From: Nanobdellota archaeon
GTDB taxonomy: Archaea > Nanobdellota > Nanobdellia > Pacearchaeales > GW2011-AR1
Direction of reading: 5' to 3'
Length of the DNA: 64,000 nt
Assembly: GCA_043810695.1 (NCBI GenBank)
Contig: JBDRNV010000002.1
Coordinates: forward strand, 5,015 to 69,014
Part shown: positions 1-64,000 of the stretch, piece by piece
How the letters are laid out: every line of letters begins with the position of its first letter
How positions within the stretch are numbered: position 1 is the first letter of the stretch
Position numbers and translations under genes: made by a program
Notes under the pieces: model-generated
The model's database searches: none
The model's input: only the letters and a program-made list of their open reading frames with translations
What the model was told of the DNA's origin: nothing

Positions 1-109
1 AGCGTCAATAGGAGTCCATTTTTCATTAAAAAATCAAGAAATTCCTCTTTAAAAAGATTGCTATACTCTACTTTAGATCATTCTGAAAGCTAAAATCTTG
101 TTCAAAAAG

Positions 110-817
110 CTAAAAAATCGTTATTGTAAAAAGGAAAAGATTAAGGAAGAAGTTTATTGGAATTGTCACCCAGATATTCTCTGTTTTATTATACATAAAA
201 CACATGAGCAAATTTGCCAAAAACATGAAAATAGCAATCTTATAGCCAAAACCAAGGCTAAAAATTCCATATAATAAAGCAGGGAAAATTATAGAACTAA
301 AAATTCCATAATTCTTTTTAATTAAACTCTGAATTCCCCCTCTAAATAATAACTCTTCTGAAAACGCAATTATTGGAAGAATAAAAAAAAGCTCAGAATA
401 TCCTTTAAGCCCAAATAGCCAGCTCCCAGCAATTCCTAAAGCTCCTCCCAAAAGAATTGTTAATGGAAGAAAAGATAGCCCTCTTTTCATATTTCCAAGA
501 CTTATTCTAAATTTTATAGAATAAATTAAAACAAGAAAGAAAAGAATAAGATAAACAACAATAGCTTTTATTGGATAATCAAAATTAACAAATAGCTCTA
601 TAACTCTTATAATTGGCAAAATCATAAAAAGAATTATTAATTTTCCATAATCATTCAATGTTCCTTCTTTAGATAGAACAATCAGACATCCTGTAATTAA
701 TAAGATATAAAGAAAAAACCCAGGCACAGGACTCACATTGATAATTATCTCTGATAAAAGCAAACACAATATCAATAATATTAAAAGATATTTTTTCATT
801 TTAAAATTTAGAAGCAA
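110..817 (-). CDS. CPBP-family (CAAX-type) intramembrane protease
   Basis: Polytopic membrane ORF; 'SEELLFRGG' fits the EExxxR motif of CPBP/Abi proteases. Confidence 0.65.
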   Translation of the reverse strand: MLLNFKMKKYLLILLILCLLLSEIIINVSPVPGFFLYILLITGCLIVLSKEGTLNDYGKLIILFMILPIIRVIELFVNFDYPIKAIVVYLILFFLVLIYSIKFRISLGNMKRGLSFLPLTILLGGALGIAGSWLFGLKGYSELFFILPIIAFSEELLFRGGIQSLIKKNYGIFSSIIFPALLYGIFSLGFGYKIAIFMFLANLLMCFMYNKTENIWVTIPINFFLNLFLFTITIF

Positions 818-983
818 TGTCTATTACCATAATAATAAAGAAGACAACTAATAGAATAATAATCATAGGAAAAAGAGTTTTCTTTATTTTTTTTCCACCC
901 AGCTCTGCTAAAATAAGATATCCTATTAGCAGAACAGTCAAAAATATAGGTGAAATATCTCCTACATTATTCAAAGTTATCAT
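801..983 (-). CDS. small membrane protein, unknown function
   Basis: 60-aa ORF with two hydrophobic helices, overlaps start of downstream CPBP gene. Confidence 0.3.
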   Translation of the reverse strand: MITLNNVGDISPIFLTVLLIGYLILAELGGKKIKKTLFPMIIILLVVFFIIMVIDIASKF

Positions 984-1044
984 TAAATAAACTAAAGATA
1001 TGCTTATTTAAAGTTTTTTTGATTTCTCTCTATAATGAATCAAA

Positions 1045-1077
1045 CAACACCAGTTTCCCATCTTTATCCCTGAGAAA
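1045..1077. repeat. copy a of nuclease-gene 3' end
   Basis: acaacaccagtttcccatctttatccctgagaaa; differs at about 5 of 34 positions from copy b, more diverged from the true end. Confidence 0.7.
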
Positions 1078-1210
1078 TGTCTAAAACATTTTCAATGTTC
1101 TTCAAATCCTGCCATTTAATAAAGAAACATTTAAATAGTTTTGTTATATTAATATTACAATTGTAAATAAAATATTACATATGTAATAAAAAAATAACGC
1201 TAAAGAGAGC

Positions 1211-1735
1211 ATGCTAAATAAATACAGCAGATACAGGGTTTTAAGGGTTTTTTTGCAAAAACCAACAGAAAGTTTTGGATTAAGGGAAATCGGTCGTCTT
1301 AGCAAATTATCTCCACCATCAGTGATTAAGTATCTAAAAGAGTTTGAATTAGATGGGCTAATAATCAAAACAGAAAAAAAAGGAATTCCCTCTTATCAAG
1401 CAGCCAAAGAAAATGAAGATTTTATCTTTTATAAAAAGGTAGATATTTTATATGAACTTCATAGTTCTGGTCTTGTCGACTATTTGTGGCAGAAATTAGG
1501 CCCAAATGCAATAATTTTATATGGAAGCCATGCAAAAGGGGAAGCTGCAGAAAACTCTGACATTGACATATTTATTATAGGAAAAGATAAAGATATTGTT
1601 CTGGCAGAATTTGAGAAAAAATTAGGTAGAGAAATACATTTGATGTTTGATAATAATGTAAAAAACATTCCGAGTGAACTTAAAAATAACCTAATCAACG
1701 GAATTATATTAAAAGGTTATTTTAAGGTGTTTTAA
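1211..1735 (+). CDS. wHTH + minimal nucleotidyltransferase (MNT-type, HEPN/MNT module)
   Basis: 'ILYGSHAKGEAAENSDIDIFIIG' = GS...DxD NTase motif; N-terminal winged-helix-like region; paralog at 2841..3368. Confidence 0.75.
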   Translation: MLNKYSRYRVLRVFLQKPTESFGLREIGRLSKLSPPSVIKYLKEFELDGLIIKTEKKGIPSYQAAKENEDFIFYKKVDILYELHSSGLVDYLWQKLGPNAIILYGSHAKGEAAENSDIDIFIIGKDKDIVLAEFEKKLGREIHLMFDNNVKNIPSELKNNLINGIILKGYFKVF

Positions 1736-2139
1736 TGATAATCAAAGTTTTTCCAGATAAAGAAAAAGCAAAGTCTATTCTAAAAATGGCCAATTCAAGG
1801 GAGCAATTTCTGAAAGACATGGAAAAAATAAAAATTTATTCAACAATAATTACTGAGAATTATTACGAAATAATTAAGGAGCTTTGTATAGCTGTAATCT
1901 TAACTGATGGTTATAAGGCCATTGGAGAAAATGCTCATAAAGAATTAATTGATTTTATGCGAAGATACAAAGAATTCAATGATTTTGAGATAGAAACAAC
2001 CTAGGATCTTAGGATAAGAAGAAATAAAAGCGCCTATGAAGGAAAGCAAATAGAACTAGTTTATCTGGAAAATAACAGGAATACTTTAATTAAGATAATT
2101 TCTAAACTAAAGAAAATTTTAGAGGGAAAACTTGACTAA
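1735..2139 (+). pseudogene. HEPN-domain partner of MNT, interrupted by in-frame TAG at 2002-2004
   Basis: 89-aa ORF stops at TAG; same frame continues 'DLRIRRNKSAYEGKQ...' (HEPN-like R-x-x-RN motif) to TAA at 2137-2139; start overlaps MNT stop (TAATG). Confidence 0.55.
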
Positions 2140-2161
2140 ACAATTATTATCTCTAAAATCC

Positions 2162-2203
2162 TTTTCCACAACACCAGTTTCCCATCTCTGTCCCATAAGA
2201 AAA
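2162..2203. repeat. copy b of nuclease-gene 3' end
   Basis: ttttccacaacaccagtttcccatctctgtcccataagaaaa; 34/41 identical to 3432-3472. Confidence 0.85.
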
Positions 2204-2233
2204 GAAACATTTATAAATAACTTACCATTATTT

Positions 2234-2575
2234 ATGTGTATGAAAATTAGTAAGGAAGACTTGCTTCGCATAAACAAAGGATTTGGAGGAAATCTTAGAA
2301 GCGACTCAAGTCTTGATTTTGCTATTGATAAAATAAACAGCTCAAAATTAGGGTTTTATAATAGATTAGCCTATTTATGGAGAGCAATATTAGTTGACCA
2401 CCCCTTTTCAGATGGTAATAAGAGAACAGCTGTATTTTTAGCATATGCTTTTGCAGAAGAAAGCAAGAAATATGTAGATAGAGATATATTAGTTCATCAA
2501 GCTATTTCAATAGCAAAGAAAAATATCACCAGTATAAGACAAATAGAATGGAGACTTAAAAATGCAATTAAATAA
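2234..2575 (+). CDS. Fic/Doc-family toxin
   Basis: 'HPFSDGNKRTA' = Fic motif HxFx[DE]GNxR; the tracked ORF start at 2132 is a TTG that reads through the repeat, ATG at 2234/2240 is more plausible. Confidence 0.75.
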   Translation: MCMKISKEDLLRINKGFGGNLRSDSSLDFAIDKINSSKLGFYNRLAYLWRAILVDHPFSDGNKRTAVFLAYAFAEESKKYVDRDILVHQAISIAKKNITSIRQIEWRLKNAIK

Positions 2576-2774
2576 AAAAATAATTAATAGGATATTGAAA
2601 AAGAATAAAAAAGCATTTGAAATGCTAGAAAATTACGATAAAACAAGAGAACTTCCATTTCAAAGAAAAAGAATAGATATTACTCTATCAGTGGAAACAC
2701 TAAGAAAACTTAAGGAATTAAAGGAAAAAACAAAAAAATCAATTTCCCAAATTATTGAAGAAAAAATTCAATAG
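2562..2774 (+). CDS. putative ribbon-helix-helix antitoxin-like protein
   Basis: 70 aa; 'RIDITLSVETLRKLKELKEKT' resembles an RHH beta-strand/helix; overlaps Doc stop. Confidence 0.4.
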   Translation: MQLNKKIINRILKKNKKAFEMLENYDKTRELPFQRKRIDITLSVETLRKLKELKEKTKKSISQIIEEKIQ

Positions 2775-2775
2775 C

Positions 2776-2815
2776 TTTTCCAAAAAATCAATTTCCCCTT
2801 CATCCTTCAACAAAA
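2776..2815. repeat. copy c of nuclease-gene 3' end (most diverged)
   Basis: ttttccaaaaaatcaatttccccttcatccttcaacaaaa followed by catttatata. Confidence 0.6.
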
Positions 2816-2840
2816 CATTTATATACCAAAGGGTACTAAA

Positions 2841-3368
2841 ATGTATATTATGGTACAAAGAAGTATACCGAGCTTATTTGCAGTTATTGAAGTCTTCTTT
2901 CAAGAGCCCACAAAAATACATTTTATCAAAGAAATAAGCCGAGAGATAAAACTTGCTCATACTTCTGTGAGAAACATAATAAAATACCTGGAGAAAAATC
3001 ATATAATTGTTAAGAAAAAATCAAAACCATTTGACGGATACACTGCAGATAGAGAGAATGAGGATTTTATCTTCTATAAAAAGGCTTACAATATTTATTC
3101 GTTGAAAGATATAACCCGTGAAATAGTAAATTCTGTTTATCCTTCAGCAATCGTTCTTTTCGGGTCTTATTCTCGCGGAGAAGATGTAGAATCAAGTGAT
3201 ATTGACATATTTGTTCTTTCTAAAGCAAAAAAAGAGATAAATGTCTCCCCATTTGAAAAAAGCCTTAAGAGAAAAATAAATATAATGACTCTCGACAGAA
3301 TTGAAAAACTTGATGAATTAATAAGGAAAAAAATAAATAACGGGACTGTTTTGCATGGTGAAATATGA
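2841..3368 (+). CDS. wHTH + minimal nucleotidyltransferase (second MNT)
   Basis: 'VLFGSYSRGEDVESSDIDIFVLS'; same architecture as 1211..1735. Confidence 0.75.
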   Translation: MYIMVQRSIPSLFAVIEVFFQEPTKIHFIKEISREIKLAHTSVRNIIKYLEKNHIIVKKKSKPFDGYTADRENEDFIFYKKAYNIYSLKDITREIVNSVYPSAIVLFGSYSRGEDVESSDIDIFVLSKAKKEINVSPFEKSLKRKINIMTLDRIEKLDELIRKKINNGTVLHGEI

Positions 3369-3430
3369 TAGAAGACAGAGTATTTAGGATAAACAAAGAT
3401 AAAGAAAGGGCAGAGGATCTTTTTATATAG
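3365..3430 (+). pseudogene. 21-codon remnant of a HEPN partner gene
   Basis: ATGA overlap with MNT stop as in the first pair; 'MIEDRVFRINKDKERAEDLFI*' parallels 'MIIKVFPDKEKAKS..' then ends where the nuclease gene end begins. Confidence 0.4.
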
Positions 3431-4175
3431 ATTTCCACAGCACCAATTTCCCTTTTTCATCCCATAAGAAAATCGTGTCTCCTGTTTCTGTTAAATCTAA
3501 TTCAAAAGAAACTTCTTCTCCGTTGCCCAATGTTTTTTCCTGGAAGATTGTGTTGTTTCTTCCTTCTGCTTTTATTCTCCATCCAGTTATATCACATGAA
3601 AAATCACAGATATTTTCCAATGTCTCAGAATCTTTCAGTATTATGCAAGAAGCACATTTATGCGATGAAGCTTCGCAGAGATTAATATTACTATTAATAC
3701 AGCTATCCCAGGCTTTAGTAAATTCTGAATAATGCTTATCTTTGCCAGAAGGAAAATAATAATTACCAAATCCATTTTCTACCATTTTAATATTAATATT
3801 CTCATTTTCTAAAAAAACATATGCAAGCGTTCTGTAATATTTATCATAGCGCTCTTTTCCAAATTCAAGCAGAACTGTTTTATTGAAAACCAGCTGTTCA
3901 AGAAATTCTTTTGCCTCTAAATAATATAACTCTCCGCGTTCAGGTGTGTTAATTCCTAAAAGCCTTATACTTGTGTCATTAGACTCAATTGTATCTCCAT
4001 CTATAACTCTATTCACAAAAACTTCTTGTCTTGTATCGAGGAAATTATTAAGTGTGTTATCAAGAATAGGATAATTTAATATAAATAGGGCAAGAATAAG
4101 TGCAATTAACAAAATAATATCCCTTTTCCTAATTGACTTTTGAATAACTTTTTTATTTAACATTAATAATTGCAA
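3423..4175 (-). CDS. membrane-anchored staphylococcal-nuclease (SNase) homolog with C-terminal lamin-tail-like domain
   Basis: N-terminal TM; 'VIDGDTIE...IRLLGINTPE' and 'RYDKYYRTLAYVF' SNase motifs; C-terminal 'ITGWRIKAEG...FLWDEKGKLV' LTD-like. Confidence 0.75.
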   Translation of the reverse strand: MQLLMLNKKVIQKSIRKRDIILLIALILALFILNYPILDNTLNNFLDTRQEVFVNRVIDGDTIESNDTSIRLLGINTPERGELYYLEAKEFLEQLVFNKTVLLEFGKERYDKYYRTLAYVFLENENINIKMVENGFGNYYFPSGKDKHYSEFTKAWDSCINSNINLCEASSHKCASCIILKDSETLENICDFSCDITGWRIKAEGRNNTIFQEKTLGNGEEVSFELDLTETGDTIFLWDEKGKLVLWKSI

Positions 4176-4262
4176 TTATTATAATATATAATTATATTTT
4201 GAAGTTGTGAATATATAATTAATCATAATTAAATATATAAATTCATCTTATCCAGGGGTAAT

Positions 4263-4625
4263 ATGAGTATAGCTAATTTAGTATATGTTGAAGCACAATT
4301 GAAAGAATTAGGGATTAAGCGACTTACAAATATAGAAAAAGAAGCACTAAAAAAACAAAATATTATTTATCAAAGACAATATATTGAAGTATCTAAAAAA
4401 ATATCTGAACTTAATAAAAAGATTTCAGAATTGGAAAATACACTTAAAGAAGCTATACCAACAGCACCTGGCACAACATATATTCATCAAGGATATAGTG
4501 GATGTGGATTAAGAGCTGTTGTACAAATAGGAGTAGATGAAGCATCTCCTGTTTATTATTGTTTAATGTGTGATACTGATTTTCAATCAGATATTATATG
4601 GAATCACATAGATAAAGACTTTTAG
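4263..4625 (+). CDS. hypothetical coiled-coil + Cys-motif protein (paralog of 38655..39029)
   Basis: Shares G[IV]KRLT, YIH..(5)..GCG and YYC..CD..FQ with the 124-aa ORF at 38655. Confidence 0.5.
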   Translation: MSIANLVYVEAQLKELGIKRLTNIEKEALKKQNIIYQRQYIEVSKKISELNKKISELENTLKEAIPTAPGTTYIHQGYSGCGLRAVVQIGVDEASPVYYCLMCDTDFQSDIIWNHIDKDF

Positions 4626-4717
4626 CTAAAATCTCTGCTCCTTTTTCCATTAATCTTTTATTAATCATTGCATAATACTATCACAAAGAATTTAAATAAA
4701 TTTATATAACTAATTTT

Positions 4718-5713
4718 ATGCCAGAGATGAGTAATATGATTCTGCTTGCAGATAAGAATTCTAAAGCTTGGAATTTTGCAGAGAAAATTCAAAATTATAT
4801 CTTAACTCAAAAAGGAAATTTGATTCCTCTTCAAGAAGTAGAAATAACTCATTTCAGAAATGGAGAACTTAACGCTCATGTTCCAGAGAATGTTAGAAAA
4901 AAAGATGTTTACTTTATTCACGATTCCACAAAAAATCCACAGGAATGGTGGATAGAACTTATTTTGATAAGAGATCTTTTGCTTTCTTCATCTGCAGGCT
5001 CTATTACTCTTGTTCTTCCAAATATGCTGTATAGCAGGCAGGATAGAAAAGACAAACCTCATGTTCCAATATCAGCCCGAGCTCTTGCAGAATCAATATC
5101 TCAGGGGGTAAGCAGAATTATCACAATGGATTTGCATGCTCCTCAGATTCAAGGATTCTACCCAGCAACAACTCCTTTAGACAATCTTTACAGTTTTCCA
5201 GAAGCTGTTGACTTTCTAAGAAAAAACTTTTATTCAGATTTAGATAATATTGCAATTATTGCTACAGATGCAGGAGGAGCAGGACGTGCAAGAGCTTTTT
5301 TAAAAAAAATGAACAAAATTCAAGAAAAGGATGTTCTAAAACAAAAATATTCTCTTGCTTTAATGGATAAGATAAGGACAAAAACAGGAGAAGTAGAAGA
5401 AATGAAATTAATAGGAGATATTACTAATCAAAATATTTTAGTTGTTGAGGATATTATTGACTCTGGCGGAACATTATGCAAAGCAGCAGAATTATTAAAG
5501 AAAAACGGAGCAAAAAAATTATTCTGCTATGCAACACATGGAATTTTTACAAAAGGCGTATCAGAGCTTTCTAATTGTTATGATGTTATTCTAACAAGCA
5601 ATACTCATTATTCAGAGAACTCAAACGTGAAGATTGTTGATGTTTCCCCTTTATTTGCAGAAGCTGTTTATAGAGCACAAAAAGGACTTTCTATTTCTGA
5701 ATTGTTTGGATAG
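4718..5713 (+). CDS. prs: ribose-phosphate pyrophosphokinase
   Basis: 'FRNGELNAHV', 'RQDRKD', 'VVEDIIDSGGTL' PRPP-synthase motifs. Confidence 0.9.
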   Translation: MPEMSNMILLADKNSKAWNFAEKIQNYILTQKGNLIPLQEVEITHFRNGELNAHVPENVRKKDVYFIHDSTKNPQEWWIELILIRDLLLSSSAGSITLVLPNMLYSRQDRKDKPHVPISARALAESISQGVSRIITMDLHAPQIQGFYPATTPLDNLYSFPEAVDFLRKNFYSDLDNIAIIATDAGGAGRARAFLKKMNKIQEKDVLKQKYSLALMDKIRTKTGEVEEMKLIGDITNQNILVVEDIIDSGGTLCKAAELLKKNGAKKLFCYATHGIFTKGVSELSNCYDVILTSNTHYSENSNVKIVDVSPLFAEAVYRAQKGLSISELFG

Positions 5714-5715
5714 AT
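5679..5715. repeat. prs 3' end (genuine), left copy of a 37-nt perfect direct repeat
   Basis: aaaaaggactttctatttctgaattgtttggatagat, identical to 6528-6564. Confidence 0.9.
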
Positions 5716-5739
5716 ATCTTTTGAATTAAAATTTAGATT

Positions 5740-5760
5740 ATGAGGGTGAAAGGATTCGAC
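5740..5760 (-). pseudogene. fragment of the tRNA-Leu 3' end (T-arm/acceptor)
   Basis: atgagggtgaaaggattcgac vs atgcgggtgaaaggattcgaac at 6573-6594. Confidence 0.7.
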
Positions 5761-5860
5761 AAAAAGGAATTGCGAATTATTATACAAATCTTTAAATATG
5801 TATATTATTTTTGAGCGGTTGTTTAAAATTATATTCCAAAAATAATTCAGGACAAATAAA

Positions 5861-6247
5861 ATGAAATTTAGCTCAACACCAGCGATGCAGGCAATAGGTT
5901 GTGTGACTAGTTTAGTTAGCCTAGGTGCTTTTGCAAGTGGTATTTATCAAGGGATTTCTAATTCAAAAGGTATTGAAATAGAACCAAATACGCTAATATT
6001 AATAAGATATGGCCCTATAGCGCTTAATGGTCTTTTAGGAATTCCTGCAGCACATGCTTTTTCAAGTGATAAAGAAAATTTAGAAGAAATGGTTAATGGT
6101 GCACCACCAAACTTAGATCAACAAGAAGCAGAAGGATGTTCAAAAAGTTATGCAGGTTGCACTTTTCCTTTTATAGGTGTTGTAGCTACATCTCTTATTG
6201 AATATGCTGGTTATTTGGTCGGCGGTGCTATTGGTGCATCAGTATGA
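5861..6247 (+). CDS. Gly/Ala-rich membrane protein, unknown
   Basis: 128 aa, hydrophobic N- and C-terminal segments; ATGA-coupled to yidD. Confidence 0.4.
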   Translation: MKFSSTPAMQAIGCVTSLVSLGAFASGIYQGISNSKGIEIEPNTLILIRYGPIALNGLLGIPAAHAFSSDKENLEEMVNGAPPNLDQQEAEGCSKSYAGCTFPFIGVVATSLIEYAGYLVGGAIGASV

Positions 6248-6507
6248 AACTAGAAAAAATACTTCAATCATTAGAGATATTATCAATTAAAGGATATAAG
6301 AAAACAACTTCTCCTATATACTCTCTTTTAAATTCTTTTAATATCAATCCTTTTCGATGCAGATATACACCTTCTTGTTCACAATATGCTGAACAAGTAA
6401 TCAAAGAATGGGGTGCCTATAAAGGAACGTTTATGGCTTTAAAGAGAATTATGAGATGTAATCCTTATGGTGGATTTGGTTATGACCCTGTTCCTAAGAA
6501 AAAATAA
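6244..6507 (+). CDS. yidD: YidD-like membrane protein insertion efficiency factor
   Basis: 'CRYTPSCSQYAEQVIKEWGAYKGTFMALKRIMRCNPYGGFGYDPVP' matches the conserved YidD core. Confidence 0.75.
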   Translation: MKLEKILQSLEILSIKGYKKTTSPIYSLLNSFNINPFRCRYTPSCSQYAEQVIKEWGAYKGTFMALKRIMRCNPYGGFGYDPVPKKK

Positions 6508-6527
6508 TATGCAAAGGTAGGGGTAGA

Positions 6528-6564
6528 AAAAAGGACTTTCTATTTCTGAATTGTTTGGATAGAT
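6528..6564. repeat. second (non-coding) copy of the prs 3' end
   Basis: 37/37 identity with 5679-5715, stop codon included. Confidence 0.9.
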
Positions 6565-6573
6565 TCAAAGCCA

Positions 6574-6657
6574 TGCGGGTGAAAGGATTCGAACCTTCGC
6601 AGGCACTAAGCCACAAGATCTTAAGTCTTGTCCGTTTGACCGCTCCGGCACACCCGC
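6574..6657 (-). tRNA. tRNA-Leu (anticodon UAA), class II, no encoded CCA
   Basis: Hand fold: GCGGGTG acceptor, anticodon stem CAAGA/TCTTG with loop CTTAAGA, long variable arm, T-arm GAAGGTTCGAATCCTTT. Confidence 0.85.
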
Positions 6658-6798
6658 ATGAATGGCGCCGCTGCGACGTTCATCACGCTACAGCGTTTGT
6701 TGTATTTCTCAGAAGTTATGTTGCTTAAAAAAGTTTCTTATTAACTTAATAGCTTAATTTAGAGCAACCTTTATTAATACTTTATACTTTTTTTCTTT

Positions 6799-8505
6799 AT
6801 GAAAAGAGCTGTGATTAATGTTCTGAAAAAAGCACTGAATTCTAAAGGAGTTCATTATACAGAAGAGCAGATAGAAAAACTTATTGAAATTCCTCCTAGT
6901 TTAGGAATGGGGGATTATGCTTTTCCATGTTTCTCGCTTTCTGATAAATTAAAAGATGATCCTGCTAGAATAGCTATTGAAATAAGAGAAGAAATAGGAG
7001 AACCTTCTGCAACAGAATTTGCAGATATAGAAACAGAAGGTCCTTATTTGAATTTTTTTCTTAATCGAAAAAGTCTTGCAAGACAAACCGTTTGGGATAT
7101 AATAACCTGGAAAAAAAATTATGGAAAAGGAAAATCAGGAAAAAGAAAAAGAACAATGGTTGAATTTCCAAGCCCAAATACAAACAAACCATTGCATTTA
7201 GGACATTTAAGAAACATGGCAATTGGAGAAAGCATTTCAAGAATTCTTGAGTTTAATGGGGAAAAAGTTATACGAGCAAATCTTAATAGCGACAGAGGAA
7301 TTCATATCTGCAAATCAATGCTCGCGTATCAAAAATGGGGAAGAGAAAAAACTCCAGATAAGAAAAAAATAAAATCAGACCACTTTGTTGGAAATTTTTA
7401 TGTTAAATTTGAAAAAAAGAAGAAAAAGAAACTTGAAGAAGAAGCTCAGGAATTGCTTAGAAAATGGGAAGCAGGAGATAAACGAACTCTTCTATTATGG
7501 AAGTTAATGAATAACTGGGCTTTAGAAGGTTTTGCAGAAACTTACAAAAAATTTGGAATAAAGCATGATGTAACTTATTTTGAAAGCAAAATATATTCAA
7601 AAGGAAAAGAAATTATCGAATACGGAATAAAAAAGAGAATATTTGAAAAGTCAAAAAGTGGAGAAACAAAAATTGATTTAAAAAAAGAAGGTTTGGGAGA
7701 AAAAATTCTTTTAAGAAAAGATGGAACAGCTTTGTATATTATACCTGATTTAGCTTTGGCAAAAATAAAATTCAAAGATTATAAACTAAATCGTTCTATT
7801 TATGTAGTCGGTAATGAGCAGGAATATCATTTCAAAGTTTTATTTTCTATTCTCGAAAGATTAGGATTTCGAAAAGAAGGCAAAGAAATGAAGCATCTTT
7901 CATATGGAATGGTTAATCTTCCTTCTGGACGAATGAAATCAAGAGAAGGAATTGTTGTTGATGCAGATGATTTGATTAAAGATGTAAAATCTATTGCAGA
8001 AAAAGAACTTAAAAAAAGAGAAAAACTCCGTAAGACAGAACTCGAAAAAAGAAGTTCTATAATTGCTTTGGCTGCAATAAAATATATGCTATTAAAACAA
8101 GATATAAAGAAAAATATACTTTTCAATCCAAAAGAATCTGTTTCTTTTGATGGTGATACAGGACCATATATTCAGTATAGTTATGCAAGAGCAGGTTCTA
8201 TATTAAAAAAAGCACCTGAACAGAAAAAATTTGAGGTTTATGAACTAGAGGACAAAGAACTTGAGCTTGTAAAAAAACTTTCTCAGTTTCCAGAAGCTGT
8301 TTTGAATGCAGGCAAAAATTTAAATCCAGCAATTATTGCAAATTATTCTTATGAACTTGCTCAAATATTCAACGAATTTTATCATACCTGCAAAGTTATA
8401 GGTTCTGAACAAGAAGCATTTCGACTTACTCTTGTTCAATCTTTCAGGCAAGTAATAAAAAATTCTTTGAAACTGCTAGGAATTGATGTAGTTGAGAAAA
8501 TGTAA
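6799..8505 (+). CDS. argS: arginyl-tRNA synthetase
   Basis: 'PSPNTNKPLHLGHLRN' HIGH region; C-terminal 'YIQYSYARAGSILKKA' anticodon-binding region. Confidence 0.9.
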   Translation: MKRAVINVLKKALNSKGVHYTEEQIEKLIEIPPSLGMGDYAFPCFSLSDKLKDDPARIAIEIREEIGEPSATEFADIETEGPYLNFFLNRKSLARQTVWDIITWKKNYGKGKSGKRKRTMVEFPSPNTNKPLHLGHLRNMAIGESISRILEFNGEKVIRANLNSDRGIHICKSMLAYQKWGREKTPDKKKIKSDHFVGNFYVKFEKKKKKKLEEEAQELLRKWEAGDKRTLLLWKLMNNWALEGFAETYKKFGIKHDVTYFESKIYSKGKEIIEYGIKKRIFEKSKSGETKIDLKKEGLGEKILLRKDGTALYIIPDLALAKIKFKDYKLNRSIYVVGNEQEYHFKVLFSILERLGFRKEGKEMKHLSYGMVNLPSGRMKSREGIVVDADDLIKDVKSIAEKELKKREKLRKTELEKRSSIIALAAIKYMLLKQDIKKNILFNPKESVSFDGDTGPYIQYSYARAGSILKKAPEQKKFEVYELEDKELELVKKLSQFPEAVLNAGKNLNPAIIANYSYELAQIFNEFYHTCKVIGSEQEAFRLTLVQSFRQVIKNSLKLLGIDVVEKM

Positions 8506-8613
8506 TTTGTCGTCAGTAATTTAAATATAAAATTCTAAAAATTTTTATTAATCAAAACTTATTTAAATGATATTTCATTAATTATAAAATAAAAAGGAGG
8601 AGAATAAAGACAA

Positions 8614-9012
8614 ATGGTTAAAGTAAGAATGATGAATGAAGAACTCTTTGCTAAAACTTTAAAAGAGTTCAACGTTGCAGGAGAGCTTATTAGAGCAAGA
8701 CAGGAAGAAAAGCAAGGTCTTTTAGATGAATTCGATAAAGAGTGCAAAAGATTCTTTTTTGGAAAAATTTCAGAGAAAGCTTTGGTATCTTCTGTTAAAA
8801 AGACAAATGACGAATTGCATAGACTTGATAAAGAAACAAGAGAAAATATGTCAAAAGCAAGATCAGCAGGATCCAGAGCATTGGGAATTATTTCAGCTCA
8901 AACACCAGTAGGCTATAGAGCAACTCTTTCAGGACTTTCAGGCGGAAAAAAGAGCGCAAAGAAAAGAAAGAAAAGAAAAGCAAAAAAAGCAAGAAGGAAA
9001 AAGAAAAGATAA
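8614..9012 (+). CDS. hypothetical protein with poly-Lys/Arg tail
   Basis: AGGAGG 14 nt upstream of ATG; C-terminus KKSAKKRKKRKAKKARRKKKR. Confidence 0.4.
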   Translation: MVKVRMMNEELFAKTLKEFNVAGELIRARQEEKQGLLDEFDKECKRFFFGKISEKALVSSVKKTNDELHRLDKETRENMSKARSAGSRALGIISAQTPVGYRATLSGLSGGKKSAKKRKKRKAKKARRKKKR

Positions 9013-9115
9013 TTTTTTTAATTTTTAATTTTTTCCCTTAATTTGTCCAAGCGTAAATTAGTTTTTTATTTATAATATTGTAAATAACAAAAAGGGAGTA
9101 TTTTTTATTTGATTT

Positions 9116-9583
9116 ATGGGAAGAATATCTCTTTATAAAATTGAAGGATTTGAATCTCCAAAATATAATTTTAGAATTTCTTTACTTGATAGTTTTGTAA
9201 AAATTATATCAAAAAAAGAATTATCTAAAGATTTTTATGAAAATATCATTGAAGAAGGAAAGTATCTTATCAAACAAAATTTTTCAGCGCCCCTTATACC
9301 TAATTATGAACCATATATTTTTTCAAAAAATGAAAAAGGAAATCTTACTTATCTTTTAAATTCTGTAAGAATTCCAAAAATTCGAAAAGAAGCACCTGTT
9401 CTTGACATTTACTATAATTTTGATTTAAAAATTTCAAACTCTGAAGAATATATTGATTATTTTTCACATAACATCGATAACTGGATGCAAGCTTCCACAT
9501 TGCTTCTTCTTTGGTTAAAATGGATAAGTAATGTGAATTTAGAATTAAAACATAAACAAGGGGATTTAATTATAAAAATTTGA
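9116..9583 (+). CDS. hypothetical protein
   Basis: 155-aa ORF, no recognised motif. Confidence 0.35.
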   Translation: MGRISLYKIEGFESPKYNFRISLLDSFVKIISKKELSKDFYENIIEEGKYLIKQNFSAPLIPNYEPYIFSKNEKGNLTYLLNSVRIPKIRKEAPVLDIYYNFDLKISNSEEYIDYFSHNIDNWMQASTLLLLWLKWISNVNLELKHKQGDLIIKI

Positions 9584-9592
9584 GAAATCTAA

Positions 9593-10399
9593 TTATTTTA
9601 TAGACTTCATTTCTCTCCAGGCAAGTTCAAACAATTGCTCAAGCGCCTGAGCAAAGAATTCTGTGTTTATCCAAACACCAATATCATAGTTTGGATGGAA
9701 TTTTTCATCATCAAGGAGCATGAACATAAGCTGGGTGGAATCAATTACTGTAAATCTTGCCTTGAATTTTTCTATATTTTTTACTTCTGCAACTTTTTTG
9801 AATTCTCTTGCAACTTTTATATTATTATTGTTTATTGGTGCAGCTATCCTTATTTTTACCCCTCTTTTTTTACATTTTTCAAGACTTGGCATTAATACTT
9901 CTAATTTTCTATTAAGCCCTTCAGCTGTTGTCATGATTGTTATTGTTTCTTCAGCGTCTCTTATCATCATATCAAGATGATTGTAAAGATTTTGTCTTCC
10001 TTTAAGACTTCCAGATAAATCAGAAGGCTCTACAAATTTCACTCCTTTTGTAAAGAGTGAGGTTAGTTCCTCAAGAACCTCGTCATTTTTCAGAGCTTCA
10101 AGTCTTTTGGATCTTTCTTTTGCCTCAACCATAAGATTTTTCTTTGCTCTTTCAACAACTTCTGTAGGTTTTAATGCGAAGAATTTTATAGGTTTGCCAA
10201 GCTTCATGACAATAAACCCTTTCTTTTCAAGGCTTTCAAGGATATCATATGTTCTTGAACGTGGAACATCAGAAATACTGCTCAATTCCCCGGCTGTTGA
10301 AGTTCCCCTCGAGAGAAGGGCTGTCCATACCTTAACTTCATATAAATTCAAATCAAAAATTTTTCTTAATCTGCTTAAAAATTCTTCCTTTATTATCAT
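9593..10399 (-). CDS. trmB: TrmB-family transcriptional regulator
   Basis: 'YEVKVWTALLSRGTSTAGELSSISDVPRSRTYDILESLEKKGFI' wHTH typical of TrmB. Confidence 0.75.
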   Translation of the reverse strand: MIIKEEFLSRLRKIFDLNLYEVKVWTALLSRGTSTAGELSSISDVPRSRTYDILESLEKKGFIVMKLGKPIKFFALKPTEVVERAKKNLMVEAKERSKRLEALKNDEVLEELTSLFTKGVKFVEPSDLSGSLKGRQNLYNHLDMMIRDAEETITIMTTAEGLNRKLEVLMPSLEKCKKRGVKIRIAAPINNNNIKVAREFKKVAEVKNIEKFKARFTVIDSTQLMFMLLDDEKFHPNYDIGVWINTEFFAQALEQLFELAWREMKSIK

Positions 10400-10465
10400 T
10401 TTATTATTTTTTATAAGGGTGCATCTTTTTAAAGATTGTTATGATAAAAGAGTAACCTAAAGGGA

Positions 10466-13345
10466 TTACCCGCTGGTAATGATAATTATTATGCCTCTTT
10501 TATCTCTTATATTAAAAGAGATTTTGTTTTTAAATTTTTCCTTTAAATGAATAGTATCGAGGATGTTTTTTATTTCAATCTCCAATTTTTTTGAGTTTGT
10601 TCTCTCTTTTATAAAAGATTTTTGCGTTTCCAATATTTTTTTGAAATCTCCGTCGGTAATTATAATCAGCTCCACACTGTCTTTTTTCTGTAAACCAATT
10701 TTTTTTCTGAAATCCTGTACTTTTCTTGATAACTCGCGCGCATAACCTTCTGCTTCAAGTTCAGGAGTTAGTTTAACGTCTAATGTTATACCCAAAGAAT
10801 CTAATTTAGGAACTTTATCAAAATAAACTTCCTTAACATTTAATTGAGATTTAATTAATTCTTTAATATCATTACTAATATCAAATTTAGCAGAAATATT
10901 TGCTGATTTTAATGGCCATTTTAAACCAATTTTAGCAGTTTCTCTTTCATATAACCCTTTTTCAATTATCCCAAATACATTTTCAAATTCTCCTTCTAAT
11001 TTTTTATTAATCTTCTTTACATCTGCTTTTGGCCAGGAACACAAATGAACACTTTCTTCTCTAACAATTTTCTTTTTTCTCAAATCCTGCCATACTGCTT
11101 CTGTTAAAAAAGGAATAATTGGAGAACAAATTTTAATTAGAACTGCATAAACTTCTTTTAAAACATAAAGACAAGATTTATCTTCATTTGCTATTCTATC
11201 TCTTACAAATTTGATATATCTCCTGCTTAAATCATTCAACCAAAAATCTTGTAATAATCTAGTAGCTGTAAAGTAGCGCATTTCTCCAATTTCTTTTGTT
11301 GCATTTTTTATAAGAGAATTTAATTTTGATAAAATCCATTTGTCTTCTACTTTGGATATTTTAGTTTTACTTTTATTTTCAATAAGCCGGCTTATATTGA
11401 ATAAAATATTTAGATTATTTTGCGGTTCTTTGATAACCTTAAATCCAAATCTTAGTTCAGAAGCAGGATCTTGCAGGCAGTATAATAATCGCATTGGATC
11501 TGCCCCCATTTTTTCAACAGCGTCGTTAAACCATATTACATTTCCTTTGCTTTTATGCATTTCTTCTCCATTTTCATCTTTTACAGATTCATATCCTAAA
11601 ATTGATTTAAATGGAGCCTTGCCTGTTATTGTTACAGAAGCCCACATTAAAGCATTAAACCATCCCCTGTATTGCCCGGGCAGATTTTCAGAAATAAAGT
11701 CAGCAGGAAACCATTTTTTCCAATATTTTTTATCATTTAAATAATTCAAAGTTGAAAATGGAACAATTCCAGCATCAATCCATGCATCTCCTGTATCAGG
11801 TATTCTTTGAACTTCTTTTCCGCATTTTTTGCATTTAATCTTTATTTCATCTATCCATGGACGGTGTATTTCTTGAAGAGCATCTACTTTCTTTTTATCA
11901 ACAGCTGATTCTCTTAATTCTTTTAAATTTCCAGCAACAAAAATTTCTCCGCATGTGCATTCCCAGATTGGCAAAGGCAACCCCCAAAATCTTTTTCTTG
12001 ATATAAGCCAATCATCCATATTTTCAAACCAATCTTCCTGCCTTATTTTTCCATATTCAGGATACCATTTAATTTTCTTATTTTCACTAATTAGCTTATT
12101 TCGAATTTCCTTGCATTTTATATACCACTCATCAACCAACCTAAAAACTAATTCTTCACCGCATCTCCAGCAGTGAGGATATCTATGAGAATAATTTTCT
12201 ATCTTATACACAAATCCTCTTTTTTCCATGTCTTGCATTACTTCTTTATTAACTTCTGAATATTTTTTATTGCTGAAATTTGAATAATCATTTCCATAGA
12301 AACCCATTTCATTTAATGGAGATATTGAAGGTAGTTTCAATTTTTTTCCTAATTGATAGTCTTCTGAACCGCATCCAGGAGCGCAGTGCACGATTCCTGT
12401 TCCTTCTTCTTCAGAAGCAAAATCCCATAATACAACTTTATGAGGAGAATCTTTTTGCTGTTTTAAGTAAGAATAAGGCATTTCATATTTTATTCCTTCA
12501 AGTTCTTTTCCTTTTTTTCTTTCAATAATTTTGTAATTCCCTTTTATTTCTTCAAGTCTTTTTTCAGCAAGCCAGTAATATTCATCCTCCTGCTTTATTT
12601 TTACATAATCAATCTTTTCATTTACAGCTATAACAACATTTGCAGGAACAGTCCATGGAGTAGTTGTGAAAATTAAGAAATATTCTTTTTTCTTTCCAAG
12701 AACAGGAAATCTCATAAATAATGCTTTATGGCTTACCTCCCAATATCCTTCTGTTACTATATCATGCTTTGAACTTGCTGTCCCGCATCTCCAGCACCAC
12801 GGCACAGCATCTTTTCCTTTATACAACCAGCCCTTGTCATAATATTTTTTCAATAAAAACCAGTTATGTAAATTGTTATTTTTAGACATCGTATAATAAC
12901 TATTCTTCCAATCCATCCATTGCCCAAGTTTTAGAGATTGTTCTGTCTGTATAGCTGAGAATTTTTCAACTCTTTTCTTGCATGATTTTACAAAATTAAG
13001 AACCCCAAATCTTTCAATATCTTCTTTATTTTTTAATCCCAAATCTTTTTCTTCTTCTCTTTCAACCCATAATCCCTGACAATCAAAACCATTTTGCCAC
13101 CTTAAATCATAACCATTCATAGCCTTAAATCTAAGAAATAAATCTTTGTAGGTTCTTCCTCTTGCATGATGAACACCCATCGGGTTATTCGCAGTTATAG
13201 GTCCATCAATAAAACTACACCTTTTCTTACCCCTATTTTTCTTAACTAGTTTTTTAAATATTTTGTTTCTTTCCCAAAATTTCCTTATTTCTTCTTCTAT
13301 TTGTTTAAAGTTGTACATTTTACAAAACATAAACAAATCACTCAT
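10466..13345 (-). CDS. ileS: isoleucyl-tRNA synthetase (type 2)
   Basis: 'DGPITANNPMGVHHA' (GPxTAN..G.HH), 'WCWRCGT', 'MHKSKGN' KMSKS variant; real start may be ATG at 13318 (MYNFKQ). Confidence 0.8.
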   Translation of the reverse strand: MSDLFMFCKMYNFKQIEEEIRKFWERNKIFKKLVKKNRGKKRCSFIDGPITANNPMGVHHARGRTYKDLFLRFKAMNGYDLRWQNGFDCQGLWVEREEEKDLGLKNKEDIERFGVLNFVKSCKKRVEKFSAIQTEQSLKLGQWMDWKNSYYTMSKNNNLHNWFLLKKYYDKGWLYKGKDAVPWCWRCGTASSKHDIVTEGYWEVSHKALFMRFPVLGKKKEYFLIFTTTPWTVPANVVIAVNEKIDYVKIKQEDEYYWLAEKRLEEIKGNYKIIERKKGKELEGIKYEMPYSYLKQQKDSPHKVVLWDFASEEEGTGIVHCAPGCGSEDYQLGKKLKLPSISPLNEMGFYGNDYSNFSNKKYSEVNKEVMQDMEKRGFVYKIENYSHRYPHCWRCGEELVFRLVDEWYIKCKEIRNKLISENKKIKWYPEYGKIRQEDWFENMDDWLISRKRFWGLPLPIWECTCGEIFVAGNLKELRESAVDKKKVDALQEIHRPWIDEIKIKCKKCGKEVQRIPDTGDAWIDAGIVPFSTLNYLNDKKYWKKWFPADFISENLPGQYRGWFNALMWASVTITGKAPFKSILGYESVKDENGEEMHKSKGNVIWFNDAVEKMGADPMRLLYCLQDPASELRFGFKVIKEPQNNLNILFNISRLIENKSKTKISKVEDKWILSKLNSLIKNATKEIGEMRYFTATRLLQDFWLNDLSRRYIKFVRDRIANEDKSCLYVLKEVYAVLIKICSPIIPFLTEAVWQDLRKKKIVREESVHLCSWPKADVKKINKKLEGEFENVFGIIEKGLYERETAKIGLKWPLKSANISAKFDISNDIKELIKSQLNVKEVYFDKVPKLDSLGITLDVKLTPELEAEGYARELSRKVQDFRKKIGLQKKDSVELIIITDGDFKKILETQKSFIKERTNSKKLEIEIKNILDTIHLKEKFKNKISFNIRDKRGIIIIITSG

Positions 13346-13394
13346 TTTTAATGTTTTTGATAACTAATATAAATACAAAATCTCTCTCTAATTT

Positions 13395-13931
13395 ATGTGG
13401 GAAATAATACTTGTAATTTTAATACTATCTTGTCTTTTTGTAATGTCTTGGTTTCTTATGATTCCTTGGTTTTTTGGAGCGCCCTATGATATTACAAGAA
13501 AAAAAGCCCTGAAAAATATAATAAAATTAACAAATCTTCAATCAAAAGATAAAATTGCAGAATTAGGTTCTGGAGATGGAAGAATTTGTATTGCTTTAGC
13601 TAAGAAAAATCCAAAAGCAAAAATTTATGGTTTTGAAATAAACCCTTTTTTAGTTTTTATATCCAGAAGAAAAATCCGAAAATTAAATCTTCAAAATCAA
13701 ATAAAAATTTATTGGAAAAATTTCTTTAAAGTCAATCTAAAAGACTTTAACAAAATAGTCTTTTTTCAATTTCGTTCAATAATCCCAAGATTAGAAGAAA
13801 AATTCAGAAAAGAGCTAAAAACTGGTACAAAGATAATTTCTCATAACTGGCCTTTGCTTAATTGGAAAGCTAAAAAACAATTAGGTAAAAAGCATTTATT
13901 AGAAGGAATTGTTTATTTATATGAAAAATAA
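13395..13931 (+). CDS. class I SAM-dependent methyltransferase with N-terminal TM
   Basis: 'IAELGSGDGRICIALA' motif I. Confidence 0.6.
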   Translation: MWEIILVILILSCLFVMSWFLMIPWFFGAPYDITRKKALKNIIKLTNLQSKDKIAELGSGDGRICIALAKKNPKAKIYGFEINPFLVFISRRKIRKLNLQNQIKIYWKNFFKVNLKDFNKIVFFQFRSIIPRLEEKFRKELKTGTKIISHNWPLLNWKAKKQLGKKHLLEGIVYLYEK

Positions 13932-14639
13932 TTATTTTTCAAAATTCTTTAGAAAATCGCTTTCAACATAATGAAGTTTTAATGAAGGAATAATTAGACA
14001 AAATGGCTTTTCTATCTTTTTTGTTTTTAGTTTACTAATATCTCCATAATAAACTTTGAAATTATCTGTTCCTAATTGTGAGCAAACAATTATTTTATCC
14101 AGCTTAATTTTATATTTATCACCATTTTTAATTAATTTCTCTAAAGCATTCTTAAAATTCAAGCCAATATCAATTAAAATTAATGAATGTGCTTCAATGC
14201 TTAAATTTTGCTTAACAATGTTCATATAACTATCTGCTTCAAAACTTGGCATGCTTGTTATTTTTCCAAATTTGTAAATTTGAAGTCCTGTTTCTCCAAT
14301 CGCATCTAAAATAGAAGCATTATGAAAAACTTTTAAGTTAATTCCCTGCTTTTCAGCTTCCTCAAGTATTGAAACATGAGTGGTGGCGACTAAAGGTGAG
14401 CCATAAACCAGCAAAGCAATATCTATTTTTTTTGCTTCATCTAAAAATTTTAAACTCTCTACAAATCCCCTGTCTGCAGAAATAATTTTCTTTTTGATTA
14501 CTTCTTCTAATTTTTCAAAAGAATATGGAAAATCCACTGTGTAATTTTCAAGATAAATCTTTTTGCATTTTTTTAGTACTTCAAGACTCTGCTGTGAAAT
14601 TCCTTTTTCATTTAAACCCAAACCAATAAGATATAGCAT
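13932..14639 (-). CDS. dph5: diphthine synthase
   Basis: 'MLYLIGLGLNEKGIS...IYLENYT' tetrapyrrole-methylase-type N-terminus typical of Dph5. Confidence 0.8.
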   Translation of the reverse strand: MLYLIGLGLNEKGISQQSLEVLKKCKKIYLENYTVDFPYSFEKLEEVIKKKIISADRGFVESLKFLDEAKKIDIALLVYGSPLVATTHVSILEEAEKQGINLKVFHNASILDAIGETGLQIYKFGKITSMPSFEADSYMNIVKQNLSIEAHSLILIDIGLNFKNALEKLIKNGDKYKIKLDKIIVCSQLGTDNFKVYYGDISKLKTKKIEKPFCLIIPSLKLHYVESDFLKNFEK

Positions 14640-14875
14640 TATTTCTTTAAACTCCTGCTTGTAACTATTGCTATAAAAAGAAAACTAAATAATAAAATAT
14701 CATTTCCAATTATTAAACTTATAACCGCTCCGATTATACTAAAAACTATTATTAATCTAAACCATTGCTTACCTGATTTTAATTCTTCTTTCGTAAGCTT
14801 TGCCAGCCAATTTCCTAAGAAAATTCCTAATATAATAATTATAATTCCTATTGTAATTTTTATTATGTTCTGCAT
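14639..14875 (-). CDS. small membrane protein
   Basis: 78 aa, two TM helices. Confidence 0.35.
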   Translation of the reverse strand: MQNIIKITIGIIIIILGIFLGNWLAKLTKEELKSGKQWFRLIIVFSIIGAVISLIIGNDILLFSFLFIAIVTSRSLKK

Positions 14876-14974
14876 AATATAATCAGAAAAAAGACATTAA
14901 TAAATTATTTGGGTGAATAGTTGCGATATGTTATATAAAACTTTTTATACTCCTAAAAGATTCCAACTAAAATA

Positions 14975-15355
14975 ATGAAAGCAATATTATGTAATGATGG
15001 GGATTTGGAAATAATTCTCGAAACTGAAACAGAAGTAAAATCATTGAAATCTACTAAACTTGTATGTGATATTAATAGAGAAGGAGGAGAACCAATAAAA
15101 AAATCAATAAATACCGTTCTAACATTAAGTTATAATCCTGAAGGCAAATATAAAGATGGAATTAAAATTGAGCCAGCAGATGTTCCTTTTGTTGGTTGTA
15201 ACACAACTACAATAAGCATAGATACTTTAAGATATAATATTTTATCAAATAAATTTTTAACAGAGAGAAAAATTGGAACATCAAGAGGACGCCAGCATAT
15301 TGGAATTTATTCTCCTGGTGAATTCACTCCTTTTGCTCCATCTCAAAACATTTAA
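14975..15355 (+). CDS. hypothetical protein
   Basis: 126-aa ORF only. Confidence 0.35.
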   Translation: MKAILCNDGDLEIILETETEVKSLKSTKLVCDINREGGEPIKKSINTVLTLSYNPEGKYKDGIKIEPADVPFVGCNTTTISIDTLRYNILSNKFLTERKIGTSRGRQHIGIYSPGEFTPFAPSQNI

Positions 15356-15393
15356 ATATAATCTCCATTATTTTGTTATAAGAGGTTAAAAAG

Positions 15394-15678
15394 ATGTTAT
15401 CAGAGATACCAAAAAAACTGGAAAAAGTAAAAAAAGAAGATATAGATAAAGAAATATTGCGAGCAGGAATAATAGCAGAGCTTGACGCTGTAAATCTTTA
15501 TGAACAAATGGCAGCAATGACGGAAAATAAAAATATTAAAAAACTTCTTCTAGATATAGCAAAAGAAGAAAAGACACATATTGGAGAATTCCAGGCTTTA
15601 TTGCTTGAATTAGATTGGGAACAAAAAAAAGAGTTGGAAGAAGGTAAAAAAGAAGTAGAAAAATTAAAAAGAGAATAA
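15394..15678 (+). CDS. small ferritin-like/rubrerythrin-family protein
   Basis: 'AELDAVNLYEQMA' and 'AKEEKTHIGEF' (ExxH) helices. Confidence 0.5.
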   Translation: MLSEIPKKLEKVKKEDIDKEILRAGIIAELDAVNLYEQMAAMTENKNIKKLLLDIAKEEKTHIGEFQALLLELDWEQKKELEEGKKEVEKLKRE

Positions 15679-15697
15679 TTAAGCGCAATTTGAAAGC

Positions 15698-16093
15698 ATG
15701 AAAAAAAAGATTAGCAAAATTATTTATTGGACACCAAGAATTCTATCAATAATATTTATTCTATTTTTAATGCTATTTTCATTAGATATTTTTGAAGGAA
15801 ATTATGGATTCTGGGGAACAATTTTAGGATTATTTATGCATAATATTCCAGCACTTATTCTGCTGGCTGTTCTGATAATCTCTTGGAAACATGAAATAGT
15901 CGGTGGAATTGTTTTTATTTTAGCTGGATTAGGTTATACTTGTCTAATTATGTTTAGAGTAGTAGCTTCTGATTTTGCCGAATTGTACATGTTATTTTGG
16001 TCTTTAATAATTGCAGGACCTGCATTTCTCATAGGAATTTTATTTTTAATGAACTGGTTCGAAAAGAAAAAACACCATAAGTCGCGCAAGTAA
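15698..16093 (+). CDS. membrane protein, unknown
   Basis: 131 aa, four hydrophobic helices. Confidence 0.4.
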   Translation: MKKKISKIIYWTPRILSIIFILFLMLFSLDIFEGNYGFWGTILGLFMHNIPALILLAVLIISWKHEIVGGIVFILAGLGYTCLIMFRVVASDFAELYMLFWSLIIAGPAFLIGILFLMNWFEKKKHHKSRK

Positions 16094-16150
16094 AAGAATA
16101 TTAGTCTAAACCTCAACAAAATTTAAAACTTATAGAGTTCTTGTAGAATC

Positions 16151-16951
16151 ATGCCATATGAAAAATTTCTTATAGTTGCGAGCAAGCTTGACAAAGCAGG
16201 AATAAATATAACAACACAATTAAGCCAGTTCGGAGACTTCAGATTTTATCTTGTAGACAATGAAATAATCTATACAGAGAATCTTGATTTGGAGAAGATT
16301 AATTCTTATGATTTTATTATTTTTGCTTCAAAACATAAAGCAGAAGCCAGCAAAAAAACACTTTCTATTCACGCTCCTGGAAACTGGCGTTCTGCAGATT
16401 ATGGAGGAGAGAAGGAAAAAATATGTAAAAGCTCTGCCTTATTTTTTAAACATATTTTTGAGAAATTAAATTCAAATGCAGAACAATACAATCTTAAGGA
16501 TTACAAAATAACAATGGAGGCAACACACCACGGCCCTTTTATTGATAAACCATGTATATTCATAGAAATAGGTTCTACTGAAAACGAATGGACAGACAGA
16601 AAAGCTGCATTTATTATAGCAAAAACAATATCAGAAGCAATCAATGATTTTAAAGAAAATCCTTATAGCGAAATAGCAATTGCAATAGGCGGACCACATT
16701 ACTGCCCTAATTTCAACAAAATTCAGGCATCTTCAAATATAGCTATCTCTCATGTAATTCCAGGTTATGTTTTTCCATTAACAGAAGAAATGGTAAAAGA
16801 GGCTTTGGAAAAAACAGAAGAAGAAATTGATTTTATTCTTCTTGACTGGAAAGGACTTGGTCGGGCAGAACACAGGCAAAAAATTCTAGATATACTTGAT
16901 AAATTATATGTTCAATACAGAAAAACAAGCGAGATTTCTAAAGGAGACTAA
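16151..16951 (+). CDS. dtdA: archaeal-type D-aminoacyl-tRNA deacylase
   Basis: 'MEATHHGP' and 'GGPHY' motifs of DtdA. Confidence 0.75.
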   Translation: MPYEKFLIVASKLDKAGINITTQLSQFGDFRFYLVDNEIIYTENLDLEKINSYDFIIFASKHKAEASKKTLSIHAPGNWRSADYGGEKEKICKSSALFFKHIFEKLNSNAEQYNLKDYKITMEATHHGPFIDKPCIFIEIGSTENEWTDRKAAFIIAKTISEAINDFKENPYSEIAIAIGGPHYCPNFNKIQASSNIAISHVIPGYVFPLTEEMVKEALEKTEEEIDFILLDWKGLGRAEHRQKILDILDKLYVQYRKTSEISKGD

Positions 16952-17004
16952 TCTATTTATTGATATATAAGAATATTAATAAATATCTTTGGTTTTGCAT
17001 TGAT

Positions 17005-17319
17005 ATGTCATTGGTTAGGATAGTGGATAGGGATGGTTCAGAATTTGAGTTAATAGTCAATAAAAAAGATCCAAAGAAACAAAAAGAGTTTTTAGAAAAT
17101 ATTCCAATACCTAAAGGATACAATAGAATTGAAGTTAGAAAAGGTTATAGGATTATTCTAGTAGAGCTTAGACAATATGATTCTCAAAGTATAGCAAATT
17201 ATAAATCAAAGATGAATAAAATACACAAAAAGAACATGGCAAAGCTTAATGCTTCGCGTAGAGCAATATATTACGCAGTGCAAGAAGACCGCAAGAGAAG
17301 AATACTAAATTATCAATAA
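17005..17319 (+). CDS. hypothetical basic protein
   Basis: Tracked ORF begins at a TTG (16960); first ATG is 17005. Confidence 0.35.
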   Translation: MSLVRIVDRDGSEFELIVNKKDPKKQKEFLENIPIPKGYNRIEVRKGYRIILVELRQYDSQSIANYKSKMNKIHKKNMAKLNASRRAIYYAVQEDRKRRILNYQ

Positions 17320-18471
17320 TTAATTTATCACTTTTCCGTTTTCATAGACAAGCATGCTTCTTCTTCTTAACTCTTTAAAAAAAGGCTCGACAGGGACAAT
17401 TTCTTCAGGAGCATAGCTTCCTGGCTGTGTTATTACTTTACCAAATATCATCTGCGCAATTATACTTGCAGGCATACCTGTATCTATGTTGCATCCTGCA
17501 TCTTCCCATCCTTTCAATGGCGGAACAATACATTCCATAAGAATTTCTTTATTTTTTCCTTTATGTTTTCCTTTCATCAAAACCCACAAATTTTCAGTTT
17601 CTTTATAGCCAAGAGGATATTTTATTCTCTTAAGAACTTCTGTAAGAAATTCATTTGGTTTTATCTTCATTCCTCTAAAATCAATTAATTTTTCGCTTCC
17701 AAATCCTAACTCAAGCATAGCAAGTAGCTTTTCTGTTGAATGCTCTGGAAAACCAGCATAAAATTCAAGATTTTTTATTCCCTTATTTTTACAATATTCA
17801 TAAAAAGTATATGTCTCTGGATGATGCCCTACCTTAATTTGTTTTTGTTTTCCTATTGCTCTATGATAAACAATTTCAGCTGAATCAAGTGGTTTTACTA
17901 CTTCTATTTTGCCATTATGCAAATAAGGAGCATTCATAGTAAATTCTCCCAATATACTTTGTATTGAAAATGGAACAACAAATTTTTTTATGTTTGAATC
18001 CCATGAGAAACCAACTTTAACAGTATCAATTGTGTCAAACTTTTCATAAGCATATCTTAACATAACATCTCCTATTCCAGGAACACTTCCACAGCCAGTT
18101 ATATGTATCAGCCCTTTTTTCTTTAACTTATTATTCATAGCTAATTGTTTTTTTAGAATTGGAATATCAGAACCCAAATCAATTGAATGAACCCCAACTT
18201 CTGCAAACATTTTTAATGCTTTAAAATTAAAATCACCTTCTGCGCAGTTTATTACAACCTTTGCCCCTGAATTTTTTATAATTTTTTTGGATTTTTCCTC
18301 TTCCTTTAAATCAAGATAAGCAAAAGAGGTTTTCTTATTTTTTAGCAAATCTTTAACTCTGTTTTCATCTCTTCCACATAAGAGCACTGAATAACCGCAT
18401 TTTAACAAATCTTTAGTTACTATTCTTCCTTGCATTCCTGTTGCTCCAATCACACAAAAATCAAATTTCAT
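17320..18471 (-). CDS. saccharopine-dehydrogenase-family NAD(P)-binding oxidoreductase
   Basis: 'FCVIGATGMQGRIV' Rossmann N-terminus, size and layout of the family. Confidence 0.6.
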   Translation of the reverse strand: MKFDFCVIGATGMQGRIVTKDLLKCGYSVLLCGRDENRVKDLLKNKKTSFAYLDLKEEEKSKKIIKNSGAKVVINCAEGDFNFKALKMFAEVGVHSIDLGSDIPILKKQLAMNNKLKKKGLIHITGCGSVPGIGDVMLRYAYEKFDTIDTVKVGFSWDSNIKKFVVPFSIQSILGEFTMNAPYLHNGKIEVVKPLDSAEIVYHRAIGKQKQIKVGHHPETYTFYEYCKNKGIKNLEFYAGFPEHSTEKLLAMLELGFGSEKLIDFRGMKIKPNEFLTEVLKRIKYPLGYKETENLWVLMKGKHKGKNKEILMECIVPPLKGWEDAGCNIDTGMPASIIAQMIFGKVITQPGSYAPEEIVPVEPFFKELRRRSMLVYENGKVIN

Positions 18472-18522
18472 TTTTCCTCTTTTTTATTTATTTTAATATT
18501 AACAAATTTGATTTTAAATATA

Positions 18523-19815
18523 TTATGCCTTGAAATATTCTCGAAGATGGCTAAGCGCGAAAGTTACTCTTTTTCCAAGAATTTGTTGTATAAATCCAGA
18601 AAAAAAGAATTTTCTATCTTTTCTTAAAAATTGTGATAAATTTTCAACCTTTTTTGAGTTCATTGCTCTTCTTGCTATATAATCTCCACAAAATGCAGCC
18701 CAATTTAAACCAGCACATCCCATTGCGTATTGAATAAATTTACTGTTTTTATCATAGTCTACAATTGGTATTAAATCTTGAGTTACATCAATTAATCCAG
18801 ACCAATAATTGCTAAAACTTACATCTTTTATTTCTGGAAAATTTTTCTTTAATTTATTAATAAATTTTTCTATAACCCTAGGTGCCTTATAGGATTTTGG
18901 ATAATAAGTTGACCATGGAGAAGAACCTCCAACAAGAAGCCTATTTCCGTTTATAATACGATAATGAATGTAAAGAAGAGAAGTATCCCAACACATTAAC
19001 TCTTCTTCTGGAAATAAACTTTTTATTTCTTTTTTGTTTAGTGGTTCACTTACAGCAAGGTAAGTTTGAACGTGATATAATTTTTTTGAAATATCTTCAT
19101 TGAATTCTGTTTTCATTTTATCTATGCAGATAAGTATATTTTTTGCTTTAATAGAACCAAGATGAGTCTTTGCAGTATTTCCTTCAATTTTATGTACTTC
19201 ACTATTCTCATAAATTTTAACTCCTTTTTTAAGAAGTAACTTTTTCATTTCTTGACAGTATGCAAAAGAATTTATTCCATAAGAACCAGGATATCTTAAT
19301 GCAAAATTATAATCTTTTCCAGGATGTACCTTTTTAAGAGTTTTCGCATTATATAAAGAATATTCTTCTCCTTTTTCTTCTCTTATTTTTGCCTCTTCTT
19401 TTATCCATTTATCATGAGATTTTTTTGCAGCAAGATATAAAGCATCTTGTTTTCTTAAATCACAATTAAAATGATGTCTTTTTGCAGTATTTATAATTAG
19501 ATTAACTCCTTTTACAGGAATATTATAAATTATTTTTGCGTTTTTTTCACCATAGGTGGCAATTAATTGGGCTATATCACTTTCACTTTCAGGCACTAAA
19601 AAACCAGCACTTTGTCCTGAAGAACTTTCACCAATTGTGCTTTTTTCAAGAAGAACAATTTTTTTTCCACTGTGAGTAAGCTTTAATGCAGCATGAAGTC
19701 CTGTAAAACCTCCTCCAATAACAAGATAATCTGTTTTAATACTTTTTTTAAGTTGTGGACAATAAGGAGTTTTTATATCCAAAGAACTAGTATGCAGCCA
19801 GTTTTCATATAACAT
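18523..19815 (-). CDS. FAD-dependent oxidoreductase (DAO family)
   Basis: 'DYLVIGGGFTGLHAALKL' dinucleotide-binding motif. Confidence 0.7.
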   Translation of the reverse strand: MLYENWLHTSSLDIKTPYCPQLKKSIKTDYLVIGGGFTGLHAALKLTHSGKKIVLLEKSTIGESSSGQSAGFLVPESESDIAQLIATYGEKNAKIIYNIPVKGVNLIINTAKRHHFNCDLRKQDALYLAAKKSHDKWIKEEAKIREEKGEEYSLYNAKTLKKVHPGKDYNFALRYPGSYGINSFAYCQEMKKLLLKKGVKIYENSEVHKIEGNTAKTHLGSIKAKNILICIDKMKTEFNEDISKKLYHVQTYLAVSEPLNKKEIKSLFPEEELMCWDTSLLYIHYRIINGNRLLVGGSSPWSTYYPKSYKAPRVIEKFINKLKKNFPEIKDVSFSNYWSGLIDVTQDLIPIVDYDKNSKFIQYAMGCAGLNWAAFCGDYIARRAMNSKKVENLSQFLRKDRKFFFSGFIQQILGKRVTFALSHLREYFKA

Positions 19816-19856
19816 AAAATCACCTTTAAGTTTTTAAGAAAATTTAATATATAAAT

Positions 19857-20444
19857 TTATTCTATTAATTCGAGTTTTAATACAGAGATTGTTTCAAAGA
19901 AAAACTTTTTTTCAGAGATTTTTTTAAATTTATATCCAAGCTTATTGAAATCTATCTCTTCTGCTAAAGAACTTACTACCAATAATAAAATTCCGTTTTT
20001 ATTAAGATGATTTTTAGCTTGATTTAGAAACTCTATTATTATTTCATTTCCTCTTTTGCCACCTGTTGTGTTTTTTCTTGAATCTCTTGGTTCTCTTTTA
20101 TCTTCTGGCAAATAAGGAGGATTAAATGCAATAACATCATATTGTAAGGGAACCAAGTTTCCCTTTACATTCAACCTTCCTTTAAATGCTTCGAATAAAT
20201 TAGATTTAATACAATTAAAACCTAATAATCTACAATAATTTACAGCATTAATATTTATATCACAACTAAAAATCTTCTGTTTTAAAATATCGCTTTCTCC
20301 AGCTGATTTTAGATTAATGCCAGAACCAGCGCCAATTTCAAGAAATTTTAAATCAGGATTTTTAATTAATAATTTTGGAATTTCACTTTTAATTGTTTCA
20401 GATAAAAGATAGGAATCTTCTGCTGGTTCATATATTAAAGTCAT
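19857..20444 (-). CDS. HemK/Mtq2-like N5-glutamine methyltransferase
   Basis: 'LEIGAGSG' and 'IAFNPPYLP' (NPPY). Confidence 0.7.
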   Translation of the reverse strand: MTLIYEPAEDSYLLSETIKSEIPKLLIKNPDLKFLEIGAGSGINLKSAGESDILKQKIFSCDININAVNYCRLLGFNCIKSNLFEAFKGRLNVKGNLVPLQYDVIAFNPPYLPEDKREPRDSRKNTTGGKRGNEIIIEFLNQAKNHLNKNGILLLVVSSLAEEIDFNKLGYKFKKISEKKFFFETISVLKLELIE

Positions 20445-20449
20445 AAGAA

Positions 20450-20587
20450 CGCCTCAGGCAGGAATCGAACCTGCGAACCCCGAAGGGTCGGGATCTTTGC
20501 GTTTTCTCCAATAAAGGAGATGTCGTAAGAAGAACCTTGGTTCTTTTTACTTAGCAATCCCGTGCAATACCATTATGCGACTGAGGC
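20450..20587 (-). tRNA. tRNA-Ser (anticodon GCU) with ~57-nt intron
   Basis: Hand fold: GCCTCAG acceptor, CGGGA/TCCCG anticodon stem, loop TTGCTA|A, long variable arm ACCCTTCGGGGTTC, T-arm GCAGGTTCGATTCCTGC; 138 nt minus 81 nt mature. Confidence 0.75.
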
Positions 20588-20638
20588 ATAAAAATAAAGA
20601 GTAATTGTTAAGTTTTAAAAGTTATTGTTGAAAGAAAA

Positions 20639-20730
20639 TAGCAGGGGAAGGATTTGAACCTCCGACCTCGGGGTTTCCCTTACAATATTAATATGGGCCC
20701 CGCGACCACTCCAAGCTGGTCCACCCTGCT
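20639..20730 (-). tRNA. tRNA-Met (CAU), probable initiator, with ~17-nt intron
   Basis: A1:U72 acceptor end (AGCAGGG/CCCTGCT), G-C-rich anticodon stem CGGGG/CCCCG, CAT in loop, T-arm GGAGGTTCAAATCCTTC. Confidence 0.65.
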
Positions 20731-20871
20731 ATTATATGGTATCTGGAATTCTTTATCTTACTCTAATAAAATTTAACGAAATTCACTTATAAAGGTTTCT
20801 TTTATAGAAAAAATCTAATCCCTTTTTAGAAGTTAGAAATACTTAAAAACAAATAAATTTTCTTTTACCTT

Positions 20872-21543
20872 ATGATTCAATTAATTCTTGGTATTGATGA
20901 TGCAGGAAGAGGTCCTGTTATTGGTCCAATGGTTCTTGCTGGCTGCCTTATTAACAAAGAAATCGAAAAAGAATTTAGAGCTACCGGAGTAAGAGACAGC
21001 AAACAACTGACTCAAAAAAGACGAGAATTTCTTGAAAAAATAATAAAAGAAAAGGCAATTGCCTTTAGTATTCAGATTATGTCTCCTGATGAAATAGATG
21101 GCAAAAATAAAGATGGTATAAATCTGAATGATGTTGAAGCAATAATGGCGTCTAATATTATAAATGAAATAAACAAAGGATTCCAGAAAATAAAAGTTGT
21201 ACTTGATTGCCCCTCTCCAAACAGAATTAGATGGAGAGATACTGTAAGAACAAAAATAAAAAATCTTTCAAATCTTGAAATTGTTTGCGAGCACAAAGCA
21301 GATGTAAATCATGTAGCTGTTTCAGCTGCTTCAATTCTTGCGAAAACAGAACGAGAGAGGCAAATGGATAAATTAAAAGAAGTCTATGGAAAAGATATTG
21401 GTTCTGGTTACACCTCTGATCCATTAACTAAAAAGTTCCTTGAAAAAAATGTTAAAAGCCAAAACCACCAAAAAATATTTAGAAAATCATGGAAAACCTG
21501 GAAAAAAGCCAATTCAAATTCAACCCAAAAAAAACTTTGTTGA
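20872..21543 (+). CDS. rnhB: ribonuclease HII
   Basis: 'GIDDAGRGPVIGPMV' and 'ADVNHVAVSAASILAK'. Confidence 0.85.
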   Translation: MIQLILGIDDAGRGPVIGPMVLAGCLINKEIEKEFRATGVRDSKQLTQKRREFLEKIIKEKAIAFSIQIMSPDEIDGKNKDGINLNDVEAIMASNIINEINKGFQKIKVVLDCPSPNRIRWRDTVRTKIKNLSNLEIVCEHKADVNHVAVSAASILAKTERERQMDKLKEVYGKDIGSGYTSDPLTKKFLEKNVKSQNHQKIFRKSWKTWKKANSNSTQKKLC

Positions 21544-21576
21544 AAATTTTATTTTAATAATTAAACTGAATTCTAG

Positions 21577-21912
21577 TTACTCTCTTTTGAAAATTTCACA
21601 TAATCTTGTTTCAACTTCTTTTATTTTTTCTTTTTTTAAAGAACCAAACTTATAAGATACTATTGTTTTTCTAAGTGTGAATAATCTAGATGGTCTTATA
21701 AAACTTTTGATTTTTAAATTTCCTAATCTTAAGTCTTTTTGGAATAATAAAATTTTATCTTTATCTGGCCTGTCTTTTGTGGTAATTTGACAAAGAATTA
21801 TATCATCCCCTTCTAAATTAGCAACAACCAAAGCAGGTCTTTTTATGGTAGATGTTAAATCAGAAAAGGGAAAATAAGTAACTACAATATCTCCTTTTAC
21901 AAATCTTTCCAT
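21577..21912 (-). CDS. mazF: PemK/MazF-family toxin
   Basis: 'VKGDIVVTYFPFSDLTSTIKRPALVV' SH3-like N-terminus of MazF/PemK. Confidence 0.7.
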   Translation of the reverse strand: MERFVKGDIVVTYFPFSDLTSTIKRPALVVANLEGDDIILCQITTKDRPDKDKILLFQKDLRLGNLKIKSFIRPSRLFTLRKTIVSYKFGSLKKEKIKEVETRLCEIFKRE

Positions 21913-22130
21913 GCTTCATTGTCCTCCTTACTTAGCCAATCAATTGCTAGTAATCTTTGGTCGGCTAATATAGGGGATTTTTCATATTTATTATCATCTT
22001 TGTCAAGATGTTCCATTTGTTTTATTCTTTTTTCAATAACTTTTCTGACAAAATCACTCCATTTTATTTCAGAATATCTTTTCATTTTCTTATATATATC
22101 ATCATTAATTGATAAGGTTATATTTGTCAT
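21897..22130 (-). CDS. cognate antitoxin (putative)
   Basis: Overlaps toxin start by 16 nt; tracked start 22136 is TTG, ATG at 22130. Confidence 0.5.
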   Translation of the reverse strand: MTNITLSINDDIYKKMKRYSEIKWSDFVRKVIEKRIKQMEHLDKDDNKYEKSPILADQRLLAIDWLSKEDNEAWKDL

Positions 22131-22134
22131 AACC

Positions 22135-22156
22135 AAATAAGTGGTACCACTTATTT
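22135..22156. promoter_or_regulatory. perfect 22-nt palindrome overlapping the TATA-like box of the mazEF-like operon
   Basis: aaataagtggt|accacttattt directly upstream of the antitoxin ATG. Confidence 0.5.
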
Positions 22157-22248
22157 AAACTTTTCTGAAGGCTATGTCAATTCAGTTACTTCTATAAAAT
22201 TGCAACAAAATAGAAATATTTAAATACCTTTTATTTCTTTAAAAATGC

Positions 22249-23049
22249 ATGGAAACCGAGAATCTGGGATATGTTAAAGGATTGGGAGAAATTCATAGAA
22301 TTAATGCTCCATTTGTAGTGCAATTGGGAGCTTTTAGAGAAATAGGAATAAAGGCACCTGTAAGCGTAAGAGATACTTCTTTAATAAGGCTCAGCGGAAA
22401 ATCCACAGAAGGAACAAGGACATGTCACGCTCCTGTTTACCTTAAGAATTCTCCTACAATAGTTGCGAGAATGTCTCCTTTGGTAAGAAATTTAGGAATG
22501 GCACAAAAAGCAGTGAATGCTCACAAAAGCAGTGAATATCCTGTTTTTGGTAGCTCGATTTATGCCCAGTGGGAAAAGATTGCAAAACAGGACAAGGGAA
22601 AGAAGCCTGAGAAAAGAAGGGCAATCATACTTCCTGAAAGAAAAGATTTTGACATACATAGGGATTCAGACGAAGCAGAATTTTTCTGGCAGGACAAAAG
22701 AAAAGAATATTTTAAAAGATTTGTTTCAGCAGATAAAGTCATAGCGTATCAAATCGACCCAGAAACGGTTGATTCTCAAGATGGAGCAATTGTGAATTAT
22801 CTCTGGTTCGACGATCCCGAGGATGGTTCTTACTTGTACCTTAGGAGCAGGAGCTTGTACTATGACGACAGGGCTTTCGGGGTGTTGGAGAAAACCAGCG
22901 AAGCTGGTTTGCAAAAAATTTCAGGAAATTTGGTCAGGCATTATACTCAAAGAGAAGCAAAAAAATATACTAATATTCTTCAGGATGTTATGTCTGGAAA
23001 AACAGGAACTTCAAAATTAGAAAAAGTGCTTAAGCATTTTAAAAAATAA
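22249..23049 (+). CDS. DGR-type variable (target) protein candidate
   Basis: Contains the variable repeat 22801-22872 near its C-terminus; locally higher G+C by eye than neighbours. Confidence 0.6.
   Translation: METENLGYVKGLGEIHRINAPFVVQLGAFREIGIKAPVSVRDTSLIRLSGKSTEGTRTCHAPVYLKNSPTIVARMSPLVRNLGMAQKAVNAHKSSEYPVFGSSIYAQWEKIAKQDKGKKPEKRRAIILPERKDFDIHRDSDEAEFFWQDKRKEYFKRFVSADKVIAYQIDPETVDSQDGAIVNYLWFDDPEDGSYLYLRSRSLYYDDRAFGVLEKTSEAGLQKISGNLVRHYTQREAKKYTNILQDVMSGKTGTSKLEKVLKHFKK
22801..22872 (+). other. variable repeat (VR) of a diversity-generating-retroelement-like pair
   Basis: 72-nt ungapped match to 23310-23381; 10 of 11 mismatches lie at adenines of the other copy. Confidence 0.75.
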
Positions 23050-23309
23050 AAACAGAAAGCAATTTAAACATAAGTTTCTTTTTTTATCTGCCTTGACTCT
23101 TATTTGAAGCATATGTACAAAAACATATGCTGGTGAGAATAATAGAAAGGCCACACGCCAGTTTATTAAGGCATTATTCAAGTTTATTTTAAGTCATAAA
23201 ATTCAGAAGCGACTTGCGAGAAGCTTCGGTGCGCAAATTAAATTTTGCTGTGTGCAGGCAAGATTCCTGACGTGAAAATTATTCATGAGATAAATTGGCT
23301 ACAAAAAGT

Positions 23310-23381
23310 CTCTGGTTCAACAATCCCGAGAATGGTTCTAACTTGAACCTTAGGGACAGGAACTTGAACAATGACAACAGG
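23310..23381 (+). other. template repeat (TR), non-coding
   Basis: AAY-rich (reads LWFNNPENGSNLNLRDRNLNNDNR); the tracked ORF 23295..23480 is probably not a gene. Confidence 0.75.
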
Positions 23382-23577
23382 AACAGCTATGCTTTTGGAA
23401 TGGCCTTAAGTCAGGGCATTTTATATTTAGCATTAAAATTATTAATCATTCTTACATTAATCTTTAAAAATCCCGAATAGTTCTTTTTATAATCATGCAA
23501 TTAAAAAGGGAAGTTGAATGTGGTAAATTAAAGGAGGTTGACTGTTAAGGAACCTTGGTGCCTTACAGTGTCTTACA

Positions 23578-26442
23578 ATGGCTTACATAAAAAAACTGGT
23601 GATACATGGCTTTAAGAGTTTTCCAAGAAAAACAGAGATTCCTTTTACAAAAGGAATAAATATAATTTTAGGCCCGAATGGCTCTGGAAAATCAAACGTA
23701 TCTGATGCTTTATGCTTTGTTCTGGGAAGACTAAGCATTAAATCAATGCGTGCTGCAAAAGCAGGCAATTTAATTTTTATGGGAACAAAAGAAGCCTCTC
23801 CTGCAAAAGAAGCCTCTGTTGAAATAATTTTTGATAATTCAGATAAAACATTTTCTTTGGATAAAAATGAAATAATTATTAAGAGAATTGTAAGAAGAAA
23901 CGGGCAAAGCATTTACAAAATTGATAATGAAACAAAAACAAGACAGGAAGTTCTTTCTTTGCTTGCTCAGGCTGGAATAGATCCACAAGGATTTAATATT
24001 ATTCTTCAGGGAGAGATACAGAGTTTTGTGAGAATGCAGCCAGAAGATAGAAGAACAGTAATTGAAGAAGTTGCAGGAATATCTGTTTATGAATCAAGAA
24101 AAGAAAAGTCACTTCACGAGCTTGAAAAGACAGAAGACAGACTTAAAGAAATCAGCTCTATTCTCAGAGAGAGAACTTCTTATTTGAATAATCTTGAAAA
24201 AGAAAGACAGCAGGCACTAAGATTCAAGAAACTTGAGGCAGATATAAAAAAGTTTAGAGCAAGTATAATCTATTTCAACCTTCATAAAAAAAGAAAAGAA
24301 AATGAGAAAATAAACTCTGATATAGAACAAAGAAATAATGAAATAGAAAAAATAAAGAAAGTAATCATTGGAATTGAAACAGAAACAAAAAATTTTTCTT
24401 TTAAAATAGATAACATAAATTCTGAAATACAAAAATCTACAGGACTTGAACAGGAAAAACTTAATCAAGAAATAGCCAATTTAAGGGCAGAACTTGCAGG
24501 GCTTAATGTAAAACTTGAAAACCAAGAATCAAGACTTTCTAATTTATTAAAACAAAAAGAAGAATTCCAAAAATCGCTGAAAGAATCAGAGCTTTCAATA
24601 AAAGAGCTTCAGAAAGAGTCTCCTACACCAGAAAGAAATGCAAAAGAAATAGAGGAAAAAAAGAAAGAACTTGAGAAGCTTGAAGAAAAAAGAAAAAAAT
24701 TCTACATGATTAAATCAGAAATAAACTCTGTCAAAGAAAGAATTGAAGATAAAAATTCTCTTCTTCAGAATTATACAAACGAATCTAATTTTTTAATAAA
24801 GCAAATTGAATCCCTTTCAATACAAATTTTTGATAAAAAAGCAAATTCTGAAAAACTAGGCAGGTTTAAAATCTCTTTATCAGAAAAAAAAGAATTCCTT
24901 AATAGTTTAGTAAAAAAAGAAATAGAACTTGAAAAAAATAGTTCTATTAATTTATCAGAAATAGAAAATCAAAAAAGAATTATAGAAAAAATATCAAAAT
25001 TAGATATATGTCCTGTATGTAAAAGCAAAATAACTCCAAAACATATGGAAGAAATAAAAAAAGAAATCATCCCCCACATAGAATCTTTAAAAAAGACAAT
25101 AGAATCCTCTGATTCTGAATTAAAAACAATATATCAGAAAAAAGAAATAATAATAAAAGATATCGATGAACTAGCTCAGCAGATATCAAAAACAGATACA
25201 GATCTAAATAAACTTTCAAATATAAATGATAAAAAAAATCAGATTAAAATTTTATATGAAAAATTAGAAAATCTAAAAAAAGAGCTAGCAGAATTAACTA
25301 AGAAAAAAACTAATCTTGAAAGAATTTTTGAAACAGACTCTAATATAGAGCAAAAATATGAGACTTTGAAAATAGAAGTTCAGGAAATATCTCTAAGAAC
25401 CAAAAAAACACTAAAATCAGAAGTTGAATTTAAACAGAGAGAAATTGAAAGAATAAAAATTTCTTTGAAACAAATATCTCGGGAAGAGACTGATGCAAAT
25501 GAAGAATTATTCTCTCTTAAGAAAATATTTGAAGAAAAGAATAAAATTTTAACCAAAAAAAGACAGCAGGAAGAAGAATTAAATAAAAAATTCGAAGAAA
25601 TGCTTTCTGAAAAAGAGAGATTGCAGAAAAAAATAAGAGAAAAAGAAACAGATACTCTTTCAAAAAAACATGCAATTCATATTATAGAACTTGAAATAAA
25701 TGAATTCAAAATTGAAAAAGCAAGAGTTGATGCAGAGATAGAGAATTTTGAAACAGAGATGCTTGAATTTTCAAATGTTGAAATAATAAAGACAAATAAG
25801 GATGTTCTGGTTGAAAGGCTTGCTAAATCACAGGAAATTATTTCAAGAGTAGGAACTGTCAATCTCCGCTCCCTTGAAGTTTATGATTCAATAAAAAAAG
25901 AGTATGATGTTGTAAAAGAAAAAGCAGGAATAATAGAAAAAGAAAAAGATAATATATTAAAAGTAATACATGAAATAGATGTAAAAAAGAAAAAATCATT
26001 TATTCAGACACTTAAAAAAATAAACGAGCTTTTTTCAAGAAATCTATCTCAATTGATTCCAAAAGCAGAGGTTTTCCTTGAGCTTGAAAACAACCAAAAC
26101 CCGTTTGAACCAGGTTCTGGAGTTCAGATAATTGTAAAGACAGGACACGGGAAATACTTTGATGTTAAATCTCTTTCAGGAGGAGAACAGACTCTTGTTG
26201 CTCTCTCGCTTATATTTGCGATTCAGGAATATCGTCCTTACTACTTTTATCTTCTAGACGAAATTGATGCAGCTCTTGACAAAAGAAATTCAGAAAGGCT
26301 TGCCGGGCTTCTTAACAAATACATGCTTAATGGGCAGTATATAGTTATCACACACAATGATGAAATTATTTCAAAGGCAACAAATCTTTATGGAATAAGT
26401 ATGCATGATGGAATTTCTAAAATTATTAGTCTTAAAGTGTAG
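23578..26442 (+). CDS. smc: SMC-family ATPase with central CxxC in place of a hinge domain
   Basis: SMC head motifs 'GPNGSGKSN', 'ILQGEIQSF', 'EEVAGISVYESRK', 'LSGGEQTLVALSLIFAIQ', 'LLDEIDAALD'; CPVC at aa 478-481 of 954 (25009-25020). Confidence 0.8.
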   Translation: MAYIKKLVIHGFKSFPRKTEIPFTKGINIILGPNGSGKSNVSDALCFVLGRLSIKSMRAAKAGNLIFMGTKEASPAKEASVEIIFDNSDKTFSLDKNEIIIKRIVRRNGQSIYKIDNETKTRQEVLSLLAQAGIDPQGFNIILQGEIQSFVRMQPEDRRTVIEEVAGISVYESRKEKSLHELEKTEDRLKEISSILRERTSYLNNLEKERQQALRFKKLEADIKKFRASIIYFNLHKKRKENEKINSDIEQRNNEIEKIKKVIIGIETETKNFSFKIDNINSEIQKSTGLEQEKLNQEIANLRAELAGLNVKLENQESRLSNLLKQKEEFQKSLKESELSIKELQKESPTPERNAKEIEEKKKELEKLEEKRKKFYMIKSEINSVKERIEDKNSLLQNYTNESNFLIKQIESLSIQIFDKKANSEKLGRFKISLSEKKEFLNSLVKKEIELEKNSSINLSEIENQKRIIEKISKLDICPVCKSKITPKHMEEIKKEIIPHIESLKKTIESSDSELKTIYQKKEIIIKDIDELAQQISKTDTDLNKLSNINDKKNQIKILYEKLENLKKELAELTKKKTNLERIFETDSNIEQKYETLKIEVQEISLRTKKTLKSEVEFKQREIERIKISLKQISREETDANEELFSLKKIFEEKNKILTKKRQQEEELNKKFEEMLSEKERLQKKIREKETDTLSKKHAIHIIELEINEFKIEKARVDAEIENFETEMLEFSNVEIIKTNKDVLVERLAKSQEIISRVGTVNLRSLEVYDSIKKEYDVVKEKAGIIEKEKDNILKVIHEIDVKKKKSFIQTLKKINELFSRNLSQLIPKAEVFLELENNQNPFEPGSGVQIIVKTGHGKYFDVKSLSGGEQTLVALSLIFAIQEYRPYYFYLLDEIDAALDKRNSERLAGLLNKYMLNGQYIVITHNDEIISKATNLYGISMHDGISKIISLKV
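26401..26442. repeat. smc 3' end (genuine), left copy
   Basis: 42 nt, 41/42 identical to 26471-26512. Confidence 0.9.
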
Positions 26443-26470
26443 CATAACTTCGTCCAAGCTTGGCCGTCGT
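26443..26470. repeat. 28-nt near-palindromic element (CCAAGCTTGG core)
   Basis: cataACTTCGTCCAAG|CTTGGCCGTCGT; related elements at 56115-56153 and 52339-52366. Confidence 0.7.
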
Positions 26471-26512
26471 ATGCATGATGGAATTTCTAAAATTATTAGT
26501 CTTAAAGTATAG
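26471..26512. repeat. second copy of smc 3' end
   Basis: atgcatgatggaatttctaaaattattagtcttaaagtatag; followed by a TATA-like ttatatac and the RelBE-like cassette. Confidence 0.9.
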
Positions 26513-26548
26513 AAAACCTTATATACTATAGTTAGTTATATAGTTACT

Positions 26549-26782
26549 ATGGATACAACAATACAAATAAGCAAAGAACTTTTAGGAAAATTACAAAAAA
26601 TGAAGATGCATAATAAAGAAAGTTACGAGGATATAATTTGGGATTTAATAGAAGATAGAATGGAACTCTCTGAAGAAACAAAAAGGGATATTGCAGAATA
26701 TGAAATAGATTTAAAGAAAGGAAAATCTAGAAAATTCCATAAATGGGAAGATGTTAAAAAGGAGCTAAATCTAAATGTATGA
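26549..26782 (+). CDS. antitoxin of RelE/ParE module (putative)
   Basis: 77 aa, overlaps toxin start by 8 nt. Confidence 0.55.
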   Translation: MDTTIQISKELLGKLQKMKMHNKESYEDIIWDLIEDRMELSEETKRDIAEYEIDLKKGKSRKFHKWEDVKKELNLNV

Positions 26783-27026
26783 AATAATTCTTTCAGAAAA
26801 AGCTAAAAAACAATTAAAAAAATTAAATAAATTAACTCAGGAAAGAATAGGTTCTGTTATTGAAAGAATAAAAATTCGTCCGTTTTCTTACGATATAAAA
26901 AAACTTCAAGGAACATCTTATTACAGAGCAAGAGTGGGTGAATATAGAATTATTTTAGATATTCAACAAAATAAGTTAATTATTATTGTAATAGAAATAG
27001 GACATAGAAAAAATATTTATGATTAA
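26775..27026 (+). CDS. relE: RelE/ParE-family toxin
   Basis: 'YYRARVGEYRIILDI...IIVIEIGHRKNIY' typical RelE C-terminal half. Confidence 0.75.
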   Translation: MYEIILSEKAKKQLKKLNKLTQERIGSVIERIKIRPFSYDIKKLQGTSYYRARVGEYRIILDIQQNKLIIIVIEIGHRKNIYD

Positions 27027-27028
27027 AA

Positions 27029-27322
27029 TTAATTCGTAGAATATTTGCTAATTATTGGCTCACTATAAAATTCATATAATCTATTATCCCCACTTACAAC
27101 ATTAATTGCCTGTATTGTTCTCTGCCTTTGTTCTTTAGGTATAGAATCTAAAATTCTTTCCAACTCATTAGCCTTTTTTTGTTGCTCTCGTTTAAATTTC
27201 TCTGATTCCTCTCTCTGTGTTTCTCTTATGTTTTTGACGATTTTATATGATGAAGTAACAAATAATATTCCACATGCTAAAATTCCACCCCCACAAATAT
27301 AATTCAAAATTTCATTTTCCAT
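27029..27322 (-). CDS. small membrane + coiled-coil protein
   Basis: N-terminal TM, charged helix. Confidence 0.35.
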   Translation of the reverse strand: MENEILNYICGGGILACGILFVTSSYKIVKNIRETQREESEKFKREQQKKANELERILDSIPKEQRQRTIQAINVVSGDNRLYEFYSEPIISKYSTN

Positions 27323-27418
27323 TGATTAAAATTAGATTCTATAGTTTAAATATTTTATTAAAATTTAAACTTTTAAGTTAATCTATAGAAATATAAAGAT
27401 AAAAAGATTTATTCAAAA

Positions 27419-28033
27419 ATGAACAAATCAGAACTAATAGAACAGCTAAAAAGAATGGGTTTTTCAGAAAAAATCCTTGAGGCTTTTTCTTTAATTAAAA
27501 GAGAAAAATTTGTTTCAGAAGAGCTTCAAAAAAAAGCTTATGATGACACAGCTCTTCCTATTGGACACGGACAAACAATTTCTCAGCCATATACAATTGC
27601 TTTAATGCTTTCAGAACTGGATTTAAAAGAAGGACAAAAAATACTTGAAATAGGCTCTGGTTCTGGTTATGTTCTTGTACTTCTTTCCTATATACTTGGA
27701 CAAAAGAGTAAAATATTTGGGTTAGAAGTGATAAAACAGCTTGCAAAAAAATCAAAAGAAAATCTTGAGGATTATGGAAATATAAAGATTTACAATAAAA
27801 ATGGTTTTAACGGATTGCCTGATGAAGCACCTTTTGATAGAATTCTTATTAGTGCAGCTGCCCGTGAAATTCCAAAGAAAATTTTAAATCAGCTTAAGGA
27901 TGGTGGAATTCTTGTTGCTCCCAAAGGGCCTGTTTTTGAGCAGAATATTGTTGTGATTCAGAGACAAGGAGACAAATTTGTTACAAAAACAGAAATTCCT
28001 GGTTTTGTCTTTGTGCCGTTTGTTGAAGGGTAG
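27419..28033 (+). CDS. pcm: protein-L-isoaspartate O-methyltransferase
   Basis: 'GHGQTISQPYTIALMLSEL' and 'ILEIGSGSGY'. Confidence 0.85.
   Translation: MNKSELIEQLKRMGFSEKILEAFSLIKREKFVSEELQKKAYDDTALPIGHGQTISQPYTIALMLSELDLKEGQKILEIGSGSGYVLVLLSYILGQKSKIFGLEVIKQLAKKSKENLEDYGNIKIYNKNGFNGLPDEAPFDRILISAAAREIPKKILNQLKDGGILVAPKGPVFEQNIVVIQRQGDKFVTKTEIPGFVFVPFVEG
28001..28033. repeat. pcm 3' end (genuine)
   Basis: 20-nt core tttgtgccgtttgttgaagg (28010-28029) is identical to 28713-28732. Confidence 0.85.
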
Positions 28034-28070
28034 AAAGATTTAAGTATATACAAGTATTACATGTATTACA

Positions 28071-28322
28071 ATGGACGATGCCATAATATCTTTAAGAGTA
28101 GACAAAGAACTTAGAAAGAAAATGAGAGCGCAGGAGGAAGTTAACTGGAGTGCTATCTTAAGAAGAGCTATAATGGAAAATATTGAAAATAAAGAAAAAG
28201 TTGATTTGGAAAAAAGAAAAAAAGCCATAGAGGCAATGGATAAACTTAGAAAATCCAGGGCATTTGACCATGGCAAAAATAGCACATTAAGAATAAGAGA
28301 ATGGAGAAACAAGAGAAGGTAA
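28071..28322 (+). CDS. vapB: VapB-like antitoxin
   Basis: 'ISLRVDKELRKKM' RHH-like N-terminus; overlaps PIN gene. Confidence 0.6.
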   Translation: MDDAIISLRVDKELRKKMRAQEEVNWSAILRRAIMENIENKEKVDLEKRKKAIEAMDKLRKSRAFDHGKNSTLRIREWRNKRR

Positions 28323-28708
28323 TAGATGCTTCAGTAATAGTTAAATGGTTTCTTGATGAAGAAAATTCTGATACTGCAAGAATATTAAGGTCGGAATTAG
28401 CAAAAGAAAATTTAATATTGATTGTTCCTGATTTATTATTCTTAGAAGTCTTAAATACTTTAAGATATAAAATGGTGAAAAAAGATGATCTAATAAAGGC
28501 TAATGAGATACTGGCTGGACTGAGTTTAAAGACAGTAAGAGTAAATAAAGAAATTATGTCAAAGACAATAGAAAACTCTGTGAAATACAAAATAACTATT
28601 TACGATGCCTTGTACATCACATTGGCACAAATTCATGGGACATTTTTGGTAACTGCAGATAAAGAACTGTATAAAGTTCCTAATGTGATTGCCTTGGAGA
28701 AGGTTTAG
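28301..28708 (+). CDS. vapC: PIN-domain VapC toxin
   Basis: 'VIDASVIVKWFLDEE' N-terminal acidic PIN motif; later 'YDALYITLA'. Confidence 0.75.
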   Translation: MEKQEKVIDASVIVKWFLDEENSDTARILRSELAKENLILIVPDLLFLEVLNTLRYKMVKKDDLIKANEILAGLSLKTVRVNKEIMSKTIENSVKYKITIYDALYITLAQIHGTFLVTADKELYKVPNVIALEKV

Positions 28709-28736
28709 AGTTTTTGTGCCGTTTGTTGAAGGAGAA
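28702..28736. repeat. copy of pcm 3' end closing the vapBC cassette
   Basis: ggtttagagtttttgtgccgtttgttgaaggagaa. Confidence 0.85.
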
Positions 28737-28745
28737 TTTATCTTT

Positions 28746-28970
28746 TTATGAAAGAGCTATAGATATCATTGTTCCAGAAATTAACATACCATTGTATAAA
28801 TATAATGTTGCTTCTCTTATCTTTTTTTCCTTTGCATGTTCTTTAAAATTTGATTCTTCATAAACTCTTGAACAATAATTAACTATGCCATAAACAGGAA
28901 TAAAATCTTTAGATTGTAATTTATAATAAGGCTTTGATTTTTTTGTTCTGTTTTCTAAATTTTCTGCCAT
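28746..28970 (-). CDS. small C-terminally anchored protein, MAENLEN paralog 1
   Basis: Shares the first 7 codons and upstream nt with 28973..29185. Confidence 0.4.
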   Translation of the reverse strand: MAENLENRTKKSKPYYKLQSKDFIPVYGIVNYCSRVYEESNFKEHAKEKKIREATLYLYNGMLISGTMISIALS

Positions 28971-28972
28971 TT

Positions 28973-29185
28973 TTATTTTAATAAAAGATATCCTATAGAA
29001 AATAATATATCATTACATACAATTATTCCCAAACTTCTTTTTAAAGGATTAATTAACTCTTTTATAGATTTGGCATTTTCACCGCATCTTTTGGCATGTC
29101 TATAAATTCCATAAAGAGGTATTAAATCAGGATTAGGATGTATTTTATAAAATTCCTTTGCCCCATTTTCTAAATTTTCTGCCAT
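28973..29185 (-). CDS. small C-terminally anchored protein, MAENLEN paralog 2
   Basis: Tandem paralog; 'IPLYGIY' vs 'IPVYGIV'. Confidence 0.4.
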   Translation of the reverse strand: MAENLENGAKEFYKIHPNPDLIPLYGIYRHAKRCGENAKSIKELINPLKRSLGIIVCNDILFSIGYLLLK

Positions 29186-29188
29186 TTT

Positions 29189-29485
29189 TTAAAGTTCAGC
29201 TAATCTTATATCAAATTTTTTTTCTAATTTTGATTTTGTTTTCCTGCACCCATCTTCTTCTCCGGTTATATCAACAAAAATTTCAGGTGAGGTCTCATAT
29301 CCTATTATTATAACAGTTGTATTTCCTAATTTCTCTCCAAAATGATAAATAGATCCAATATTAGTTCCCATTTGTATTTTATGCCTAATTATTTGTATAG
29401 CATCTCCAAATGCTTTTCTGATATAACTTCCAGTAGTCAACTCTTTTTCTCTTTTTCCAATAGCCATATATCTTATATTTTCCAT
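29189..29485 (-). CDS. hypothetical protein
   Basis: 98-aa ORF 3 nt upstream of the paralog pair. Confidence 0.35.
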   Translation of the reverse strand: MENIRYMAIGKREKELTTGSYIRKAFGDAIQIIRHKIQMGTNIGSIYHFGEKLGNTTVIIIGYETSPEIFVDITGEEDGCRKTKSKLEKKFDIRLAEL

Positions 29486-29548
29486 CTTATCTCTTCATAA
29501 AAAGAAAGAGAGAAAGTTAAATAAAAAAATAAAAAATAAAAAAGGAAT

Positions 29549-30793
29549 TTAGTAATAACTTTCTCCGAATTCTTCAGTTTTTCTTGGTTTCTTTCCAATC
29601 AGTATAATTAACACGACTAGCAATACAATAAAGATTATTGCCAATACAACTGTTAAAACAACGATTGGGCTTGTAGCACTTTTTCCTTCAAAAGTTTTGC
29701 TGAAGTTAACTGTATCAACCAGTGATCCATCTGAAGCAAATATACTTATAGAATAAGCATATGTTCCAGCGACATCTGCGGTTGCATCAACTGTAACTGT
29801 TTTGCTTGAACCTGCAGCAACTGCAACAAGGCTCTCACTCAAACTTACAGATACTCCACTAGTTGTCTGTGGAACAAGTCTGTAAACAACCAATTCATTT
29901 GTAGGATTTACAATAAGAAGCTGGTTTCCAGATACAATAAAGTTTCCTTCAGAAAAAGCGTTTTTGATAAAGACTTGAACAGTTTTACTTTCTACAACAT
30001 CTCCGTTCTCAACCTTTACCTCAAGGGCGTAGACACCTGATTTGGCATCATAAGGAAGCTGAACAAATACTCTTCCAGATGTAGTTTCTCTGTCATCTTC
30101 ATTACACTTTCTTTCAATGTCAACACCGTAGTTTTCTATTGCATCATATCGGTCATCACATTCAAGTGCAACAAGATCTCCAAAGAAAGCTGTTCTTTCT
30201 AGATTCAATGCAGAAATTCTAACAGTAACAAATAAGTCATTAAGGTCATTGTAACCTTTATTCTTCAAAACAATATCTACAGGGAAATTTTCTCCTGCAT
30301 TAAGTGTTTGAGGAATACTTATTGACATTATATCTGCGTTGTAAGATTCTCTCTGTATTCTCAACTGATAAGTTTTTTCTGATTTGTAGCCGCTTCCACT
30401 TATCTTAACGTTAAGATCAACAAAGTCACTAAGTTCGTCTGCAAGATCAAATGGAACATCAAGTCTTAAAGACTTGCTGTATCTCTGTCCTGATTCAACG
30501 TCAAAAGGTGCTGTTTCTGCATTAACATCTTTCTTATCGCCTTCTATTTCTACTTCTACTGTAATATCAGATGCATTAACAGCTGATCTAAACTCAACTC
30601 TTATAAGTATTGAGTCTCCAACAACAATTGCTGGATTGAAATTAGCAAGAGTTCCATCAACTTCTGTTTGGATTCCTCCACAACCTACAACCTCTTGAGC
30701 ACTTACAGTACTAATAAGAAATAAAACGCTTACAAGCAATACCAAAAAAGCTAAAAGCTTTTTCATATTCATCTTGTTTTTCTCGTTTTTCAT
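29549..30793 (-). CDS. secreted cell-surface (S-layer-like) protein with C-terminal TM anchor
   Basis: Signal peptide ..STVSAQE, beta-rich Ig/CARDB-like body, 'IVVLTVVLAIIFIVLLVVLIILIGKKPRK' anchor; G+C visibly above neighbours. Confidence 0.5.
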   Translation of the reverse strand: MKNEKNKMNMKKLLAFLVLLVSVLFLISTVSAQEVVGCGGIQTEVDGTLANFNPAIVVGDSILIRVEFRSAVNASDITVEVEIEGDKKDVNAETAPFDVESGQRYSKSLRLDVPFDLADELSDFVDLNVKISGSGYKSEKTYQLRIQRESYNADIMSISIPQTLNAGENFPVDIVLKNKGYNDLNDLFVTVRISALNLERTAFFGDLVALECDDRYDAIENYGVDIERKCNEDDRETTSGRVFVQLPYDAKSGVYALEVKVENGDVVESKTVQVFIKNAFSEGNFIVSGNQLLIVNPTNELVVYRLVPQTTSGVSVSLSESLVAVAAGSSKTVTVDATADVAGTYAYSISIFASDGSLVDTVNFSKTFEGKSATSPIVVLTVVLAIIFIVLLVVLIILIGKKPRKTEEFGESYY

Positions 30794-30950
30794 ATTTATT
30801 TTTTGTCAAAAGACTAAGTCTTTTGTTAGTTTTACAAACCTAAAAATCCCTTATAAACTTTATGGTGATAACATGTAATATTAATTTAATAGTACTAAAT
30901 GTGAGTAACAATTAGTTAAAAAGCTTTTTCCGACGAAAATAAATAAATTT

Positions 30951-31184
30951 TTATTTTATTTTAAGATATTTATAACCTTCTGGTTCTAAGCTATAATCCA
31001 CTTTTCCATCTTTAAAATGTCTTTCTTCTATTAGATTTTTTTCTTCAAGCTCTATTAATATCAATTTTAATTCTTTCCAAGAAAATTTTATGTTTTTATC
31101 TTCTAATTGTTTCTTTAATTCTAAAAATGTTAAGCCTTCTTCCCCTTTAAGAATTTGCAATATATTAAATTTTAAATCTGTCAT
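30951..31184 (-). CDS. small winged-helix DNA-binding protein
   Basis: 'ILQILKGEEGLTFLELKKQL...' wHTH pattern. Confidence 0.45.
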   Translation of the reverse strand: MTDLKFNILQILKGEEGLTFLELKKQLEDKNIKFSWKELKLILIELEEKNLIEERHFKDGKVDYSLEPEGYKYLKIK

Positions 31185-31223
31185 AATTTAAAAAATGTTT
31201 AATAGATAATAAACTTTACTATT

Positions 31224-32015
31224 TTAGGATAAGTTTCTTTCCTTTATGTCCTCGTAAATTTTAACCCCCAAAACAGAATCTTTTACAGGAGCAGGGCTTT
31301 CATTTATTATAACATTCTCTTTGTCCGTCGGCAAATTCAATATTAATTCTTTCAGATCATTTTCAGGAGTTTCTTTATGATATTTTTCTCCTTTCTCTCC
31401 ATATTCTATTCCTGAAAAATGTATATGCATTTCTTTGTATTTGCTGAATTTTTTTAGAGTTTCTTCAAAATTATATTTTTTTTCTCTTGCTAAAATATGT
31501 GCAAAATCTATGCAAAAACTGCATCCTGTTTCTTCACATAATTTAAGAATTTCATCAACACTTCCAAAAACATTTACTTTTCCTGTTGTTTCAGGCGCTA
31601 ACTTAGGAGAGTATTTTCTTGCCTTTATTTCAGCCTGTAAATTATTAATCTCATTTTTTATTTTTTCATATGTTTCTTTTTTATCTTTTTTTCCATAATA
31701 TCCAGGATGAAAAACAACCCTATAAGCGTCAAGCAATGTTCCAATCTCACAACATTTAAGAATTCTTTCCTTACTTTTTTCAACCTTTTCCTTATCCTCT
31801 GAATTAAGGTTTATCCAGTAAGGAGCATGTATGCTTAACTTTATTCCTAATTTTTTTGCAGCCTTTCCTATTCTGACTGCATCTTCTTTTTCCTTTATGT
31901 ATATACCATAAGTGAACGCTATCTCGCATGCTTCCAAGCCAAGTTCATTATATTTTTCAAGATTATAAACAGCTTCCTTCACACCGCCTAATCCAGCTGG
32001 CCCGAATTTTATCAT
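31224..32015 (-). CDS. AP-endonuclease-2 / xylose-isomerase-like TIM-barrel protein (Nfo-like)
   Basis: 'SIHAPYWINL', 'VVFHPGYY', 'IDFAHI' metal-ligand pattern. Confidence 0.55.
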   Translation of the reverse strand: MIKFGPAGLGGVKEAVYNLEKYNELGLEACEIAFTYGIYIKEKEDAVRIGKAAKKLGIKLSIHAPYWINLNSEDKEKVEKSKERILKCCEIGTLLDAYRVVFHPGYYGKKDKKETYEKIKNEINNLQAEIKARKYSPKLAPETTGKVNVFGSVDEILKLCEETGCSFCIDFAHILAREKKYNFEETLKKFSKYKEMHIHFSGIEYGEKGEKYHKETPENDLKELILNLPTDKENVIINESPAPVKDSVLGVKIYEDIKERNLS

Positions 32016-32065
32016 GACCTCTCAAGAACAATAATCAATAAAAAGGTTTGTGTAGGTTTGATATT

Positions 32066-32302
32066 ATGGGAGAACAAAAACAACTAGAAGAAATGGGTTT
32101 AGGAGAATTGGTTAATGTATTAGTTACATTAAAAGATGAATTTAGGGGAAGAATAGTGGATGAAAATCATCCCCGCCCAGAAACATGGGAAAAATATGGT
32201 GGAATTCATGCATATAATGAAGGAATTCGGAGAGAATATAAGCACCGACGAGAAGTATTAATTTTAGAGCTAAATAAAAGAGAACAAAGTTATTCTAGAT
32301 AA
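32066..32302 (+). CDS. hypothetical protein
   Basis: Tracked start 32048 is TTG; ATG at 32066. Confidence 0.3.
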   Translation: MGEQKQLEEMGLGELVNVLVTLKDEFRGRIVDENHPRPETWEKYGGIHAYNEGIRREYKHRREVLILELNKREQSYSR

Positions 32303-32377
32303 AAAAAGCATTCAAAAAATATAACAAATCGGGTTAAAATAGGTTAGATAGATTCTAAAACACTTTTTAAATTAACA

Positions 32378-34873
32378 TTAAGTTGCAAGACGTAAGAGAG
32401 GAAATGTCTTAATATATTTACAAGAACCATCTAACATACATGTAAAACCGCTTTGACAACTACAAATATAACATTTATTGATCAATATTCCTGTGTCTGT
32501 ACAATATTTTGGACTTGTTGTAGAACATCTATTAAAAGGTGTACCATCTAAACAAGAACCAGTAATTATACTAAAGATTCCTTCTTGATTAGACTCTGCA
32601 TATCTACTTTCATTATCAAAAAACTTGCAGTTCCAGGTATAAGTAGTGTTGCTAGTTGGATTAAAGCTCTTATTAAATGTTTGGACACTAAATTTTCCGC
32701 TAATTATTCTAGTCTCGCTTAAAACAGGACCTATACCAGGAGTGTCTACCCATAATTCAACCTTGTTTAAATTTTTATCATCACTAGCATTACACTTAAA
32801 AAAGATTTTCAACGGATTCATAAAGCTCTGGTTCAATGGTGAAATTAGTTTAACTATTGGTGGTTCATTAGGTTCAATACTCTGGCAATTTAGATTATCG
32901 CTTGAAACATATGGACCTAATGCTCCATTAGAATCATCACAATCTTTTTCTGCTTTACAAAATAAAGGACATGTATCTGGTTTTTCATCTGTGATTCCCC
33001 AATTGCAATATTCATCATTATCATTATCCACGCATCTTATTTCATTAGTGAATCCTTCTGGCCAATAATTAGAATCTGTAGGAGGAGTATAAGGCCCAAT
33101 ATTTAATGTACCATCTGCTAAATTACCAAGAGATAATGCTATTTTTGTATATCCATTTTCTCCCCATTCACTGCCCCAACTATTTTTAAATATCCAGTAA
33201 TTATCTCCTTGACTTGGAGTATATTCAGATATTTCTGTAAAATAACCATTATTTGATGCACTGCATTCTAATTCGCCTTCAATTAAAGGTTGTTTAGGCT
33301 GACATTGGTTGTTAATACACATTTCATTAATTCCACAAGGTGAATAATAATCCCAGTTTATTGTCCATTCATTATTACCAGGCGATAATTCCTGACAAAA
33401 ATAAGTATAAACACCGCTATAATTCCAATCTTCAAGATATGTATCTACACACACATTCATAGATGCTCCAAGATTACTGCACACTTTATTCATACATTCT
33501 TTTGTTGCATTGCATAATTGATCAAAACTGCAGTTTTGAATAGTTTTCCAGTCACTTCTTCCATTATATCCAACTAATACCATTGCATGATTCCAAGATT
33601 TAATATCGCTGAATAATGGGCCTTTTTCTATTAACAATTTTTTGAATTCTTCTTCTGAAGGATCAATTGTTTGTTTTGGACAAGTAGGAGTACCAAAAGA
33701 ACTCATAAATTTATAATCGTGGAAATCAGAATTTTTCCAAATTCTATTTTGCCAATCACTACATATATATTCTGTATTACAATAATCTGGATTAATATCT
33801 CTTTGAACATATGGATCACATGCTTCATCAGAAATACCATGCTGGCTTATTACACAAGAAGTATAACCAGGATAACACATATTATCTCCTGAACATTCAG
33901 GATAAACTCCAAAGCTCATACCTATTGGTAATGTTGTTTCACTAATACAATCTACTAATTGCTGCTCAGAAAGATCTGTATCAACATGTTGATTATTATA
34001 AACATTGATTTGTGATTCTATAGCACCTATTGTAGCAAATGCCCAACAAGTTCCTGCACTACCTTGATTTTTTATAGATGTTAACCAATTTTCACCATGT
34101 ACATTTCTCCAATCCCATGAATCTGGAACAATTATATCTGACGTAGATTCTATTGATTGTTCACCATCTGATTTTAGAACAAAGATTCCTCCTTTATAAT
34201 ATTCAAATCCTTGAAGATTAGGTAAATATTCAGGAACTATCCCCTCTTGATTTCTAAACAAATTTTTCTTCTCCCCATAACTTAATTTAGATACAGAAGT
34301 TTCTCCAGCAATCCAAGAATTTTGAATACTATTAATTGCATCAATTTTAAATTTGATTTGGCTTTCTAATAATTCTTCTGCAGACATTATTGTATTAATT
34401 TTTTTATCAGCAGTCAAATAATTAATAGAATTCAAAACAAGTTTAGCATTTTCAATTTGAATCTTTAATTTTTTTGGAGCTATTGAATTTAAAATACAAG
34501 TTTCTGAACAGAGATTATTAATACTAAATAATTTTCTAGGTTCAATAGCAGGATAAGATTCAAAAATCAGATATTCGTGATTATTTTCATCAACTAAAAT
34601 AATTCGAACAAGACTATAATCAGAATAAAATTCAATATTAGCATTTAGAGATAAAGATTTTATATCTGAATTAATATTTAAACAAATAATTTTATTTGAA
34701 AGGGCTATCTGATTGATATTTAATGCAGACAAAGAATCACTAGTTGGAATATTAAAAATTGAAGAAGTTTTGCTAATGTCATCTTCAACAGAAGAAGATA
34801 CTATAGCTTGAACATAAATCAAATTAAAAATAATAAAAAATACAGGCAAAATATAAATTGATTTAATTTCCAT
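32378..34873 (-). CDS. secreted papain-like (C1) cysteine protease with Cys-rich and Ig-like C-terminal domains
   Basis: Signal peptide; '[17 protein letters not shown]' catalytic Cys motif; 'HAMVLVGY' His motif; '[12 protein letters not shown]'. Confidence 0.75.
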
Positions 34874-34980
34874 TTTATAATTAAAGTATAAAATAGTATA
34901 TTATTTAAAGATTTATATAAAAATTCTTAAGAAACTCTTATTATAACAATATCTAAAAACTCTTCTTTAATAAAAATACA

Positions 34981-35244
34981 ATGATAACTCTGGAAGATAG
35001 AACTGAACAAATTTCAACTCTTAAAGAAAAGTGTATTGATGATAAAGAACATCAGCTTGAGTCATTTATTTATGAGGGTCAAAAAAGTGATTTTGAAGAT
35101 GTTTGTGCAAAGTGCGGGGATTTTAAGATAAATATTCCTTTGATTTGTTTTCGTAAAGGTTTATTGCATTATATTGATTCTCCAAGATATCAAGATTTAT
35201 CAGAGTATTCGGAGCATATAAAAAAGAAGAATAAAATTATATAA
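34981..35244 (+). CDS. hypothetical protein
   Basis: 87-aa ORF, 3' end overlaps fabD 3' end. Confidence 0.3.
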   Translation: MITLEDRTEQISTLKEKCIDDKEHQLESFIYEGQKSDFEDVCAKCGDFKINIPLICFRKGLLHYIDSPRYQDLSEYSEHIKKKNKII

Positions 35245-36160
35245 TAACTCTCTTCTCTAAAACTTCAATTCTTTTATCCTGATAATCTCTTTGTAATAAT
35301 TTTGTTTGGATATCTCCAGAACCAGATTCTGCAAATGTCTTAAATCCATCTTGAATTGATTTTTCTAAAGATTGTCTCCACTTTACTGCTCCACATATTT
35401 GCTTAACTAACATATCTTTAATTTGATTAGGTTCATAAACATAATCAGCACAAAAATTTGCTATATAAGGTATTAAAGGTTTCTTAATTAGAACCTCGCT
35501 TAATTCTTCTTTCATACGCATTGCGGCCGGTTTCATAAGTTCTGAATGGAACGGCCCTTCAACCTTAAGGTATCTTATTCTTGATACATCTTTATTGCTT
35601 TTAAGATAACTAACTGCTCTAATTACAGCGTCATTATTTCCAGAAATTACTATTTGAGAAGAAGAATTTATATTCGCAACTTGAACAATATTCTCCTTTA
35701 ACGAACATTTTTTACAAGCATCATAAACCAAATTTAAATTATTAGTTATAATCACAGCCATATGAGAAGTTTTATCCATTTTAGTTTCATTAGGAATACA
35801 TTCATTCATTAGTTTAGCTCTTATTTTTACTAATTTTATTGCATCTTCTAACAATAAAGCACCAGAAGCAACTAAAGCAGAATATTCACCAACTGAATGC
35901 CCGATGGTTAATGAACAAGGAATATATTTTTTCAGTGCAAAGAAATATGCCAAATTGGAGAGTAAGATAGCGGGCTGACAATTAATTGTTTTCGTTAATT
36001 CTTCTTCCGGACCTCTAAACATTAAATCAGTAATATCAAATCCTAAAACTTTATTACCAATTAGAAAAATTTTTCTAGATAAGGGATATTTATCATAAAT
36101 ATCTTTTCCCATTCCAACATTGTGCGATCCTTGACCAGGAAATACATAACAGACTTTCAT
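35237..36160 (-). CDS. fabD: malonyl-CoA:ACP transacylase-like acyltransferase
   Basis: 'VFPGQGSHNVGMG' and 'GHSVGEYSALV' (GHSxG nucleophile elbow). Confidence 0.75.
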   Translation of the reverse strand: MKVCYVFPGQGSHNVGMGKDIYDKYPLSRKIFLIGNKVLGFDITDLMFRGPEEELTKTINCQPAILLSNLAYFFALKKYIPCSLTIGHSVGEYSALVASGALLLEDAIKLVKIRAKLMNECIPNETKMDKTSHMAVIITNNLNLVYDACKKCSLKENIVQVANINSSSQIVISGNNDAVIRAVSYLKSNKDVSRIRYLKVEGPFHSELMKPAAMRMKEELSEVLIKKPLIPYIANFCADYVYEPNQIKDMLVKQICGAVKWRQSLEKSIQDGFKTFAESGSGDIQTKLLQRDYQDKRIEVLEKRVII

Positions 36161-36308
36161 AAAATAGATAAGAAAGGAGAAGATAAAAAGGTTTTGAATT
36201 GATTTGTTGAATCATCTTATTGTATAAATATTTATGTCTGAGTTAAATAAGTTGTTAGTTATTAAGATAATAATATCAAATCAAAAAATTCAACAACTAA
36301 AGACCCAA

Positions 36309-36346
36309 CAGATTAATATTAATGTCTGTTGTTGCCGAAAGTCTTA
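36309..36346. repeat. copy of dnaG 3' end
   Basis: acagattaat...tgtctgttgttgc vs acagactaat...tgtctgttgttgc at 36967-37002 (7-nt gap). Confidence 0.7.
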
Positions 36347-36380
36347 AAAACTTCGAAACTCTGTTATAATTATATACGCT

Positions 36381-36403
36381 CATCCTTGCTTCGGCAAGGG
36401 ATG
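36381..36403 (+). promoter_or_regulatory. UUCG-tetraloop hairpin in the leader of the NYN gene
   Basis: catccttgc-ttcg-gcaagggatg (9 bp, one bulge) between TATA-like ttataattatata and the ATG at 36416. Confidence 0.45.
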
Positions 36404-36415
36404 GGCATTATTTAA

Positions 36416-36961
36416 ATGAAAAGGGTTGCTGTTTTTATAGATGGTAACAATTTTTATTTTGGCTTAAGAAAATTATACGGCAAAAATAAAAGTTTAAAGT
36501 ATTTTGATTTTGAAAAATTCTCTCAATTTTTGGCAGGAAAAGATAAGGTTGTGGATATCTATTATTATAATGCTTTACTTGATAAGGAGCATAATCTAGG
36601 GAAATATAAGAGTCAAAAAGAATTTCTTGAAAAACTAAAAGAAACCCCTAATTTACATCTTGTTCTGTGTAAATTACTTAAAAGGAACATAACTGGAACA
36701 GACAAATTCTATTACATAATAAAGGAAGATGATATAAATATGGCTGTAGATATGGTGGAAAATGCCTACGATGATAATTTTGATATTTCCATTCTTGTAT
36801 CTGGTGATGGTGATTTTGTTCCAGCAGTCCGTTCTGTAAAGAAAAAGGGAAAAATTGTAAAAAATATTTACTTCAAAAATAGCTCATCAAGAAATCTTAA
36901 AAGTTTCTGTGATGAATCTTTTGATTTAACAAAAGAGATATTAGATAAATTCTTTAATTGA
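36416..36961 (+). CDS. NYN/LabA-like nuclease-domain protein
   Basis: 'VAVFIDGNNFYFGL' and 'ILVSGDGDFVPAV' NYN acidic motifs. Confidence 0.7.
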   Translation: MKRVAVFIDGNNFYFGLRKLYGKNKSLKYFDFEKFSQFLAGKDKVVDIYYYNALLDKEHNLGKYKSQKEFLEKLKETPNLHLVLCKLLKRNITGTDKFYYIIKEDDINMAVDMVENAYDDNFDISILVSGDGDFVPAVRSVKKKGKIVKNIYFKNSSSRNLKSFCDESFDLTKEILDKFFN

Positions 36962-36963
36962 AA

Positions 36964-38127
36964 TTACAGACTAATCAGTTTTATTTTAGTGTCTGTTGTT
37001 GCAAAATTCTTAGCAATAATTAACTGGCATTTTGCGTCTGCTGCAGCATTCAATATCGGCATTGTTGCAGTGCCATCAACAGATAGCGCATAAATTTCCT
37101 TTAGTTTTTTTAAAGAGGAAACCAGGCTTTTTCCAGAAACTTTTTTTATTTCATTCATCTCTTTATCAAGAATTATAGCTTTTTCTTTTCCAGAATTTTC
37201 TTTGAATATTTGTTTTAGTTTTTCCTCTTCATTTTCATTAGTGCTTGAAGCAGTTTCTTCATTATTTCTTTTATTATAATTAGTTTGATAAGGAGCCCTG
37301 GAGAGATATCTCCTTTTGGATAAAAATTCCCCAACAGAAATTTTTTTCCTTAAATTCATTAATATCTCTTTTCCTGTAAGCTCTTCAACTTCCTTTCCAT
37401 CTGGAGCAACAACAATGTATTTTATTCTTGCGTTATCTAATACATTTTTTATTATAAGTTCTCCTCCTCTATCTCCATCAACAAAAAGAATTATATCTTT
37501 TTCTTCGCTTAATTTTCTAATACTGTCAGGAAGTTTTGTGCCATTCATTGCAACAACATTTTTTACGCCAGCTCTTATAAGATTTAATACATCTGCACGG
37601 CCTTCAACAACAATTATCTCTTGTTCAGACAATTCTCCACAAGGCAGTTTTTCCTCTCCATATTCTTTTACTTCTGCTACTCTCGCAGAGTCTTTGATTT
37701 CTTTTGAAATTTCTCTTGAGTCTGTCTTGCCGCTTATCTCAGACATTAGTTTTTTGGCTCTTTCAATTATGTAATCTCTTTTGCTGCCTCTAACATCTTC
37801 AATTCTTTCTACTTCAACCTGTGCGTCACAAGGACCTATCTTTTCAATTGTCTCAACAGCAGCTGCAATAAGAGTTGTTTCTGATTGGTCAAGAGCTGTT
37901 GGAACTTTTATTGTTCCTGTAGTTGTCTTGTCTTTTCTTTCAATTTCAACCTCTATTCTTCCAATCTTTCCCTCTTTCTGCAGTTCTCTCATCTCAAGAT
38001 CAGCGCCAAGCAAACCTTCTGTCTGGCCGAAAATAGCTCCTATTATATCTGGCTTTTCCAAGGCACCTTCTACTCTAAAATTTGCATGTATCATATATTT
38101 TATAGATACAGGACTTATTTTTGCCAT
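36964..38127 (-). CDS. dnaG: archaeal DnaG primase (TOPRIM)
   Basis: 'YMIHANFRVEGALEKPDIIGAIFGQTEGLLG' N-terminus, 'IVVEGRADV' and 'LFVDGDRGG' TOPRIM motifs. Confidence 0.85.
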   Translation of the reverse strand: MAKISPVSIKYMIHANFRVEGALEKPDIIGAIFGQTEGLLGADLEMRELQKEGKIGRIEVEIERKDKTTTGTIKVPTALDQSETTLIAAAVETIEKIGPCDAQVEVERIEDVRGSKRDYIIERAKKLMSEISGKTDSREISKEIKDSARVAEVKEYGEEKLPCGELSEQEIIVVEGRADVLNLIRAGVKNVVAMNGTKLPDSIRKLSEEKDIILFVDGDRGGELIIKNVLDNARIKYIVVAPDGKEVEELTGKEILMNLRKKISVGEFLSKRRYLSRAPYQTNYNKRNNEETASSTNENEEEKLKQIFKENSGKEKAIILDKEMNEIKKVSGKSLVSSLKKLKEIYALSVDGTATMPILNAAADAKCQLIIAKNFATTDTKIKLISL

Positions 38128-38416
38128 TTTCTTTGTTTTTTTGTTTCAATTTAATTAAAATAAAGTCAAAATGACTTTATAGAGAAATATACTTAATTTG
38201 AAATTTTAACTCCAAATTCTTTTCTTCACTAACTTCCAACAATAAAGCATGAATGCTAAATGAATGTGATAATATGTGAATAAATAAATTCAATATATCT
38301 CTCTTAATTATCTAATTATCCTGCTTTTTAAGGCTTTCTGTAAATTTTCTAGTGCATAAAGTGGTTTTTTAATAATATTTAGAACATTTTATAAAAGAGA
38401 TTATTTTTTATTATTT

Positions 38417-38605
38417 ATGAAAGATATACATAAATATGGAATAGGTTTTTGGATAGGAGCCCTTGTCTATAGTTTGATAAACATGATTTTCAATCTTAAT
38501 CATGTTCTCCAGAGTAATATCCTAATGTATAACTATGAGATAGCAGGAATTGCTGTTCTTGGCTTAATTTTAAATATAGTTTTAATGAAAAGGGCTAAAA
38601 GGTAA
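38417..38605 (+). CDS. small membrane protein
   Basis: 62 aa, two TM helices. Confidence 0.3.
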   Translation: MKDIHKYGIGFWIGALVYSLINMIFNLNHVLQSNILMYNYEIAGIAVLGLILNIVLMKRAKR

Positions 38606-38623
38606 TTATTGAATACTTTTCTC

Positions 38624-38649
38624 AATCAATTCCAACCATTTATTAAAAG
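38624..38649. repeat. 26-nt direct repeat, left
   Basis: aatcaattccaaccatttattaaaag; 25/26 identical to 39117-39142. Confidence 0.85.
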
Positions 38650-38654
38650 CTTAA

Positions 38655-39029
38655 TTATATAGCTGATTGCACCCCACTATATCTCAAATCATCTGGATCA
38701 AGTTGAAAATGCTTATCACAATAAACACAATAATACAAATCTTCTCCACCTGTATTTTTTTCTAATTTTAAAACAGTTTTAAATCCACATCCACCAATAT
38801 CTGAATCATGAATATATTCTGCTTCAAGTATAGAAGGCAATTTTTTCTCTAATTTAGCTTCAATTTCTGATATTTGTTTTCTTAGATCATTTAAAGCTAA
38901 TTTTTCATTTTGATATATTCTTATTTTTTCATCAAATTCTTTTTTTTCTTCAGTTGTTAATCGTTTAACTCCCATCATCCTAAGTCTTTCATTTACATAA
39001 GCTTCATTTCTTCCAGCCATAATACTCAA
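38655..39029 (-). CDS. hypothetical coiled-coil + Cys-motif protein (paralog of 4263..4625)
   Basis: Shared GVKRLT / YIH..GCG / YYC..CD..FQ pattern; bracketed by 26-nt direct repeats. Confidence 0.5.
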   Translation of the reverse strand: MSIMAGRNEAYVNERLRMMGVKRLTTEEKKEFDEKIRIYQNEKLALNDLRKQISEIEAKLEKKLPSILEAEYIHDSDIGGCGFKTVLKLEKNTGGEDLYYCVYCDKHFQLDPDDLRYSGVQSAI

Positions 39030-39116
39030 GAATATTAATATTCTTTAAAAGGATTTATGTTAATTATTATATCTAAAAAAGATAAAATTTAGATTATAAT
39101 TTTAACTTGATAATCT

Positions 39117-39142
39117 AATCAATTCCAACCATCTATTAAAAG
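39117..39142. repeat. 26-nt direct repeat, right
   Basis: aatcaattccaaccatctattaaaag. Confidence 0.85.
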
Positions 39143-39200
39143 TTTTAAATTCTAATTTTACCACACAAATCTTTAAATAAGAAACCAATTATTTATTTTT

Positions 39201-39614
39201 ATGACAATTGAAGAAGTTGTTAAAAGAACTACAATAGAATTTCCCCAAAAGATTAGTTTCAGTCAGGTAGAAGATTTAATTAAGCATATAGCAAAGGAAC
39301 TGCCTGCAAATATTCATTATGACTTTTTATCTCATACAGATGTTGGATATTCTTTTGGTACTGAAGAACTTGTTAAAAATACATTAAAATCACCAGTGAC
39401 TGGAAGAATAATCAAGGTTAAAGAGCCTTTAATCTTTGGTTCTTTTAGCTTTATAAATTCAAAACAAGATATTTTTAGCTCTTCGTCAATGCAATTCCAT
39501 CTTGGACATGACTGGGAACTTGAAAAATATAGTCCAAAAGTTAGAAAATTATGGGATGATGTAAAGAAGATAGTAGATGAATATTTTGAAATACAGAATT
39601 ATGGGACATGGTAA
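39201..39614 (+). CDS. hypothetical protein
   Basis: 137-aa ORF. Confidence 0.35.
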   Translation: MTIEEVVKRTTIEFPQKISFSQVEDLIKHIAKELPANIHYDFLSHTDVGYSFGTEELVKNTLKSPVTGRIIKVKEPLIFGSFSFINSKQDIFSSSSMQFHLGHDWELEKYSPKVRKLWDDVKKIVDEYFEIQNYGTW

Positions 39615-39656
39615 AAAAGCTGGTAAATAAATACTTCTAGAATGAACATTAGATTA

Positions 39657-40214
39657 TTACATTTCTCTGCTTTTTAATAAAAAATATTCTTTTCTTCTTC
39701 CCAACTGTTCGTATAAATTCAGGAGTTTTTCTTTCAACTCTATTCTTTCAGGATTACTAATTTTCATTTCAATGAGTTTTTCATAAGCTTTTACAGCATG
39801 AATCTTTTTGGAATTTTTTTCAAAAGTCTCTGCTTGTTGTTTGTAAAGATTCTTCATTGTTGAATAAATCTCATTTCTTTGCATTGAATTTGCCTCTGCC
39901 ATTGCTTTTTTCATTGATTCTTCTGCTTTATCAAATTCAGCAGCTCTTATGCATAGTTCTGCTGCTCTCATAAAATGTTTTATTTTTTCTACAAATGTTA
40001 CTGAAAAAGTGCTTACGCTTTCATAATTTTTTGCAGCATCTTTTAACATATCTACTTTCTCATAAATATCTGCAAGTTTAAGATAAGCAAATTTTTTCAT
40101 ATCCATGCTAAGAGGTTCTTTAAGAAATCTTGTAAGATAATCTATCTGGACATAATCTCCTTTTCCAGCAAGCTCTTTTTCTATCTCGCTTTTTGTCATC
40201 CCTTTGCGCAGCAT
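39657..40214 (-). CDS. hypothetical all-helical (TPR-like) protein
   Basis: 185-aa ORF, repeated A/E/K-rich helices. Confidence 0.35.
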   Translation of the reverse strand: MLRKGMTKSEIEKELAGKGDYVQIDYLTRFLKEPLSMDMKKFAYLKLADIYEKVDMLKDAAKNYESVSTFSVTFVEKIKHFMRAAELCIRAAEFDKAEESMKKAMAEANSMQRNEIYSTMKNLYKQQAETFEKNSKKIHAVKAYEKLIEMKISNPERIELKEKLLNLYEQLGRRKEYFLLKSREM

Positions 40215-40442
40215 AAATTAAGAATAAAAGTTTAGTATTTAAGGATTATGGATATTTTCTTATATTAGAATATTAAAAGTATAATAGAATCGTACTCATT
40301 AAAACATAAGAATTCTTTTAAACCAATTATTTTTCTATTAATTAACAAAGAATTCACCAATCCCCTAAGCGTTTAGTTTTACTAAACGATTTTATAGAGA
40401 ATATAAAAATTAATTTTTTAACTCGGCTACGCTTAAACGAGT

Positions 40443-41729
40443 TCAGTTCTTCTTCTTAACAATCTCTGTGCATATTCCAGCTGCAACTGTCTGTCCTGCA
40501 TCTCTTACTGCAAATCTGCTCATGAACGGATTTTCCTTTTGTGTTTCAAGACAGAGATTTCCTTGAGGCCTTATTCTTACTTTTGCGCTGTCTCCGTTTT
40601 TCAGGAAATCAGGGCTTTTCTTTATTGATTCACCGCTTCTAGGGTCAATCTGGTCAATTAATTCAACAAATTGGCATGGAACCTGCGCTGTGTGAACATG
40701 GAATACAGGAGTGTACCCTTTAGCCAAAACAGACTGATGATTTATTACAGTGATTGTTGCAATAAATTCCTCAACAATATTTGATGGTTTTGCAGCATCA
40801 CATATAACATCTCCTCTTGCAATATCTTTTTTTCCAACTCCACGAATGTTTATACCAACATTATCTCCTGCATCTGCCTGTGAAAGAGTTTCATGATGCA
40901 TTTCTATTGTTTTAACCTCTCCTTCAATTCCTTTTCCAGTTCTTCCAGGCAATACTATAACTTTTTGTCCTGTCTTCATAATTCCTGTTTCAATCTTTCC
41001 AACAGGCACTGTTCCTATTCCTGTAATTTCATAAACATCTTGTACAGGCATTCTCAAGGGCAATTCAGTAGGCATTTTTGGCTGAGGGAACTGATCAAAC
41101 TGCTCTTGAATTGTTGGTCCTTTGTACCACGCCATTTTATCTGATTTTTTTGAAACATTATCTCCTTTTAATCCAGAGCAAGCAATAAATGTAGTTGTAT
41201 CTGAATTTATTCCCACACCCTGAAGTAATTTACCTACTTCTTCTTTAGTCTTATTGAATTTGTCTTCACTATATTCAACAGCATCCATTTTACTGATTGC
41301 AACTGCAACATTTTTCACACCCATTGTTCTAAGAAGCCATAAATGTTCTGTTGTCTGAAGCTGTACACCATGTGTAGCAGCAATAACCAAGAAAGCAGCA
41401 TCTGCCTGGCTAGCTCCTGTAATCATGTTTTTAACAAAGTCCCTGTGCCCTGGAGCGTCAATTATTGTTATTTGGTATTTCTGTGTTAATATTTTTCGAT
41501 AAGCAAGATCAATTGTAACTCCTCTTTCTCTTTCCTCTTTGATTTTATCCATTATATAAGCGAATTCAAAACCAATTTTTCCGTGTTTTTCAGTTTCCTG
41601 TTTTAATTTTACCATTTCCTGCTCTGAAACAAGACCTGTATCAAAAAGAAGTCTTCCTACTATTGTCGATTTTCCTGCATCGACATGCCCAACGAAGATA
41701 ACATTCATATTTGGTTTTTCTTTTGCCAT
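40443..41729 (-). CDS. tuf: translation elongation factor aEF-1alpha
   Basis: 'VGHVDAGKST', 'DAPGHRDF', 'NKMD'-type 'SKMD'; tracked start 41738 is TTG, ATG (MAKEKP) at 41729. Confidence 0.9.
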   Translation of the reverse strand: MAKEKPNMNVIFVGHVDAGKSTIVGRLLFDTGLVSEQEMVKLKQETEKHGKIGFEFAYIMDKIKEERERGVTIDLAYRKILTQKYQITIIDAPGHRDFVKNMITGASQADAAFLVIAATHGVQLQTTEHLWLLRTMGVKNVAVAISKMDAVEYSEDKFNKTKEEVGKLLQGVGINSDTTTFIACSGLKGDNVSKKSDKMAWYKGPTIQEQFDQFPQPKMPTELPLRMPVQDVYEITGIGTVPVGKIETGIMKTGQKVIVLPGRTGKGIEGEVKTIEMHHETLSQADAGDNVGINIRGVGKKDIARGDVICDAAKPSNIVEEFIATITVINHQSVLAKGYTPVFHVHTAQVPCQFVELIDQIDPRSGESIKKSPDFLKNGDSAKVRIRPQGNLCLETQKENPFMSRFAVRDAGQTVAAGICTEIVKKKN

Positions 41730-41764
41730 TTTTCTCAATGAAAATTTTAGTAATTATGTAAAAA

Positions 41765-41788
41765 AAATTGTATTTAAAAATGTTTTGG
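41765..41788 (-). promoter_or_regulatory. conserved BRE/TATA promoter motif upstream of tuf
   Basis: minus strand CCAAAACATTTTTAAATACAATTT; same motif at 55638-55661 and 57765-57788. Confidence 0.6.
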
Positions 41789-41809
41789 TTAAAAATTTAT
41801 TATTGCCTT

Positions 41810-42376
41810 CTAAATTTCAAACTCACTTTTACCTCTTTTTAACTTTTTTACCAAAAAAATGCTTAAATCACTTATAAAATAACCCAGAATAAGTCCTGCT
41901 ATTACGTCGCTTAGATAATGCATTCCAAGATAAACTCTTGAAAATATGATTAATATTGTCATAGCTATCCAGATATATAATAATATTTTGTTAAATTCAA
42001 AAAATCTTATTATAGAAGCGCTTGCTGTTGCATGCCCGCTTGGAAAACTTCTGTTTATATCTTCTGCTCCAAGATCTGAAAAATCAAATTTTGCAAAAGG
42101 TCTTGGTCTTGCAACAATTATTTTAATCAGCTGAGTTGTTCCCAAATAAAGTATAAATGTTAACAGCATTGGTAGAATTTTGTCTTTTTGCCTGAACACA
42201 AGCAAAATAACTAGTACAAATGCAAATAATAAATATCCTTCTATATTATGAATAAATACTGATAAATTATCAAGAAAGAGTAATCTATTATTTACAAAAA
42301 AGTTTGCAATAATATTATCTAGGAAAAAAGAGATTATTAGCAAAATTATTCCAATAAAATAATAAACCTTCTTCAT
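41810..42376 (-). CDS. PAP2-family membrane phosphatase
   Basis: 'SFPSGHATASA' and 'SRVYLGMHYLSDV'. Confidence 0.8.
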   Translation of the reverse strand: MKKVYYFIGIILLIISFFLDNIIANFFVNNRLLFLDNLSVFIHNIEGYLLFAFVLVILLVFRQKDKILPMLLTFILYLGTTQLIKIIVARPRPFAKFDFSDLGAEDINRSFPSGHATASASIIRFFEFNKILLYIWIAMTILIIFSRVYLGMHYLSDVIAGLILGYFISDLSIFLVKKLKRGKSEFEI

Positions 42377-42439
42377 AAACTAATAAATTTTTATTAATTT
42401 AAATACCTTATTAAAAGAAAGTTTTATAATCTAAAAAAG

Positions 42440-43216
42440 ATGGTTAATAATATGTTTAAGAAAATTAAAGGAGGGCTGATTTTTATATTTATAACTTTAT
42501 TTTTATTTGTAGTTTTATTAACAAATTTAACTACTGCTCAAGATGTTAATTATTCAAACTTTAAAGTGTTATATGATATTAGGGAGGATGTATCCTGGCA
42601 AAATGGGCAATTTATAGACATAGTCTTAACCAACGGCTCAATAATACTTTTTGATGCTTCACTTGATGAATATGAAATTGAAGCCTGTAAATTAACTTTA
42701 ACAAATGTCCAAAAAACAACAAGAATTATAGGTGTTTTTTCTTTAGAATGTTTTGATCAAAATGCTCGACCATTTTCATTAACAAAGGGAACTAATAGGG
42801 AAATAGATGTTAATTATGATGATTTAAGTGATATAGTCTTATATTTTAAAAAAATGGATATAAGAACTGATAAAGTCACAATTAGCATTAGAAAAGCTGT
42901 TGAACTCGAGAAAGACAACAGCGGCCTTATACTTACACTAATTATAATCGCAACATTAATTTTAATTGGCTTAGATTCTTATTATTATATTAAAATTAAT
43001 AAAAATCATTATAATAAAATTAAAGAAATGCTTATACAATTAGAGAATCATTTATCTTTAAAAGATTATGAAAAAGCTAAATCTTTGCGTGATGAAATGA
43101 ATAGTCTATATAAAGGACTAACAAGAAAACAGAAAAAAAACTTTAATCAACAAATTTCAGAATTATTTAAGCAATTTAAAAATGAAGAAGATATTATTAG
43201 CAAAAGTAAATTGTAA
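42440..43216 (+). CDS. membrane protein, unknown
   Basis: N-terminal signal/TM, mid TM, C-terminal coiled coil. Confidence 0.35.
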   Translation: MVNNMFKKIKGGLIFIFITLFLFVVLLTNLTTAQDVNYSNFKVLYDIREDVSWQNGQFIDIVLTNGSIILFDASLDEYEIEACKLTLTNVQKTTRIIGVFSLECFDQNARPFSLTKGTNREIDVNYDDLSDIVLYFKKMDIRTDKVTISIRKAVELEKDNSGLILTLIIIATLILIGLDSYYYIKINKNHYNKIKEMLIQLENHLSLKDYEKAKSLRDEMNSLYKGLTRKQKKNFNQQISELFKQFKNEEDIISKSKL

Positions 43217-43411
43217 ATATTTTTTCTTTAATTATGAAAAAAAAGGGTTGAATAATTACTCTTAGTTGCTCTGATTGAAAGGAGAGCACAGCGTGGCAAA
43301 ATCAGAAGGATTTTGCGTTCAGAATTCAGATGTTATTGATATTAACTCCTAAGTAGTAAGTCCTCCAAAGATTTATAAAGATAAGGTTTACACTGAATAT
43401 AAGAGATTAAA

Positions 43412-43774
43412 ATGGATAGAACAAATATTATAATTGCATTATCCCAGCATCAAGATATACAGAAAGATGTTGATGCTTTAGTATGTAGAATAACTGAAAT
43501 TGGAAAAAGAAATCCAATGGTTGATAGGCTTACAAACGTTATTGATGCTGAAAAAAAAGTAATAAACTTTATTAACGATTCTGAAAAAATTTGGAAAGAT
43601 ACAAATAGGGCAGGGTTATATGCTTCTGCACATATAAAAGATTATATTATTTCTTTTAAAGAATATGAAAGATTATGGGCTTCAAGAAAAAAGGAAGGAA
43701 CTCCGGAAAAGGATTGGTATAAGATGCAAATTGAATTAGCTGAATATATTAGCAATTTTTCGTTGAATATATAA
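43412..43774 (+). CDS. hypothetical protein
   Basis: 120-aa ORF. Confidence 0.3.
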   Translation: MDRTNIIIALSQHQDIQKDVDALVCRITEIGKRNPMVDRLTNVIDAEKKVINFINDSEKIWKDTNRAGLYASAHIKDYIISFKEYERLWASRKKEGTPEKDWYKMQIELAEYISNFSLNI

Positions 43775-43800
43775 AATTAAGAGAAATTCCACCAAGCTGG

Positions 43801-46800
43801 TTAAAGATACTTTTTCATAACCTGGTTTAATAAATTAATCCTCTGTTTTATTAATCCGGCTTTTTTGTCATCCCAATTAAACCTTAAATTTTTTATTAGT
43901 TGTTCTATTCTAATCAATTCACTTCTTAATTCTAACACAATTTTATTTTCACCTAATTTTTTCTTAACTTCTTTATAATTTTTCAAAATTTCATTATAAG
44001 GCTTTTCCACTTCTACATATTTCGCTCTCTCTACATTTGCCTCATTAATTGATTTTTCTATTACTTCTTCTTTAATCAACTTTGGTCTAGTCATGCTAAT
44101 ATTAGGATATTTAGCTATTATTGGCTGTAATGCAGAATCAATATTGTTTAAAACAGCTTCTAATTTTACAAAATCACCACTAATTAAAATATCACAAGCT
44201 TTTTTATAATTATATTCTAAATCTTCGTAATTAAGAATAGACCCTCTTAAATCTATATTGTATTGTCTTAAAACATCTAATTGATATCTTATATCTTCAA
44301 CTTTATTACTGTAATAATTATACCTCTTTAATTCCTCATCACTTAATCTCTTTGTTGCATGCAGTATTGGCCTGACAACCATAAAATAAGGCCTGCCTTT
44401 ATTATATTCTGCATTGACAAACATCCCTGTACCAACAGGAGCCCTTACCAATGCGCCAGAGATTTTTTCACCAAAATTATCCTTAATTCTATTTAAGTCA
44501 TTTTCATAACGAGTACGCATTTGAATTTCTGTAGAAATATTAGCTTTTATTTCACCAATAAAGTCGCTTGAAACCTGCGATATTAAAACCATTCCAATTC
44601 CCCATTTTCTGAACTCTCTTATACCTCTTTCAATTTGTACAAATCCTTTTCCTTTACCTCCAAATTTCTCAAGCAATCTATGGACTTCATCATAAACTAA
44701 AAGTACTTTTAATTTATCGCTTTCTGTAGGTTGTAATGCGAAAATTTCACGAACAGTATTAGCAATAAATAAATCCATAGCATCTGGTTCAAGTTTGTTT
44801 AGACAATAAATTGTTATACTGCCTTCTTTTCCTTCTTTATTTTTTTCTCTTAATAAATCTCTAACATTTATTTTTTCTCTTGGATCTTCAATCATCTCAA
44901 TTTTTCCTGAAAACGATCTTGCAGCATTGTTAGTTAATCCAAATTCTGCATATTGATTAAGCATTTTTGGTTCTTGGCACTTTTTTAAAAACCCTGTCCA
45001 TTGTGCAGAAGGATCAAATACAATAACATGAGTGCCCCTCATTAAAGCTCCTTCACAAATTGCTTGTGCGCAGATAGTTTTTCCGCTGCCTGTTGAACCA
45101 GATACAATAGTGTGTAATTTCAAAGATTCTAAATTAACATAGGCTTTTTTATCTGATTCTGCAATTTTTCCAATTATGGCGCTTCTTAAACCAGGTTTTG
45201 GTAATAGATTATAATCAATGTCAACTTTATATTTTAAAGCTTCTTTTCTTTTTTTCTCCATTAGTTTTCTGTAATAGATTATTCCGCTTGTTGTTAAACC
45301 TGCAAGTATTAAGAATAAAGCATAATAAGTTAATTTTATTCCTAAAAACTTTCGAGTTTTTAAGAAATCTAGAGCAACCTGAAAAATATTTTTTTTAATC
45401 TCAAATGTATCAATAGCATCGGTTAATTTATCTCCATCATAAATAACTACTGCTTCTATGAGATATTTTCCTTTAGTTAGAAGAGATAATGGTTGTATTG
45501 TTTTTTGAGTTGAACTTGTTGAATAAAACTCTGCAAAATCAGAATCTTGTGCTACTACCTCTCCTTTATAATTTCTAACTGTATAATCAATTAAAGCCTC
45601 TATTTTTGTCATTTTTCCTAAATTAATCAGTTGTGTTGTTAATAATATGCCTCCATCCTGTGTTATTGTAAGAAATTGAACATTAGCATTTAAGAGCTGG
45701 TCCTCTTCTGTTAATTCTTCTATATTCAGAGTAACTGGAAATTTAACTTTTTTATTTAAATTAATAGCTTCATTAACAGCATCAATAACCATGTTGCCCA
45801 CATATGTTTTAATTTCAACATTGCTAGGAATTTTAACAAATATTTTTACTATTTCTGTTCCAAATCCTGCCAGATTAATTTCTTTTTTTTCAAAATCAAT
45901 AAATTCAGCAACACCACCATCATCACTAATTTTAAATTTAATGTTTTCAGTAATTTTGTTTATAAATTTAAGAGTGTATTCTCTGTTTTCTCCTGGATGA
46001 AGTGTTGCTGTCATCAACGTGGTTTCTATTCTAAACTCATCTGTTTCATAAATGCCTTTTTCTGTTAAACCTTCACCTGTTTCATTATCAAGACCAAAGC
46101 ATCCAGGACATACTTCTGTTAATGCAAATGCTCCAATTTTTTCATCTTTGTCGAAATCTACAGAAGCTGTATAAATTGTTTCATTTAATATCATTCCACT
46201 TTCTTGATCATAACCAATCCAATCACTATCAACACAAATTTTATTTTCAAAATCCCAGCTAGGACAATGAAGAATCATTAAATTGTTAATATCAACCTTC
46301 AAATTTTCGACTAAATTTCTATAATTAAAACTAATTGTCTTAGGATAAAGTTGATTATTATTAGAAATAACAGCTAAGGTTTTTACTTTTATTGGTTCTA
46401 TGTCCACTGGAAGCTCTTGTGAAATAGCAGGGCTTTCTCCAAATGCTGTAATAAAACCAGTTATATCCTGATCAAAAAGAACATCATGATAAGCAACACT
46501 ATCACCTGATAATTCTGGATTTTCTGTATTTTTAATAATTACATTATATTCTCCAGAATCAATATCTTTTGAATAATCTCCATTTGGCGGTGTGCTTGCA
46601 AATGAAAAAGATTTTCCTTGTATTAATGAATTAATATCAAAACTTGCAATCTTGCCTTTTTCTAAATAATCAACGTCTTTTATACTACCACTAAATTTAA
46701 TTTTATCAGCAAATGTAAATTCAAATGTTCTTTCAGCAGAATTACTATTTTCATCTACAGCTGAGAAAACTAATTTATGTTTTTTATCTTTATCAACAAG

Positions 46801-49050
46801 TGTTGTTGACAGTTCTTCAGATTGCCACACATCTACAAATTTAGCTTGATCTGTATCATAATAAGTATCATGGTTAAAACTAACTGGTATAGAAGTTCCA
46901 TTTGGAAAGGTTAATTGTCCACTACCAGAAGTTGTTCCAGTTACATCTCTTGTTGTAACAGTTATTTCAATAAACTTAATTAAATTATCTTGTTTTTGCC
47001 AATCACCTGTATCTAAAAAAGGATCAATAATAGGAGGTGTTATATCTTTATATTTAATTACTTCACGAACAACTTTTTCTAAATCAAGAATAGTCCCATC
47101 TGCATTATATGTTAATTTAATTCTTGCATCATATTTTCTACCATCTTCTAAATTTCTAGATTTTTCACCAAGATAAGGATAACATTTTATTATGGGAGAT
47201 GATTTATAAGTTAAATCTTGTCCGTAAAAACAAGATTCCTCATTACCTGCTTTATCTATTATTAAAATATTACTAAAATTAGTTATATTAGAAGTTTTAT
47301 CAACTGTGCCTAAATATGCTTTTGTTTCTATATTAATGGGCTGTGGATTATTTTTATCATATTCCTCATATGGTGGTAAAGGTGTTAAAGTTAAATTTAA
47401 ATCAAGAACTCTTAAAGTAAAAGAAACTGTTTTTTCATATGTTGAATAGCAAACACTTGTTCCAAAAAAACAAGGAAGAATTTTTATATTAATTAAATTA
47501 TTTCCAGAGGATAGATTTTTAGAAGTAATTTCTAGAGTTTTTTTACCACCGTTATTACTAACAGTAATTTTATTATAATTATAATCTAGAAAACTCCTCC
47601 CCCCTGAGAAATTAAAATCAAAAGCCATCTCGCCATTATTAGTTATTGTTATACCTGGTAATCTTGCTTCTGAATCTGTTAACACATATTGGTCTGGATA
47701 AGGATTAGGACTAAAACTAAAATCAATTTGTGGAATTAAATTAACATTCAATACAACGCTTGCTCCAGGTATATCAACACCTGATTTTTTAGCTTTAAAT
47801 GTTATTGTACATTGCGGATTTGTAATACCTGATAAACTTCCTGTAAACTTTACAGTTAATGGAAATTGTTGAGTTCCTGATAATTCCCTATCTTCTAAAT
47901 TAAAAGTTTCTAAACCACTAATCTCAAAATTTAAATTTCTACATTTTTCTTCCACAATATATTCCAATTCAACATCTGTTAATTTATTAATCATTGTTGC
48001 TATTAAATTTGTACGTAAGATAACACTTTTTCCCACCCCTGATTTTAAATCTAAGGGGTTATTATCCAAGGTAAGTGAAAGTGTATATGTATTTTGATTA
48101 ACTTCTTTTTGTCCTAATCCCCCATCTTTACAATTTGAATTTACGTAACCAGCTCTACCTCCAGAAACATCAATTAAACTTTTTATTGTATCATTACTTT
48201 TACTAGATTCAATATAATTTATTATAACAAAACCACCACTACCTCCACCACTACAAACACCATCAAAACCAGAATCATATTGTCCATTACCTCCTTTAAC
48301 ACTAATAAAACCTGATATTGCTAATTTAGATGTAGCTATACTTATTTTACCACCACTACCACCACCTGCAACATGATAACCCTCTTTTCCTCCATTTCCT
48401 CCATTAGCTAGAATTGAACAACCTAAATCAATATTTACTTCTGACGCAGAAATTTCTATTTTTCCTCCACCATTTCCCCCACTTGGTTGATTTAAATAAA
48501 GTGAACAACTACTTAATCTTCTAGGTTCTCCACCTCCTCTACCATAAGAACAATAATTTTGAATACCTCCTTTACTTCCAGGAAAAATATCTACATCAGA
48601 TGTACAGTGCCAACAACCATTTCCTCCATCATTAACAAAACCAGAACCACCACAAGCCCGCGCAGTACTACAACAATTTTCAGCACCACAACCATCTATT
48701 CGTGCAACTCCTCCTTTGTAACCCTTACCACTAGCATCTATTTTAGAATTATAAGAAAGACTAAGTTTGTTAACATATATTTTAAAGTTTCCTTCTAAAT
48801 TACCACCTTGTAAATTAAGCTCTGCATTTGGCGCATCAATAATACATTCACCAGGTGTATCTCCAAGATATTCTGTAGAAACTGTTACACCTGATTTAAT
48901 ATTTATTATGGTTGTACCTGCTGGAATAAATAATTTACCAGAACAAGTGGTAGTTGAAACAGTATAAGTCTGCGCACTAACATTTTGCACAGAAGCAACT
49001 AAAAAAATTATAAAACTTATTAGAAATATAAAAATTATTTTATTTTTCAT
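43801..49050 (-). CDS. giant fusion protein: secreted Gly-rich beta-helix + Ig-like ectodomain, one TM helix, cytoplasmic HerA/FtsK-type P-loop ATPase
   Basis: Signal peptide ..VQNVSAQ; GGNGG/GGGSGG repeats; TM 'YYALFLILAGLTTSGIIYY' (~45271-45330); Walker A 'GSTGSGKT' (~45076-45099); Walker B 'LLVYDEVHRL'; 'REFRKWGIGMVLISQ' HerA-like. Confidence 0.7.
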   Translation of the reverse strand: MKNKIIFIFLISFIIFLVASVQNVSAQTYTVSTTTCSGKLFIPAGTTIINIKSGVTVSTEYLGDTPGECIIDAPNAELNLQGGNLEGNFKIYVNKLSLSYNSKIDASGKGYKGGVARIDGCGAENCCSTARACGGSGFVNDGGNGCWHCTSDVDIFPGSKGGIQNYCSYGRGGGEPRRLSSCSLYLNQPSGGNGGGKIEISASEVNIDLGCSILANGGNGGKEGYHVAGGGSGGKISIATSKLAISGFISVKGGNGQYDSGFDGVCSGGGSGGFVIINYIESSKSNDTIKSLIDVSGGRAGYVNSNCKDGGLGQKEVNQNTYTLSLTLDNNPLDLKSGVGKSVILRTNLIATMINKLTDVELEYIVEEKCRNLNFEISGLETFNLEDRELSGTQQFPLTVKFTGSLSGITNPQCTITFKAKKSGVDIPGASVVLNVNLIPQIDFSFSPNPYPDQYVLTDSEARLPGITITNNGEMAFDFNFSGGRSFLDYNYNKITVSNNGGKKTLEITSKNLSSGNNLINIKILPCFFGTSVCYSTYEKTVSFTLRVLDLNLTLTPLPPYEEYDKNNPQPINIETKAYLGTVDKTSNITNFSNILIIDKAGNEESCFYGQDLTYKSSPIIKCYPYLGEKSRNLEDGRKYDARIKLTYNADGTILDLEKVVREVIKYKDITPPIIDPFLDTGDWQKQDNLIKFIEITVTTRDVTGTTSGSGQLTFPNGTSIPVSFNHDTYYDTDQAKFVDVWQSEELSTTLVDKDKKHKLVFSAVDENSNSAERTFEFTFADKIKFSGSIKDVDYLEKGKIASFDINSLIQGKSFSFASTPPNGDYSKDIDSGEYNVIIKNTENPELSGDSVAYHDVLFDQDITGFITAFGESPAISQELPVDIEPIKVKTLAVISNNNQLYPKTISFNYRNLVENLKVDINNLMILHCPSWDFENKICVDSDWIGYDQESGMILNETIYTASVDFDKDEKIGAFALTEVCPGCFGLDNETGEGLTEKGIYETDEFRIETTLMTATLHPGENREYTLKFINKITENIKFKISDDGGVAEFIDFEKKEINLAGFGTEIVKIFVKIPSNVEIKTYVGNMVIDAVNEAINLNKKVKFPVTLNIEELTEEDQLLNANVQFLTITQDGGILLTTQLINLGKMTKIEALIDYTVRNYKGEVVAQDSDFAEFYSTSSTQKTIQPLSLLTKGKYLIEAVVIYDGDKLTDAIDTFEIKKNIFQVALDFLKTRKFLGIKLTYYALFLILAGLTTSGIIYYRKLMEKKRKEALKYKVDIDYNLLPKPGLRSAIIGKIAESDKKAYVNLESLKLHTIVSGSTGSGKTICAQAICEGALMRGTHVIVFDPSAQWTGFLKKCQEPKMLNQYAEFGLTNNAARSFSGKIEMIEDPREKINVRDLLREKNKEGKEGSITIYCLNKLEPDAMDLFIANTVREIFALQPTESDKLKVLLVYDEVHRLLEKFGGKGKGFVQIERGIREFRKWGIGMVLISQVSSDFIGEIKANISTEIQMRTRYENDLNRIKDNFGEKISGALVRAPVGTGMFVNAEYNKGRPYFMVVRPILHATKRLSDEELKRYNYYSNKVEDIRYQLDVLRQYNIDLRGSILNYEDLEYNYKKACDILISGDFVKLEAVLNNIDSALQPIIAKYPNISMTRPKLIKEEVIEKSINEANVERAKYVEVEKPYNEILKNYKEVKKKLGENKIVLELRSELIRIEQLIKNLRFNWDDKKAGLIKQRINLLNQVMKKYL

Positions 49051-49185
49051 GAATCATCCTCTTTTTAAATAAGATTATAACTAAAATATACTCGATTAAT
49101 TTAAATAGTTTTGGTTTTTATATACAATTAGATTAACAAAACTTAAAAACTTAAATATACATCTTGCTATAAAGGTTAAATAAAG

Positions 49186-51723
49186 ATGCCAAATAAAAAA
49201 AAGAGTGGAAAAATAAGAGTTTTAAATAATATAACAAAAAAAAATCAAGATACTAAAACAAAATCAAAAATTCCTCTAATTTTATTATTGTTATTTTTTG
49301 GTGCTATTATAATCTTATTATTTTATATTCAGTATAAACCAAAAATGACAGGATTTGCTGTATGTGTTGTAGATGGTTTTTGTAATAGCCCAATTGAAGA
49401 TTATTTTAACTGTCCAACAGATTGTTTACCTGCATGTCCTAATGCAGTATGTGAAGTTCCAGCAGAATACAGTTGTGGTGGTGCAGCCTGTGTTGCAGAT
49501 TGCGGTGCTTGTGGTACAATAGCACTCTCTATTACTTATCCAAGTAATAATCAGTATGTTCCTTCTTCTTCAATAACCGTTACAGGAACTTCAAATAATA
49601 CAAATGAGGTAAGAATTAAACTTAATTTAGACCCTGATAGTCGAGTTTGTTTTGGAGCTGTTGGAACTTGTAACTCTTGGAATAAAATTTTATTTTTGAA
49701 TCTTGGAAGTAATACCATAGAAGTTTCCGCTAGTAACGGAGGTGAACTAATACCTTATCTTTCAAGAACAGTATATTATGATCCAACACCCCCAACAATT
49801 ACTATAAATTCACCTTCAAATGCATCTAATGTAAGTTCTAGTCCAATAAATATTAATGGTGTAGCTAGTGATAATGTTAATCTAAATAAAGTTGAATTAA
49901 GAGTTAATGGTAAAACATGGGAATTAGCTTCTGGAACAACTTATTGGAATAGAGGAATGTATTTAGATAGTGGAATTAATTATATAGAAGCAAGAGCAAC
50001 AGATGGTGCTGGAAATACTCAAATCGCAGCTATAACTCTTTACTATAATGTTCCACCAATTCCAACAAATCTTATTGCAAACACAATATCAACAACACAA
50101 ATAAATTTAAGTTGGACAGATGTAGATTCTGAATTAGATTATTATATTGAAAGATCTTCAGATGGAATTAATTTTGCTCTAATTGATGTTGTTAATGCAA
50201 ATATTATCTCTTATTCAAGTACAGGCTTAACAGTTAATACACAATACTGGTATAGAATAAAAGCTCATAATAATGCAGGAAATTCTTCTTATTCAGGTAT
50301 CGCTACAGCCACAACTTTTGCAGTACCTCCTCCTTCTGTAACTCTAATTACTCCCTTAGATAATAAAATATCTCAATCTCCAGTAAGTTTTTCTTGTAGT
50401 TCTAGCAACACCGACTTAGTTAGTATGTCTTTGTATGGACAATGGAACACAGGATGGCATTTAGAAGAAACTCAAAGTTGTACTCTTGGACAAGCTTGTT
50501 CAATTAATTTTATTAATAAACCAATTTCCGACGGAACTTATAATTGGAACTGTCAAGCATGTACATTAGAAGTTTGTGGATTTGCTATTTTTAATAGAAC
50601 AATTATAATAGACACAACAAATCCAGTTGTATCTTTTATTGATCCAACACCTTTAAATGATGAATTTGTAACTAGAACCTGGATTAATATGTATGTTTCT
50701 GTTACAGAATTAAATGAAGCAAATATAACTTTTAATTTATATGATTCAAATTCAATACGAATAAATTCAACTACTTTTTTTACTTCTTTTGATAGAAGTA
50801 TAGCTTTTATTAATTTAAGTTATGGAAATTATAGTTATGATGTGGTTGTAATTGATAGAGCAAATAATATTGGTAGTACAGAAAGAAGAATTATACGTCT
50901 GCAAGAACCAGTTCCAGTTCCAGGTGCTCCTAACATAACTTTTGTTTATCCAACACCTGATAATTTTAAATCACAATCTGAAACAAGTGCTATTATTAAT
51001 GTAACTGTAAATGATACTGTTAGTGAAATAAAAAATTGTACATTAAGATGGAATAATGCTAATTTTTCGATGACTAAAGTTGGTTCTGGTTTAAATGTGA
51101 GTTGTTATCTTCAAAAAACTTCTTTATTGCCTGGAAGTTATATTTACTCTGTTTATTCTACAAATTCGCAAAATATCACAGGAATGAGCGAAGAAAGACT
51201 TTTGCATGTTGTAGGTGAGGATATAACCACAGGAGAACCTGTATTTGAATTGCTTACTACAGTTATTTCTGGAAGTAATTTTGTTAACGAGAGTATTTTA
51301 TCTTTAATTGAAATTAGTACAGGAACTTCAGAACCAATTACTGTTGGATTAAGTTATATTATAATGGACGAAAATGAAATGCCATTTTATAAAGAAAATG
51401 ACAATATTAAAATAACAGGTGGCTTAATAATAAATAAATGGTTTACAGCTCCAGCTGAAAATGGAAATTATAGGCTAAGAGTTATTTTAGATTATAAAAA
51501 TCTAGAAAAAGAATCAGAAGATAGATTTAGTGTTGGTTCTAGAATTATACCAAAAATAGAACCTAGCATTTGGAATGTTATAATATCAGTAATTATTATT
51601 ATTGCAATTGTTTTTGGATTAAGATTATTAGGTCCAATCGGTGCATTGCATGAGAAAAAGAAAAAATCAAATTCATCTGAGAATAATAAATCAGATACTT
51701 CTTCAGAGAAAAAATCTTCCTAA
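49186..51723 (+). CDS. bitopic cell-surface protein with Cys-rich, Ig-like and fibronectin-III domains
   Basis: N-terminal TM, 'CNSPIEDYFNCPTDCLPACPNAVC', FN3 'INLSWTDVDSELDYYIERSSDG..YWYRIKAHN', C-terminal TM. Confidence 0.65.
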   Translation: MPNKKKSGKIRVLNNITKKNQDTKTKSKIPLILLLLFFGAIIILLFYIQYKPKMTGFAVCVVDGFCNSPIEDYFNCPTDCLPACPNAVCEVPAEYSCGGAACVADCGACGTIALSITYPSNNQYVPSSSITVTGTSNNTNEVRIKLNLDPDSRVCFGAVGTCNSWNKILFLNLGSNTIEVSASNGGELIPYLSRTVYYDPTPPTITINSPSNASNVSSSPININGVASDNVNLNKVELRVNGKTWELASGTTYWNRGMYLDSGINYIEARATDGAGNTQIAAITLYYNVPPIPTNLIANTISTTQINLSWTDVDSELDYYIERSSDGINFALIDVVNANIISYSSTGLTVNTQYWYRIKAHNNAGNSSYSGIATATTFAVPPPSVTLITPLDNKISQSPVSFSCSSSNTDLVSMSLYGQWNTGWHLEETQSCTLGQACSINFINKPISDGTYNWNCQACTLEVCGFAIFNRTIIIDTTNPVVSFIDPTPLNDEFVTRTWINMYVSVTELNEANITFNLYDSNSIRINSTTFFTSFDRSIAFINLSYGNYSYDVVVIDRANNIGSTERRIIRLQEPVPVPGAPNITFVYPTPDNFKSQSETSAIINVTVNDTVSEIKNCTLRWNNANFSMTKVGSGLNVSCYLQKTSLLPGSYIYSVYSTNSQNITGMSEERLLHVVGEDITTGEPVFELLTTVISGSNFVNESILSLIEISTGTSEPITVGLSYIIMDENEMPFYKENDNIKITGGLIINKWFTAPAENGNYRLRVILDYKNLEKESEDRFSVGSRIIPKIEPSIWNVIISVIIIIAIVFGLRLLGPIGALHEKKKKSNSSENNKSDTSSEKKSS

Positions 51724-51728
51724 TAGAA

Positions 51729-51760
51729 CTATTGGTTTTCACTGATGTCTTCCGATGTCT
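51729..51760. repeat. copy B3 of the aEF-2 3' end
   Basis: ctattggttttcactgatgtcttccgatgtct; closer to B1 than to the genuine end. Confidence 0.65.
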
Positions 51761-51852
51761 TTTTTCTGAAAAACCATTGTAGGGTTTTATTGATTTTTCT
51801 GGAAGTACTTTTTTTAGTATATTTTTTAAATAACAATTTATTATAGAATTAT

Positions 51853-52062
51853 ATGAAATTGAAAAATATTAAATCAAAAGAGGTTATTAAGATTTTAGAA
51901 AAGAATGGTTTTGAAATTAAAAGACAAACAGGAACACATGTTATTTTAAAGAATAATGGAAAAATGGTTGTTGTTCCAATTCATCATAAAACTATTCCAA
52001 CAGGAACTTTAAAAAGTATAGAAAAACAATCAGAAATTAATTTTAGAGAAATAATCGGGTAA
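51853..52062 (+). CDS. hicA: HicA-family toxin
   Basis: 'KSKEVIKILEKNGFEIKRQTGTHVIL' YcfA/HicA pattern. Confidence 0.75.
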   Translation: MKLKNIKSKEVIKILEKNGFEIKRQTGTHVILKNNGKMVVVPIHHKTIPTGTLKSIEKQSEINFREIIG

Positions 52063-52276
52063 TCATTAAGGGTTCTTCCTTTTTCAAAAGTTCTTTTTTT
52101 TCAGGGGCTTCTTCCAACAAAAGCCTAATAGCATTTTTGAGATTATCAAAAGCCTTATCAATAGTCTCTCCAAAATCACCCACTCCCAATTCAACAGCTT
52201 CAACTACAAAAATTTTAGTTCCATCACTTAATTCTTCTTCATGTATAGAAACATTGCAGGATAATTTTTCTTCCAT
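52043..52276 (-). CDS. hicB: HicB-like antitoxin
   Basis: 'FVVEAVELGVGDFGETIDKAFDNLKNAIRLLLEE' UPF0150/HicB-like; convergent with hicA and overlapping it. Confidence 0.55.
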   Translation of the reverse strand: MEEKLSCNVSIHEEELSDGTKIFVVEAVELGVGDFGETIDKAFDNLKNAIRLLLEEAPEKKELLKKEEPLMITRLFL

Positions 52277-52306
52277 ATTTAAAATAAAATTCCAGAATAT
52301 TTAAGG

Positions 52307-52338
52307 TTATTGGTTTTCGGCCAAACCCTTCCTCTGCT
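52307..52338. repeat. copy B2 of the aEF-2 3' end
   Basis: ttattggttttcggccaaacccttcctctgct; 23/32 vs 53380-53411. Confidence 0.65.
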
Positions 52339-52366
52339 TTGACTTTTAGGCGAAGTAACTAAAGGC
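52339..52366. repeat. degenerate copy of the near-palindromic element
   Basis: minus strand GCCTTTAGTTACTTCGCCTAAAAGTCAA vs rps7-locus GGCTTTCATTACTTCGCCCAAGCTTGGTCAA. Confidence 0.6.
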
Positions 52367-52402
52367 TTATTGGTTTTCACTGAGGCCTTTACGTTGCCTC
52401 AT
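52367..52402. repeat. copy B1 of the aEF-2 3' end
   Basis: ttattggttttcactgaggcctttacgttgcctcat; 27/36 vs 53380-53415. Confidence 0.75.
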
Positions 52403-52413
52403 TCTAAAATCAA

Positions 52414-52713
52414 CTAAGAAAGTAGCTCATCTAATTTTTTTCTAATCATCTCTTCTATTTTTTCACCAAACATTTTTGCTACAAAAGGTAATTTTCCTTC
52501 TAAACTAATTTGCTTATCTTTTAAATGAATTTGTCCACTAGTTTTAAATCCCATAACTTTCATACTAAAATTCATTTGAGTACAGTCAAGATTCCAATTT
52601 AATTGAGAGTCACTTATTTTATCAGAATATTCTTCTTGTAACTCTGGCAGAAGTTTATTTATTCGTTCATATGTTTCTTGAATTGTTAAATTATGAAGAT
52701 AATCTATTCTCAT
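52414..52713 (-). CDS. hypothetical protein (faint resemblance to PHA-granule-region proteins)
   Basis: 99-aa ORF; 'GKLPFVAKMFGEKIEEMIRKKLDELL' tail. Confidence 0.3.
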   Translation of the reverse strand: MRIDYLHNLTIQETYERINKLLPELQEEYSDKISDSQLNWNLDCTQMNFSMKVMGFKTSGQIHLKDKQISLEGKLPFVAKMFGEKIEEMIRKKLDELLS

Positions 52714-52796
52714 ATTTTTATATAAAAACTTTTGTTTATAAGATTTATGAATTATTTTTCTTTAACAAAATTTTGCTGATTTTCTGATTGATGAAA

Positions 52797-53378
52797 TTAT
52801 TTATTTTTAATTATTTTAATAAATCTACAAGCGTCATAAATATTTTCTGCTATAAACTTTGCCCTGGTTTTTTCAATTTCTTTCTCATTTCTTTTTACAA
52901 GTATTCCTGTCATTTTAAGTTTTTCTGCAAGTAGTAAATCAGATTCTCTATCACCTATAACATAAGAGTTCACAAAATCTATATCATATTCTCCCTTCAA
53001 AGAATCTATCAAGCCTGTTTTTGGCTTTCTGCATGTGCAAATTTCTTCTGAAGTATGTGGACAAAAAAGCCATTTTTCAATTGTAATACCATGTTTACCA
53101 AATTTATCTGTTAAGATATTCTCAATCTTATTGTATAATTCTATTGTTAATGTACCCCTATTAATTGCATCTTGATTGGTGATAATGAAAATAGTATAAC
53201 CCATATTAATCATTTTCTTAAGGCCTTTAATCGCATTTGGTAAAATATGTAATTTAGAAATTGAATCTACATCAGCATCTGAAGTATTTTTCCTTCTTAA
53301 ACTGCCGGGTTCTTCTACAATTGTTCCATCCCTGTCTAAAAATATCGCTTTTATGGAAAATTTTTTATTATTTATCAT
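52797..53378 (-). CDS. HAD-IIIA phosphatase (GmhB/histidinol-phosphatase-like)
   Basis: 'IFLDRDGTIV', 'CPH...CTCRKPKTG' Zn loop, 'VIGDRESD'. Confidence 0.7.
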   Translation of the reverse strand: MINNKKFSIKAIFLDRDGTIVEEPGSLRRKNTSDADVDSISKLHILPNAIKGLKKMINMGYTIFIITNQDAINRGTLTIELYNKIENILTDKFGKHGITIEKWLFCPHTSEEICTCRKPKTGLIDSLKGEYDIDFVNSYVIGDRESDLLLAEKLKMTGILVKRNEKEIEKTRAKFIAENIYDACRFIKIIKNK

Positions 53379-53379
53379 T

Positions 53380-55569
53380 TTACTGATTCTCGCTCAAACC
53401 CTTACGTTGCCTTATCTTTCTTACAATGTCTGGCTGAAGGCTTGCAGGAACTTTTTCAAACAGCTGGTCTAACAAAGACGATGTTCCTCTTCCTTCTGTC
53501 GCGCTTCTTAAATCACTGCTCCACCCAATCATTTCTGCGACAGGAAGTTTTGCTTTCATGTCTGCTTGTGTACCTTCTTGTCTTACTTCAAGCATCTGTC
53601 CTCTTTTTCCTCCAACTAATTTTGTAACAGCACTTAAGAATTTATCAGGCATTTCTATAAGATAAATCTGTATTGGTTCAAAAAGATAGGCATTTGCTTT
53701 TTTCATTGCTTCTACAATTGCTTCTCTTACAGCAGGATAAACCTGTGCAGGCCCTCTGTGAATTGCATCTTCGTGAAGTCTTGTATCTACAAGTGAAACC
53801 CTAAGTTTTATACAGGGTTCTCTTGCTAAAGGTCCCTGGTTAATAACCATTTCAAATGCATCAAGAACCATTTCAATTACTTCTCCTATATGAACCTCTC
53901 CTCTTGTTTCATCAAGAAAAATATTTCCTTTGTAAATATCTCTTACATTTCGTATTGTATCACCAGACCATCCTAATTTTGAAAGAACATTTGCAATTTC
54001 CTCATTTTTTTTCTTAATTCTTCCTTCTCTTAATTCTCCGCTTTTTATTGCCTTGTATACTTCATCTTCAAGAGGCTCAACTTTCATATAAAAGCTGTTA
54101 TGTTTATTAGGGCTTCTTCCTTCTATTTCAGGAGATTCTCGACCTATTGTTTCTCTGTAAACTATGATTGGAGAAGAGGTTTTAACATCAAGTCCTTTTT
54201 CTGTTTTAATTCTGTTTTCTATAATCTCAAGATGAAGTTCTCCCATTCCAGACATAAGGCTCTCTCCTGTTTGCTCGTTTATTTCTATTTTTATGGAAGG
54301 GTCTTCTTTTGCAACTTTTTTTAGAATCTCAACAAGCTTTGGAAGGTCAGATGTTTTTGTAACTTCAATTGCTTTTGTTATAACTGGTTCAAAAATATGT
54401 TTGAGTTCTTCAAAAGAAGTTTCTGGTTCAATTGTTACTGTTTCTCCTGCTTCACCAGTAACACCTGCTATTGCCAAAACATTTCCACATCCTATTTCTT
54501 CAAGCTGTTCAGGCTTTATTCCATTATAAATAAATACCTGCTGTATTTTCTGTCTTTTTTTTGCAAGATTTAGATAGACTTCCATCCCTTGTTTTAATGT
54601 TCCTGAGAATAATCTTCCAGCTGAAATCTCTTTTCCAGACTTTGGGTCTATTACAATTCTTGTTATAACAAATGCTGGTTTTCCTTTTGGATCGCAGTTT
54701 ATAAGGGATTTTCCAAAATCACTATTTAAATCTCCTCTCCATATTTTTGGAATTCGATATTTTTGTGCTTCCAGAGGGCTTGGAAGGTGCTTAACAACCA
54801 TATCCAGAAGAACTTCATAAAGAGGAGCATTTTTCCAGCACCATTCTTTTCTTTCAGCATCTGACATTTCATAAAGATTGAAAATATCTTTAAAAGTTAT
54901 TTTTTTCTTTTGCATAAAAGGAACAGAAAGCGCCCAGTTTTCTCTTGCAGAACCAAAAGCAACGCTTCCGTCTTTTATATCAACTTCCCACTTTTTCTTG
55001 AATTCAGATTCTGCAATATTATTAATTAATTTATTGAAGTCTTCATATATTTTTATGAATCTTTGCTGCATCTGCTCTGGCGTTAGTTTAAGCTCTTTAA
55101 TTAGCCTGTCTACTTTATTGATGAACAAAACAGGTTGTACCCTTTCTCTTAATGCTTGTTTTATAACAGTCTCTGTCTGAGGCATTATTCCTTCAACAGC
55201 ACATACAAGAACAATTGTTCCATCAATAGCCCTCATCGCTCTTGTAACATTTCCAGAGAAATCCACATGTCCTGGTGTATCAATAAGATTAATCAAATAC
55301 TCATCTCCATGAAATTCATGAACCATTGAAACGTTTGCAGCATCAACTGTCAATAATCTCTCCTGTTCGTCTGCATGCTGCCAGGTTGCCATACCTGCTT
55401 CCAAATCTCCTGCAGATTTTACAGCCATAAATCCAGAAGCAGCGAGAAGATTATCTGTCATTGCCGTCTTGCCATGATGAATATGTGCAGAAGTTGCAAT
55501 ATTACGAATATATTTTTGTTCTCTGCTAAGTCTCTGAATTTTCTTGAACTGTGTTTCTTTCTCTACCAT
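53380..55569 (-). CDS. fusA: translation elongation factor aEF-2
   Basis: 'SAHIHHGKTA', 'DTPGHVDF', diphthamide loop 'HEDAIHRGPAQV'. Confidence 0.9.
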   Translation of the reverse strand: MVEKETQFKKIQRLSREQKYIRNIATSAHIHHGKTAMTDNLLAASGFMAVKSAGDLEAGMATWQHADEQERLLTVDAANVSMVHEFHGDEYLINLIDTPGHVDFSGNVTRAMRAIDGTIVLVCAVEGIMPQTETVIKQALRERVQPVLFINKVDRLIKELKLTPEQMQQRFIKIYEDFNKLINNIAESEFKKKWEVDIKDGSVAFGSARENWALSVPFMQKKKITFKDIFNLYEMSDAERKEWCWKNAPLYEVLLDMVVKHLPSPLEAQKYRIPKIWRGDLNSDFGKSLINCDPKGKPAFVITRIVIDPKSGKEISAGRLFSGTLKQGMEVYLNLAKKRQKIQQVFIYNGIKPEQLEEIGCGNVLAIAGVTGEAGETVTIEPETSFEELKHIFEPVITKAIEVTKTSDLPKLVEILKKVAKEDPSIKIEINEQTGESLMSGMGELHLEIIENRIKTEKGLDVKTSSPIIVYRETIGRESPEIEGRSPNKHNSFYMKVEPLEDEVYKAIKSGELREGRIKKKNEEIANVLSKLGWSGDTIRNVRDIYKGNIFLDETRGEVHIGEVIEMVLDAFEMVINQGPLAREPCIKLRVSLVDTRLHEDAIHRGPAQVYPAVREAIVEAMKKANAYLFEPIQIYLIEMPDKFLSAVTKLVGGKRGQMLEVRQEGTQADMKAKLPVAEMIGWSSDLRSATEGRGTSSLLDQLFEKVPASLQPDIVRKIRQRKGLSENQ

Positions 55570-55637
55570 TTTTTTCTCCAGAGGAGAGAGTGGACGGACT
55601 TTGTTCGTACTCTTTCAGCCATATTATATTGAATCAA

Positions 55638-55661
55638 AAAATTGTTTTTAAATGTTTTTGG
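55638..55661 (-). promoter_or_regulatory. conserved BRE/TATA promoter motif upstream of aEF-2
   Basis: minus strand CCAAAAACATTTAAAAACAATTT-type motif. Confidence 0.55.
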
Positions 55662-55708
55662 TGTTGAATAATACAAGAATTTAAAAAGAAAATAAAGAAA
55701 ATACATCA

Positions 55709-56089
55709 ATGAAAAAAATATTAATACAAGATAGATTTTCTACTGATAGTCATATTGATTCATTAAAGAATCTTTTAGAGTTGGAGTTTAAGGATAAACA
55801 AATTGAATTCAATCTTGTTTTCTGTTTGAGAGGCGCTAAATTTCCTATAATCGATTACAATTTAATTATTTCACACCCACCTATTTTTGATAATTGCTGT
55901 GTTCCATTGATTGAACAAGCTGTTAGAAAGAATGTTCCTGTTGTTTTTAGATATCATACTAAATATCCTCATGGTAATGAAATAGAAGCCATAGCTCAAA
56001 ATCTTGGGATGGATATAAACTATAGTAGTAGTGGAAATTGGAGAGAAGTATATGGTAATATAATCAAAAAGTTTATAGAAAAAGATTAA
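55709..56089 (+). CDS. hypothetical protein (cassette ORF, antisense to the ribosomal operon)
   Basis: 126-aa ORF whose stop abuts the rps7-end copy. Confidence 0.4.
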   Translation: MKKILIQDRFSTDSHIDSLKNLLELEFKDKQIEFNLVFCLRGAKFPIIDYNLIISHPPIFDNCCVPLIEQAVRKNVPVVFRYHTKYPHGNEIEAIAQNLGMDINYSSSGNWREVYGNIIKKFIEKD

Positions 56090-56114
56090 TTATCGTGCGC
56101 TATCTACCTGCTTT
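56090..56114. repeat. degenerate copy of the rps7 3' end
   Basis: ttatcgtgcgctatctacctgcttt vs ttatcgtgccgagtcggcttgcttt at 56154-56178. Confidence 0.6.
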
Positions 56115-56153
56115 ACTTTGACCAAGCTTGGGCGAAGTAATGAAAGCCGACAA
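56115..56153. repeat. 39-nt near-palindromic element (CCAAGCTTGG core)
   Basis: ACTTTGACCAAG|CTTGGGCGAAGT (10/12 arm pairs) plus aatgaaagccgacaa. Confidence 0.7.
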
Positions 56154-56774
56154 TTATCGTGCCGAGTCGGCTTGCTTTTCAGATTCAATTTTCTTTTTAA
56201 CAGCAAAGCTTTCTTGATTTCCTTCAGAAGCAAGCATTATTTCTTCTGCAATTCCCTGAGCAAGATCTTTTTTCTTGCCGAATGCTTTTTCAGAAGCACC
56301 ATGAATAATATGCTTTAAAGCAAGATTTACTCTTCTTAAAGGAGATACGTCAACTGCCTGGGGATATCTTGCTCCACCATATTCTATTACTGTTATTTCA
56401 TCTCTTGGTGCAGAATTTTCAACAGCTTTTATGAGAATCTCTATAGGATTTTTTCCTGTTTTTTTTGCTATTTGTTCAAAAGCATCAAGTACAATCCCTG
56501 TATTTTTTGAATATTTTCCAGTTGAAGTCCCAACCATAAGTTTATGTTTTTTTCCTCTATGCCCTGCAACACCTATTTTATTTATCAGCCTTTCAACTAT
56601 ATTGACTTTTGTCTGCCCGAATTTCTGAACATTTCTTCCATGGCTTTTCAGAGCCAGCTTTGGAGTTAGGTTTATCGCATCCTTAAGTCCTACATCTTTT
56701 ACCTGAATTCCTTCTGTCTCATATAAATCAAAAATTTTGAATGTAAGTGGCTGTATGTTTTTTTGTTCTGTCAT
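56154..56774 (-). CDS. rps7: 30S ribosomal protein S7 (uS7)
   Basis: 'VNIVERLINK', 'IEYGGARYPQAVDVSP.RR' conserved uS7 blocks. Confidence 0.9.
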   Translation of the reverse strand: MTEQKNIQPLTFKIFDLYETEGIQVKDVGLKDAINLTPKLALKSHGRNVQKFGQTKVNIVERLINKIGVAGHRGKKHKLMVGTSTGKYSKNTGIVLDAFEQIAKKTGKNPIEILIKAVENSAPRDEITVIEYGGARYPQAVDVSPLRRVNLALKHIIHGASEKAFGKKKDLAQGIAEEIMLASEGNQESFAVKKKIESEKQADSAR

Positions 56775-56775
56775 T

Positions 56776-56997
56776 TTATCTTGATGTTAATGGAGTTTTT
56801 CTTTCAGATATAATTATTTTTGTTTTTAAATTTAGATAAAGAATTCGAGATCCTTTATTTATATCAAATTCATTTACAACATATAAATTATCTCCTCTTT
56901 CTTCTACTTTTATGAGTTCATCATATCTGTCTTCTTCTTCATTTATTCTGCTTGTTTTTCCTTCTCCACGCAAAATTTTATCTAGGAATCTTGTCAT
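56776..56997 (-). CDS. unknown 73-aa protein embedded between rps12 and rps7
   Basis: 1-2 nt spacers to both neighbours. Confidence 0.45.
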   Translation of the reverse strand: MTRFLDKILRGEGKTSRINEEEDRYDELIKVEERGDNLYVVNEFDINKGSRILYLNLKTKIIISERKTPLTSR

Positions 56998-56999
56998 TT

Positions 57000-57320
57000 T
57001 TATGCTCCCATCTTACTATTTAATTCGGAATGATAACTTTTTTGCTGAACAAAATCTTTTATGTTAGTAAAGTCTTCTCCAAAATCCATTTTATATTCAT
57101 TTACTTTTATTTTATCCTTGTATATATAAACAATACTAGTTCTAAATTTAGTTCTATCTTTTCTTTCTAAAATTAAGAAACCACTTCCCATATCAATCAA
57201 TTGGTTTGCTGTATGATAAATATGCGGAATTAATTCTTCTAATTGTTCAGCCCCAAAAATATTTTCAACACCTACTAATTCCTCATATAAGTCCTCTGTT
57301 GTGTTTTCTAAATTAATCAT
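57000..57320 (-). CDS. unknown 106-aa protein embedded between rps12 and rps7
   Basis: ATGA start/stop overlap with rps12. Confidence 0.45.
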
Positions 57321-57739
57321 CTTCTACCCTTCTCTATCTTGCCTTTTACAAGCAAATGCAAAGACTGGTCATTTACATGAATAACTTTAAATCGAACACC
57401 TGGAATATCTCCTTTTGTTCTTCCTTGTTTTCCGCCTATTCTTTCAATCATTACTTCATCATGCTCATCAAGAAATCTCTGCGCAAGATTTCCAGGAATA
57501 AACGCTGTTACAAATTTTCCATTTTTTGTAAGCTGAACCTTGCAGCATTTTCTCATCGCAGAGTTTGGCTGTTTTGCTTCTTTCTGGATTTTTTGTATGA
57601 CAATTCCCTTTGCCTGATTTGCCCCTTCAAGCGGATCTGCTTTTGCATAAAGCCCGAGAGTTTTCACCTTGTAATGCCTATCACTCCATCTAAATTTCTT
57701 TCTGTTTTTCTTAAGTTTTAATGCGTTTTTTAATCCCAT
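57317..57739 (-). CDS. rps12: 30S ribosomal protein S12 (uS12)
   Basis: '[28 protein letters not shown]'. Confidence 0.9.
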
Positions 57740-57764
57740 TTTATTACCTTATAATACAATTGAG

Positions 57765-57788
57765 AAATTGCTTTTTAAATGTTTTTGG
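57765..57788 (-). promoter_or_regulatory. conserved BRE/TATA promoter motif upstream of rps12
   Basis: minus strand CCAAAAACATTTAAAAAGCAATTT, ~35 nt before the ATG. Confidence 0.6.
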
Positions 57789-57845
57789 AAAGAATTTATT
57801 GATAAAAGTAAAAACATTTAAGAATAATCTCATGTTTAATAAGAA

Positions 57846-58736
57846 ATGAAAATTCTTTTGATTGGTTGTGGTCTCACTGGCGGCGCAATTGTTTCAAATC
57901 TCATTAGATTAAATAATGTAAAAGAAATCTCTCTATATAGCAGAACCTTAAAAAGTGCTAAGAGATTAGCATTTTCTCTAAATAATAAAAAAGTAAGTGT
58001 TATTAATAATCTTGAGAATATAAAAAACTCCGATTATATAATAATTGTTTTATCAGGAATGAGTGATAGCGCGAGAGAAGAAAGCATATTCAAAAGTAAG
58101 ACAACGTATGAAGTTCGCCAGGATGAACTAAAATATAATTTAGGAGCAATAATTGGAATAGAAAGTTATCTAAAGAAAACTTCTCCTAAAACTAAAATAA
58201 TTGTGGTAACAAATCCTGTTGATGAAATCACCAATTATCTTAGAATAACTCTCAATAACAAAGATATTCTTGGATTTGGATTAGATTTGGATTCTAAAAG
58301 ATATTCAAGGATTCTTGGGAAATCTGTTTTGTGTATAGGAACACATGGAAAAGCTATTCCTTTAATAAATTCTGATTCAGAAAAAAATTATAATCTTTTA
58401 TATAAAAAAGTTGATTTAGAATTGATGGATTATATAAGAAGAAACGGCATTCCACACCAAGCAGCAGGAGAATCTTTTGCAAATTTCTTTTCTAAACTTA
58501 CTTCAAATAAAAAAGAAATAATTCATGTTTCTTATTATCTAAAAAAAGAATTTTTAGGAGTTAAGGACATCTCTATTTCATTACCCTTTATTGTAAGCAA
58601 AGGGAAAATTCTTGGGATAGCAAAAATAAAAGTTAATAATATAGAAAAAAGAAAATTTCTGAATTTAGCTAGTGATCTAAAAAAATCAGTAGATCATATA
58701 CTTCTAACACACGAGAAACTTATTGGTTACAAATAA
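57846..58736 (+). CDS. lactate/malate-dehydrogenase-family protein (divergent)
   Basis: 'MKILLIGCGLTGGAI', 'VVTNPVD', 'LDSKRYSR', 'GTHG' at the catalytic-His position. Confidence 0.6.
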   Translation: MKILLIGCGLTGGAIVSNLIRLNNVKEISLYSRTLKSAKRLAFSLNNKKVSVINNLENIKNSDYIIIVLSGMSDSAREESIFKSKTTYEVRQDELKYNLGAIIGIESYLKKTSPKTKIIVVTNPVDEITNYLRITLNNKDILGFGLDLDSKRYSRILGKSVLCIGTHGKAIPLINSDSEKNYNLLYKKVDLELMDYIRRNGIPHQAAGESFANFFSKLTSNKKEIIHVSYYLKKEFLGVKDISISLPFIVSKGKILGIAKIKVNNIEKRKFLNLASDLKKSVDHILLTHEKLIGYK

Positions 58737-58742
58737 GAATTT

Positions 58743-59156
58743 TCAAACCACTCTAAACTCTTTTCCAAAAAAATTTTCGATGATTTTCTGCATTTCCAGA
58801 AGCCTTCTTTTGTTTCTTCCTATTAGAGCAGCCTTGTTGCTTCCACCTGCGATTATGATTTCATTATTTTTTACTTCCAGATTCTTGAAATTTACAGGAC
58901 TTACAATTGCTCTAATAAAAGTTTCCGCGTTATGAATTCCTTCTGGATATACCACAACCTTTATTCTTCTGCTAAGAATCCTGCTCATTTCTTTTATATT
59001 TCTGCCATTTTCTCCTATTGCCTTTGACAAAAGATATCTTGGAACACAAAAAAATATTGCTTCGTTGTATCTGAAACAGAATCTTGTTCTTATCTTCATT
59101 ATTTTTTCAAATAAATTTAGATAACGCATTTCCTGCATATCAATTGTTTTAACCAT
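58743..59156 (-). CDS. nusA: archaeal NusA-like KH-domain protein
   Basis: 'YLNLFEKI...LLSKAIGENGRNIKEMSRIL' two-KH layout, operon position. Confidence 0.75.
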   Translation of the reverse strand: MVKTIDMQEMRYLNLFEKIMKIRTRFCFRYNEAIFFCVPRYLLSKAIGENGRNIKEMSRILSRRIKVVVYPEGIHNAETFIRAIVSPVNFKNLEVKNNEIIIAGGSNKAALIGRNKRRLLEMQKIIENFFGKEFRVV

Positions 59157-59310
59157 TTTTTGAATATGAATTATTAATGTCCAATCCAGTCATTTAATGA
59201 TAAGCAACATCTATATTAACTTAACTTTAATTCTTTACTATAGCTATATAATTCCCGTAATCTTTTAATTTAATCATATTAAAATATTAATTTAAATCTA
59301 TTAATCCTCT

Positions 59311-62300
59311 TTATTTATCTATCTCATCTATAATCTCTTTTTTTGCAGCCTTTTTCTCAGAATCCTTCTTTGTTAATGGACCAACTACTTTAACAAAAAG
59401 TCCTGGAAGTCCTGTTCCTATAGGGACAGGCTGATTTAATATTACATTTTCTATAACACTTGTGAGCTGATCTTTGCTTCCTTTTATTGTTGCATTTACA
59501 AACTGCTTTACAGGTGTTTCGAAAGTTGCTCGTGCAAGTATCGATGATTTTTGTGCAATAATTCCTATTCTAGTTACCCCCTTTACTTCTCCTGTGTTTG
59601 TCATGGCATCTGCAACAAACTTTAAATGTCTTTTATCTATATTCAAGCCTTGAACATTCAAAACATCTTGAATTTCATTTATTATAAGCTGTCTTGCAGC
59701 CTCTATCCCAAATACAATTGCAACTTCATGGAGATCATTTGAAATTAATAGATTTGGGTCAACTTCTTTCATCTCAAGCATTTTCTTGAGATTTGTTCCA
59801 AGTGTCATTATAATATAATCTCTATCCTTTTTAACTATGAGAACTTGTCTTATTCCTTTGACACCTGAAATTCTTGTCTTCTTGAGTTTTTCCTTAAGTT
59901 GATAGATTTCTTTAAAGCTCATTTCAGATGCATTTAGAACTATTAAATCTCCTTTTTCTTTTGCACTAAATCCTAGCTCCTGAAGTCTTTCAACAATTGT
60001 TTTTAGAGAAACATGTGTTTGCCTAATTCCCTCCTTGTCTATTTTTATTTCTATTTTTTTGTTGCTAAAATCAAGGTCAATTTCAGAGGCAATGTCTTTT
60101 ATTGTTATCTCTTTAATCTTTTCAGCAAAAACTCTGGAATCATTTTCATTATTATATTCTTTTTTCAGATATACTTCCATCTTTGGAGATGAGGGTTTTT
60201 TTCTGGCATCAAAAATTTCTATAAGTCTTGGAAGACCCTGAGTTACCTGCATCTCAGAAATACCAGCGAAGTGGAAAGTTCTTAAGACCATTTGCGTTGA
60301 AGGCTCTCCAAAACTTTGTGCAGTTATTACTCCTATAGCCTCCCCAGGTTCTAATTCTCCATTTATATGAAGCTTTGAAACATCTAAACCATCGTCTCCG
60401 TATATAAACTGGATAATGTTGTTGTTGCTGTCTCTTATTGTTCCGTCATATTCTTTTCTCAAATCCTGCAAGGCATTTGCAAGCCTTCTGTACAAATATC
60501 CAGACTTAGGAGTTCTTAATGCAGTATCCATAAGTGTTGCTCTTCCAGTCATTGCTCCGAAGAAAAATTCATCAGGCCTTAGCCCTTTTATAAATGGACT
60601 TCGTATGAATCCTTTTGCTCTAGGAGATAAATCTCCTTCTTTGAAACAAGAAAGTGTTCTGTTTACATAACCTAAATCAATTCTTTTTCCTTCTAAATCC
60701 TGCTGCCCTACACAGCAAGCCATTTGAGTTATATTAAGCATGTTCCCTCCTCCTCCTGATCTTATCATATGAGTTACAGGATTTTCTTCTGGGAATTCTT
60801 TCTTTACAACCTCTCCTATTTTTGTTCTTATTTCATTCAAAACTTTTAGTATTTTGATTTCCCTTGATTCTTCTTTACTTTTTCCCTGTATTATTTCAAG
60901 TGTTCCTTTATTGTACGCGTCTATTATTTCTTTTGTTTTTTCTTCTGCCTTTTTTATTATTTCTTCACCGCTTTCTATTACTTTTTGTTCTACATCAAGA
61001 TCTCCCAAAGAAATAGTAATTCCGGTATCTGTAAGATAATTTTTCCCAAGATTAAATGCTTTTTTGATAGTTTCAAAAGAAGTTGTTCTTCCGAATTTCT
61101 TATCAATTTCTTTTATTAATAATCCATCTTCATCACCAAAAAGTCCTTTATCTATAATTCCTTTGATTATTTGCCCTTCGTGTATTTTCACCTTGTCTCT
61201 TATAAAGTTTATTTTTGGAAGTATTTCTGAGAAAATTTCTGTTCCCAAAACTGTTTTTTTGGAAAACTGTTTATTAACTCCTGATTTGTAAAGAATCTGA
61301 TTTGCATCTTCTCTTGAAAATTCCTTTAATCCAAGAAGATATCCTCCTGTTATTGCGTCGCTTATGCATCCTACCCAGTTTGTATTATTCTTTGGAGAAA
61401 AAAGATTTTTTTTGACTTCAAGTATAACTTTTGCTTCAGCTCTTGCTTCCTCTGTCTGAGGGCTGTGAATGTTCATTTCATCACCGTCAAAATCAGCGTT
61501 GTATGGTGTTGCAACAGCAGGATGCAGCCTAAATGTTCTTCCTGTCAGAACTTTTACATAATGAGCCATAAGACTTCCTTTATGAAGACTTGGATGTCTA
61601 TTGAATAAAACAATATCTCCATTTTCAAGATGTCTTTCAACTTTATAACCAGGTGTAAGCTCATTAATTACTTCTTCTTTCAATTCATTAGTTATCTTTT
61701 TTCTTTTTCCGTCAGGTCGTATAACATAATTTGCTCCAGGATATTCAGAACCGCTTTGTATAAGTTTTTTTAATCTCTCAATATTTAAGTCATTGACTGT
61801 TTCTGCAACAGTAACTGTTTTTGCAATTTCATAAGGAACTCCTACTTCATTAATTTCTATTGATGGATCAGGCGAGATAACTGTTCTTCCTGAATAATTT
61901 ACTCTTTTACCAGCAAGATTTTTTCTTATTCTTCCTTCTTTTCCTTTAATTCTTTCTGAAATTGTTTTTAGTGGCTGCCCGCTTCTATGTCTTGCAGGAG
62001 GAATTCTTGCAACACTATTATCAAAAAAAGTTGTAATATGAAACTGAAGCAAATCCCACAAATCTTCTATAATGACTTCAGGAGCTCCTGCATTAAGATT
62101 TTCCCATAGTCTTTGATTTGCTCTTATAATATCTGAAAGCTTGTGCGTTAAATCATCTTCGCTTCTTTCACCAGATTCAAGTATGATGCTTGGTCTTACA
62201 GTAACAGGAGGAACAAGAAGAGCTGTCAGAACAGCCCATTCAGGCCTGAAGTTCTTTGGATTTATTCCTATTTTTACAAGCTCTTCGTCCGGAATATTTA

Positions 62301-62796
62301 CAAGTATTTCTCTTATCTCTGTTGGAAAAATTCTTGTTTTTCCTTTATAAAAAGTTGTAGGTTTATCAAGACGAATTTTTTCCTGGGTTGTGTTGCAATG
62401 AGGACATTTTTTTGAATCCTTTGCTTTCTTTACTCTCTGGCTTGGAGTATTTTTTTCAATTTCTTTTTCAGTAAGCATTAATTTCCAGCAGTTGCTGCAG
62501 AAAGCTCTTAGACATAATTCAATTACAGGAATATATTTAAGATGAACAACAGCTCTTGCAAGGTCAATGCTTCCAGAATGTCCTAAACATTCTTTCAATC
62601 TTCCTCCGCATGTTCGACATCTCACACCAGGATCAATTGCACCAAGCCTTAAATCCATTAATCCTCCGTCAACAGGATATCCATCTATATCATAAAGCTC
62701 AGGAGTTACAATCTTTGCAACAGAGATTTTTTTTATCTTGTCAGGACTAAGCAGAGAAAATACTATTTCCTTTATGTTTTTTTTAATCGGTTTCAT
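59311..62796 (-). CDS. rpoA: RNA polymerase largest subunit, A' and A'' parts in a single ORF
   Basis: 'NADFDGDEMN' active site (A' part) and trigger-loop 'GEAIGVITAQSFGEPSTQMVLRTFHFAG' (A'' part) in the same frame; no separate A'' gene downstream. Confidence 0.8.
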   Translation of the reverse strand: MKPIKKNIKEIVFSLLSPDKIKKISVAKIVTPELYDIDGYPVDGGLMDLRLGAIDPGVRCRTCGGRLKECLGHSGSIDLARAVVHLKYIPVIELCLRAFCSNCWKLMLTEKEIEKNTPSQRVKKAKDSKKCPHCNTTQEKIRLDKPTTFYKGKTRIFPTEIREILVNIPDEELVKIGINPKNFRPEWAVLTALLVPPVTVRPSIILESGERSEDDLTHKLSDIIRANQRLWENLNAGAPEVIIEDLWDLLQFHITTFFDNSVARIPPARHRSGQPLKTISERIKGKEGRIRKNLAGKRVNYSGRTVISPDPSIEINEVGVPYEIAKTVTVAETVNDLNIERLKKLIQSGSEYPGANYVIRPDGKRKKITNELKEEVINELTPGYKVERHLENGDIVLFNRHPSLHKGSLMAHYVKVLTGRTFRLHPAVATPYNADFDGDEMNIHSPQTEEARAEAKVILEVKKNLFSPKNNTNWVGCISDAITGGYLLGLKEFSREDANQILYKSGVNKQFSKKTVLGTEIFSEILPKINFIRDKVKIHEGQIIKGIIDKGLFGDEDGLLIKEIDKKFGRTTSFETIKKAFNLGKNYLTDTGITISLGDLDVEQKVIESGEEIIKKAEEKTKEIIDAYNKGTLEIIQGKSKEESREIKILKVLNEIRTKIGEVVKKEFPEENPVTHMIRSGGGGNMLNITQMACCVGQQDLEGKRIDLGYVNRTLSCFKEGDLSPRAKGFIRSPFIKGLRPDEFFFGAMTGRATLMDTALRTPKSGYLYRRLANALQDLRKEYDGTIRDSNNNIIQFIYGDDGLDVSKLHINGELEPGEAIGVITAQSFGEPSTQMVLRTFHFAGISEMQVTQGLPRLIEIFDARKKPSSPKMEVYLKKEYNNENDSRVFAEKIKEITIKDIASEIDLDFSNKKIEIKIDKEGIRQTHVSLKTIVERLQELGFSAKEKGDLIVLNASEMSFKEIYQLKEKLKKTRISGVKGIRQVLIVKKDRDYIIMTLGTNLKKMLEMKEVDPNLLISNDLHEVAIVFGIEAARQLIINEIQDVLNVQGLNIDKRHLKFVADAMTNTGEVKGVTRIGIIAQKSSILARATFETPVKQFVNATIKGSKDQLTSVIENVILNQPVPIGTGLPGLFVKVVGPLTKKDSEKKAAKKEIIDEIDK

Positions 62797-63047
62797 TTGA
62801 TATTTTTAAGGATATCATAAATTTTTACTAAAGTATTATAATTTTTTAAATTACCACCAGCATTAATTGGATTTGGTATTTGTGCGCTTATATAATGAAA
62901 TTTTCCTTTTGTATCTTGTCCTTGCATATTTACAGATATATCTCCACTAGGAAGCACTTCAATTTCTAAAAAACATCGTGCTTTTCCATCTTCACCTATT
63001 AAACTTCCTTCCAAAGACATTAAATTTAATCTTCTTTGCTTGTTCAT
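62793..63047 (-). CDS. unknown 84-aa protein between rpoB and rpoA
   Basis: ATGA overlap with rpoA start; 3 nt after rpoB stop. Confidence 0.4.
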   Translation of the reverse strand: MNKQRRLNLMSLEGSLIGEDGKARCFLEIEVLPSGDISVNMQGQDTKGKFHYISAQIPNPINAGGNLKNYNTLVKIYDILKNIK

Positions 63048-63050
63048 TTT

Positions 63051-64000
63051 TTACTCATATTTATTTTTTAATCCAAATGTTGTATGAATGTGAAGCCCCT
63101 GCAACTCTTCAACAAGAAGTTTGAATGCATATGAAACCTCAACAGATTCAACATCCTCGCTGTTGCATACAGAGCATATTCTCTTGTCCCTAATATTGTC
63201 ATCTATTGCAATTGAACCACAGTGCAAACATATTGGAAGAACAACTTTGTCAGAGTCATATCTTTCTTTCAAAAGAAGAGAAGCACCATGTGCGACAAGC
63301 GCTTGTTGTTCCATTTCTCCTAGTCTTAATGCTCCACCTCTTGAACGCCCCTCAATAGGCTGTCTTGTAAGCAAAGCAACTTTTCCAGAAGCTCTTCCAT
63401 GCAGTTTATTTGCAACCATATATTTAAGTTTAAGATAATATAAATTTCCGATAAATATTTTCGCTTCCATCTTTTTCCCTGTTATTCCAGAATACATTGT
63501 TTCTTTACCATCATATCTAAATCCTATATCCTGCAACTGCTCTTCAAGTTCGTTTTTGCTTACTCCTGAAAAAGCTGTCCCATCAATTATTTCTCCTTTA
63601 AGACAGCCTACTTTTCCAGCAAGCAATTCAAGTAGATAACCAACAGTCATTCTGCTTGGAAGTCCATGCGGATTAAATATAACATCTGGTCTGATTCCTT
63701 TTGAAGTGAATGGAATATCTTCTTCATTAGCTATAAGACCAACTACCCCTTTCTGTCCGTGTGAAGTTGCAAATTTGTCTCCAATTTCAGGTATTCTTAC
63801 ATCACGTGTTTTTACTTGAACTATTTTGTTTCCATCTTCATCTTTTGTTATCAATACTAATTCAATAGTTCCTTTTTCTTCCTGTTTCATAGATATACTT
63901 GATTCTTTCTTTGTTCTTATTGAAATCTCTCTTGCTTCTGACAAGAACTTTGGAGGACTCATTTTTCCAATCAATACTTCTCCTTCGCTAATTTCTGCCT
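63051..64000 (-). CDS. rpoB: RNA polymerase subunit B, C-terminal part (runs off the window)
   Basis: 'GDKFATSHGQKGV', 'GLPSRMTVG', 'GGALRLGEME', C-terminal CxxC..CxxC. Confidence 0.9.
   Translation of the reverse strand, partial: AEISEGEVLIGKMSPPKFLSEAREISIRTKKESSISMKQEEKGTIELVLITKDEDGNKIVQVKTRDVRIPEIGDKFATSHGQKGVVGLIANEEDIPFTSKGIRPDVIFNPHGLPSRMTVGYLLELLAGKVGCLKGEIIDGTAFSGVSKNELEEQLQDIGFRYDGKETMYSGITGKKMEAKIFIGNLYYLKLKYMVANKLHGRASGKVALLTRQPIEGRSRGGALRLGEMEQQALVAHGASLLLKERYDSDKVVLPICLHCGSIAIDDNIRDKRICSVCNSEDVESVEVSYAFKLLVEELQGLHIHTTFGLKNKYE

Follow-up and report, generated by a model that had tools for sequence, protein, structure and literature searches.

Copies of host gene ends beyond small gene units in a Pacearchaeota genome: possible capture of DNA at stop codons

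In Thaumarchaeota and Methanosarcina, the 3' ends of EF-2 and tRNA genes are known integration sites of archaeal iMGEs and casposons, which can build up there as tandem arrays (PMC6563490, PMC4779613). Their direct repeats correspond to the target gene end, the element may supply the last codons and the stop, and the arrays arise via re-use of the site. Bacterial CIMEs are integrase-less, att-flanked units stacking by accretion, as in Streptococcus, where the ICESt1/ICESt3 family occupies the 3' end of fda (PMC5704250); their attL and attR derive from a housekeeping 3' end, they stack beside the gene, and many carry TA or defence cargo. Integron arrays and CALINs, including archaeal ones (PMC9668308), are composed of small, TA-rich units of one or two genes without a recombinase of their own.

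The DNA analysed here shares features with all of these systems. It is a 64-kb stretch (hereafter the window) of the tiny genome of a Pacearchaeota (DPANN) archaeon, in which small gene units lie directly 3' of housekeeping stop codons and a copy of the last ~18–45 nt of the housekeeping gene lies beyond each unit (Table 1). At least eight gene ends recur in the window 28 nt to 1.65 kb downstream, namely those of SNase, prs with tRNA-Leu, smc, pcm, dnaG, EF-2 and S7, together with two additional sites. The seven loci named in a preliminary description of this DNA were all located at or near the positions given there, and its characterisation of the repeats as 25–45 nt with the stop codon included is corrected for pcm, where the repeat is 20 nt and ends 1 nt before the stop.

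Table 1. Coordinates of gene ends, their copies and the intervening units in the window.
Feature	Coordinates	Strand	Basis or remark
SNase pseudo-terminus Ra, encoding FLRDKDGKLVLFDSL and a stop	1031–1077	-	Match to SNase end
Cassette A: MNT 1211–1735, HEPN-like ORF 1735–2139	1080–2162	+	MNT: Pfam Polbeta/NTP_transf_2
SNase pseudo-terminus Rb, encoding FLWDRDGKLVLWK	2163–2203	-	34/41 to R0 end 3432–3472
Cassette B: Doc/Fic toxin ~2238–2575, RHH antitoxin 2562–2774	2204–2770	+	Pfam Fic, RHH_1; TATA-like box 2210–2219
SNase pseudo-terminus Rc, diverged, 2-nt gap	2771–2815	-	Local alignment score 18, reached by 0.2% of random windows
Cassette C: MNT nucleotidyltransferase 2841–3368, 21-codon HEPN-like stump	2816–3422	+	Pfam NTP_transf_2
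SNase resident terminus R0	3423–3472	-	Within SNase gene
SNase-family nuclease gene	3423–4163	-	Pfam SNase, E=6e-16; exact protein on independent contig L001
prs resident terminus 5679–5715, 24-nt spacer, 20-nt copy of tRNA-Leu 3' end 5740–5759	5679–5759	+	prs by Pfam
Cassette: 128-aa ORF of unknown function 5861–6247, YidD homologue 6244–6507	5760–6527	+	Pfam YidD, E=4e-23
Second prs-terminus copy 6528–6564, 8-nt spacer, intact tRNA-Leu(UAA) 6573–6658 (-)	6528–6658
smc terminus R0 26399–26442, 26-nt palindromic mini-element, copy R1 26469–26512	26399–26512	+	43/44
RelB-like/ParE cassette	26513–27026	+	Pfam ParE_toxin; TATA-like box directly after R1
pcm terminus 28010–28029, VapB 28071–28322, VapC (PIN) 28301–28708, copy 28713–28732	28010–28732	+	Pfam PCMT, PIN
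dnaG pseudo-terminus R1 36295–36335, NYN unit 36366–36961 (+), dnaG resident terminus R0 36962–37002 (-)	36295–37002		Pfam NYN, Toprim
Intergenic direct repeat 38624–38649 = 39117–39142 around 124-aa ORF (-)	38624–39142		25/26; 26–28 nt
End of ORF 39201–39614 (39542–39586) and its tandem copy (39592–39636)	39542–39636	+	73% identity, 5-nt spacer
EF-2 pseudo-terminus R3	51729–51764	-
EF-2 array insert: HicA 51853–52062, 77-aa ORF 52043–52276	between R2 and R3
EF-2 pseudo-terminus R2	52307–52342	-
EF-2 24-nt spacer containing TTACTTCGCC	between R1 and R2
EF-2 pseudo-terminus R1	52367–52402	-
EF-2 array insert: PHA_gran 52414–52713, HAD 52797–53378	between R0 and R1
EF-2 resident terminus R0	53380–53415	-	Array 51729–53415
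126-aa ORF of unknown function, S7–EF-2 gap	55709–56089	+
S7 terminus R0 56154–56180, hairpin and palindromic mini-element (core 56115–56138), pseudo-terminus R1 56090–56116	56090–56180	-

As in iMGEs, direct repeats drawn from the 3' end of the target flank the inserts, and the ends of EF-2 and tRNA-Leu are among the targets. iMGEs and casposons are multi-kb elements encoding an integrase or a Cas1 casposase, the casposons having TIRs and 14–15 bp TSDs, whereas the units described here span 0.03–1.2 kb, have neither recombinase nor TIRs, and occupy at least eight targets in 64 kb. No integrase lies inside any unit; neither Cas1 nor PolB (Pfam) nor TIRs (by eye) were found, and the repeats are 18–45 nt. 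The units also resemble CIMEs, in that repeats equivalent to attL and attR are retained and genes for integration or transfer are absent; CIMEs, however, are bacterial, need the integrase of a cognate ICE or IME and use one target per family, and no such integrase or parent element appeared among the matches listed for the window and the EF-2 flanks of 80 related loci. Unlike integrons, the units here have no IntI, attI or attC hairpin: the ORFs scanned contained no Phage_integrase or other recombinase domain, and by eye the boundaries show no common hairpin or GTTRRRY box but are locus-specific host gene ends; the repeated unit is host coding sequence. The units also have their own promoters, lie in either orientation and occupy many platforms rather than one. 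The earlier view that no described system matches was too strong, given the iMGEs and casposons known at EF-2 and tRNA 3' ends (PMC6563490) and the CIMEs (PMC5704250).

The repeats are concentrated at gene ends. At a local-alignment score of 18 or more, 5 of 72 gene ends in the window had a downstream copy, against 0 of 40 mid-gene segments and 0 of 72 reverse-complement queries, which answers the doubt that such repeats might be equally common away from gene ends. When the 80 related loci were included, 14 real repeats were obtained, and none with reversed-query controls. The copies are in direct orientation, most repeat boundaries fall within +0 to +2 nt of the stop codon, and no motif common to the seven terminus sequences was seen by eye. 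The window was indeed free of recombinases, as had been reported: the ORFs scanned with Pfam, which included all those lying between repeat copies, yielded no integrase, transposase, RT or Cas1, and none appeared among the strong matches listed for 61 large gap ORFs from the 80 related loci (±10 kb of EF-2). The strongest local repeat outside Table 1 (22800–22872 and 23309–23381) was rejected as a cassette junction; it is a DGR VR/TR pair, with 10 of 11 mismatches at TR adenines and an RT-16 RNA between the two copies. A DGR was also rejected as the source of the gene-end repeats, as the SNase and EF-2 mismatches show no preference for adenines and the window has no RT.

Pfam agreed with the cargo proposed earlier for MNT, Doc/RHH, YidD, ParE, PIN, NYN and HicA. 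The HEPN-like ORF of cassette A, which is interrupted by an in-frame TAG, was assigned by position, its portion 1735–2004 matching no Pfam family, and the 77-aa ORF called HicB, convergent with HicA, likewise lacked a significant match, DUF7387 being its one faint hit. The HEPN-like stump of cassette C adjoins the SNase stop codon, and the stop codon of pcm is provided by the cassette. BRE/TATA-like boxes, judged by eye, lie directly past repeat copies, in agreement with the TATA-like boxes noted before. The term "accessory cassette" proved too narrow, as NYN is a highly conserved Pacearchaeota gene and relatives hold ordinary housekeeping genes in the same gaps between core genes. NYN adjoins dnaG in the clade of the window but EF-1a in L020, so a terminus arm cannot be the sole way in which units move. 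No repeat accompanies certain inserts (MazEF, o106/o73).

The SNase stack consists of three cassettes and four termini, and the EF-2 stack of three inserts and four termini. Divergence among the copies is biased towards synonymous changes: EF-2 R0 and R1 differ by 9 nt but 1 amino acid (P<5e-5), R0 and R2 by 8 nt and 1 amino acid (P=1e-4), the two S7 copies (19/27; R1 encodes KQVDSAR and a stop) by 8 nt and 2 amino acids (P=0.004), and SNase Rb and R0 by 7 nt and 2 amino acids (P=0.005; P=0.005–0.02 across the SNase copies). For 19 EF-2 pseudo-termini, mean agreement with the resident end of the same genome (identity 0.64) was no higher than with the ends in other genomes (0.63); R2 of the window differs from the L007 and L044 resident ends at 2 of 27 positions and from its own at 7 of 27. 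Because the divergence is synonymous-biased and identity to the own end equals that between species, the pseudo-ends of EF-2, S7 and SNase behave, on sequence comparison, as displaced functional termini from elsewhere and not as decayed local duplicates. The copies thus behave as foreign, as expected under the earlier suggestion that the repeat came with the cassette; the mutual resemblance of distal copies invoked for it was found for EF-2 R1 and R3 and only partly for SNase Ra and Rb. The prs locus bears on the same question: the two prs ends are identical (37/37), the tRNA-Leu copy, which begins in the T-loop, matches the 3' end of the intact gene (6573–6592) at 19 of 20 positions, and the spacers between these matching blocks (24 and 8 nt) are unrelated. 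Such an arrangement is predicted by a single crossover with the prs–tRNA junction of another lineage, and not by simple target duplication.

EF-2 pseudo-ends were detected in 17 of 71 Pacearchaeota genomes and S7 pseudo-ends at 5 of 59 S7 termini, all of them in both sets on the strand of the gene, and the EF-2 repeat boundaries cluster at ~18 nt in six cassette-bearing genomes. The S7–EF-2 gap is 3–13 nt in L004, L033, L036, L069 and L071, and 1–3.5 kb in L011, L017, L018 and L043. Across species, EF-2 ends are followed by nothing, by a 17–60 nt insert, by one ORF or by HicAB, and the S7-to-EF-2 and EF-2-to-EF-1a sites are empty or hold a mini-insert or a cassette. Presence/absence polymorphism therefore exists between species, where occupancy differs, but not within the species, as five samples with the same gene order showed none at the contig-covered SNase, smc–pcm and EF-2 loci. 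No circular form, no empty-site allele within the species and no donor genome was found, and the species (about 80% nt) are too diverged for the native copy to be recognised.

We tentatively favour, at somewhat less than even confidence, the reading that every junction records a recombination event whose anchor was the terminal 18–45 nt of a conserved gene, probably homology-dependent, by which compact transcription units are stacked. As at least eight unrelated terminus sequences occur in 64 kb without a recombinase gene in the vicinity, joining by homology appears more plausible than sequence-specific recognition. What follows is our inference on how recombination took place, which way the DNA travelled and in what form it arrived. 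Incoming DNA carrying its own version of the terminus and a compact unit, spanning from BRE/TATA to stop codon or in the minimal case a palindromic mini-element of 25–48 nt, would join at the resident terminus. One terminus copy would remain fused to the gene, preserving it intact, the other would stay beyond the insert as a pseudo-terminus, and repeated events would stack units. The joining may be host homologous recombination on a looped-out circle (Campbell type); alternatively, the substrate could be a linear fragment, of which the pseudo-terminus would be the right-hand arm. Illegitimate insertions, rarer and each duplicating its junction, might found new docking sites. A related process in naturally transformable bacteria, homology-facilitated illegitimate recombination, imports foreign DNA beside a conserved gene by a long homologous anchor in that gene and a short second junction; to our knowledge, it is undescribed in archaea, and neither regular terminus copies nor arrays are known to result from it.

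Several points count against homology. Arms of 18–45 nt are short for homologous recombination as known from archaea outside DPANN, and mini-inserts of 26–40 nt cannot be circles. The ~18-nt EF-2 boundary and the T-loop start of the tRNA-Leu copy are typical of site-specific att sites. These two features, together with the stop supplied to pcm by its cassette, lend weight to site-specific integration by recombinases encoded elsewhere, which we regard as possible but on the unlikely side. The units would then be CIME/IME-like satellites, or deletion remnants of larger integrase-bearing elements, inserted one after another at gene 3' ends, of which the addictive TA modules survived, and both TA enrichment and degenerate toxins fit such decay. 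Integration at 3'-distal parts of archaeal protein genes and at tRNA genes, with stop replacement, a preference for EF-2 and tandem arrays, is documented (PMC6563490), as are the formation and accretion of bacterial CIMEs (PMC5704250). Nevertheless, no integrase was seen in the 64 kb or among the strong matches listed for the 80 loci (10 kb flanks, beyond which a trans-acting enzyme may lie), despite at least 17 occupied EF-2 sites; at least eight unrelated targets would demand many specificities; and inserts of 17–40 nt recur across species, while the conserved NYN is flanked likewise.

We judge it unlikely that the junctions were duplicated locally, that is, that insertion by illegitimate recombination, end joining at a staggered break or replication slippage duplicated an 18–45 nt target, and that, intergenic space being almost absent from this genome, only events at gene boundaries persist. 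Local duplication would fit the near-identical repeats equally well, i.e., those of smc (43/44, with the same architecture in L009, 43/43, and L049, 41/42), prs, pcm (20/20) and the short identical ones in relatives (L115, 24/24; L123, 18/18). The same applies to the dnaG pair, which matches at 32 of 41 positions and shows neutral-like divergence (P=0.40); this pair, of which the arrangement is orthologous in L135 (R1 39/43), looks like a local duplication that has since decayed. Local duplication also accommodates the purely intergenic repeat at 38624/39117, the duplicated gene starts in L069 and L016, and the tandem end copies without an insert (39542/39592, where an alternative C-terminus is still intact in the second copy, and L038). 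However, it leaves unexplained the synonymous-only divergence of EF-2, S7 and SNase and the unrelated spacers within the prs/tRNA repeat, and under it pseudo-termini should not be as distant from their own end as from those of other species; random staggered cuts do not predict clustering at the stop codon, and the mini-elements in frame inside genes have no flanking duplication. An assembly or chimeric-join artefact, as which the gene-start "duplications" of 48/48 and 45/45 flanking N runs in MAGs L008 and L034 can be dismissed, is extremely improbable at the loci covered, since the window junctions contain no N, contigs from other assemblies (L001 and L002) align at 99.9% without gaps over the SNase junction and all of the EF-2 array, contigs from three further samples (L130–L134) have the same gene order at smc–pcm, and misassembly cannot yield diverged copies.

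In DPANN archaea, genomes are very small, gene order is patchy and bacterial-type genes are many, yet few mobile elements can be recognised. The gene-end scar offers a direct handle on how genes are gained and moved in these archaea, as it would let past insertions be tallied, put in sequence and dated across the group. For annotators, the short "extra" gene ends and repeat-spacer-repeat mini-arrays of such genomes are neither CRISPRs nor assembly errors. If joining is genuinely guided by homology, selfish TA modules and even core genes would spread without an enzyme of their own. It is attractive to speculate, doubtful as we consider it, that Pacearchaeota shuffle and acquire genes by a distributed, recombinase-free mode of capture. 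The conserved 18–45 nt end of any housekeeping gene would be a homology arm carried along with the compact unit, and units would be knocked in next to the same gene in distant lineages and pile up there, in effect an integrase-free "integron" dispersed over many gene ends, alongside a 24–48 nt mini-element that inserts after stops and in frame inside essential genes.

This palindromic mini-element accounts for the short near-palindrome previously noted between repeat copies, which is present at smc and S7 but represents a separate element rather than a cassette; the S7 architecture recurs in L007, L008, L019, L062 and L103. Like Rickettsia palindromic elements, REP/RAYT and MITEs (PMC10969869), it is a palindrome found after genes and in frame in essential genes, to which it adds a conserved peptide. 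It differs from them in its length (24–48 nt versus about 100–150 nt), its archaeal host, the 18–44 nt duplications that flank it at gene ends and the lack of a linked transposase; a RAYT has been reported in one Pacearchaeales genome (bioRxiv 10.64898/2026.05.13.725050). The consensus folds into a simple imperfect hairpin, the core of which is invariant and hence shows no covariation, and no closing helix was seen by eye that would point to a BHB intron, whose exon–intron borders carry two 3-nt bulges separated by a 4-bp helix. Seven copies lie inside ORFs whose function is known or recognisable; all seven keep the frame and contain no stop, which argues for translation rather than splicing.

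The preliminary description had claimed that seven core genes carry copies of their own 3' ends downstream, and that the DNA between the copies represents cassettes without a recombinase. A self-comparison of the window, together with direct reading of the sequence, recovered the terminus repeats, and among the top-scoring direct repeats at short range almost all touch a gene terminus. When 48-nt queries were aligned locally to the 3 kb that follow on the same strand, scores of at least 18 were obtained for five of the 72 gene ends, versus none of the 40 mid-gene segments, which served as the control for repeats away from gene ends, and none of the 72 reverse-complemented ends. Over the window and 80 related loci (L-numbers below denote related loci or contigs), 14 ends and no reversed-query control reached this score; the share of ends with a repeat was 7% in the window versus 0.8% in the relatives, an approximately eight-fold enrichment. 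The arrays are not assembly artefacts, as (i) same-species contigs from other assemblies are 99.9% identical and gap-free over the SNase junction and the entire EF-2 array, and (ii) the gene order smc-RelBE-pcm-VapBC is identical in the contigs of three further samples. A search for empty sites in same-species contigs found no change of gene order at any locus that they cover, and a look-up for prs had no match; the arrays are fixed in the species, as sampled. The observation is real, statistically supported and widespread in Pacearchaeota. Perfect gene-start duplications of 45-48 nt in two public metagenome-assembled genomes were rejected as cases of the pattern, being scaffolding artefacts around 100-nt N runs that mimic it.

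Read in the direction of the gene, each locus consists of the resident terminus, an insert and a pseudo-terminus (the downstream copy of the gene end), a series that is sometimes iterated. The SNase gene is followed by three cassettes and has four termini; EF-2 also has four, between which lie HAD and PHA_gran genes, a 24-nt spacer and a HicA unit. The similarity between copies begins 18-45 nt upstream of the stop codon and nearly always ends at the stop codon or no more than 2 nt off. The inserts are compact, densely packed transcription units, which may point the same way as the core gene or the opposite way. By eye, the TATA-like boxes reported beside the repeats were found as BRE/TATA-like boxes that start a few nucleotides at most from one repeat copy; the final stop codon of an insert lies ~10 nt or less from the next copy. 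The prs repeat consists of two blocks, one from prs (37/37 nt) and one from the 3' end of the convergent tRNA-Leu gene (19/20 nt); the spacers between the blocks, 24 nt in one copy and 8 nt in the other, are unrelated. One repeat pair is wholly intergenic, and the region was not alignable with the close relative L135, in which an empty site was sought. Not every insert carries a scar, since no terminus repeats were detectable at MazEF and at two small ORFs between S12 and S7. No Rfam match at the gathering threshold was found at the junctions. Readthrough or frameshifting into the second copy was rejected, because the spacings, inspected by eye, are not consistently in frame.

The window has a GC content of ~30%, its EF-2 protein shares 88% identity with the one encoded in a metagenome-assembled genome of Candidatus Pacearchaeota, and the 80 best related loci all belong to Pacearchaeota, Woesearchaeota or Nanoarchaeota assemblies. 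Pfam assigned the core genes to SNase, prs, SMC, PCMT, DnaG (Toprim), aEF-2, S7, S12, RNA polymerase subunits, EF-1a and several aminoacyl-tRNA synthetases, and the small units to MNT, Doc/RHH, ParE with antitoxin, PIN with antitoxin, HicA, MazF, NYN, YidD, an HAD phosphatase and a PHA-granule-like protein. The gene names proposed earlier therefore stood, apart from HEPN and HicB. The absence of a recombinase or reverse transcriptase was borne out by a Pfam scan of ~75 ORFs, which returned no integrase, transposase, Cas1 or reverse-transcriptase domain. The MNT/HEPN-like pairs of SNase cassettes A and C look like degenerate toxin-antitoxin modules.

Coordinates of features in the window (unless a locus is given) and occupancy of EF-2 ends
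Feature	Location	Remark
HEPN as named in the preliminary description	1735-2004	no significant Pfam support
HEPN-like partner, cassette A	1735-2139	in-frame TAG at 2002-2004
Fourth copy of SNase terminus	2771-2815	
Partner, cassette C	3365-3430	ORF cut to 21 codons by SNase terminus
YidD, bacterial-type (membrane protein insertion efficiency factor)	6244-6507	E=4e-23; in archaeal cassette between prs and tRNA-Leu
Palindromes, perfect or near-perfect, 20-26 nt	13922-13941; 22135-22156; 44692-44717	from self-comparison
tRNA gene	20450-20587 (-)	138 nt; Rfam match 45.9 bits; missed by ARAGORN
MazEF	21577-22136	
Diversity-generating retroelement (DGR)	22770-23381	
ORF containing VR	22249-23049	
VR	22800-22872	
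RT-16 RNA	23091-23307	RF03019, 76 bits; between VR and TR
TR	23309-23381	
Palindromic core ACTTCGCCCAAGCKTGGTCAAAGT	26447-26470; 56115-56138; 52343-52366; loci L102-L129	variable 5' hairpin
Non-coding block upstream of dnaG	38252-38341; L135 3546-3639; L138 4960-5042	79-82% conserved between species
Intergenic repeat	38624/39117	
EF-1a	40443-41738	
1749-aa protein	43801-49050	HerA/FtsK/TrwB-like ATPase region
845-aa Ig/fn3 surface protein	49186-51723	
HicB as named in the preliminary description	52043-52276	no significant Pfam support
Two small ORFs between S12 and S7	56776-57320	
Gene-start duplications at N runs	L008 8680-8778; L034 6664-6763	
Repeat flanking 507-nt insert	L016 6860-6970	~400-500 nt past RNAP A' stop
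EF-2 end, 17-60 nt insert and pseudo-end	L029, L031, L047, L044, L062, L081, L043	
EF-2 end, one small ORF	L004, L015, L055	
EF-2 end, HicAB	L032, L065, L068	

The sequences of the copies bear on their origin. The three EF-2 pseudo-termini (R1-R3) encode MRQRKGLSENQ*, SKQRKGLAENQ* and KKTSEDISENQ*, and the resident end (R0) encodes IRQRKGLSENQ*. As a test, the resident sequence was given as many substitutions as had been observed, at random positions, and the resulting amino acid changes were counted. R0 and R1 of EF-2 differ by nine nucleotides and one amino acid (P<5e-5), R0 and R2 by eight and one (P=1e-4), and the S7 pair by eight and two (P=0.004); the SNase pairs gave P=0.005-0.02. The dnaG pair is the exception (nine nucleotides, five amino acids; P=0.40). 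An independent peptide-based search yielded 19 pseudo-termini of EF-2, spread over 17 of 71 genomes, whereas the opposite strand gave none, and a second QADSAR* lies 52-66 nt downstream of S7 in five genomes, with none in reverse. Judging from these coding patterns, the copies are displaced functional ends and not decayed local duplicates, the dnaG pair excepted. Nucleotide identity of the EF-2 pseudo-termini is 0.64 to the resident end of their own genome versus 0.63 to the ends of other genomes, and R2 of the window has 2 mismatches in 27 positions to the resident ends in L007 and L044 versus seven to its own. As pseudo-ends are no closer to their own end than to those of others, either the pseudo-terminus or the present terminus must have come from a different lineage. 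A mosaic analysis of EF-2 resolved no recombination tract, since the relatives are all ~80% identical in nucleotides, and comparison with the nearest-neighbour genome did not resolve which terminus is native.

Across species, the order RNAP A'-o137-S12-S7-EF-2-EF-1a is conserved and all gaps are variable: the distance from S7 to EF-2 is 3-13 nt in five genomes but 1-3.5 kb elsewhere, and EF-2 and EF-1a are 68 nt to 8 kb apart among relatives. The EF-2 end occurs in four states, namely nothing, a mini-insert with a pseudo-end, one small ORF, or HicAB. The large gap ORFs of relatives are ordinary genes (PAP2, Sua5, thymidylate kinase, adenylosuccinate lyase and others), and no recombinase was among their strong Pfam hits. 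The NYN gene at dnaG, previously regarded as accessory cargo, proved to have more than 400 close homologues, the top 120 at no less than 72% identity. Its 89.5% amino acid identity to L020, versus 80% for EF-2, was therefore rejected as proof of recent transfer, as a protein search identified NYN as a very conserved Pacearchaeota gene. The R1-NYN-dnaG arrangement recurs in a sister species, in which R1 matches the resident end at 39/43 positions and a GNAT gene is added; L020, by contrast, has NYN at the end of EF-1a. Thus, the process also relocates conserved genes.

Some junctions hold a 24-nt palindromic core (ACTTCGYCCAAGCKTGG...), which separates the terminus copies of smc and those of S7, pointing the same way relative to the gene at both, and which recurs at smc in L009, S7 in L007 and EF-2 in L062. 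When metagenomes were scanned, it turned up in 22 DPANN contigs of low GC, in two settings. Past stop codons, it is flanked by duplications of 18-25 nt (L115, 24/24; L123, 18/18; L103), the gene-end duplications spanning 18-44 nt overall in the window and other loci. It also occurs inside ORFs, some of them of essential genes, where, together with its 5' hairpin, it adds ~16-19 codons in the copies inspected (16 in AspRS) and ends in ...TSPK(R/L)GQSK; seven such copies are in frame and stop-free (AspRS in two contigs, Cbf5-like, CCA-adding-like, uS17-like and two others). The 5' hairpin is variable, with compensatory changes. This mini-element resembles the Rickettsia palindromic elements (PMC10969869) and is an independent element whose presence at these junctions is incidental. 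In a scan of viral contigs, all 15 matches were rejected as unrelated coding DNA of 39-62% GC. A C/D-box sRNA or BHB intron is also unlikely for the mini-insert, no convincing motif being seen by eye.

The pattern belongs with integration at the 3' ends of genes, where att-type repeats and tandem accretion are found, but it is a variant that is unusual for its tiny units, many target genes, lack of a recombinase and DPANN host; it was undescribed in the literature searched on DPANN cassettes, integrons and introns. Any explanation must provide for joining at a conserved terminus, for DNA that came from other lineages and for the lack of a recombinase in cis. We tentatively favour a homology-dependent join, in which a unit with its own copy of the target terminus would be joined at the resident terminus by homology, because the targets are many and unrelated and each unit brings its own target copy. 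The two-block prs/tRNA repeat also argues for this, as one crossover with a foreign version of this junction would leave two blocks with differing spacers. A strong rival, albeit one we regard as rather doubtful, is a site-specific enzyme acting in trans, or the decay of larger elements; the EF-2 repeat has a constant length of ~18 nt and the tRNA-Leu copy begins in the T-loop, both in its favour, and CIME-type accretion (PMC5704250) and archaeal integrated elements at EF-2 and tRNA ends (PMC6563490) are known parallels. Local duplication of the junction upon insertion is unlikely, the least probable of the three: it accounts for the identical pairs, for the dnaG pair and the intergenic repeat, and for duplicated gene starts in L069 and L016, but fails at EF-2, S7 and SNase. 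More than one of these processes is probably at work. Docking sites may arise from rare illegitimate events, after which recombination at the terminus would spread and stack units.

A strong repeat pair absent from the preliminary description is the VR/TR pair of a DGR, in which 10 of the 11 mismatches fall at TR adenines; its RT gene is absent from the window. A DGR was rejected as a general explanation of the terminus repeats, because adenine-specific mismatches occur in one pair only. The L016 repeat spans ~38 nt before to ~95 nt after a stop codon and comprises the end of the gene together with the promoter and first nine codons of the next one; the ORF of the insert uses the duplicated start, and the last ~100 nt of the insert are a GC-rich, structured-looking tail. 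EF-1a and EF-2 are 11.6 kb apart in the window versus 68 nt to 8 kb in relatives, and the gap (region 40443-53379 with EF-1a) holds the genes of the 1749-aa and 845-aa proteins and a PAP2 gene. The EF-2 genes of L030, L032, L058, L068, L080 and L021 carry internal insertions of 0.5-1.4 kb near the N-terminus, which could be inteins. The 138-nt tRNA gene presumably contains an intron. The conserved block upstream of dnaG, around which intergenic DNA is not alignable between species, may be an RNA or regulatory element.

Follow-up and report, generated by a model that had tools for sequence, protein, structure and literature searches.

Toxin-antitoxin cassettes stacked among displaced copies of a nuclease gene 3′ end in a Nanobdellota archaeon

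Three toxin-antitoxin (TA) cassettes lie downstream of a nuclease gene in the 64,000-nt stretch of DNA analyzed here (the window; Nanobdellota archaeon, assembly GCA_043810695.1, contig JBDRNV010000002.1, positions 5,015-69,014, forward), and they are separated by displaced copies of the 3′ end of that gene. We consider it probable, at roughly 0.6, that the locus is a polymorphic stack of self-promoted TA cassettes, in which gene tails provide portable homology, so that strains can recombine and gain or lose cassettes as modules. The initial annotation had proposed serial insertions at one att-like site. Serial insertion at the nuclease 3′ end is supported by the cassette number in a related contig, but a dedicated att site is not, given the displaced tails of four other genes in the window, an M48 peptidase tail in another genome, and the lack of an integrase among the genes searched.

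The nuclease gene ends and the cassettes between them

The host is a groundwater archaeon of the Pacearchaeota type (DPANN), and its genome is A+T-rich and streamlined. The nuclease (SNase-LTD) gene is widespread in Pacearchaeota and Nanoarchaeota: a search yielded more than 1100 homologues, some with the LTD domain PF00932, whose sources name them as members of these groups. Its C-terminal strand, GDTIFLRDxxGKLVLWxxY followed by the stop codon, is conserved in the family alignment. The array is bordered by SNase, a 120-aa ORF, and PRPP synthetase on one side and by the 60-aa ORF and CPBP protease on the other; in contig L063, other cassettes occupy the 2.1 kb that separate the SNase gene from the latter two genes downstream of it.

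That the last ~41 nt of the gene recur three times downstream, as first annotated, was borne out by a repeat search, pattern statistics, and HMM scores. The repeat search gave one 41-nt direct-repeat family with four members (1039-1079, 2163-2203, 2777-2817, and 3432-3472), and, relative to copy c as the reference, identity is 83% (34/41) for copy a, 71% for copy d, and 61% for copy b. The 19-nt core CAACACCARTTTCCCATYT, searched with at most 3 mismatches, a pattern from which copy b diverges too far, has three matches in 64 kb against 0.08 expected, and three or more were obtained in 0 of 100 shuffles. Read on the minus strand, each of the four copies specifies the conserved C-terminal strand, and the scores with an HMM of the SNase-LTD C-terminus (Table 1) can be compared with a noise ceiling of 8.3 bits, the best spurious wrong-strand match in 161 loci (~1.2 Mb). 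Copies b and c begin at the identical codon (F/L-L-W/K-D).

The initial annotation had named membership of a longer conserved non-coding RNA as a potential refutation. The copies are not part of a structured RNA: no Rfam family matched at the repeats, and the four junction regions, folded as single-stranded DNA, were not better than shuffled sequences (z = -1.6, -1.9, +0.6, and -0.7). A diversity-generating retroelement was also considered and rejected because the mismatches are not confined to adenines of one copy (A 28, T 17, G 16, and C 10 at mismatched positions in functional copies; A 18, T 21, G 20, and C 12 in displaced ones) and because no reverse transcriptase was found beside any tail pair.

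Table 1. Features of the nuclease locus and of the other tail duplications (window coordinates)
Feature	Position	Strand	Description
CPBP/Rce1-like protease	110-817	-	Pfam Rce1-like; in downstream flank 110..983
60-aa membrane protein	801-983	-	in conserved downstream flank 110..983
Copy d	1039..1086	-	outermost displaced tail, frame and stop codon kept; FLRDKDGKLVLFDSL, then stop; HMM 21.2 bits
Cassette C	1098..2139	+	promoter motif 1125-1135; inverted-repeat region 1143-1198; MNT 1211-1735 (Pfam); HEPN partner 1735-2139
Copy c	2163..2203	-	displaced tail, working gene end in contig L201; FLWDRDGKLVLWKRI..; HMM 29.4 bits
Cassette B	2205..2774	+	promoter motif 2205-2215; Doc/Fic toxin 2240-2575; RHH antitoxin 2562-2774
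Copy b	2777..2817	-	displaced tail, most diverged; LLKDEGEIDFLEKL; HMM 19.8 bits
Cassette A promoter-like motif	2813-2823	+	sequence motif AAACATTTATA
Cassette A	2841..3430	+	MNT with N-terminal wHTH 2841-3368 (Pfam NTP_transf_2/Polbeta); HEPN stub 3365-3430
Host nuclease gene	3423..4175	-	Pfam SNase, E 6e-16; membrane-anchored, SNase domain and C-terminal lamin-tail-like (LTD) domain
Copy a	3432..3472	-	working 3′ end of the nuclease gene in the window strain; FLWDEKGKLVLWKSI, then stop; HMM 50.1 bits
PRPP-synthetase (third case)	5679..6593	+	last 35 nt recur 35/35 at 6528-6562
SMC/Rad50-like (fifth case)	26399..26512	+	last 44 nt duplicated (43/44) around a 26-nt G+C-rich filler
PCMT (fourth case)	28007..28732	+	23 nt near gene end recur (22/23) at 28710-28732
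Toprim/DnaG-like gene 36964-38127 (second case)	36295..37009	-	last ~41-48 nt recur at 36295-36346
NYN-domain cassette	36416-36961	+	between the Toprim/DnaG-like tail copies

Pfam and profile matches verified the content predicted for the three cassettes, i.e., MNT with a 21-codon HEPN remnant, Doc with RHH, and MNT with a TAG-interrupted HEPN, and all cassette genes lie on the strand opposite to the nuclease gene, as had been stated. In cassette A, the stub ends exactly at the nuclease stop codon. An intact cassette of MNT and a 134-aa partner, convergent to an SNase gene, is present in contig L190 with 87% nucleotide identity to cassette A; the homology stops at window position ~3425, and the stub is homologous to the opening ~20 codons of the intact partner. 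Pfam alone did not recognize the MNT partner ORFs as HEPN proteins, but a profile of the partner family, including the window ORF of cassette C and the stub of cassette A, matched Pfam-positive HEPN with 98% probability (E 2e-13; hhalign). Intact relatives of the partner carry R-x-F-R-H, in agreement with the Rx4-6H motif of type II MNT/HEPN systems. In the cassette C partner, RRN replaces RH and the reading frame is interrupted by an in-frame TAG at 2002-2004, which is also found in four contigs of other samples. Because one is a 21-codon stub and the other combines the TAG with RRN, both HEPN toxins of the window look inactive. Two of the three cassettes are already decaying, one by truncation and one by the stop codon.

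Cassette B appears intact (Fic, E 4e-8; RHH_1, E 1e-5), and its Doc has more than 1100 homologues, many of them 73-87% identical. A comparison of five contexts delimits the conserved Doc-RHH unit from ~3 nt upstream of GAAACATTTA through the RHH stop codon. The pairing of a Fic/Doc-fold toxin with a small DNA-binding antitoxin is that of a Phd/Doc-like type II TA system, whereas the gene order, toxin first, is the reverse of classical phd-doc and is kept in all contexts examined.

The motif AAACATTTAWA directly follows copies b (2813) and c (2205), as originally noted, and occurs a third time at 1125. The distance from the motif to the first ATG is 20-30 nt in cassettes A and B, and this spacing, also part of the initial claim, would fit leaderless transcripts. 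The motif accompanies Doc-RHH in all five contexts, whether or not it adjoins a tail copy, and L190 has the cassette A motif too, although another sequence precedes it there; the motif is therefore part of the cassette. The suggestion that the purine-rich end of the repeat doubles as a BRE is not supported for cassette B, whose motif also moves without an adjacent tail. In copy b, the final tail bases overlap the BRE position of cassette A and may contribute to it.

Strain differences and displaced tails of other genes

Contig L201, from another sample, is identical to window positions 974-2203 (100%) and then continues into the nuclease body as at 3473-3510 (38/38), encoding ..GDTIFLWDRDGKLVLWKRILEIIIV followed by a stop codon. 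Copy c is joined to the nuclease body there and is therefore the functional gene end in that strain, which carries cassette C only and lacks window positions 2204-3472 (1269 bp), with cassettes B and A and copies b and a. The identity between copies a and c at the breakpoint extends over only 13 nt, which is too short for an assembler artifact in L201. The initial annotation had named a lack of strain-level variation in cassette number as an argument against its reading, and the finding of one cassette against three in the window favors insertion, although L201 could alternatively descend from an ancestor arranged like the window that lost the DNA between copies a and c, i.e., with the opposite polarity. 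Two further recombination breakpoints lie at cassette borders in the same population: in L195, the 70-nt tail-plus-filler after the SMC gene is missing and the next 2455 bp are 100% identical, and in L197, a ParE allele of 94% identity stands beside 100% identical DNA and a 97-aa gene is missing.

The displaced tails differ from working ends in the manner of coding alleles, not of drifting junk. Codon differences in seven tail pairs comprise 33 synonymous and 35 non-synonymous ones, while random substitution gives 9.6 synonymous differences and reached 33 in 0 of 5000 simulations. Moreover, family-HMM scores of displaced tails are near those of the native ends (52.5 versus 54.1 for L009; 30.0 versus 36.2 for copy c), and simulations in which even half of the differences were random gave scores far below these (P <= 0.04 for each pair; 0/300 for L009).

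Displaced tails were found for five host genes in the window, SNase, SMC, PRPP-synthetase, PCMT, and DnaG-like (Table 1), and no comparable duplication of gene 5′ ends was found in the window. The displaced Toprim/DnaG-like copy retains frame and stop codon (ATTDININLLGL-stop versus ATTDTKIKLISL-stop). The PRPP insert contains a 128-aa membrane ORF and a YidD-like ORF (6244-6507), and its proximal tail copy is followed by a partial copy of the 3′ end of tRNA-Leu (5740-5760). The PCMT copies flank a VapB-like/PIN VapC pair (28071-28708), and the distal one extends five codons further (VEGEFIFL-stop); the single difference between the SMC/Rad50-like copies is synonymous.

In other genomes, SNase-tail copies occur in L009 (66 nt, with a NYN cassette), L161 (NYN), L101, and L026, and a decayed one in L190. 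L179/L180 have an M48 peptidase gene with a displaced M48 tail and a Doc-RHH cassette 87% identical in protein to that of the window. Short tail-filler-tail arrangements are seen at SMC and in L067 and L012. Many SNase-gene stacks of other genomes, e.g., L002 and L041, have no detectable tail copies; therefore, either tails are not needed at every junction or they decay quickly. At their shared locus, the cassettes are better conserved than the host gene, as judged from comparisons with L041 (RHH 85% and Doc 60% versus SNase 49% and PRPP synthetase 65%) and L190 (MNT_A 83% versus SNase 62%).

Possible routes of cassette gain and loss

The stack was most likely built as follows. A rare illegitimate event would duplicate a gene tail around foreign DNA, and thereafter any tail copy, working or displaced, could recombine with any tail copy of a related strain or of an excised circle. 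Each addition would supply the gene with a new last ~41 nt and push the previous end outward, so that former gene ends remain as a series of fossils between the cassettes. Whole cassettes would be gained, lost, and reshuffled as modules with the host reading frame always complete, and addictive TA modules would be the cargo that survives deletion in streamlined genomes. The SMC, L067, and L012 cases serve only to illustrate the de novo tail duplication of the first step. We infer that recombination is driven by homology or microhomology and not by an integrase; the direction of any single strain difference, insertion or deletion, is likewise a matter of interpretation. Recombining tails have little uninterrupted identity, 13 nt between copies a and c and 23 nt in L161, which would be a poor substrate for RadA-type homologous recombination and resembles rather a site-specific core or a microhomology join.

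An unlikely alternative is site-specific integration with accretion, in which an attP mimicking the gene 3′ end is borne by the cassette, or by a larger element of which only the addiction module is left, and a tyrosine recombinase acts in trans. Direct repeats of the target 3′ end indeed flank each insert, the target gene is always restored, and the breakpoint in the PRPP/tRNA-Leu case falls in the T-loop part of the tRNA, a typical integrase target. The starting codon shared by copies b and c would also be expected from a fixed crossover point, and an element-borne tail that becomes the working end each time would likewise stay under protein-level selection. For tycheposons, partial copies of the target are described between elements that integrated one after another (bioRxiv 10.1101/2020.12.28.424599). 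Against this, no integrase was found in the inserts (0.6-1.6 kb), and none of 20 larger ORFs of the 64-kb window matched an integrase family, although a trans-acting recombinase may be encoded elsewhere in the genome. The tails come from at least six unrelated host genes with no common core obvious by eye, their repeat lengths vary from 23 to >66 nt, and one Doc-RHH family is found with the SNase tail in one genome and the M48 tail in another. The 70-nt SMC tail-plus-filler is, in addition, too small for an element.

More improbable is de novo target-site duplication, in which cassette DNA enters a long staggered break at the gene end, 23-66 nt are doubled as the break is filled in, and drift then changes the outer copy. 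The young cases are indeed identical or nearly so (PRPP, SMC, PCMT, L067, and L012), and both copy b and the L190 copy, which has the rare LVGW of its own gene, resemble drifted self-copies. In L201, however, the gene body is identical and copy c is its working end; copy a differs from copy c at 7/41 nt, and therefore copies a and c did not come from the duplication of one sequence. Displaced tails also score near the native family level despite 19-33% nucleotide divergence, and in the PRPP repeat units the spacers between the identical 35-mers are unrelated (26 and 10 nt). As the sole explanation, target-site duplication is already contradicted.

An integron-like array with folded attC-type sites and an IntI integrase is very improbable. 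Compact, TA-rich cassettes are stacked at a single site, and archaeal integrons exist, including in Nanoarchaeota (PMC9668308), but the single-stranded junctions fold no better than shuffled ones, the repeat is a direct copy of host coding sequence and not an imperfect palindrome, and the cassettes have predicted promoters of their own. IntI-type recombinases are absent from the genes flanking the array and from 20 larger window ORFs, and an integron was rejected on these two defining features, attC hairpins and an adjacent IntI. Chance similarity of low-complexity sequence or chimeras of mixed strains, which an A+T-rich genome with many chance repeats of 14-30 nt, a mixed population, and fragmented assemblies might suggest, is hardly credible and is already contradicted by the core-pattern statistics, HMM scores far over noise, the retention of frame and stop codon in tail copies, a divergence too great for k-mer chimeras, and the recurrence of the window arrangement, 100% identical, in assemblies made independently from other samples (L200 and L202 for cassette C with copies d and c; L199 for the copy c-cassette B junction, with cassette C from 1098 on behind a different left flank).

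Significance and comparison with known systems

DPANN archaea have tiny genomes with few recognizable mobile elements, and the turnover of their defense and addiction genes is poorly understood. In the picture given by this locus, the ends of conserved genes are docking points for accessory cassettes, the gene end is exchanged at each addition, strains differ from their sisters in the presence of entire cassettes, and the sequence of additions can be read from the old ends, which persist as dated fossils. If homology-driven, recombination among tails would offer an integrase-free route to modular gene gain and would account for the breaking of metagenome assemblies at such loci. Displaced tails also provide a computational marker, because recent insertions in uncultured genomes can be located by scanning the DNA behind each gene for a second copy of its terminal 40-60 nt.

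Integrative elements, and cis-mobilizable ones without an integrase, accumulate in tandem at gene 3′ ends, e.g., ICESt1/ICESt3 and CIMEs at fda in Streptococcus thermophilus. As in that system, inserts are stacked at the 3′ end of a protein gene that is restored, 3′-end copies act as separators, and some units lack a recombinase. In contrast, the window units are merely 0.6-1.1 kb in size and consist of a promoter and a TA pair, no integrase was found among 20 larger ORFs, many host genes are affected in one genome, and one cassette family occurs with the tails of different genes. Campbell-type insertion-duplication and homology-facilitated illegitimate recombination are laboratory and natural-transformation phenomena in which, similarly, a short shared sequence anchors foreign DNA, the anchor is found on both sides, and pop-out restores the empty site. 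The homology in the window is very short by comparison (13-44 identical nt), and to our knowledge neither phenomenon has been described as a natural route by which cassettes are repeatedly stacked at gene ends.

The tycheposon islands of Prochlorococcus, which target tRNA genes and carry tyrosine recombinases, share with the present locus a streamlined genome, degenerate remnants, and heterogeneous populations (bioRxiv 10.1101/2020.12.28.424599), but the separators of the window are protein-gene tails still reading as coding alleles, the cargo is minimal TA, and the host is a DPANN archaeon. Integron arrays, including archaeal ones, resemble it in their compact, TA-rich cassettes and in growth on one side (PMC9668308), and differ in that here attC hairpins and IntI were not found, the cassettes are self-promoted, and the repeat is the neighboring gene's own 3′ end. 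A broader and only tentative possibility is that Pacearchaeota-type DPANN archaea capture cassettes genome-wide and independently of integrases, the last 25-70 nt of conserved genes being exchangeable docking sequences for small, tail-flanked, self-promoted modules, mostly TA or nuclease, that the host recombination machinery inserts, excises, and swaps between strains and lineages; if true, this would amount to an integron in function, working with neither the integron integrase nor attC.

The SNase gene and the repeats of its 3' end

The DNA of the window is chromosomal, archaeal, and rich in A+T, with core genes such as those for EF-1alpha, RNA polymerase B, RNase HII, and a Toprim protein resembling DnaG. 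The nearest relatives of the encoded proteins are labelled Pacearchaeota or Nanoarchaeota by their sources. The SNase family has more than 1100 homologues, in which the last beta-strand, GDTIFLRDxxGKLVLWxxY*, is strongly conserved, and the C-terminal domain of the protein is recognised in its relatives as a lamin-tail domain (PF00932). The 120-aa ORF adjoining the gene found no match in an exact-protein look-up.

As the initial annotation had proposed, the end of the SNase gene recurs downstream with cassettes lying between the copies. Copy a, the gene's own end, and copy c are identical at 34 of 41 positions, and a 19-nt core pattern occurs three times against 0.08 expected. On the nuclease strand, all four copies encode the C-terminal strand of the SNase family, with scores from an HMM of that strand (50.1 bits for a, 29.4 for c, 21.2 for d, and 19.8 for b) all above 8.3 bits, the highest value reached on the wrong strand across 161 related loci. 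Copies a and c also have in common a rare terminal isoleucine, which is found in 2 of 29 family members. The repeats were ruled out as structured RNA or terminators, and as parts of a longer conserved non-coding RNA, the case that the initial annotation had set against its own reading, because the junctions, taken as single-stranded DNA, fold no better than shuffles and Rfam gave no match at the repeats.

Features of the SNase locus and duplicated gene tails in the window
Feature	Position	Strand	Particulars
SNase gene	3423-4175	minus	membrane-anchored staphylococcal-type nuclease; Pfam SNase, E 6e-16
Copy a	3432-3472		41-nt direct repeat; sole four-copy family in the repeat search
Cassette A	between copies a and b	opposite to nuclease gene	MNT nucleotidyltransferase, 21-codon stub
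Copy b	2777-2817		as copy a
Cassette B	between copies b and c	opposite to nuclease gene	Doc/Fic toxin, RHH protein
Copy c	2163-2203		as copy a
Cassette C	between copies c and d	opposite to nuclease gene	second MNT, 134-codon partner with TAG at 2002-2004
Copy d	1039-1079		as copy a
DnaG-like gene tail			41-48 nt, 78% identical; copies flank NYN-domain cassette
PRPP-synthetase gene tail			35/35 identical; cargo YidD-like gene; partial tRNA-Leu 3' end beside proximal copy
PCMT gene tail			23 nt, flanks VapBC pair; distal copy continues 5 codons further
SMC/Rad50-like gene tail			44 nt, 43/44; copies surround 26-nt filler

The partners of the MNT proteins are not called HEPN by Pfam, and a profile built from the partner family aligns to bona fide HEPN proteins with a probability of 98%. 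Every cassette is headed by the BRE/TATA-like motif AAACATTTAWA, which lies 20-30 nt 5' of the first ATG in cassettes A and B; this spacing, on which the earlier suggestion of leaderless-type starts is based, agrees with leaderless transcripts. In cassette C, an inverted repeat (24 nt, 79% complementary, 8 nt apart, 1143-1198) is situated between this motif and the ATG and may serve the wHTH-MNT protein as its operator; no such leader exists in cassettes A and B. The sequence AAATGTTT was rejected as a motif of all cassette-tail junctions; it adjoins copies b, c, and d, but not the tail copies of the DnaG case or of L009, L161, and L179 (handles of this form denote contigs or loci from other genomes or samples).

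Strain variation and displaced gene tails

The same population was traced in other samples by exact-protein look-ups. L201, a contig of a sister strain, is 100% identical to window positions 974-2203, an interval that takes in copies d and c with cassette C between them and, at its outer edge, the end of the membrane-protein gene downstream. Past copy c it runs straight into the nuclease gene body, where it is identical to window 3473-3510. The nuclease gene of L201 reads ..GDTIFLWDRDGKLVLWKRILEIIIV*, and copy c is therefore the working gene end in that strain. L201 lacks the 1269-bp segment with cassettes A and B and copies a and b, a difference that represents either gain or loss. An assembler jump between the copies is not possible because copies a and c have just 13 identical bases at the breakpoint. 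The arrangement of the window is reproduced in L200 and L202, while in L199 cassette C is present from position 1098 on, next to a different left flank. Thus, the strain-level variation in cassette number by which serial insertion was to be tested does exist, with cassette C alone in L201. Contig breaks were unconvincing as a sign of such variation, with ends within 700 bp of the SNase gene occurring 15 times downstream versus 10 times upstream among 80 genome loci. Other recombination breakpoints in the population also fall at cassette borders: L195 matches 2455 bp of the window at 100% identity but lacks the 70-nt tail-plus-filler behind the SMC gene, retaining the distal tail copy, and in L197 a 94% ParE allele directly adjoins 100% identical DNA and the 97-aa gene between the ParE and PCMT genes (window 27029-27322, minus strand) is missing.

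Comparison of each window ORF's terminal 60 nt with the 3.5 kb downstream revealed four further host genes with duplicated tails (Table). Control scans, in which 5' ends were compared with upstream or downstream DNA and tails with upstream DNA, gave a single match in the window, a spurious ORF overlapping copy c that matched copy d, and tandem paralogues in other loci. Displaced SNase tails elsewhere flank an NYN cassette in L009 (66 nt), another in the closest relative, L161 (74% protein identity), a PurM-like gene in L101, and a secreted protein in L026, and a decayed copy flanks an MNT cassette in L190.

Codon differences in seven pairs of functional and displaced tails comprise 33 synonymous versus 35 non-synonymous changes, where random substitution gives 9.6 synonymous. 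The synonymous fraction alone was rejected as a test of drift because the drift model itself predicts ~40% synonymous changes, and a simulation was therefore used in which the observed differences were placed randomly on the functional tail, either in full or reduced to 80% or 50%, and the product was scored with the family HMM. The displaced tails scored 52.5 versus 54.1 bits for the functional tail in L009, 30.0 versus 36.2 for copy c, and 27.0 versus 30.5 in L161, while the simulated tails reached only 10-25 bits (P <= 0.04 for each pair; 0/300 for L009). Frame and stop position are kept in copy d, L009, L161, the DnaG case, and a case involving an M48 peptidase gene. The displaced tails were once the working ends of their genes and are not drifting duplicates.

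The partial copy of the tRNA-Leu(TAA) 3' end (21 nt, 5740-5760) is 0.8 kb away from the intact gene (6573-6658), and the insert between them holds a 128-aa membrane ORF and the YidD-like gene (PF01809); YidD is a membrane-insertion factor and typically bacterial. The G+C-rich SMC filler (26443-26468, CATAACTTCGTCCAAGCTTGGCCGTC) holds the palindrome CCAAGCTTGG, is unique in the window, and does not occur in the sister contig L195; its first 10 nt happen to match the start of loxP, and there is therefore a slight chance of a library artefact in this one case. In the NYN cassettes of three genomes, the stretch from the TATA-like box to the ATG contains a G+C-rich hairpin (window 36383-36405, CATCCTTGCTTCGGCAAGGGATG; L009 ~7400-7440; L161 ~1795-1830), which may be a conserved 5' leader structure. 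In L012 (1764-1904), a thioredoxin-reductase-like gene is apparently split by an 81-nt insertion with a 30-nt duplication (29/30) on both sides, and the reading frame picks up again past the second copy. The SNase gene of L190 (3706-3860), called as 217 aa, is frameshifted ~30 codons before its end with the C-terminal strand whole in another frame, representing either a pseudogene or a sequencing error.

Possible routes of cassette movement

Neither the inserts nor 20 larger ORFs of the 64-kb window yielded an integrase, no common core across the tails of different host genes was recognised by eye, the repeat lengths vary from 23 to more than 66 nt, and the 70-nt insertion behind the SMC gene cannot be an element because of its small size. 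Together with the lack of hairpins, these features lead us to favour a model in which the cassettes move by recombination and the tail copies serve as portable homology. A rare illegitimate event would first duplicate a gene tail, of which the short tail-filler-tail structures of the SMC gene, L067, and L012 are illustrations. Unequal exchange between any two tail copies of related strains, or pop-out and pop-in of a circle, could then follow, and either route would move whole cassettes while the host gene stays intact. Portable homology accounts for the structure of the window as an L201-type array plus a block (a-A-b-B) whose junction coincides exactly with the 5' edge of copy c. Its weak point is the shortness of the exchanged identity, 13-23 nt, and the start codon that copies b and c have in common would be explained equally well by a site-specific enzyme supplied in trans.

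The initial annotation had placed the insertions at one att-like site. A dedicated site of this kind is not upheld, because the Doc-RHH family is found with the tails of different genes. Doc has more than 1100 close homologues, and the Doc-RHH cassette is convergent to the SNase gene in L041 and L181-186, occurs in other contexts in L187 and L189, and in L179/L180 (87% protein identity) is convergent to an M48 peptidase gene, whose 51-nt displaced tail lies directly upstream of the cassette promoter (HPPFEERVKRLRETGF* versus HPPFEERVRRLRAMEF*, 6 synonymous differences). Between L041 and the window, the RHH proteins are 85% identical versus 49% for SNase, and between L190 and the window, the MNT proteins of cassette A are 83% identical versus 62% for SNase; this better conservation of cassettes than of neighbouring host genes indicates horizontal spread. 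Doc-RHH homology begins at the promoter and stops at the stop codon in five contexts, but such sharp borders are uninformative as proof of a defined mobile unit because neutral flanks are unrecognisable at ~80% nucleotide identity anyway. Behind the SNase gene of L002 (6782-7777), four small opposite-strand genes encode DUF2080-like, RHH (80% identical to that of the window), HicA, and HicB-like proteins; no tail copies are detectable in this stack, whose junctions are 8-56 nt each, one of them holding the promoter motif GAAACATTTAAA. A virus or plasmid origin was rejected, as alignment of SNase to IMG/VR gave distant nucleases only and the tail DNA pattern matched only unrelated enterobacterial phage genes.

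Relation to known systems

Integrons occur in Archaea (PMC9668308), but one was rejected here because junction folding gave no attC-like hairpins and 20 larger window ORFs include no IntI. The VR/TR pairs of a DGR were considered because an Rfam RT-16 RNA (RF03019; 76 bits versus a gathering score of 50) was found at 23091-23307 (plus strand), and were rejected because the mismatch spectrum is not adenine-specific. This RNA sits between a 266-aa ORF (22249-23049, no Pfam match) and the SMC gene; the name of its family hints at an association with reverse transcriptases, and none was seen nearby. Rfam also found a 138-nt tRNA missed by ARAGORN (20450-20587, minus strand), which is probably an archaeal tRNA with an intron.

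The chance that the locus reflects an undescribed integrase-free mode of cassette capture is not negligible. The closest known patterns are the accretion of integrative and cis-mobilisable elements at the 3' ends of genes, and the tycheposon islands. In those islands of Prochlorococcus, partial copies of the target tRNA separate successive integrations (bioRxiv 10.1101/2020.12.28.424599). In contrast to both patterns, no recombinase is apparent here in the inserts and 20 larger window ORFs, the units are sub-kilobase and have their own promoters, many host genes are involved, and the separators are demonstrably former working gene ends.

Follow-up and report, generated by a model that had tools for sequence, protein, structure and literature searches.

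A two-gene islet lies at the junction of the convergent genes prs and tRNA-Leu(UAA) in the window, i.e., the whole 64-kb stretch of archaeal DNA that we analysed, and is bounded on both sides by copies of a composite repeat drawn from this same junction. The origin that we favour, with moderate confidence, is a single-crossover (Campbell-type) insertion of a circle at prs/tRNA-Leu, with a tRNA-targeting recombinase as the likeliest catalyst. The islet encodes a YidD homologue and a partner protein, and this pair is an established archaeal (DPANN) module. Across the clade, the junction behaves as a hot spot of recombination, and the presence of the module at this place is lineage-specific.

The Duplicated prs/tRNA-Leu Junction

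The left host flank is prs (4718–5713, plus strand), which encodes ribose-phosphate diphosphokinase (Pfam Pribosyltran_N, Pribosyl_synth, and Pribosyltran; TIGR01251, 237 bits), and the right host flank is argS (6799–8505, plus strand), assigned to arginyl-tRNA synthetase with Pfam. Next to the latter lies the intact tRNA-Leu(UAA) gene (6574–6657, minus strand; Rfam RF00005, 59 bits; 6573–6658 according to ARAGORN). A perfect direct repeat of 37 nt, hereafter R37, is present on the plus strand at 5679–5715 and 6528–6564. The left copy includes the last 35 nt of prs, with the codons for ...KGLSISELFG and the stop codon TAG (5711–5713), plus 2 further nt. The right copy is non-coding where it stands, with an in-frame TAG just upstream (6524–6526); its minus strand is the 3′ trailer of tRNA-Leu up to an oligo-T run. 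A search of the 64 kb for R37 with up to three mismatches recovered the two known copies only, and none was obtained in 100 shuffles. A perfect match of 37 nt would also allow plain homologous recombination.

Each copy of R37 is followed by a piece of tRNA-Leu. The right piece (6573–6592) comprises the 19 nt at the 3′ end of the intact gene, with one base beyond the discriminator. The left one is a displaced, degenerate fragment (5740–5759, minus strand), identical to the right piece at 19 of 20 positions, which covers one base past the discriminator, the discriminator itself, the 3′ strands of the acceptor stem and of the T-stem, and six of the seven T-loop bases. No shuffle gave two matches, and the local alignment score was 35 versus a shuffle maximum of 26. 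This left piece is now decaying: it carries one fixed and one polymorphic substitution, the base at position 5743 would break the acceptor pair 2-71, and position 5750 is polymorphic in a second strain (L001, see below).

The spacers between R37 and the tRNA pieces are unequal, with 24 nt on the left (5716–5739) and 8 nt on the right (6565–6572, TCAAAGCC), and no significant similarity between them was detected by local alignment (the score was reached by 249 of 500 shuffles). Two further candidates were dropped, a match to TTTTGAATT as an extra degenerate repeat copy (score reached by 249 of 500 shuffles) and the 10-nt match ACAAAAAGGA at 5759 as a third copy of the R37 start (5759–5778; equalled by 45 of 500 shuffles). 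Because the spacers are unequal, the block is not one simple contiguous stretch of identity, and either a difference between donor and recipient alleles or a later indel must be assumed.

The order of the elements is interleaved (R37, tRNA piece, R37, tRNA piece), and therefore one composite block was duplicated, since two separate insertions give nested or side-by-side orders only. On the prs side, the repeat extends to the oligo-T run of the tRNA strand, so that the trailer of the tRNA and its likely terminator are retained in the duplicated block. On the tRNA side, it runs from one base beyond the discriminator to the T-loop, one of the limits commonly seen for blocks of identity at tRNA genes in a survey of sublocations (Williams, 2002), as that survey is cited in PMC9897764. 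Between the two blocks lies an interval of 768 nt (5760–6527) with two ORFs, and a sequence repeat search detected no inverted repeats at the ends of the islet. The original prediction, which had described a perfect 37-nt repeat including the prs stop codon and a tRNA-Leu 3′ end after each copy, was thus exact on both points. The insertion that it proposed at the convergent junction, with a duplicated “att” block spanning both genes, also stands, and in all 14 related prs loci (57–70% prs identity) this junction is free of the module.

With metagenomic data and a repeat this short, one could suspect a false join via a repeated k-mer. The same arrangement was recovered, with 99.4% identity, in a 3-kb k127 contig from a different sample (L001; ENA ERZ928008). 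Two independent assemblies of different data sets therefore agree in the order of the elements, and the k = 127 contig reads through both 37-nt copies as well as the unique stretch that separates them, which makes an assembly artefact hardly conceivable.

The Partner Gene and the YidD Homologue

The islet begins with a leader (5760–5860, plus strand) in which a TATA-like TTTAAATA could be read from the sequence at 5791–5798. This archaeal TATA-like element, about 65 nt before the ATG of the partner gene, is a putative promoter; a scan for sigma-70 promoters and terminators was set aside as uninformative for an archaeon. The partner ORF (5861–6247, plus strand) encodes 128 aa, of which 12.5% are Gly, and its stop codon overlaps the yidD start in an ATGA. 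The two-gene content announced by the original prediction was recovered, with an interval of 768 nt, the ATGA overlap, and a clear YidD. The Gly-rich ORF, called there a membrane protein, is only probably one, as the Kyte–Doolittle peaks of its three hydrophobic helices (1.42–1.58) are just under the usual transmembrane threshold.

An AlphaFold2 model of the partner (pLDDT 89) exhibits three long helices, and a fold search of the PDB with this model gave no significant match (best E 0.8). The partner has no match in Pfam or NCBIfam. Its homologues amount to 13 in 5.8 billion proteins and to 48 cluster representatives among 1.84 billion; they are found only in unnamed or archaeon-labelled sequences and share the conserved motifs SGIYQG, IRYGP, and EYxGY (alignment A3). 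The partner is a member of a small uncharacterised DPANN family.

The second gene (6244–6507, plus strand) encodes a YidD homologue of 87 aa, with 81.3 bits for PF01809 (cut-off 27) and 60.5 bits for TIGR00278 (cut-off 40). When aligned with archaeal and non-archaeal homologues, it exhibits the YidD motifs CR[YF]xP[ST]CSxY, RCxP, and DPVP, in this order; an Escherichia coli YidD sequence was added to this alignment as a visual aid only and was not used for any conclusion. YidD is an overwhelmingly bacterial family, and the original prediction had inferred a foreign origin from the “bacterial-type yidD”, which would correspond to a direct recent transfer from a bacterium. The nearest YidD matches outside the archaeal subgroup are 44–48% identical, and the one such sequence whose context was checked (P0005, locus L178) has bacterial-looking neighbours, e.g., SLT and a SPOUT methyltransferase. 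However, the closest homologues are archaeal (58–67% identity), and the archaeal YidDs share a 9-residue insertion that is absent from the three sequences compared from outside the subgroup. Their N-terminal segment is also less hydrophobic, with a maximum 11-residue hydropathy of 0.7–1.3 versus 1.7–2.3 in three non-archaeal homologues.

Other lines of evidence also argue against a bacterial donor. The G+C content is 0.37 for the partner gene and 0.295 for yidD, with a GC3 of 0.13 and 0.17, respectively; in both measures the islet matches host genes, of which the GC3 is 0.10–0.26. YidD is coupled to the partner, with its unnamed or archaeon-labelled homologues, and the insert bears the prs end of this very archaeon. 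Direct transfer from a bacterium appears very improbable, and the reading of yidD as a sign of foreign DNA is not supported in the form proposed; this YidD belongs to an archaeal subgroup that is tightly linked to the partner in four lineages.

The partner–YidD pair is also present in L002, L003, and L179, where it occupies unrelated loci that have neither a tRNA gene nor flanking repeats, and the loci of the pair in the four lineages range from 30 to 49% G+C. The other archaeal yidD copies likewise follow the partner gene. In a fifth lineage, without a linked YidD, the partner gene comes directly after secF-secD. Bacterial YidD is the third gene of the rnpA-yidD-yidC operon and is annotated as a membrane protein insertion efficiency factor. 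This operon context was not found around the islet yidD, whose neighbours are the partner gene, prs, and tRNA-Leu. The islet YidD resembles the bacterial one in its strong profile match, its small size, and the conservation of all Cys and Pro motifs; it differs from it by its archaeal host, the lack of an rnpA or yidC neighbour, the linkage to a novel three-helix protein of 125–128 aa, the less hydrophobic N-terminus, and the 9-residue insertion. The cargo of the islet may have a role in membrane insertion.

The Junction in Related Genomes

The gene order SNase, prs, tRNA-Leu, argS is conserved in L005, L087, and L173, the relatives that extend far enough for this order to be assessed. Among the eight relatives in which tRNA-Leu could be mapped beside prs, four have tRNA-fragment scars of their own. 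These include a 15/15 tRNA 3′ fragment located 12 nt past the prs stop codon in L086, a 13-nt exact tRNA 3′ repeat together with a 23/23 tRNA 5′ fragment in L173, and a 15/15 tRNA 5′ fragment in L088. In a sister population with an identical prs protein, L173 and L174 carry an insert of 157 nt bordered by the 3′ end of the tRNA, whereas L172 and L175 are without it. A motif common to the L086 and L173 inserts had four viral matches without tRNAs, which we judged to be due to chance.

The prs ends of the relatives differ from R37 in at least 2 of 35 positions. That of L088 is identical to R37 at 33 of 35 positions, though the prs protein is only 57% identical; the idea of an element overwriting prs ends, which came from L088, was not relied on, as the C-terminal QKGLSISELF is conserved across the clade. 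Tandem duplications spanning the prs stop codon were observed in L087 (140-nt units) and L088 (15-nt repeat). A tRNA-Leu fragment in each of the L087 units was below the score threshold and is not claimed. Closer relatives were sought by exact-protein look-up, by prs scans of genomes and metagenomes, and by a search of 5.8 billion proteins; neither an empty site for the islet nor a circular form of it could be seen, and no public prs is more than 70% identical except that of L001, which carries the insert.

These comparisons bear on the possibility that the module is ancestral at this place and that a local duplication or gene conversion copied the prs end beside the tRNA, without any incoming DNA. 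The composition of the islet, indistinguishable from that of the host, its presence in both known strains, and the tandem duplications in relatives would fit this scenario. On the other hand, none of the 14 related loci has the module here, although the flanking order is kept where the loci extend enough, and the other three lineages have it at unrelated loci. Moreover, a tandem duplication would repeat a whole unit and not its ends alone, and an interleaved composite repeat with a tRNA fragment is a specific signature of single-crossover insertion. An ancestral position of the module is thus improbable.

Mechanism and Immediate Donor

If the islet was inserted by a single crossover, the incoming DNA would be 849 bp long (5716–6564 or, equivalently, 5679–6527), in the form of a circular molecule that already bore a junction block of its own. 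This block would be the 3′ part of the tRNA-Leu transcription unit, comprising the T-loop, the tRNA 3′ end, the trailer, and the oligo-T run within the last prs codons. On the right, the single crossover would restore tRNA-Leu in intact form together with its native trailer, and on the left it would leave the second copy of the block beside prs. We infer here the circular intermediate, the enzyme, and which of the two copies is host-born. The empty junction would be expected to read prs-specific ...TTTATAGAGCAC + AAAAAGGACTTTCTATTTCTGAATTGTTTGGATAGAT + TCAAAGCCATGCGGGTGAAAGG, and the circle or excision junction ...AATATGCAAAGGTAGGGGTAGA + R37 + ATCTTTTGAATTAAAATTTAGATTATGAGGGTG.

Since the incoming DNA carried the prs end of this genome, and because the partner–YidD pair is an established archaeal module, the immediate donor was a close archaeal relative, and very probably a genome of the same species that already had the module at the junction. 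A recent insertion is plausible; both strains, 99.4% identical over 3 kb, carry the insert, and the tRNA fragment has two substitutions.

The catalyst would most likely be a tRNA-targeting site-specific recombinase, acting in trans or since lost, and the islet, without a recombinase of its own, would be either what is left of a larger element or a miniature passenger. Neither an integrase nor any other recombinase was found in the islet, among the 48 scanned ORFs of the window, or in the precomputed Pfam annotations of the junction regions of relatives. There was no match to R37, the partner, or YidD in IMG/VR, none to the partner in plasmids, and none to the islet in phage records. Several known vehicles were considered and rejected. 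A transposon or insertion sequence does not fit, in view of the lack of inverted repeats and transposase and of a duplication of 37 + 20 nt with unequal spacers; neither does an integron cassette, as there are no attC-like sites. Casposons encode the Cas1 casposase, have terminal inverted repeats, produce a target duplication of 14–15 bp, and target tRNA 3′ ends; the islet has no Cas1 gene and no inverted repeats.

The same topology could also be obtained without an integrase, if a DNA circle, or a conspecific chromosome segment looped out between its own repeats, underwent homologous recombination with the resident junction inside R37; the donor would then have brought the 24-nt spacer and the degenerate tRNA piece. 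We regard this as a possible, though tentative, alternative. In its favour, no stretch of identity is longer than R37, which is perfect, the scans returned no recombinase gene, and homologous exchange is active in the population: two strains that hardly differ elsewhere in 2.7 kb show 7.7% divergence in a 221-nt patch of prs. The source genome must in addition share the prs end, at which the relatives all differ. However, homologous recombination gives no reason for a block whose other end falls in the T-loop, and does not account for the tRNA-end repeats of L086 and L173, which, with 13–16 nt, we judge too short for such a process. The 37 nt of R37 are themselves close to the lower limit for efficient exchange of the RecA/RadA type, which also counts against this alternative, and an earlier event would still be needed to put the module beside the junction.

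Discussion

Insertion at tRNA genes is textbook biology, and the event that we propose, a single-crossover insertion, is ordinary in kind and changes little in itself. Partial tRNA copies and direct repeats around integrated elements have been documented in Archaea (PMC9897764), for instance, PYG1, an island located in a tRNA-Gln of Pyrococcus yayanosii and flanked by 44-bp direct repeats (PMC9897764; PMC5126054). The islet resembles such islands in having an intact tRNA and a directly oriented partial copy with genes in between, a repeat boundary inside the tRNA, and a site that is reused in related genomes. Unlike them, it is only 0.85 kb long, with two genes and no integrase, its repeat block continues for 45 nt outside the tRNA and enters the coding end of the convergent gene, with unequal spacers, and its composition is not foreign.

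In Thermococcales, a pTN3-type integrase drives recombination between tRNA genes (“Flipping chromosomes in deep-sea archaea,” PMC5495485). Here as well, a tRNA gene is a recurrent site of recombination, and tRNA-Leu is found beside prs in either orientation among the relatives; however, no such integrase was found and the inversions are inferred from distant relatives, so the link is a lead. In a study of Caldiarchaeum subterraneum (PMC3293823), heterogeneity of tRNA genes due to integrating elements is described in natural archaeal populations. The contigs of one population likewise differ by an insert at a tRNA gene in our case (L172 versus L173), a likeness in the pattern of inserts that does not imply any relatedness of the elements.

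A more far-reaching interpretation, which we consider speculative and unlikely as it stands, is that the junction is a clade-wide slot in DPANN of the Pacearchaeota/Woesearchaeota type, occupied by integrase-less cassettes of 0.15–0.85 kb that depend on a recombinase in trans, the cargo, with its translational coupling of the partner to YidD, being a DPANN-specific module for membrane-protein biogenesis. If this were true, the composite repeat would restore the tRNA, its trailer, and the stop codon of the neighbouring gene at each swap, and the partner would stand in for the bacterial membrane anchor or YidC association, YidD having lost its hydrophobic N-terminus.

As an example of mobile-DNA traffic in DPANN archaea, the islet is clean, small, and readable in full, and it designates tRNA-Leu(UAA) beside prs as a specific hot spot that can be traced in population metagenomes. 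It also brings to light the conserved and uncharacterised pair formed in four archaeal lineages by YidD, usually seen as bacterial, and a rare three-helix family. The linkage of the partner to YidD, together with its position after secF-secD, offers a lead on membrane-protein insertion in archaea with reduced genomes.

The Duplicated Block at the prs/tRNA-Leu Junction

The islet, a two-gene insert of about 0.85 kb, lies between prs (ribose-phosphate diphosphokinase, 331 aa, 4718–5713, an ORF with profile matches) and the intact tRNA-Leu(UAA) gene (6574–6657, minus strand). As expected from the original prediction, a perfect 37-nt direct repeat including the prs stop codon marks its edges: the copies of AAAAAGGACTTTCTATTTCTGAATTGTTTGGATAGAT at 5679–5715 and 6528–6564 showed zero mismatches, the left one being the end of prs with its TAG stop codon. 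There was no third copy in the 64-kb window at up to three mismatches, and none in 100 shuffles. The tRNA-Leu 3′ end predicted beside each repeat was also recovered, as a partial copy on the left and the intact gene on the right. Positions 6573–6592 (20 nt), corresponding to one base past the discriminator and the 3′ terminal 19 nt of tRNA-Leu, are repeated at 5740–5759 with one mismatch (local alignment score 35, shuffle maximum 26). The insert proper likewise proved to consist of two genes, a 128-aa ORF (hereafter the partner, 5861–6247) overlapping in ATGA an 87-aa YidD-like ORF (6244–6507; PF01809, 81 bits; TIGR00278, 60.5 bits). The same arrangement was present, at 99.4% identity to the window, in L001, a 3-kb contig from a near-identical strain (ENA ERZ928008). 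Since this contig comes from a separate data set, an assembly artefact was excluded.

Read from left to right, the region consists of a prs end, a tRNA piece, the insert, a second prs end and a second tRNA piece, so that the two repeats are interleaved. Two independent insertions with their own repeats could only yield nested (a b b a) or side-by-side (a a b b) orders. The interleaved order thus means that a single event duplicated one block holding both pieces, and a single crossover between the chromosome and a circular DNA bearing the same block (Campbell-type integration) gives exactly this order. On the tRNA side, the block extends from one base past the discriminator to a point within the 7-nt T-loop, which is among the usual boundaries of identity blocks at tRNA genes in the sublocation survey of Williams (2002), as relayed in PMC9897764. 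On the prs side, it stops at five or six consecutive T of the tRNA strand, a putative terminator. From these two limits, the duplicated block comprises the 3′ end of the tRNA together with its trailer, as far as the likely oligo-T terminator. Thanks to the right-hand copy, the intact tRNA keeps the trailer that an uninterrupted junction would give it. The prs and tRNA pieces are separated by 24 nt in the left copy and 8 nt in the right one, a detail missing from the original prediction, and the two spacers are unrelated by local alignment; either the donor and recipient alleles differed or an indel occurred later.

Comparison With Related Loci

Except for the truncated L001, no prs more than 70% identical to that of the window was found in public sequences, nor was a true empty site for the islet. 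We compared 14 related loci (prs identity 57–70%). The order SNase, prs, tRNA-Leu(UAA), argS was mostly retained in those long enough (e.g., L005, L087, L173), and both the partner gene and YidD were absent from all 14. The partner–YidD pair was present in three other lineages, at three unrelated loci (L002, L003, L179), with no tRNA nearby at any of them and no flanking repeats at L002 or L003, the two checked. The absence of the module from the 14 related prs loci and its occurrence at unrelated loci elsewhere support the integration reading of the original prediction.

The tRNA-Leu(UAA) beside prs shares the strand of prs in L005 (7218–7301), L084 (2166–2230) and L085 (2233–2319) and is convergent with it in the window, L086–L088 and L172–L175, which suggests that this tRNA gene has been inverted locally more than once.

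The Junction as a Hot Spot

Partial copies of tRNA ends recurred at the junction in the relatives. L086 has its own tRNA-Leu 3′ end copied over 15 nt without a mismatch, 12 nt past the prs stop and 155 nt before the intact gene. In L173, the tRNA 3′ end is repeated (13 nt exact; 32 nt at 81%) and a 23/23 copy of the tRNA-Leu 5′ end is also present, while in L088 the 5′ end is copied (15/15) and 15 nt of the prs stop region are repeated. L087 exhibits two 140-nt tandem units (4955–5245; 88% identical, 151-nt period) starting 9 nt before the prs stop; a 131-aa ORF of unknown function comes next, then tRNA-Leu. A perfect 21-nt repeat of the tRNA-Thr(CGU) 3′ end in L005 (7069–7089 and 7155–7175, 86 nt apart) is another tRNA-end scar in the neighbourhood of the junction.

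The most telling case is that of L172–L175, which encode an identical prs protein: L173 and L174 have 157 nt inserted at the tRNA 3′ end, which L172 and L175 lack, so that the same site is naturally polymorphic for presence/absence. Beyond tRNA-Leu, from about 6170, L172 and L173 also differ in gene content (RHS/YD-repeat genes versus argS plus TrmB). Together with the 23-nt 5′-end copy of L173, this difference indicates that both sides of tRNA-Leu are variable.

Homologous inserts of about 140 nt separate the tRNA-Leu 3′ fragment from the intact tRNA in L086 (5015–5154) and L173 (6095–6219), which belong to two distinct lineages. They have in common a significant patch (31/37) around TTTTAAGCGAC, whose score was reached in 0 of 200 shuffles. 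This patch, which is not present in the islet of the window, hints at a common element family; the two inserts may be relics of such a family or a small conserved RNA. Four viral matches to the motif look like chance and were discarded.

Host and Genomic Context

The window encodes several archaeal markers: Rpb1/Rpb2-type RNA polymerase subunits, aEF-1alpha, aEF-2, a diphthine-synthase-like methylase, TrmB, and an archaeal-type D-aminoacyl-tRNA deacylase. Taxonomic labels on the nearest prs loci read Candidatus Pacearchaeota, Woesearchaeota or Nanoarchaeota. Gene content and these labels thus identify the host as a low-GC (30%) DPANN archaeon. A 138-nt tRNA (20450–20587, minus strand), matched by Rfam and missed by ARAGORN, is probably an intron-containing archaeal tRNA. 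Outside DPANN, the nearest homologues of the window prs are bacterial (Verrucomicrobiota, Bacillota, Bacteroidota; 35–40% identity), and this prs may be of bacterial type. Just upstream of the SNase–prs block, a toxin–antitoxin-like cluster (1211–3368) contains two nucleotidyltransferase-domain proteins, a Fic/DOC protein and a ribbon-helix-helix protein. An RT-16 RNA (RF03019) was matched at 23091–23307 on the plus strand (76 bits, E = 5e-10), between a 266-aa ORF lacking a Pfam match (22249–23049) and a Rad50/SMC-like gene.

The YidD and Partner Genes

The nearest homologues of the window YidD are archaeal (58–67% identity); the next matches (44–48%) fall outside this archaeal subgroup, and the single one of these whose context was examined is surrounded by bacterial-looking genes. 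Four archaeal YidDs have in common a 9-residue insertion before the CRY motif, and their N-terminal segments show lower hydrophobicity than the corresponding segments in three non-archaeal homologues. Its sequence marks the islet gene as a true YidD, although its context is not the canonical one.

The partner was matched by no Pfam or NCBIfam profile. Its family is very small (13 proteins in 5.8 billion; 48 cluster representatives in 1.84 billion), and all members with a taxonomic label are archaeal. These proteins are 110–140 aa long, with one exception of 218 aa, and conserve the motifs SGIYQG, IRYGP, and EYxGY. The partner was confidently predicted to form three long helices (pLDDT 89), for which no structural relative was found in the PDB. 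YidD lies 0–10 nt downstream of each of the four closest partners (about 50% identity) and does not follow the more distant ones (35–47%). In L170 (1261–4445), a family member located directly downstream of secF and secD, again with no YidD after it, hints at a link of the family to protein translocation. The partner and YidD could act together at the membrane, the partner possibly being the anchor that the four archaeal YidDs lack.

Mechanism, Origin and Age of the Islet

Neither the islet nor any of the 48 ORFs scanned in the window encodes a recombinase, and searches of viral contigs, phage records and plasmids gave no related sequence. The islet is thus what remains of a larger element, or else a passenger that depended for its movement on functions encoded outside it. 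We favour integration by a site-specific recombinase that would act at the T-loop, because the block boundary falls there and relatives have, at the same tRNA, repeats of 13–16 nt, judged too short for homologous recombination. Plain homologous recombination inside the perfect 37-nt repeat is still a serious rival. This process is active here: 17 of the 19 differences between L001 and the window are concentrated in one 221-nt prs patch (5371–5591, 7.7%), with two in the following 2.7 kb. This patch looks like a short gene-conversion tract from a diverged relative. One of the two outer differences falls in the displaced tRNA fragment, which fits neutral decay. The last 91 nt of L001 (2970–3060) are unrelated to the window argS at the same position; either the contig end is chimeric or recombination had a further breakpoint there.

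The incoming DNA carried the final 35 nt of the host's own prs without a mismatch, a stretch where known relatives differ at 2 or more of 35 positions. The immediate donor was thus a conspecific or sibling genome with the module already beside the junction, and the islet is most simply explained by re-integration or within-population transfer, not by primary acquisition. The recent bacterial origin implied by the original prediction was not supported: the closest YidDs are archaeal, GC and GC3 of both islet genes are within the host range, and the donor carried the host's own prs end. These sequence data would agree with a single, ancient gain of YidD in a DPANN lineage, not with a new import. 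The insertion itself may reasonably be called recent; both known strains carry it.

Genomic islands integrated at tRNA genes, partial tRNA copies included, are well documented in Archaea (PMC9897764; PYG1, PMC5126054). The structure of the islet works the same way, but it lacks two usual traits of such islands: an integrase and a foreign composition. The most apt description is an islet or remnant that has no integrase and sits at a tRNA hot spot, and what is most worth pursuing is the partner–YidD pair and the clade-wide hot spot at the junction.
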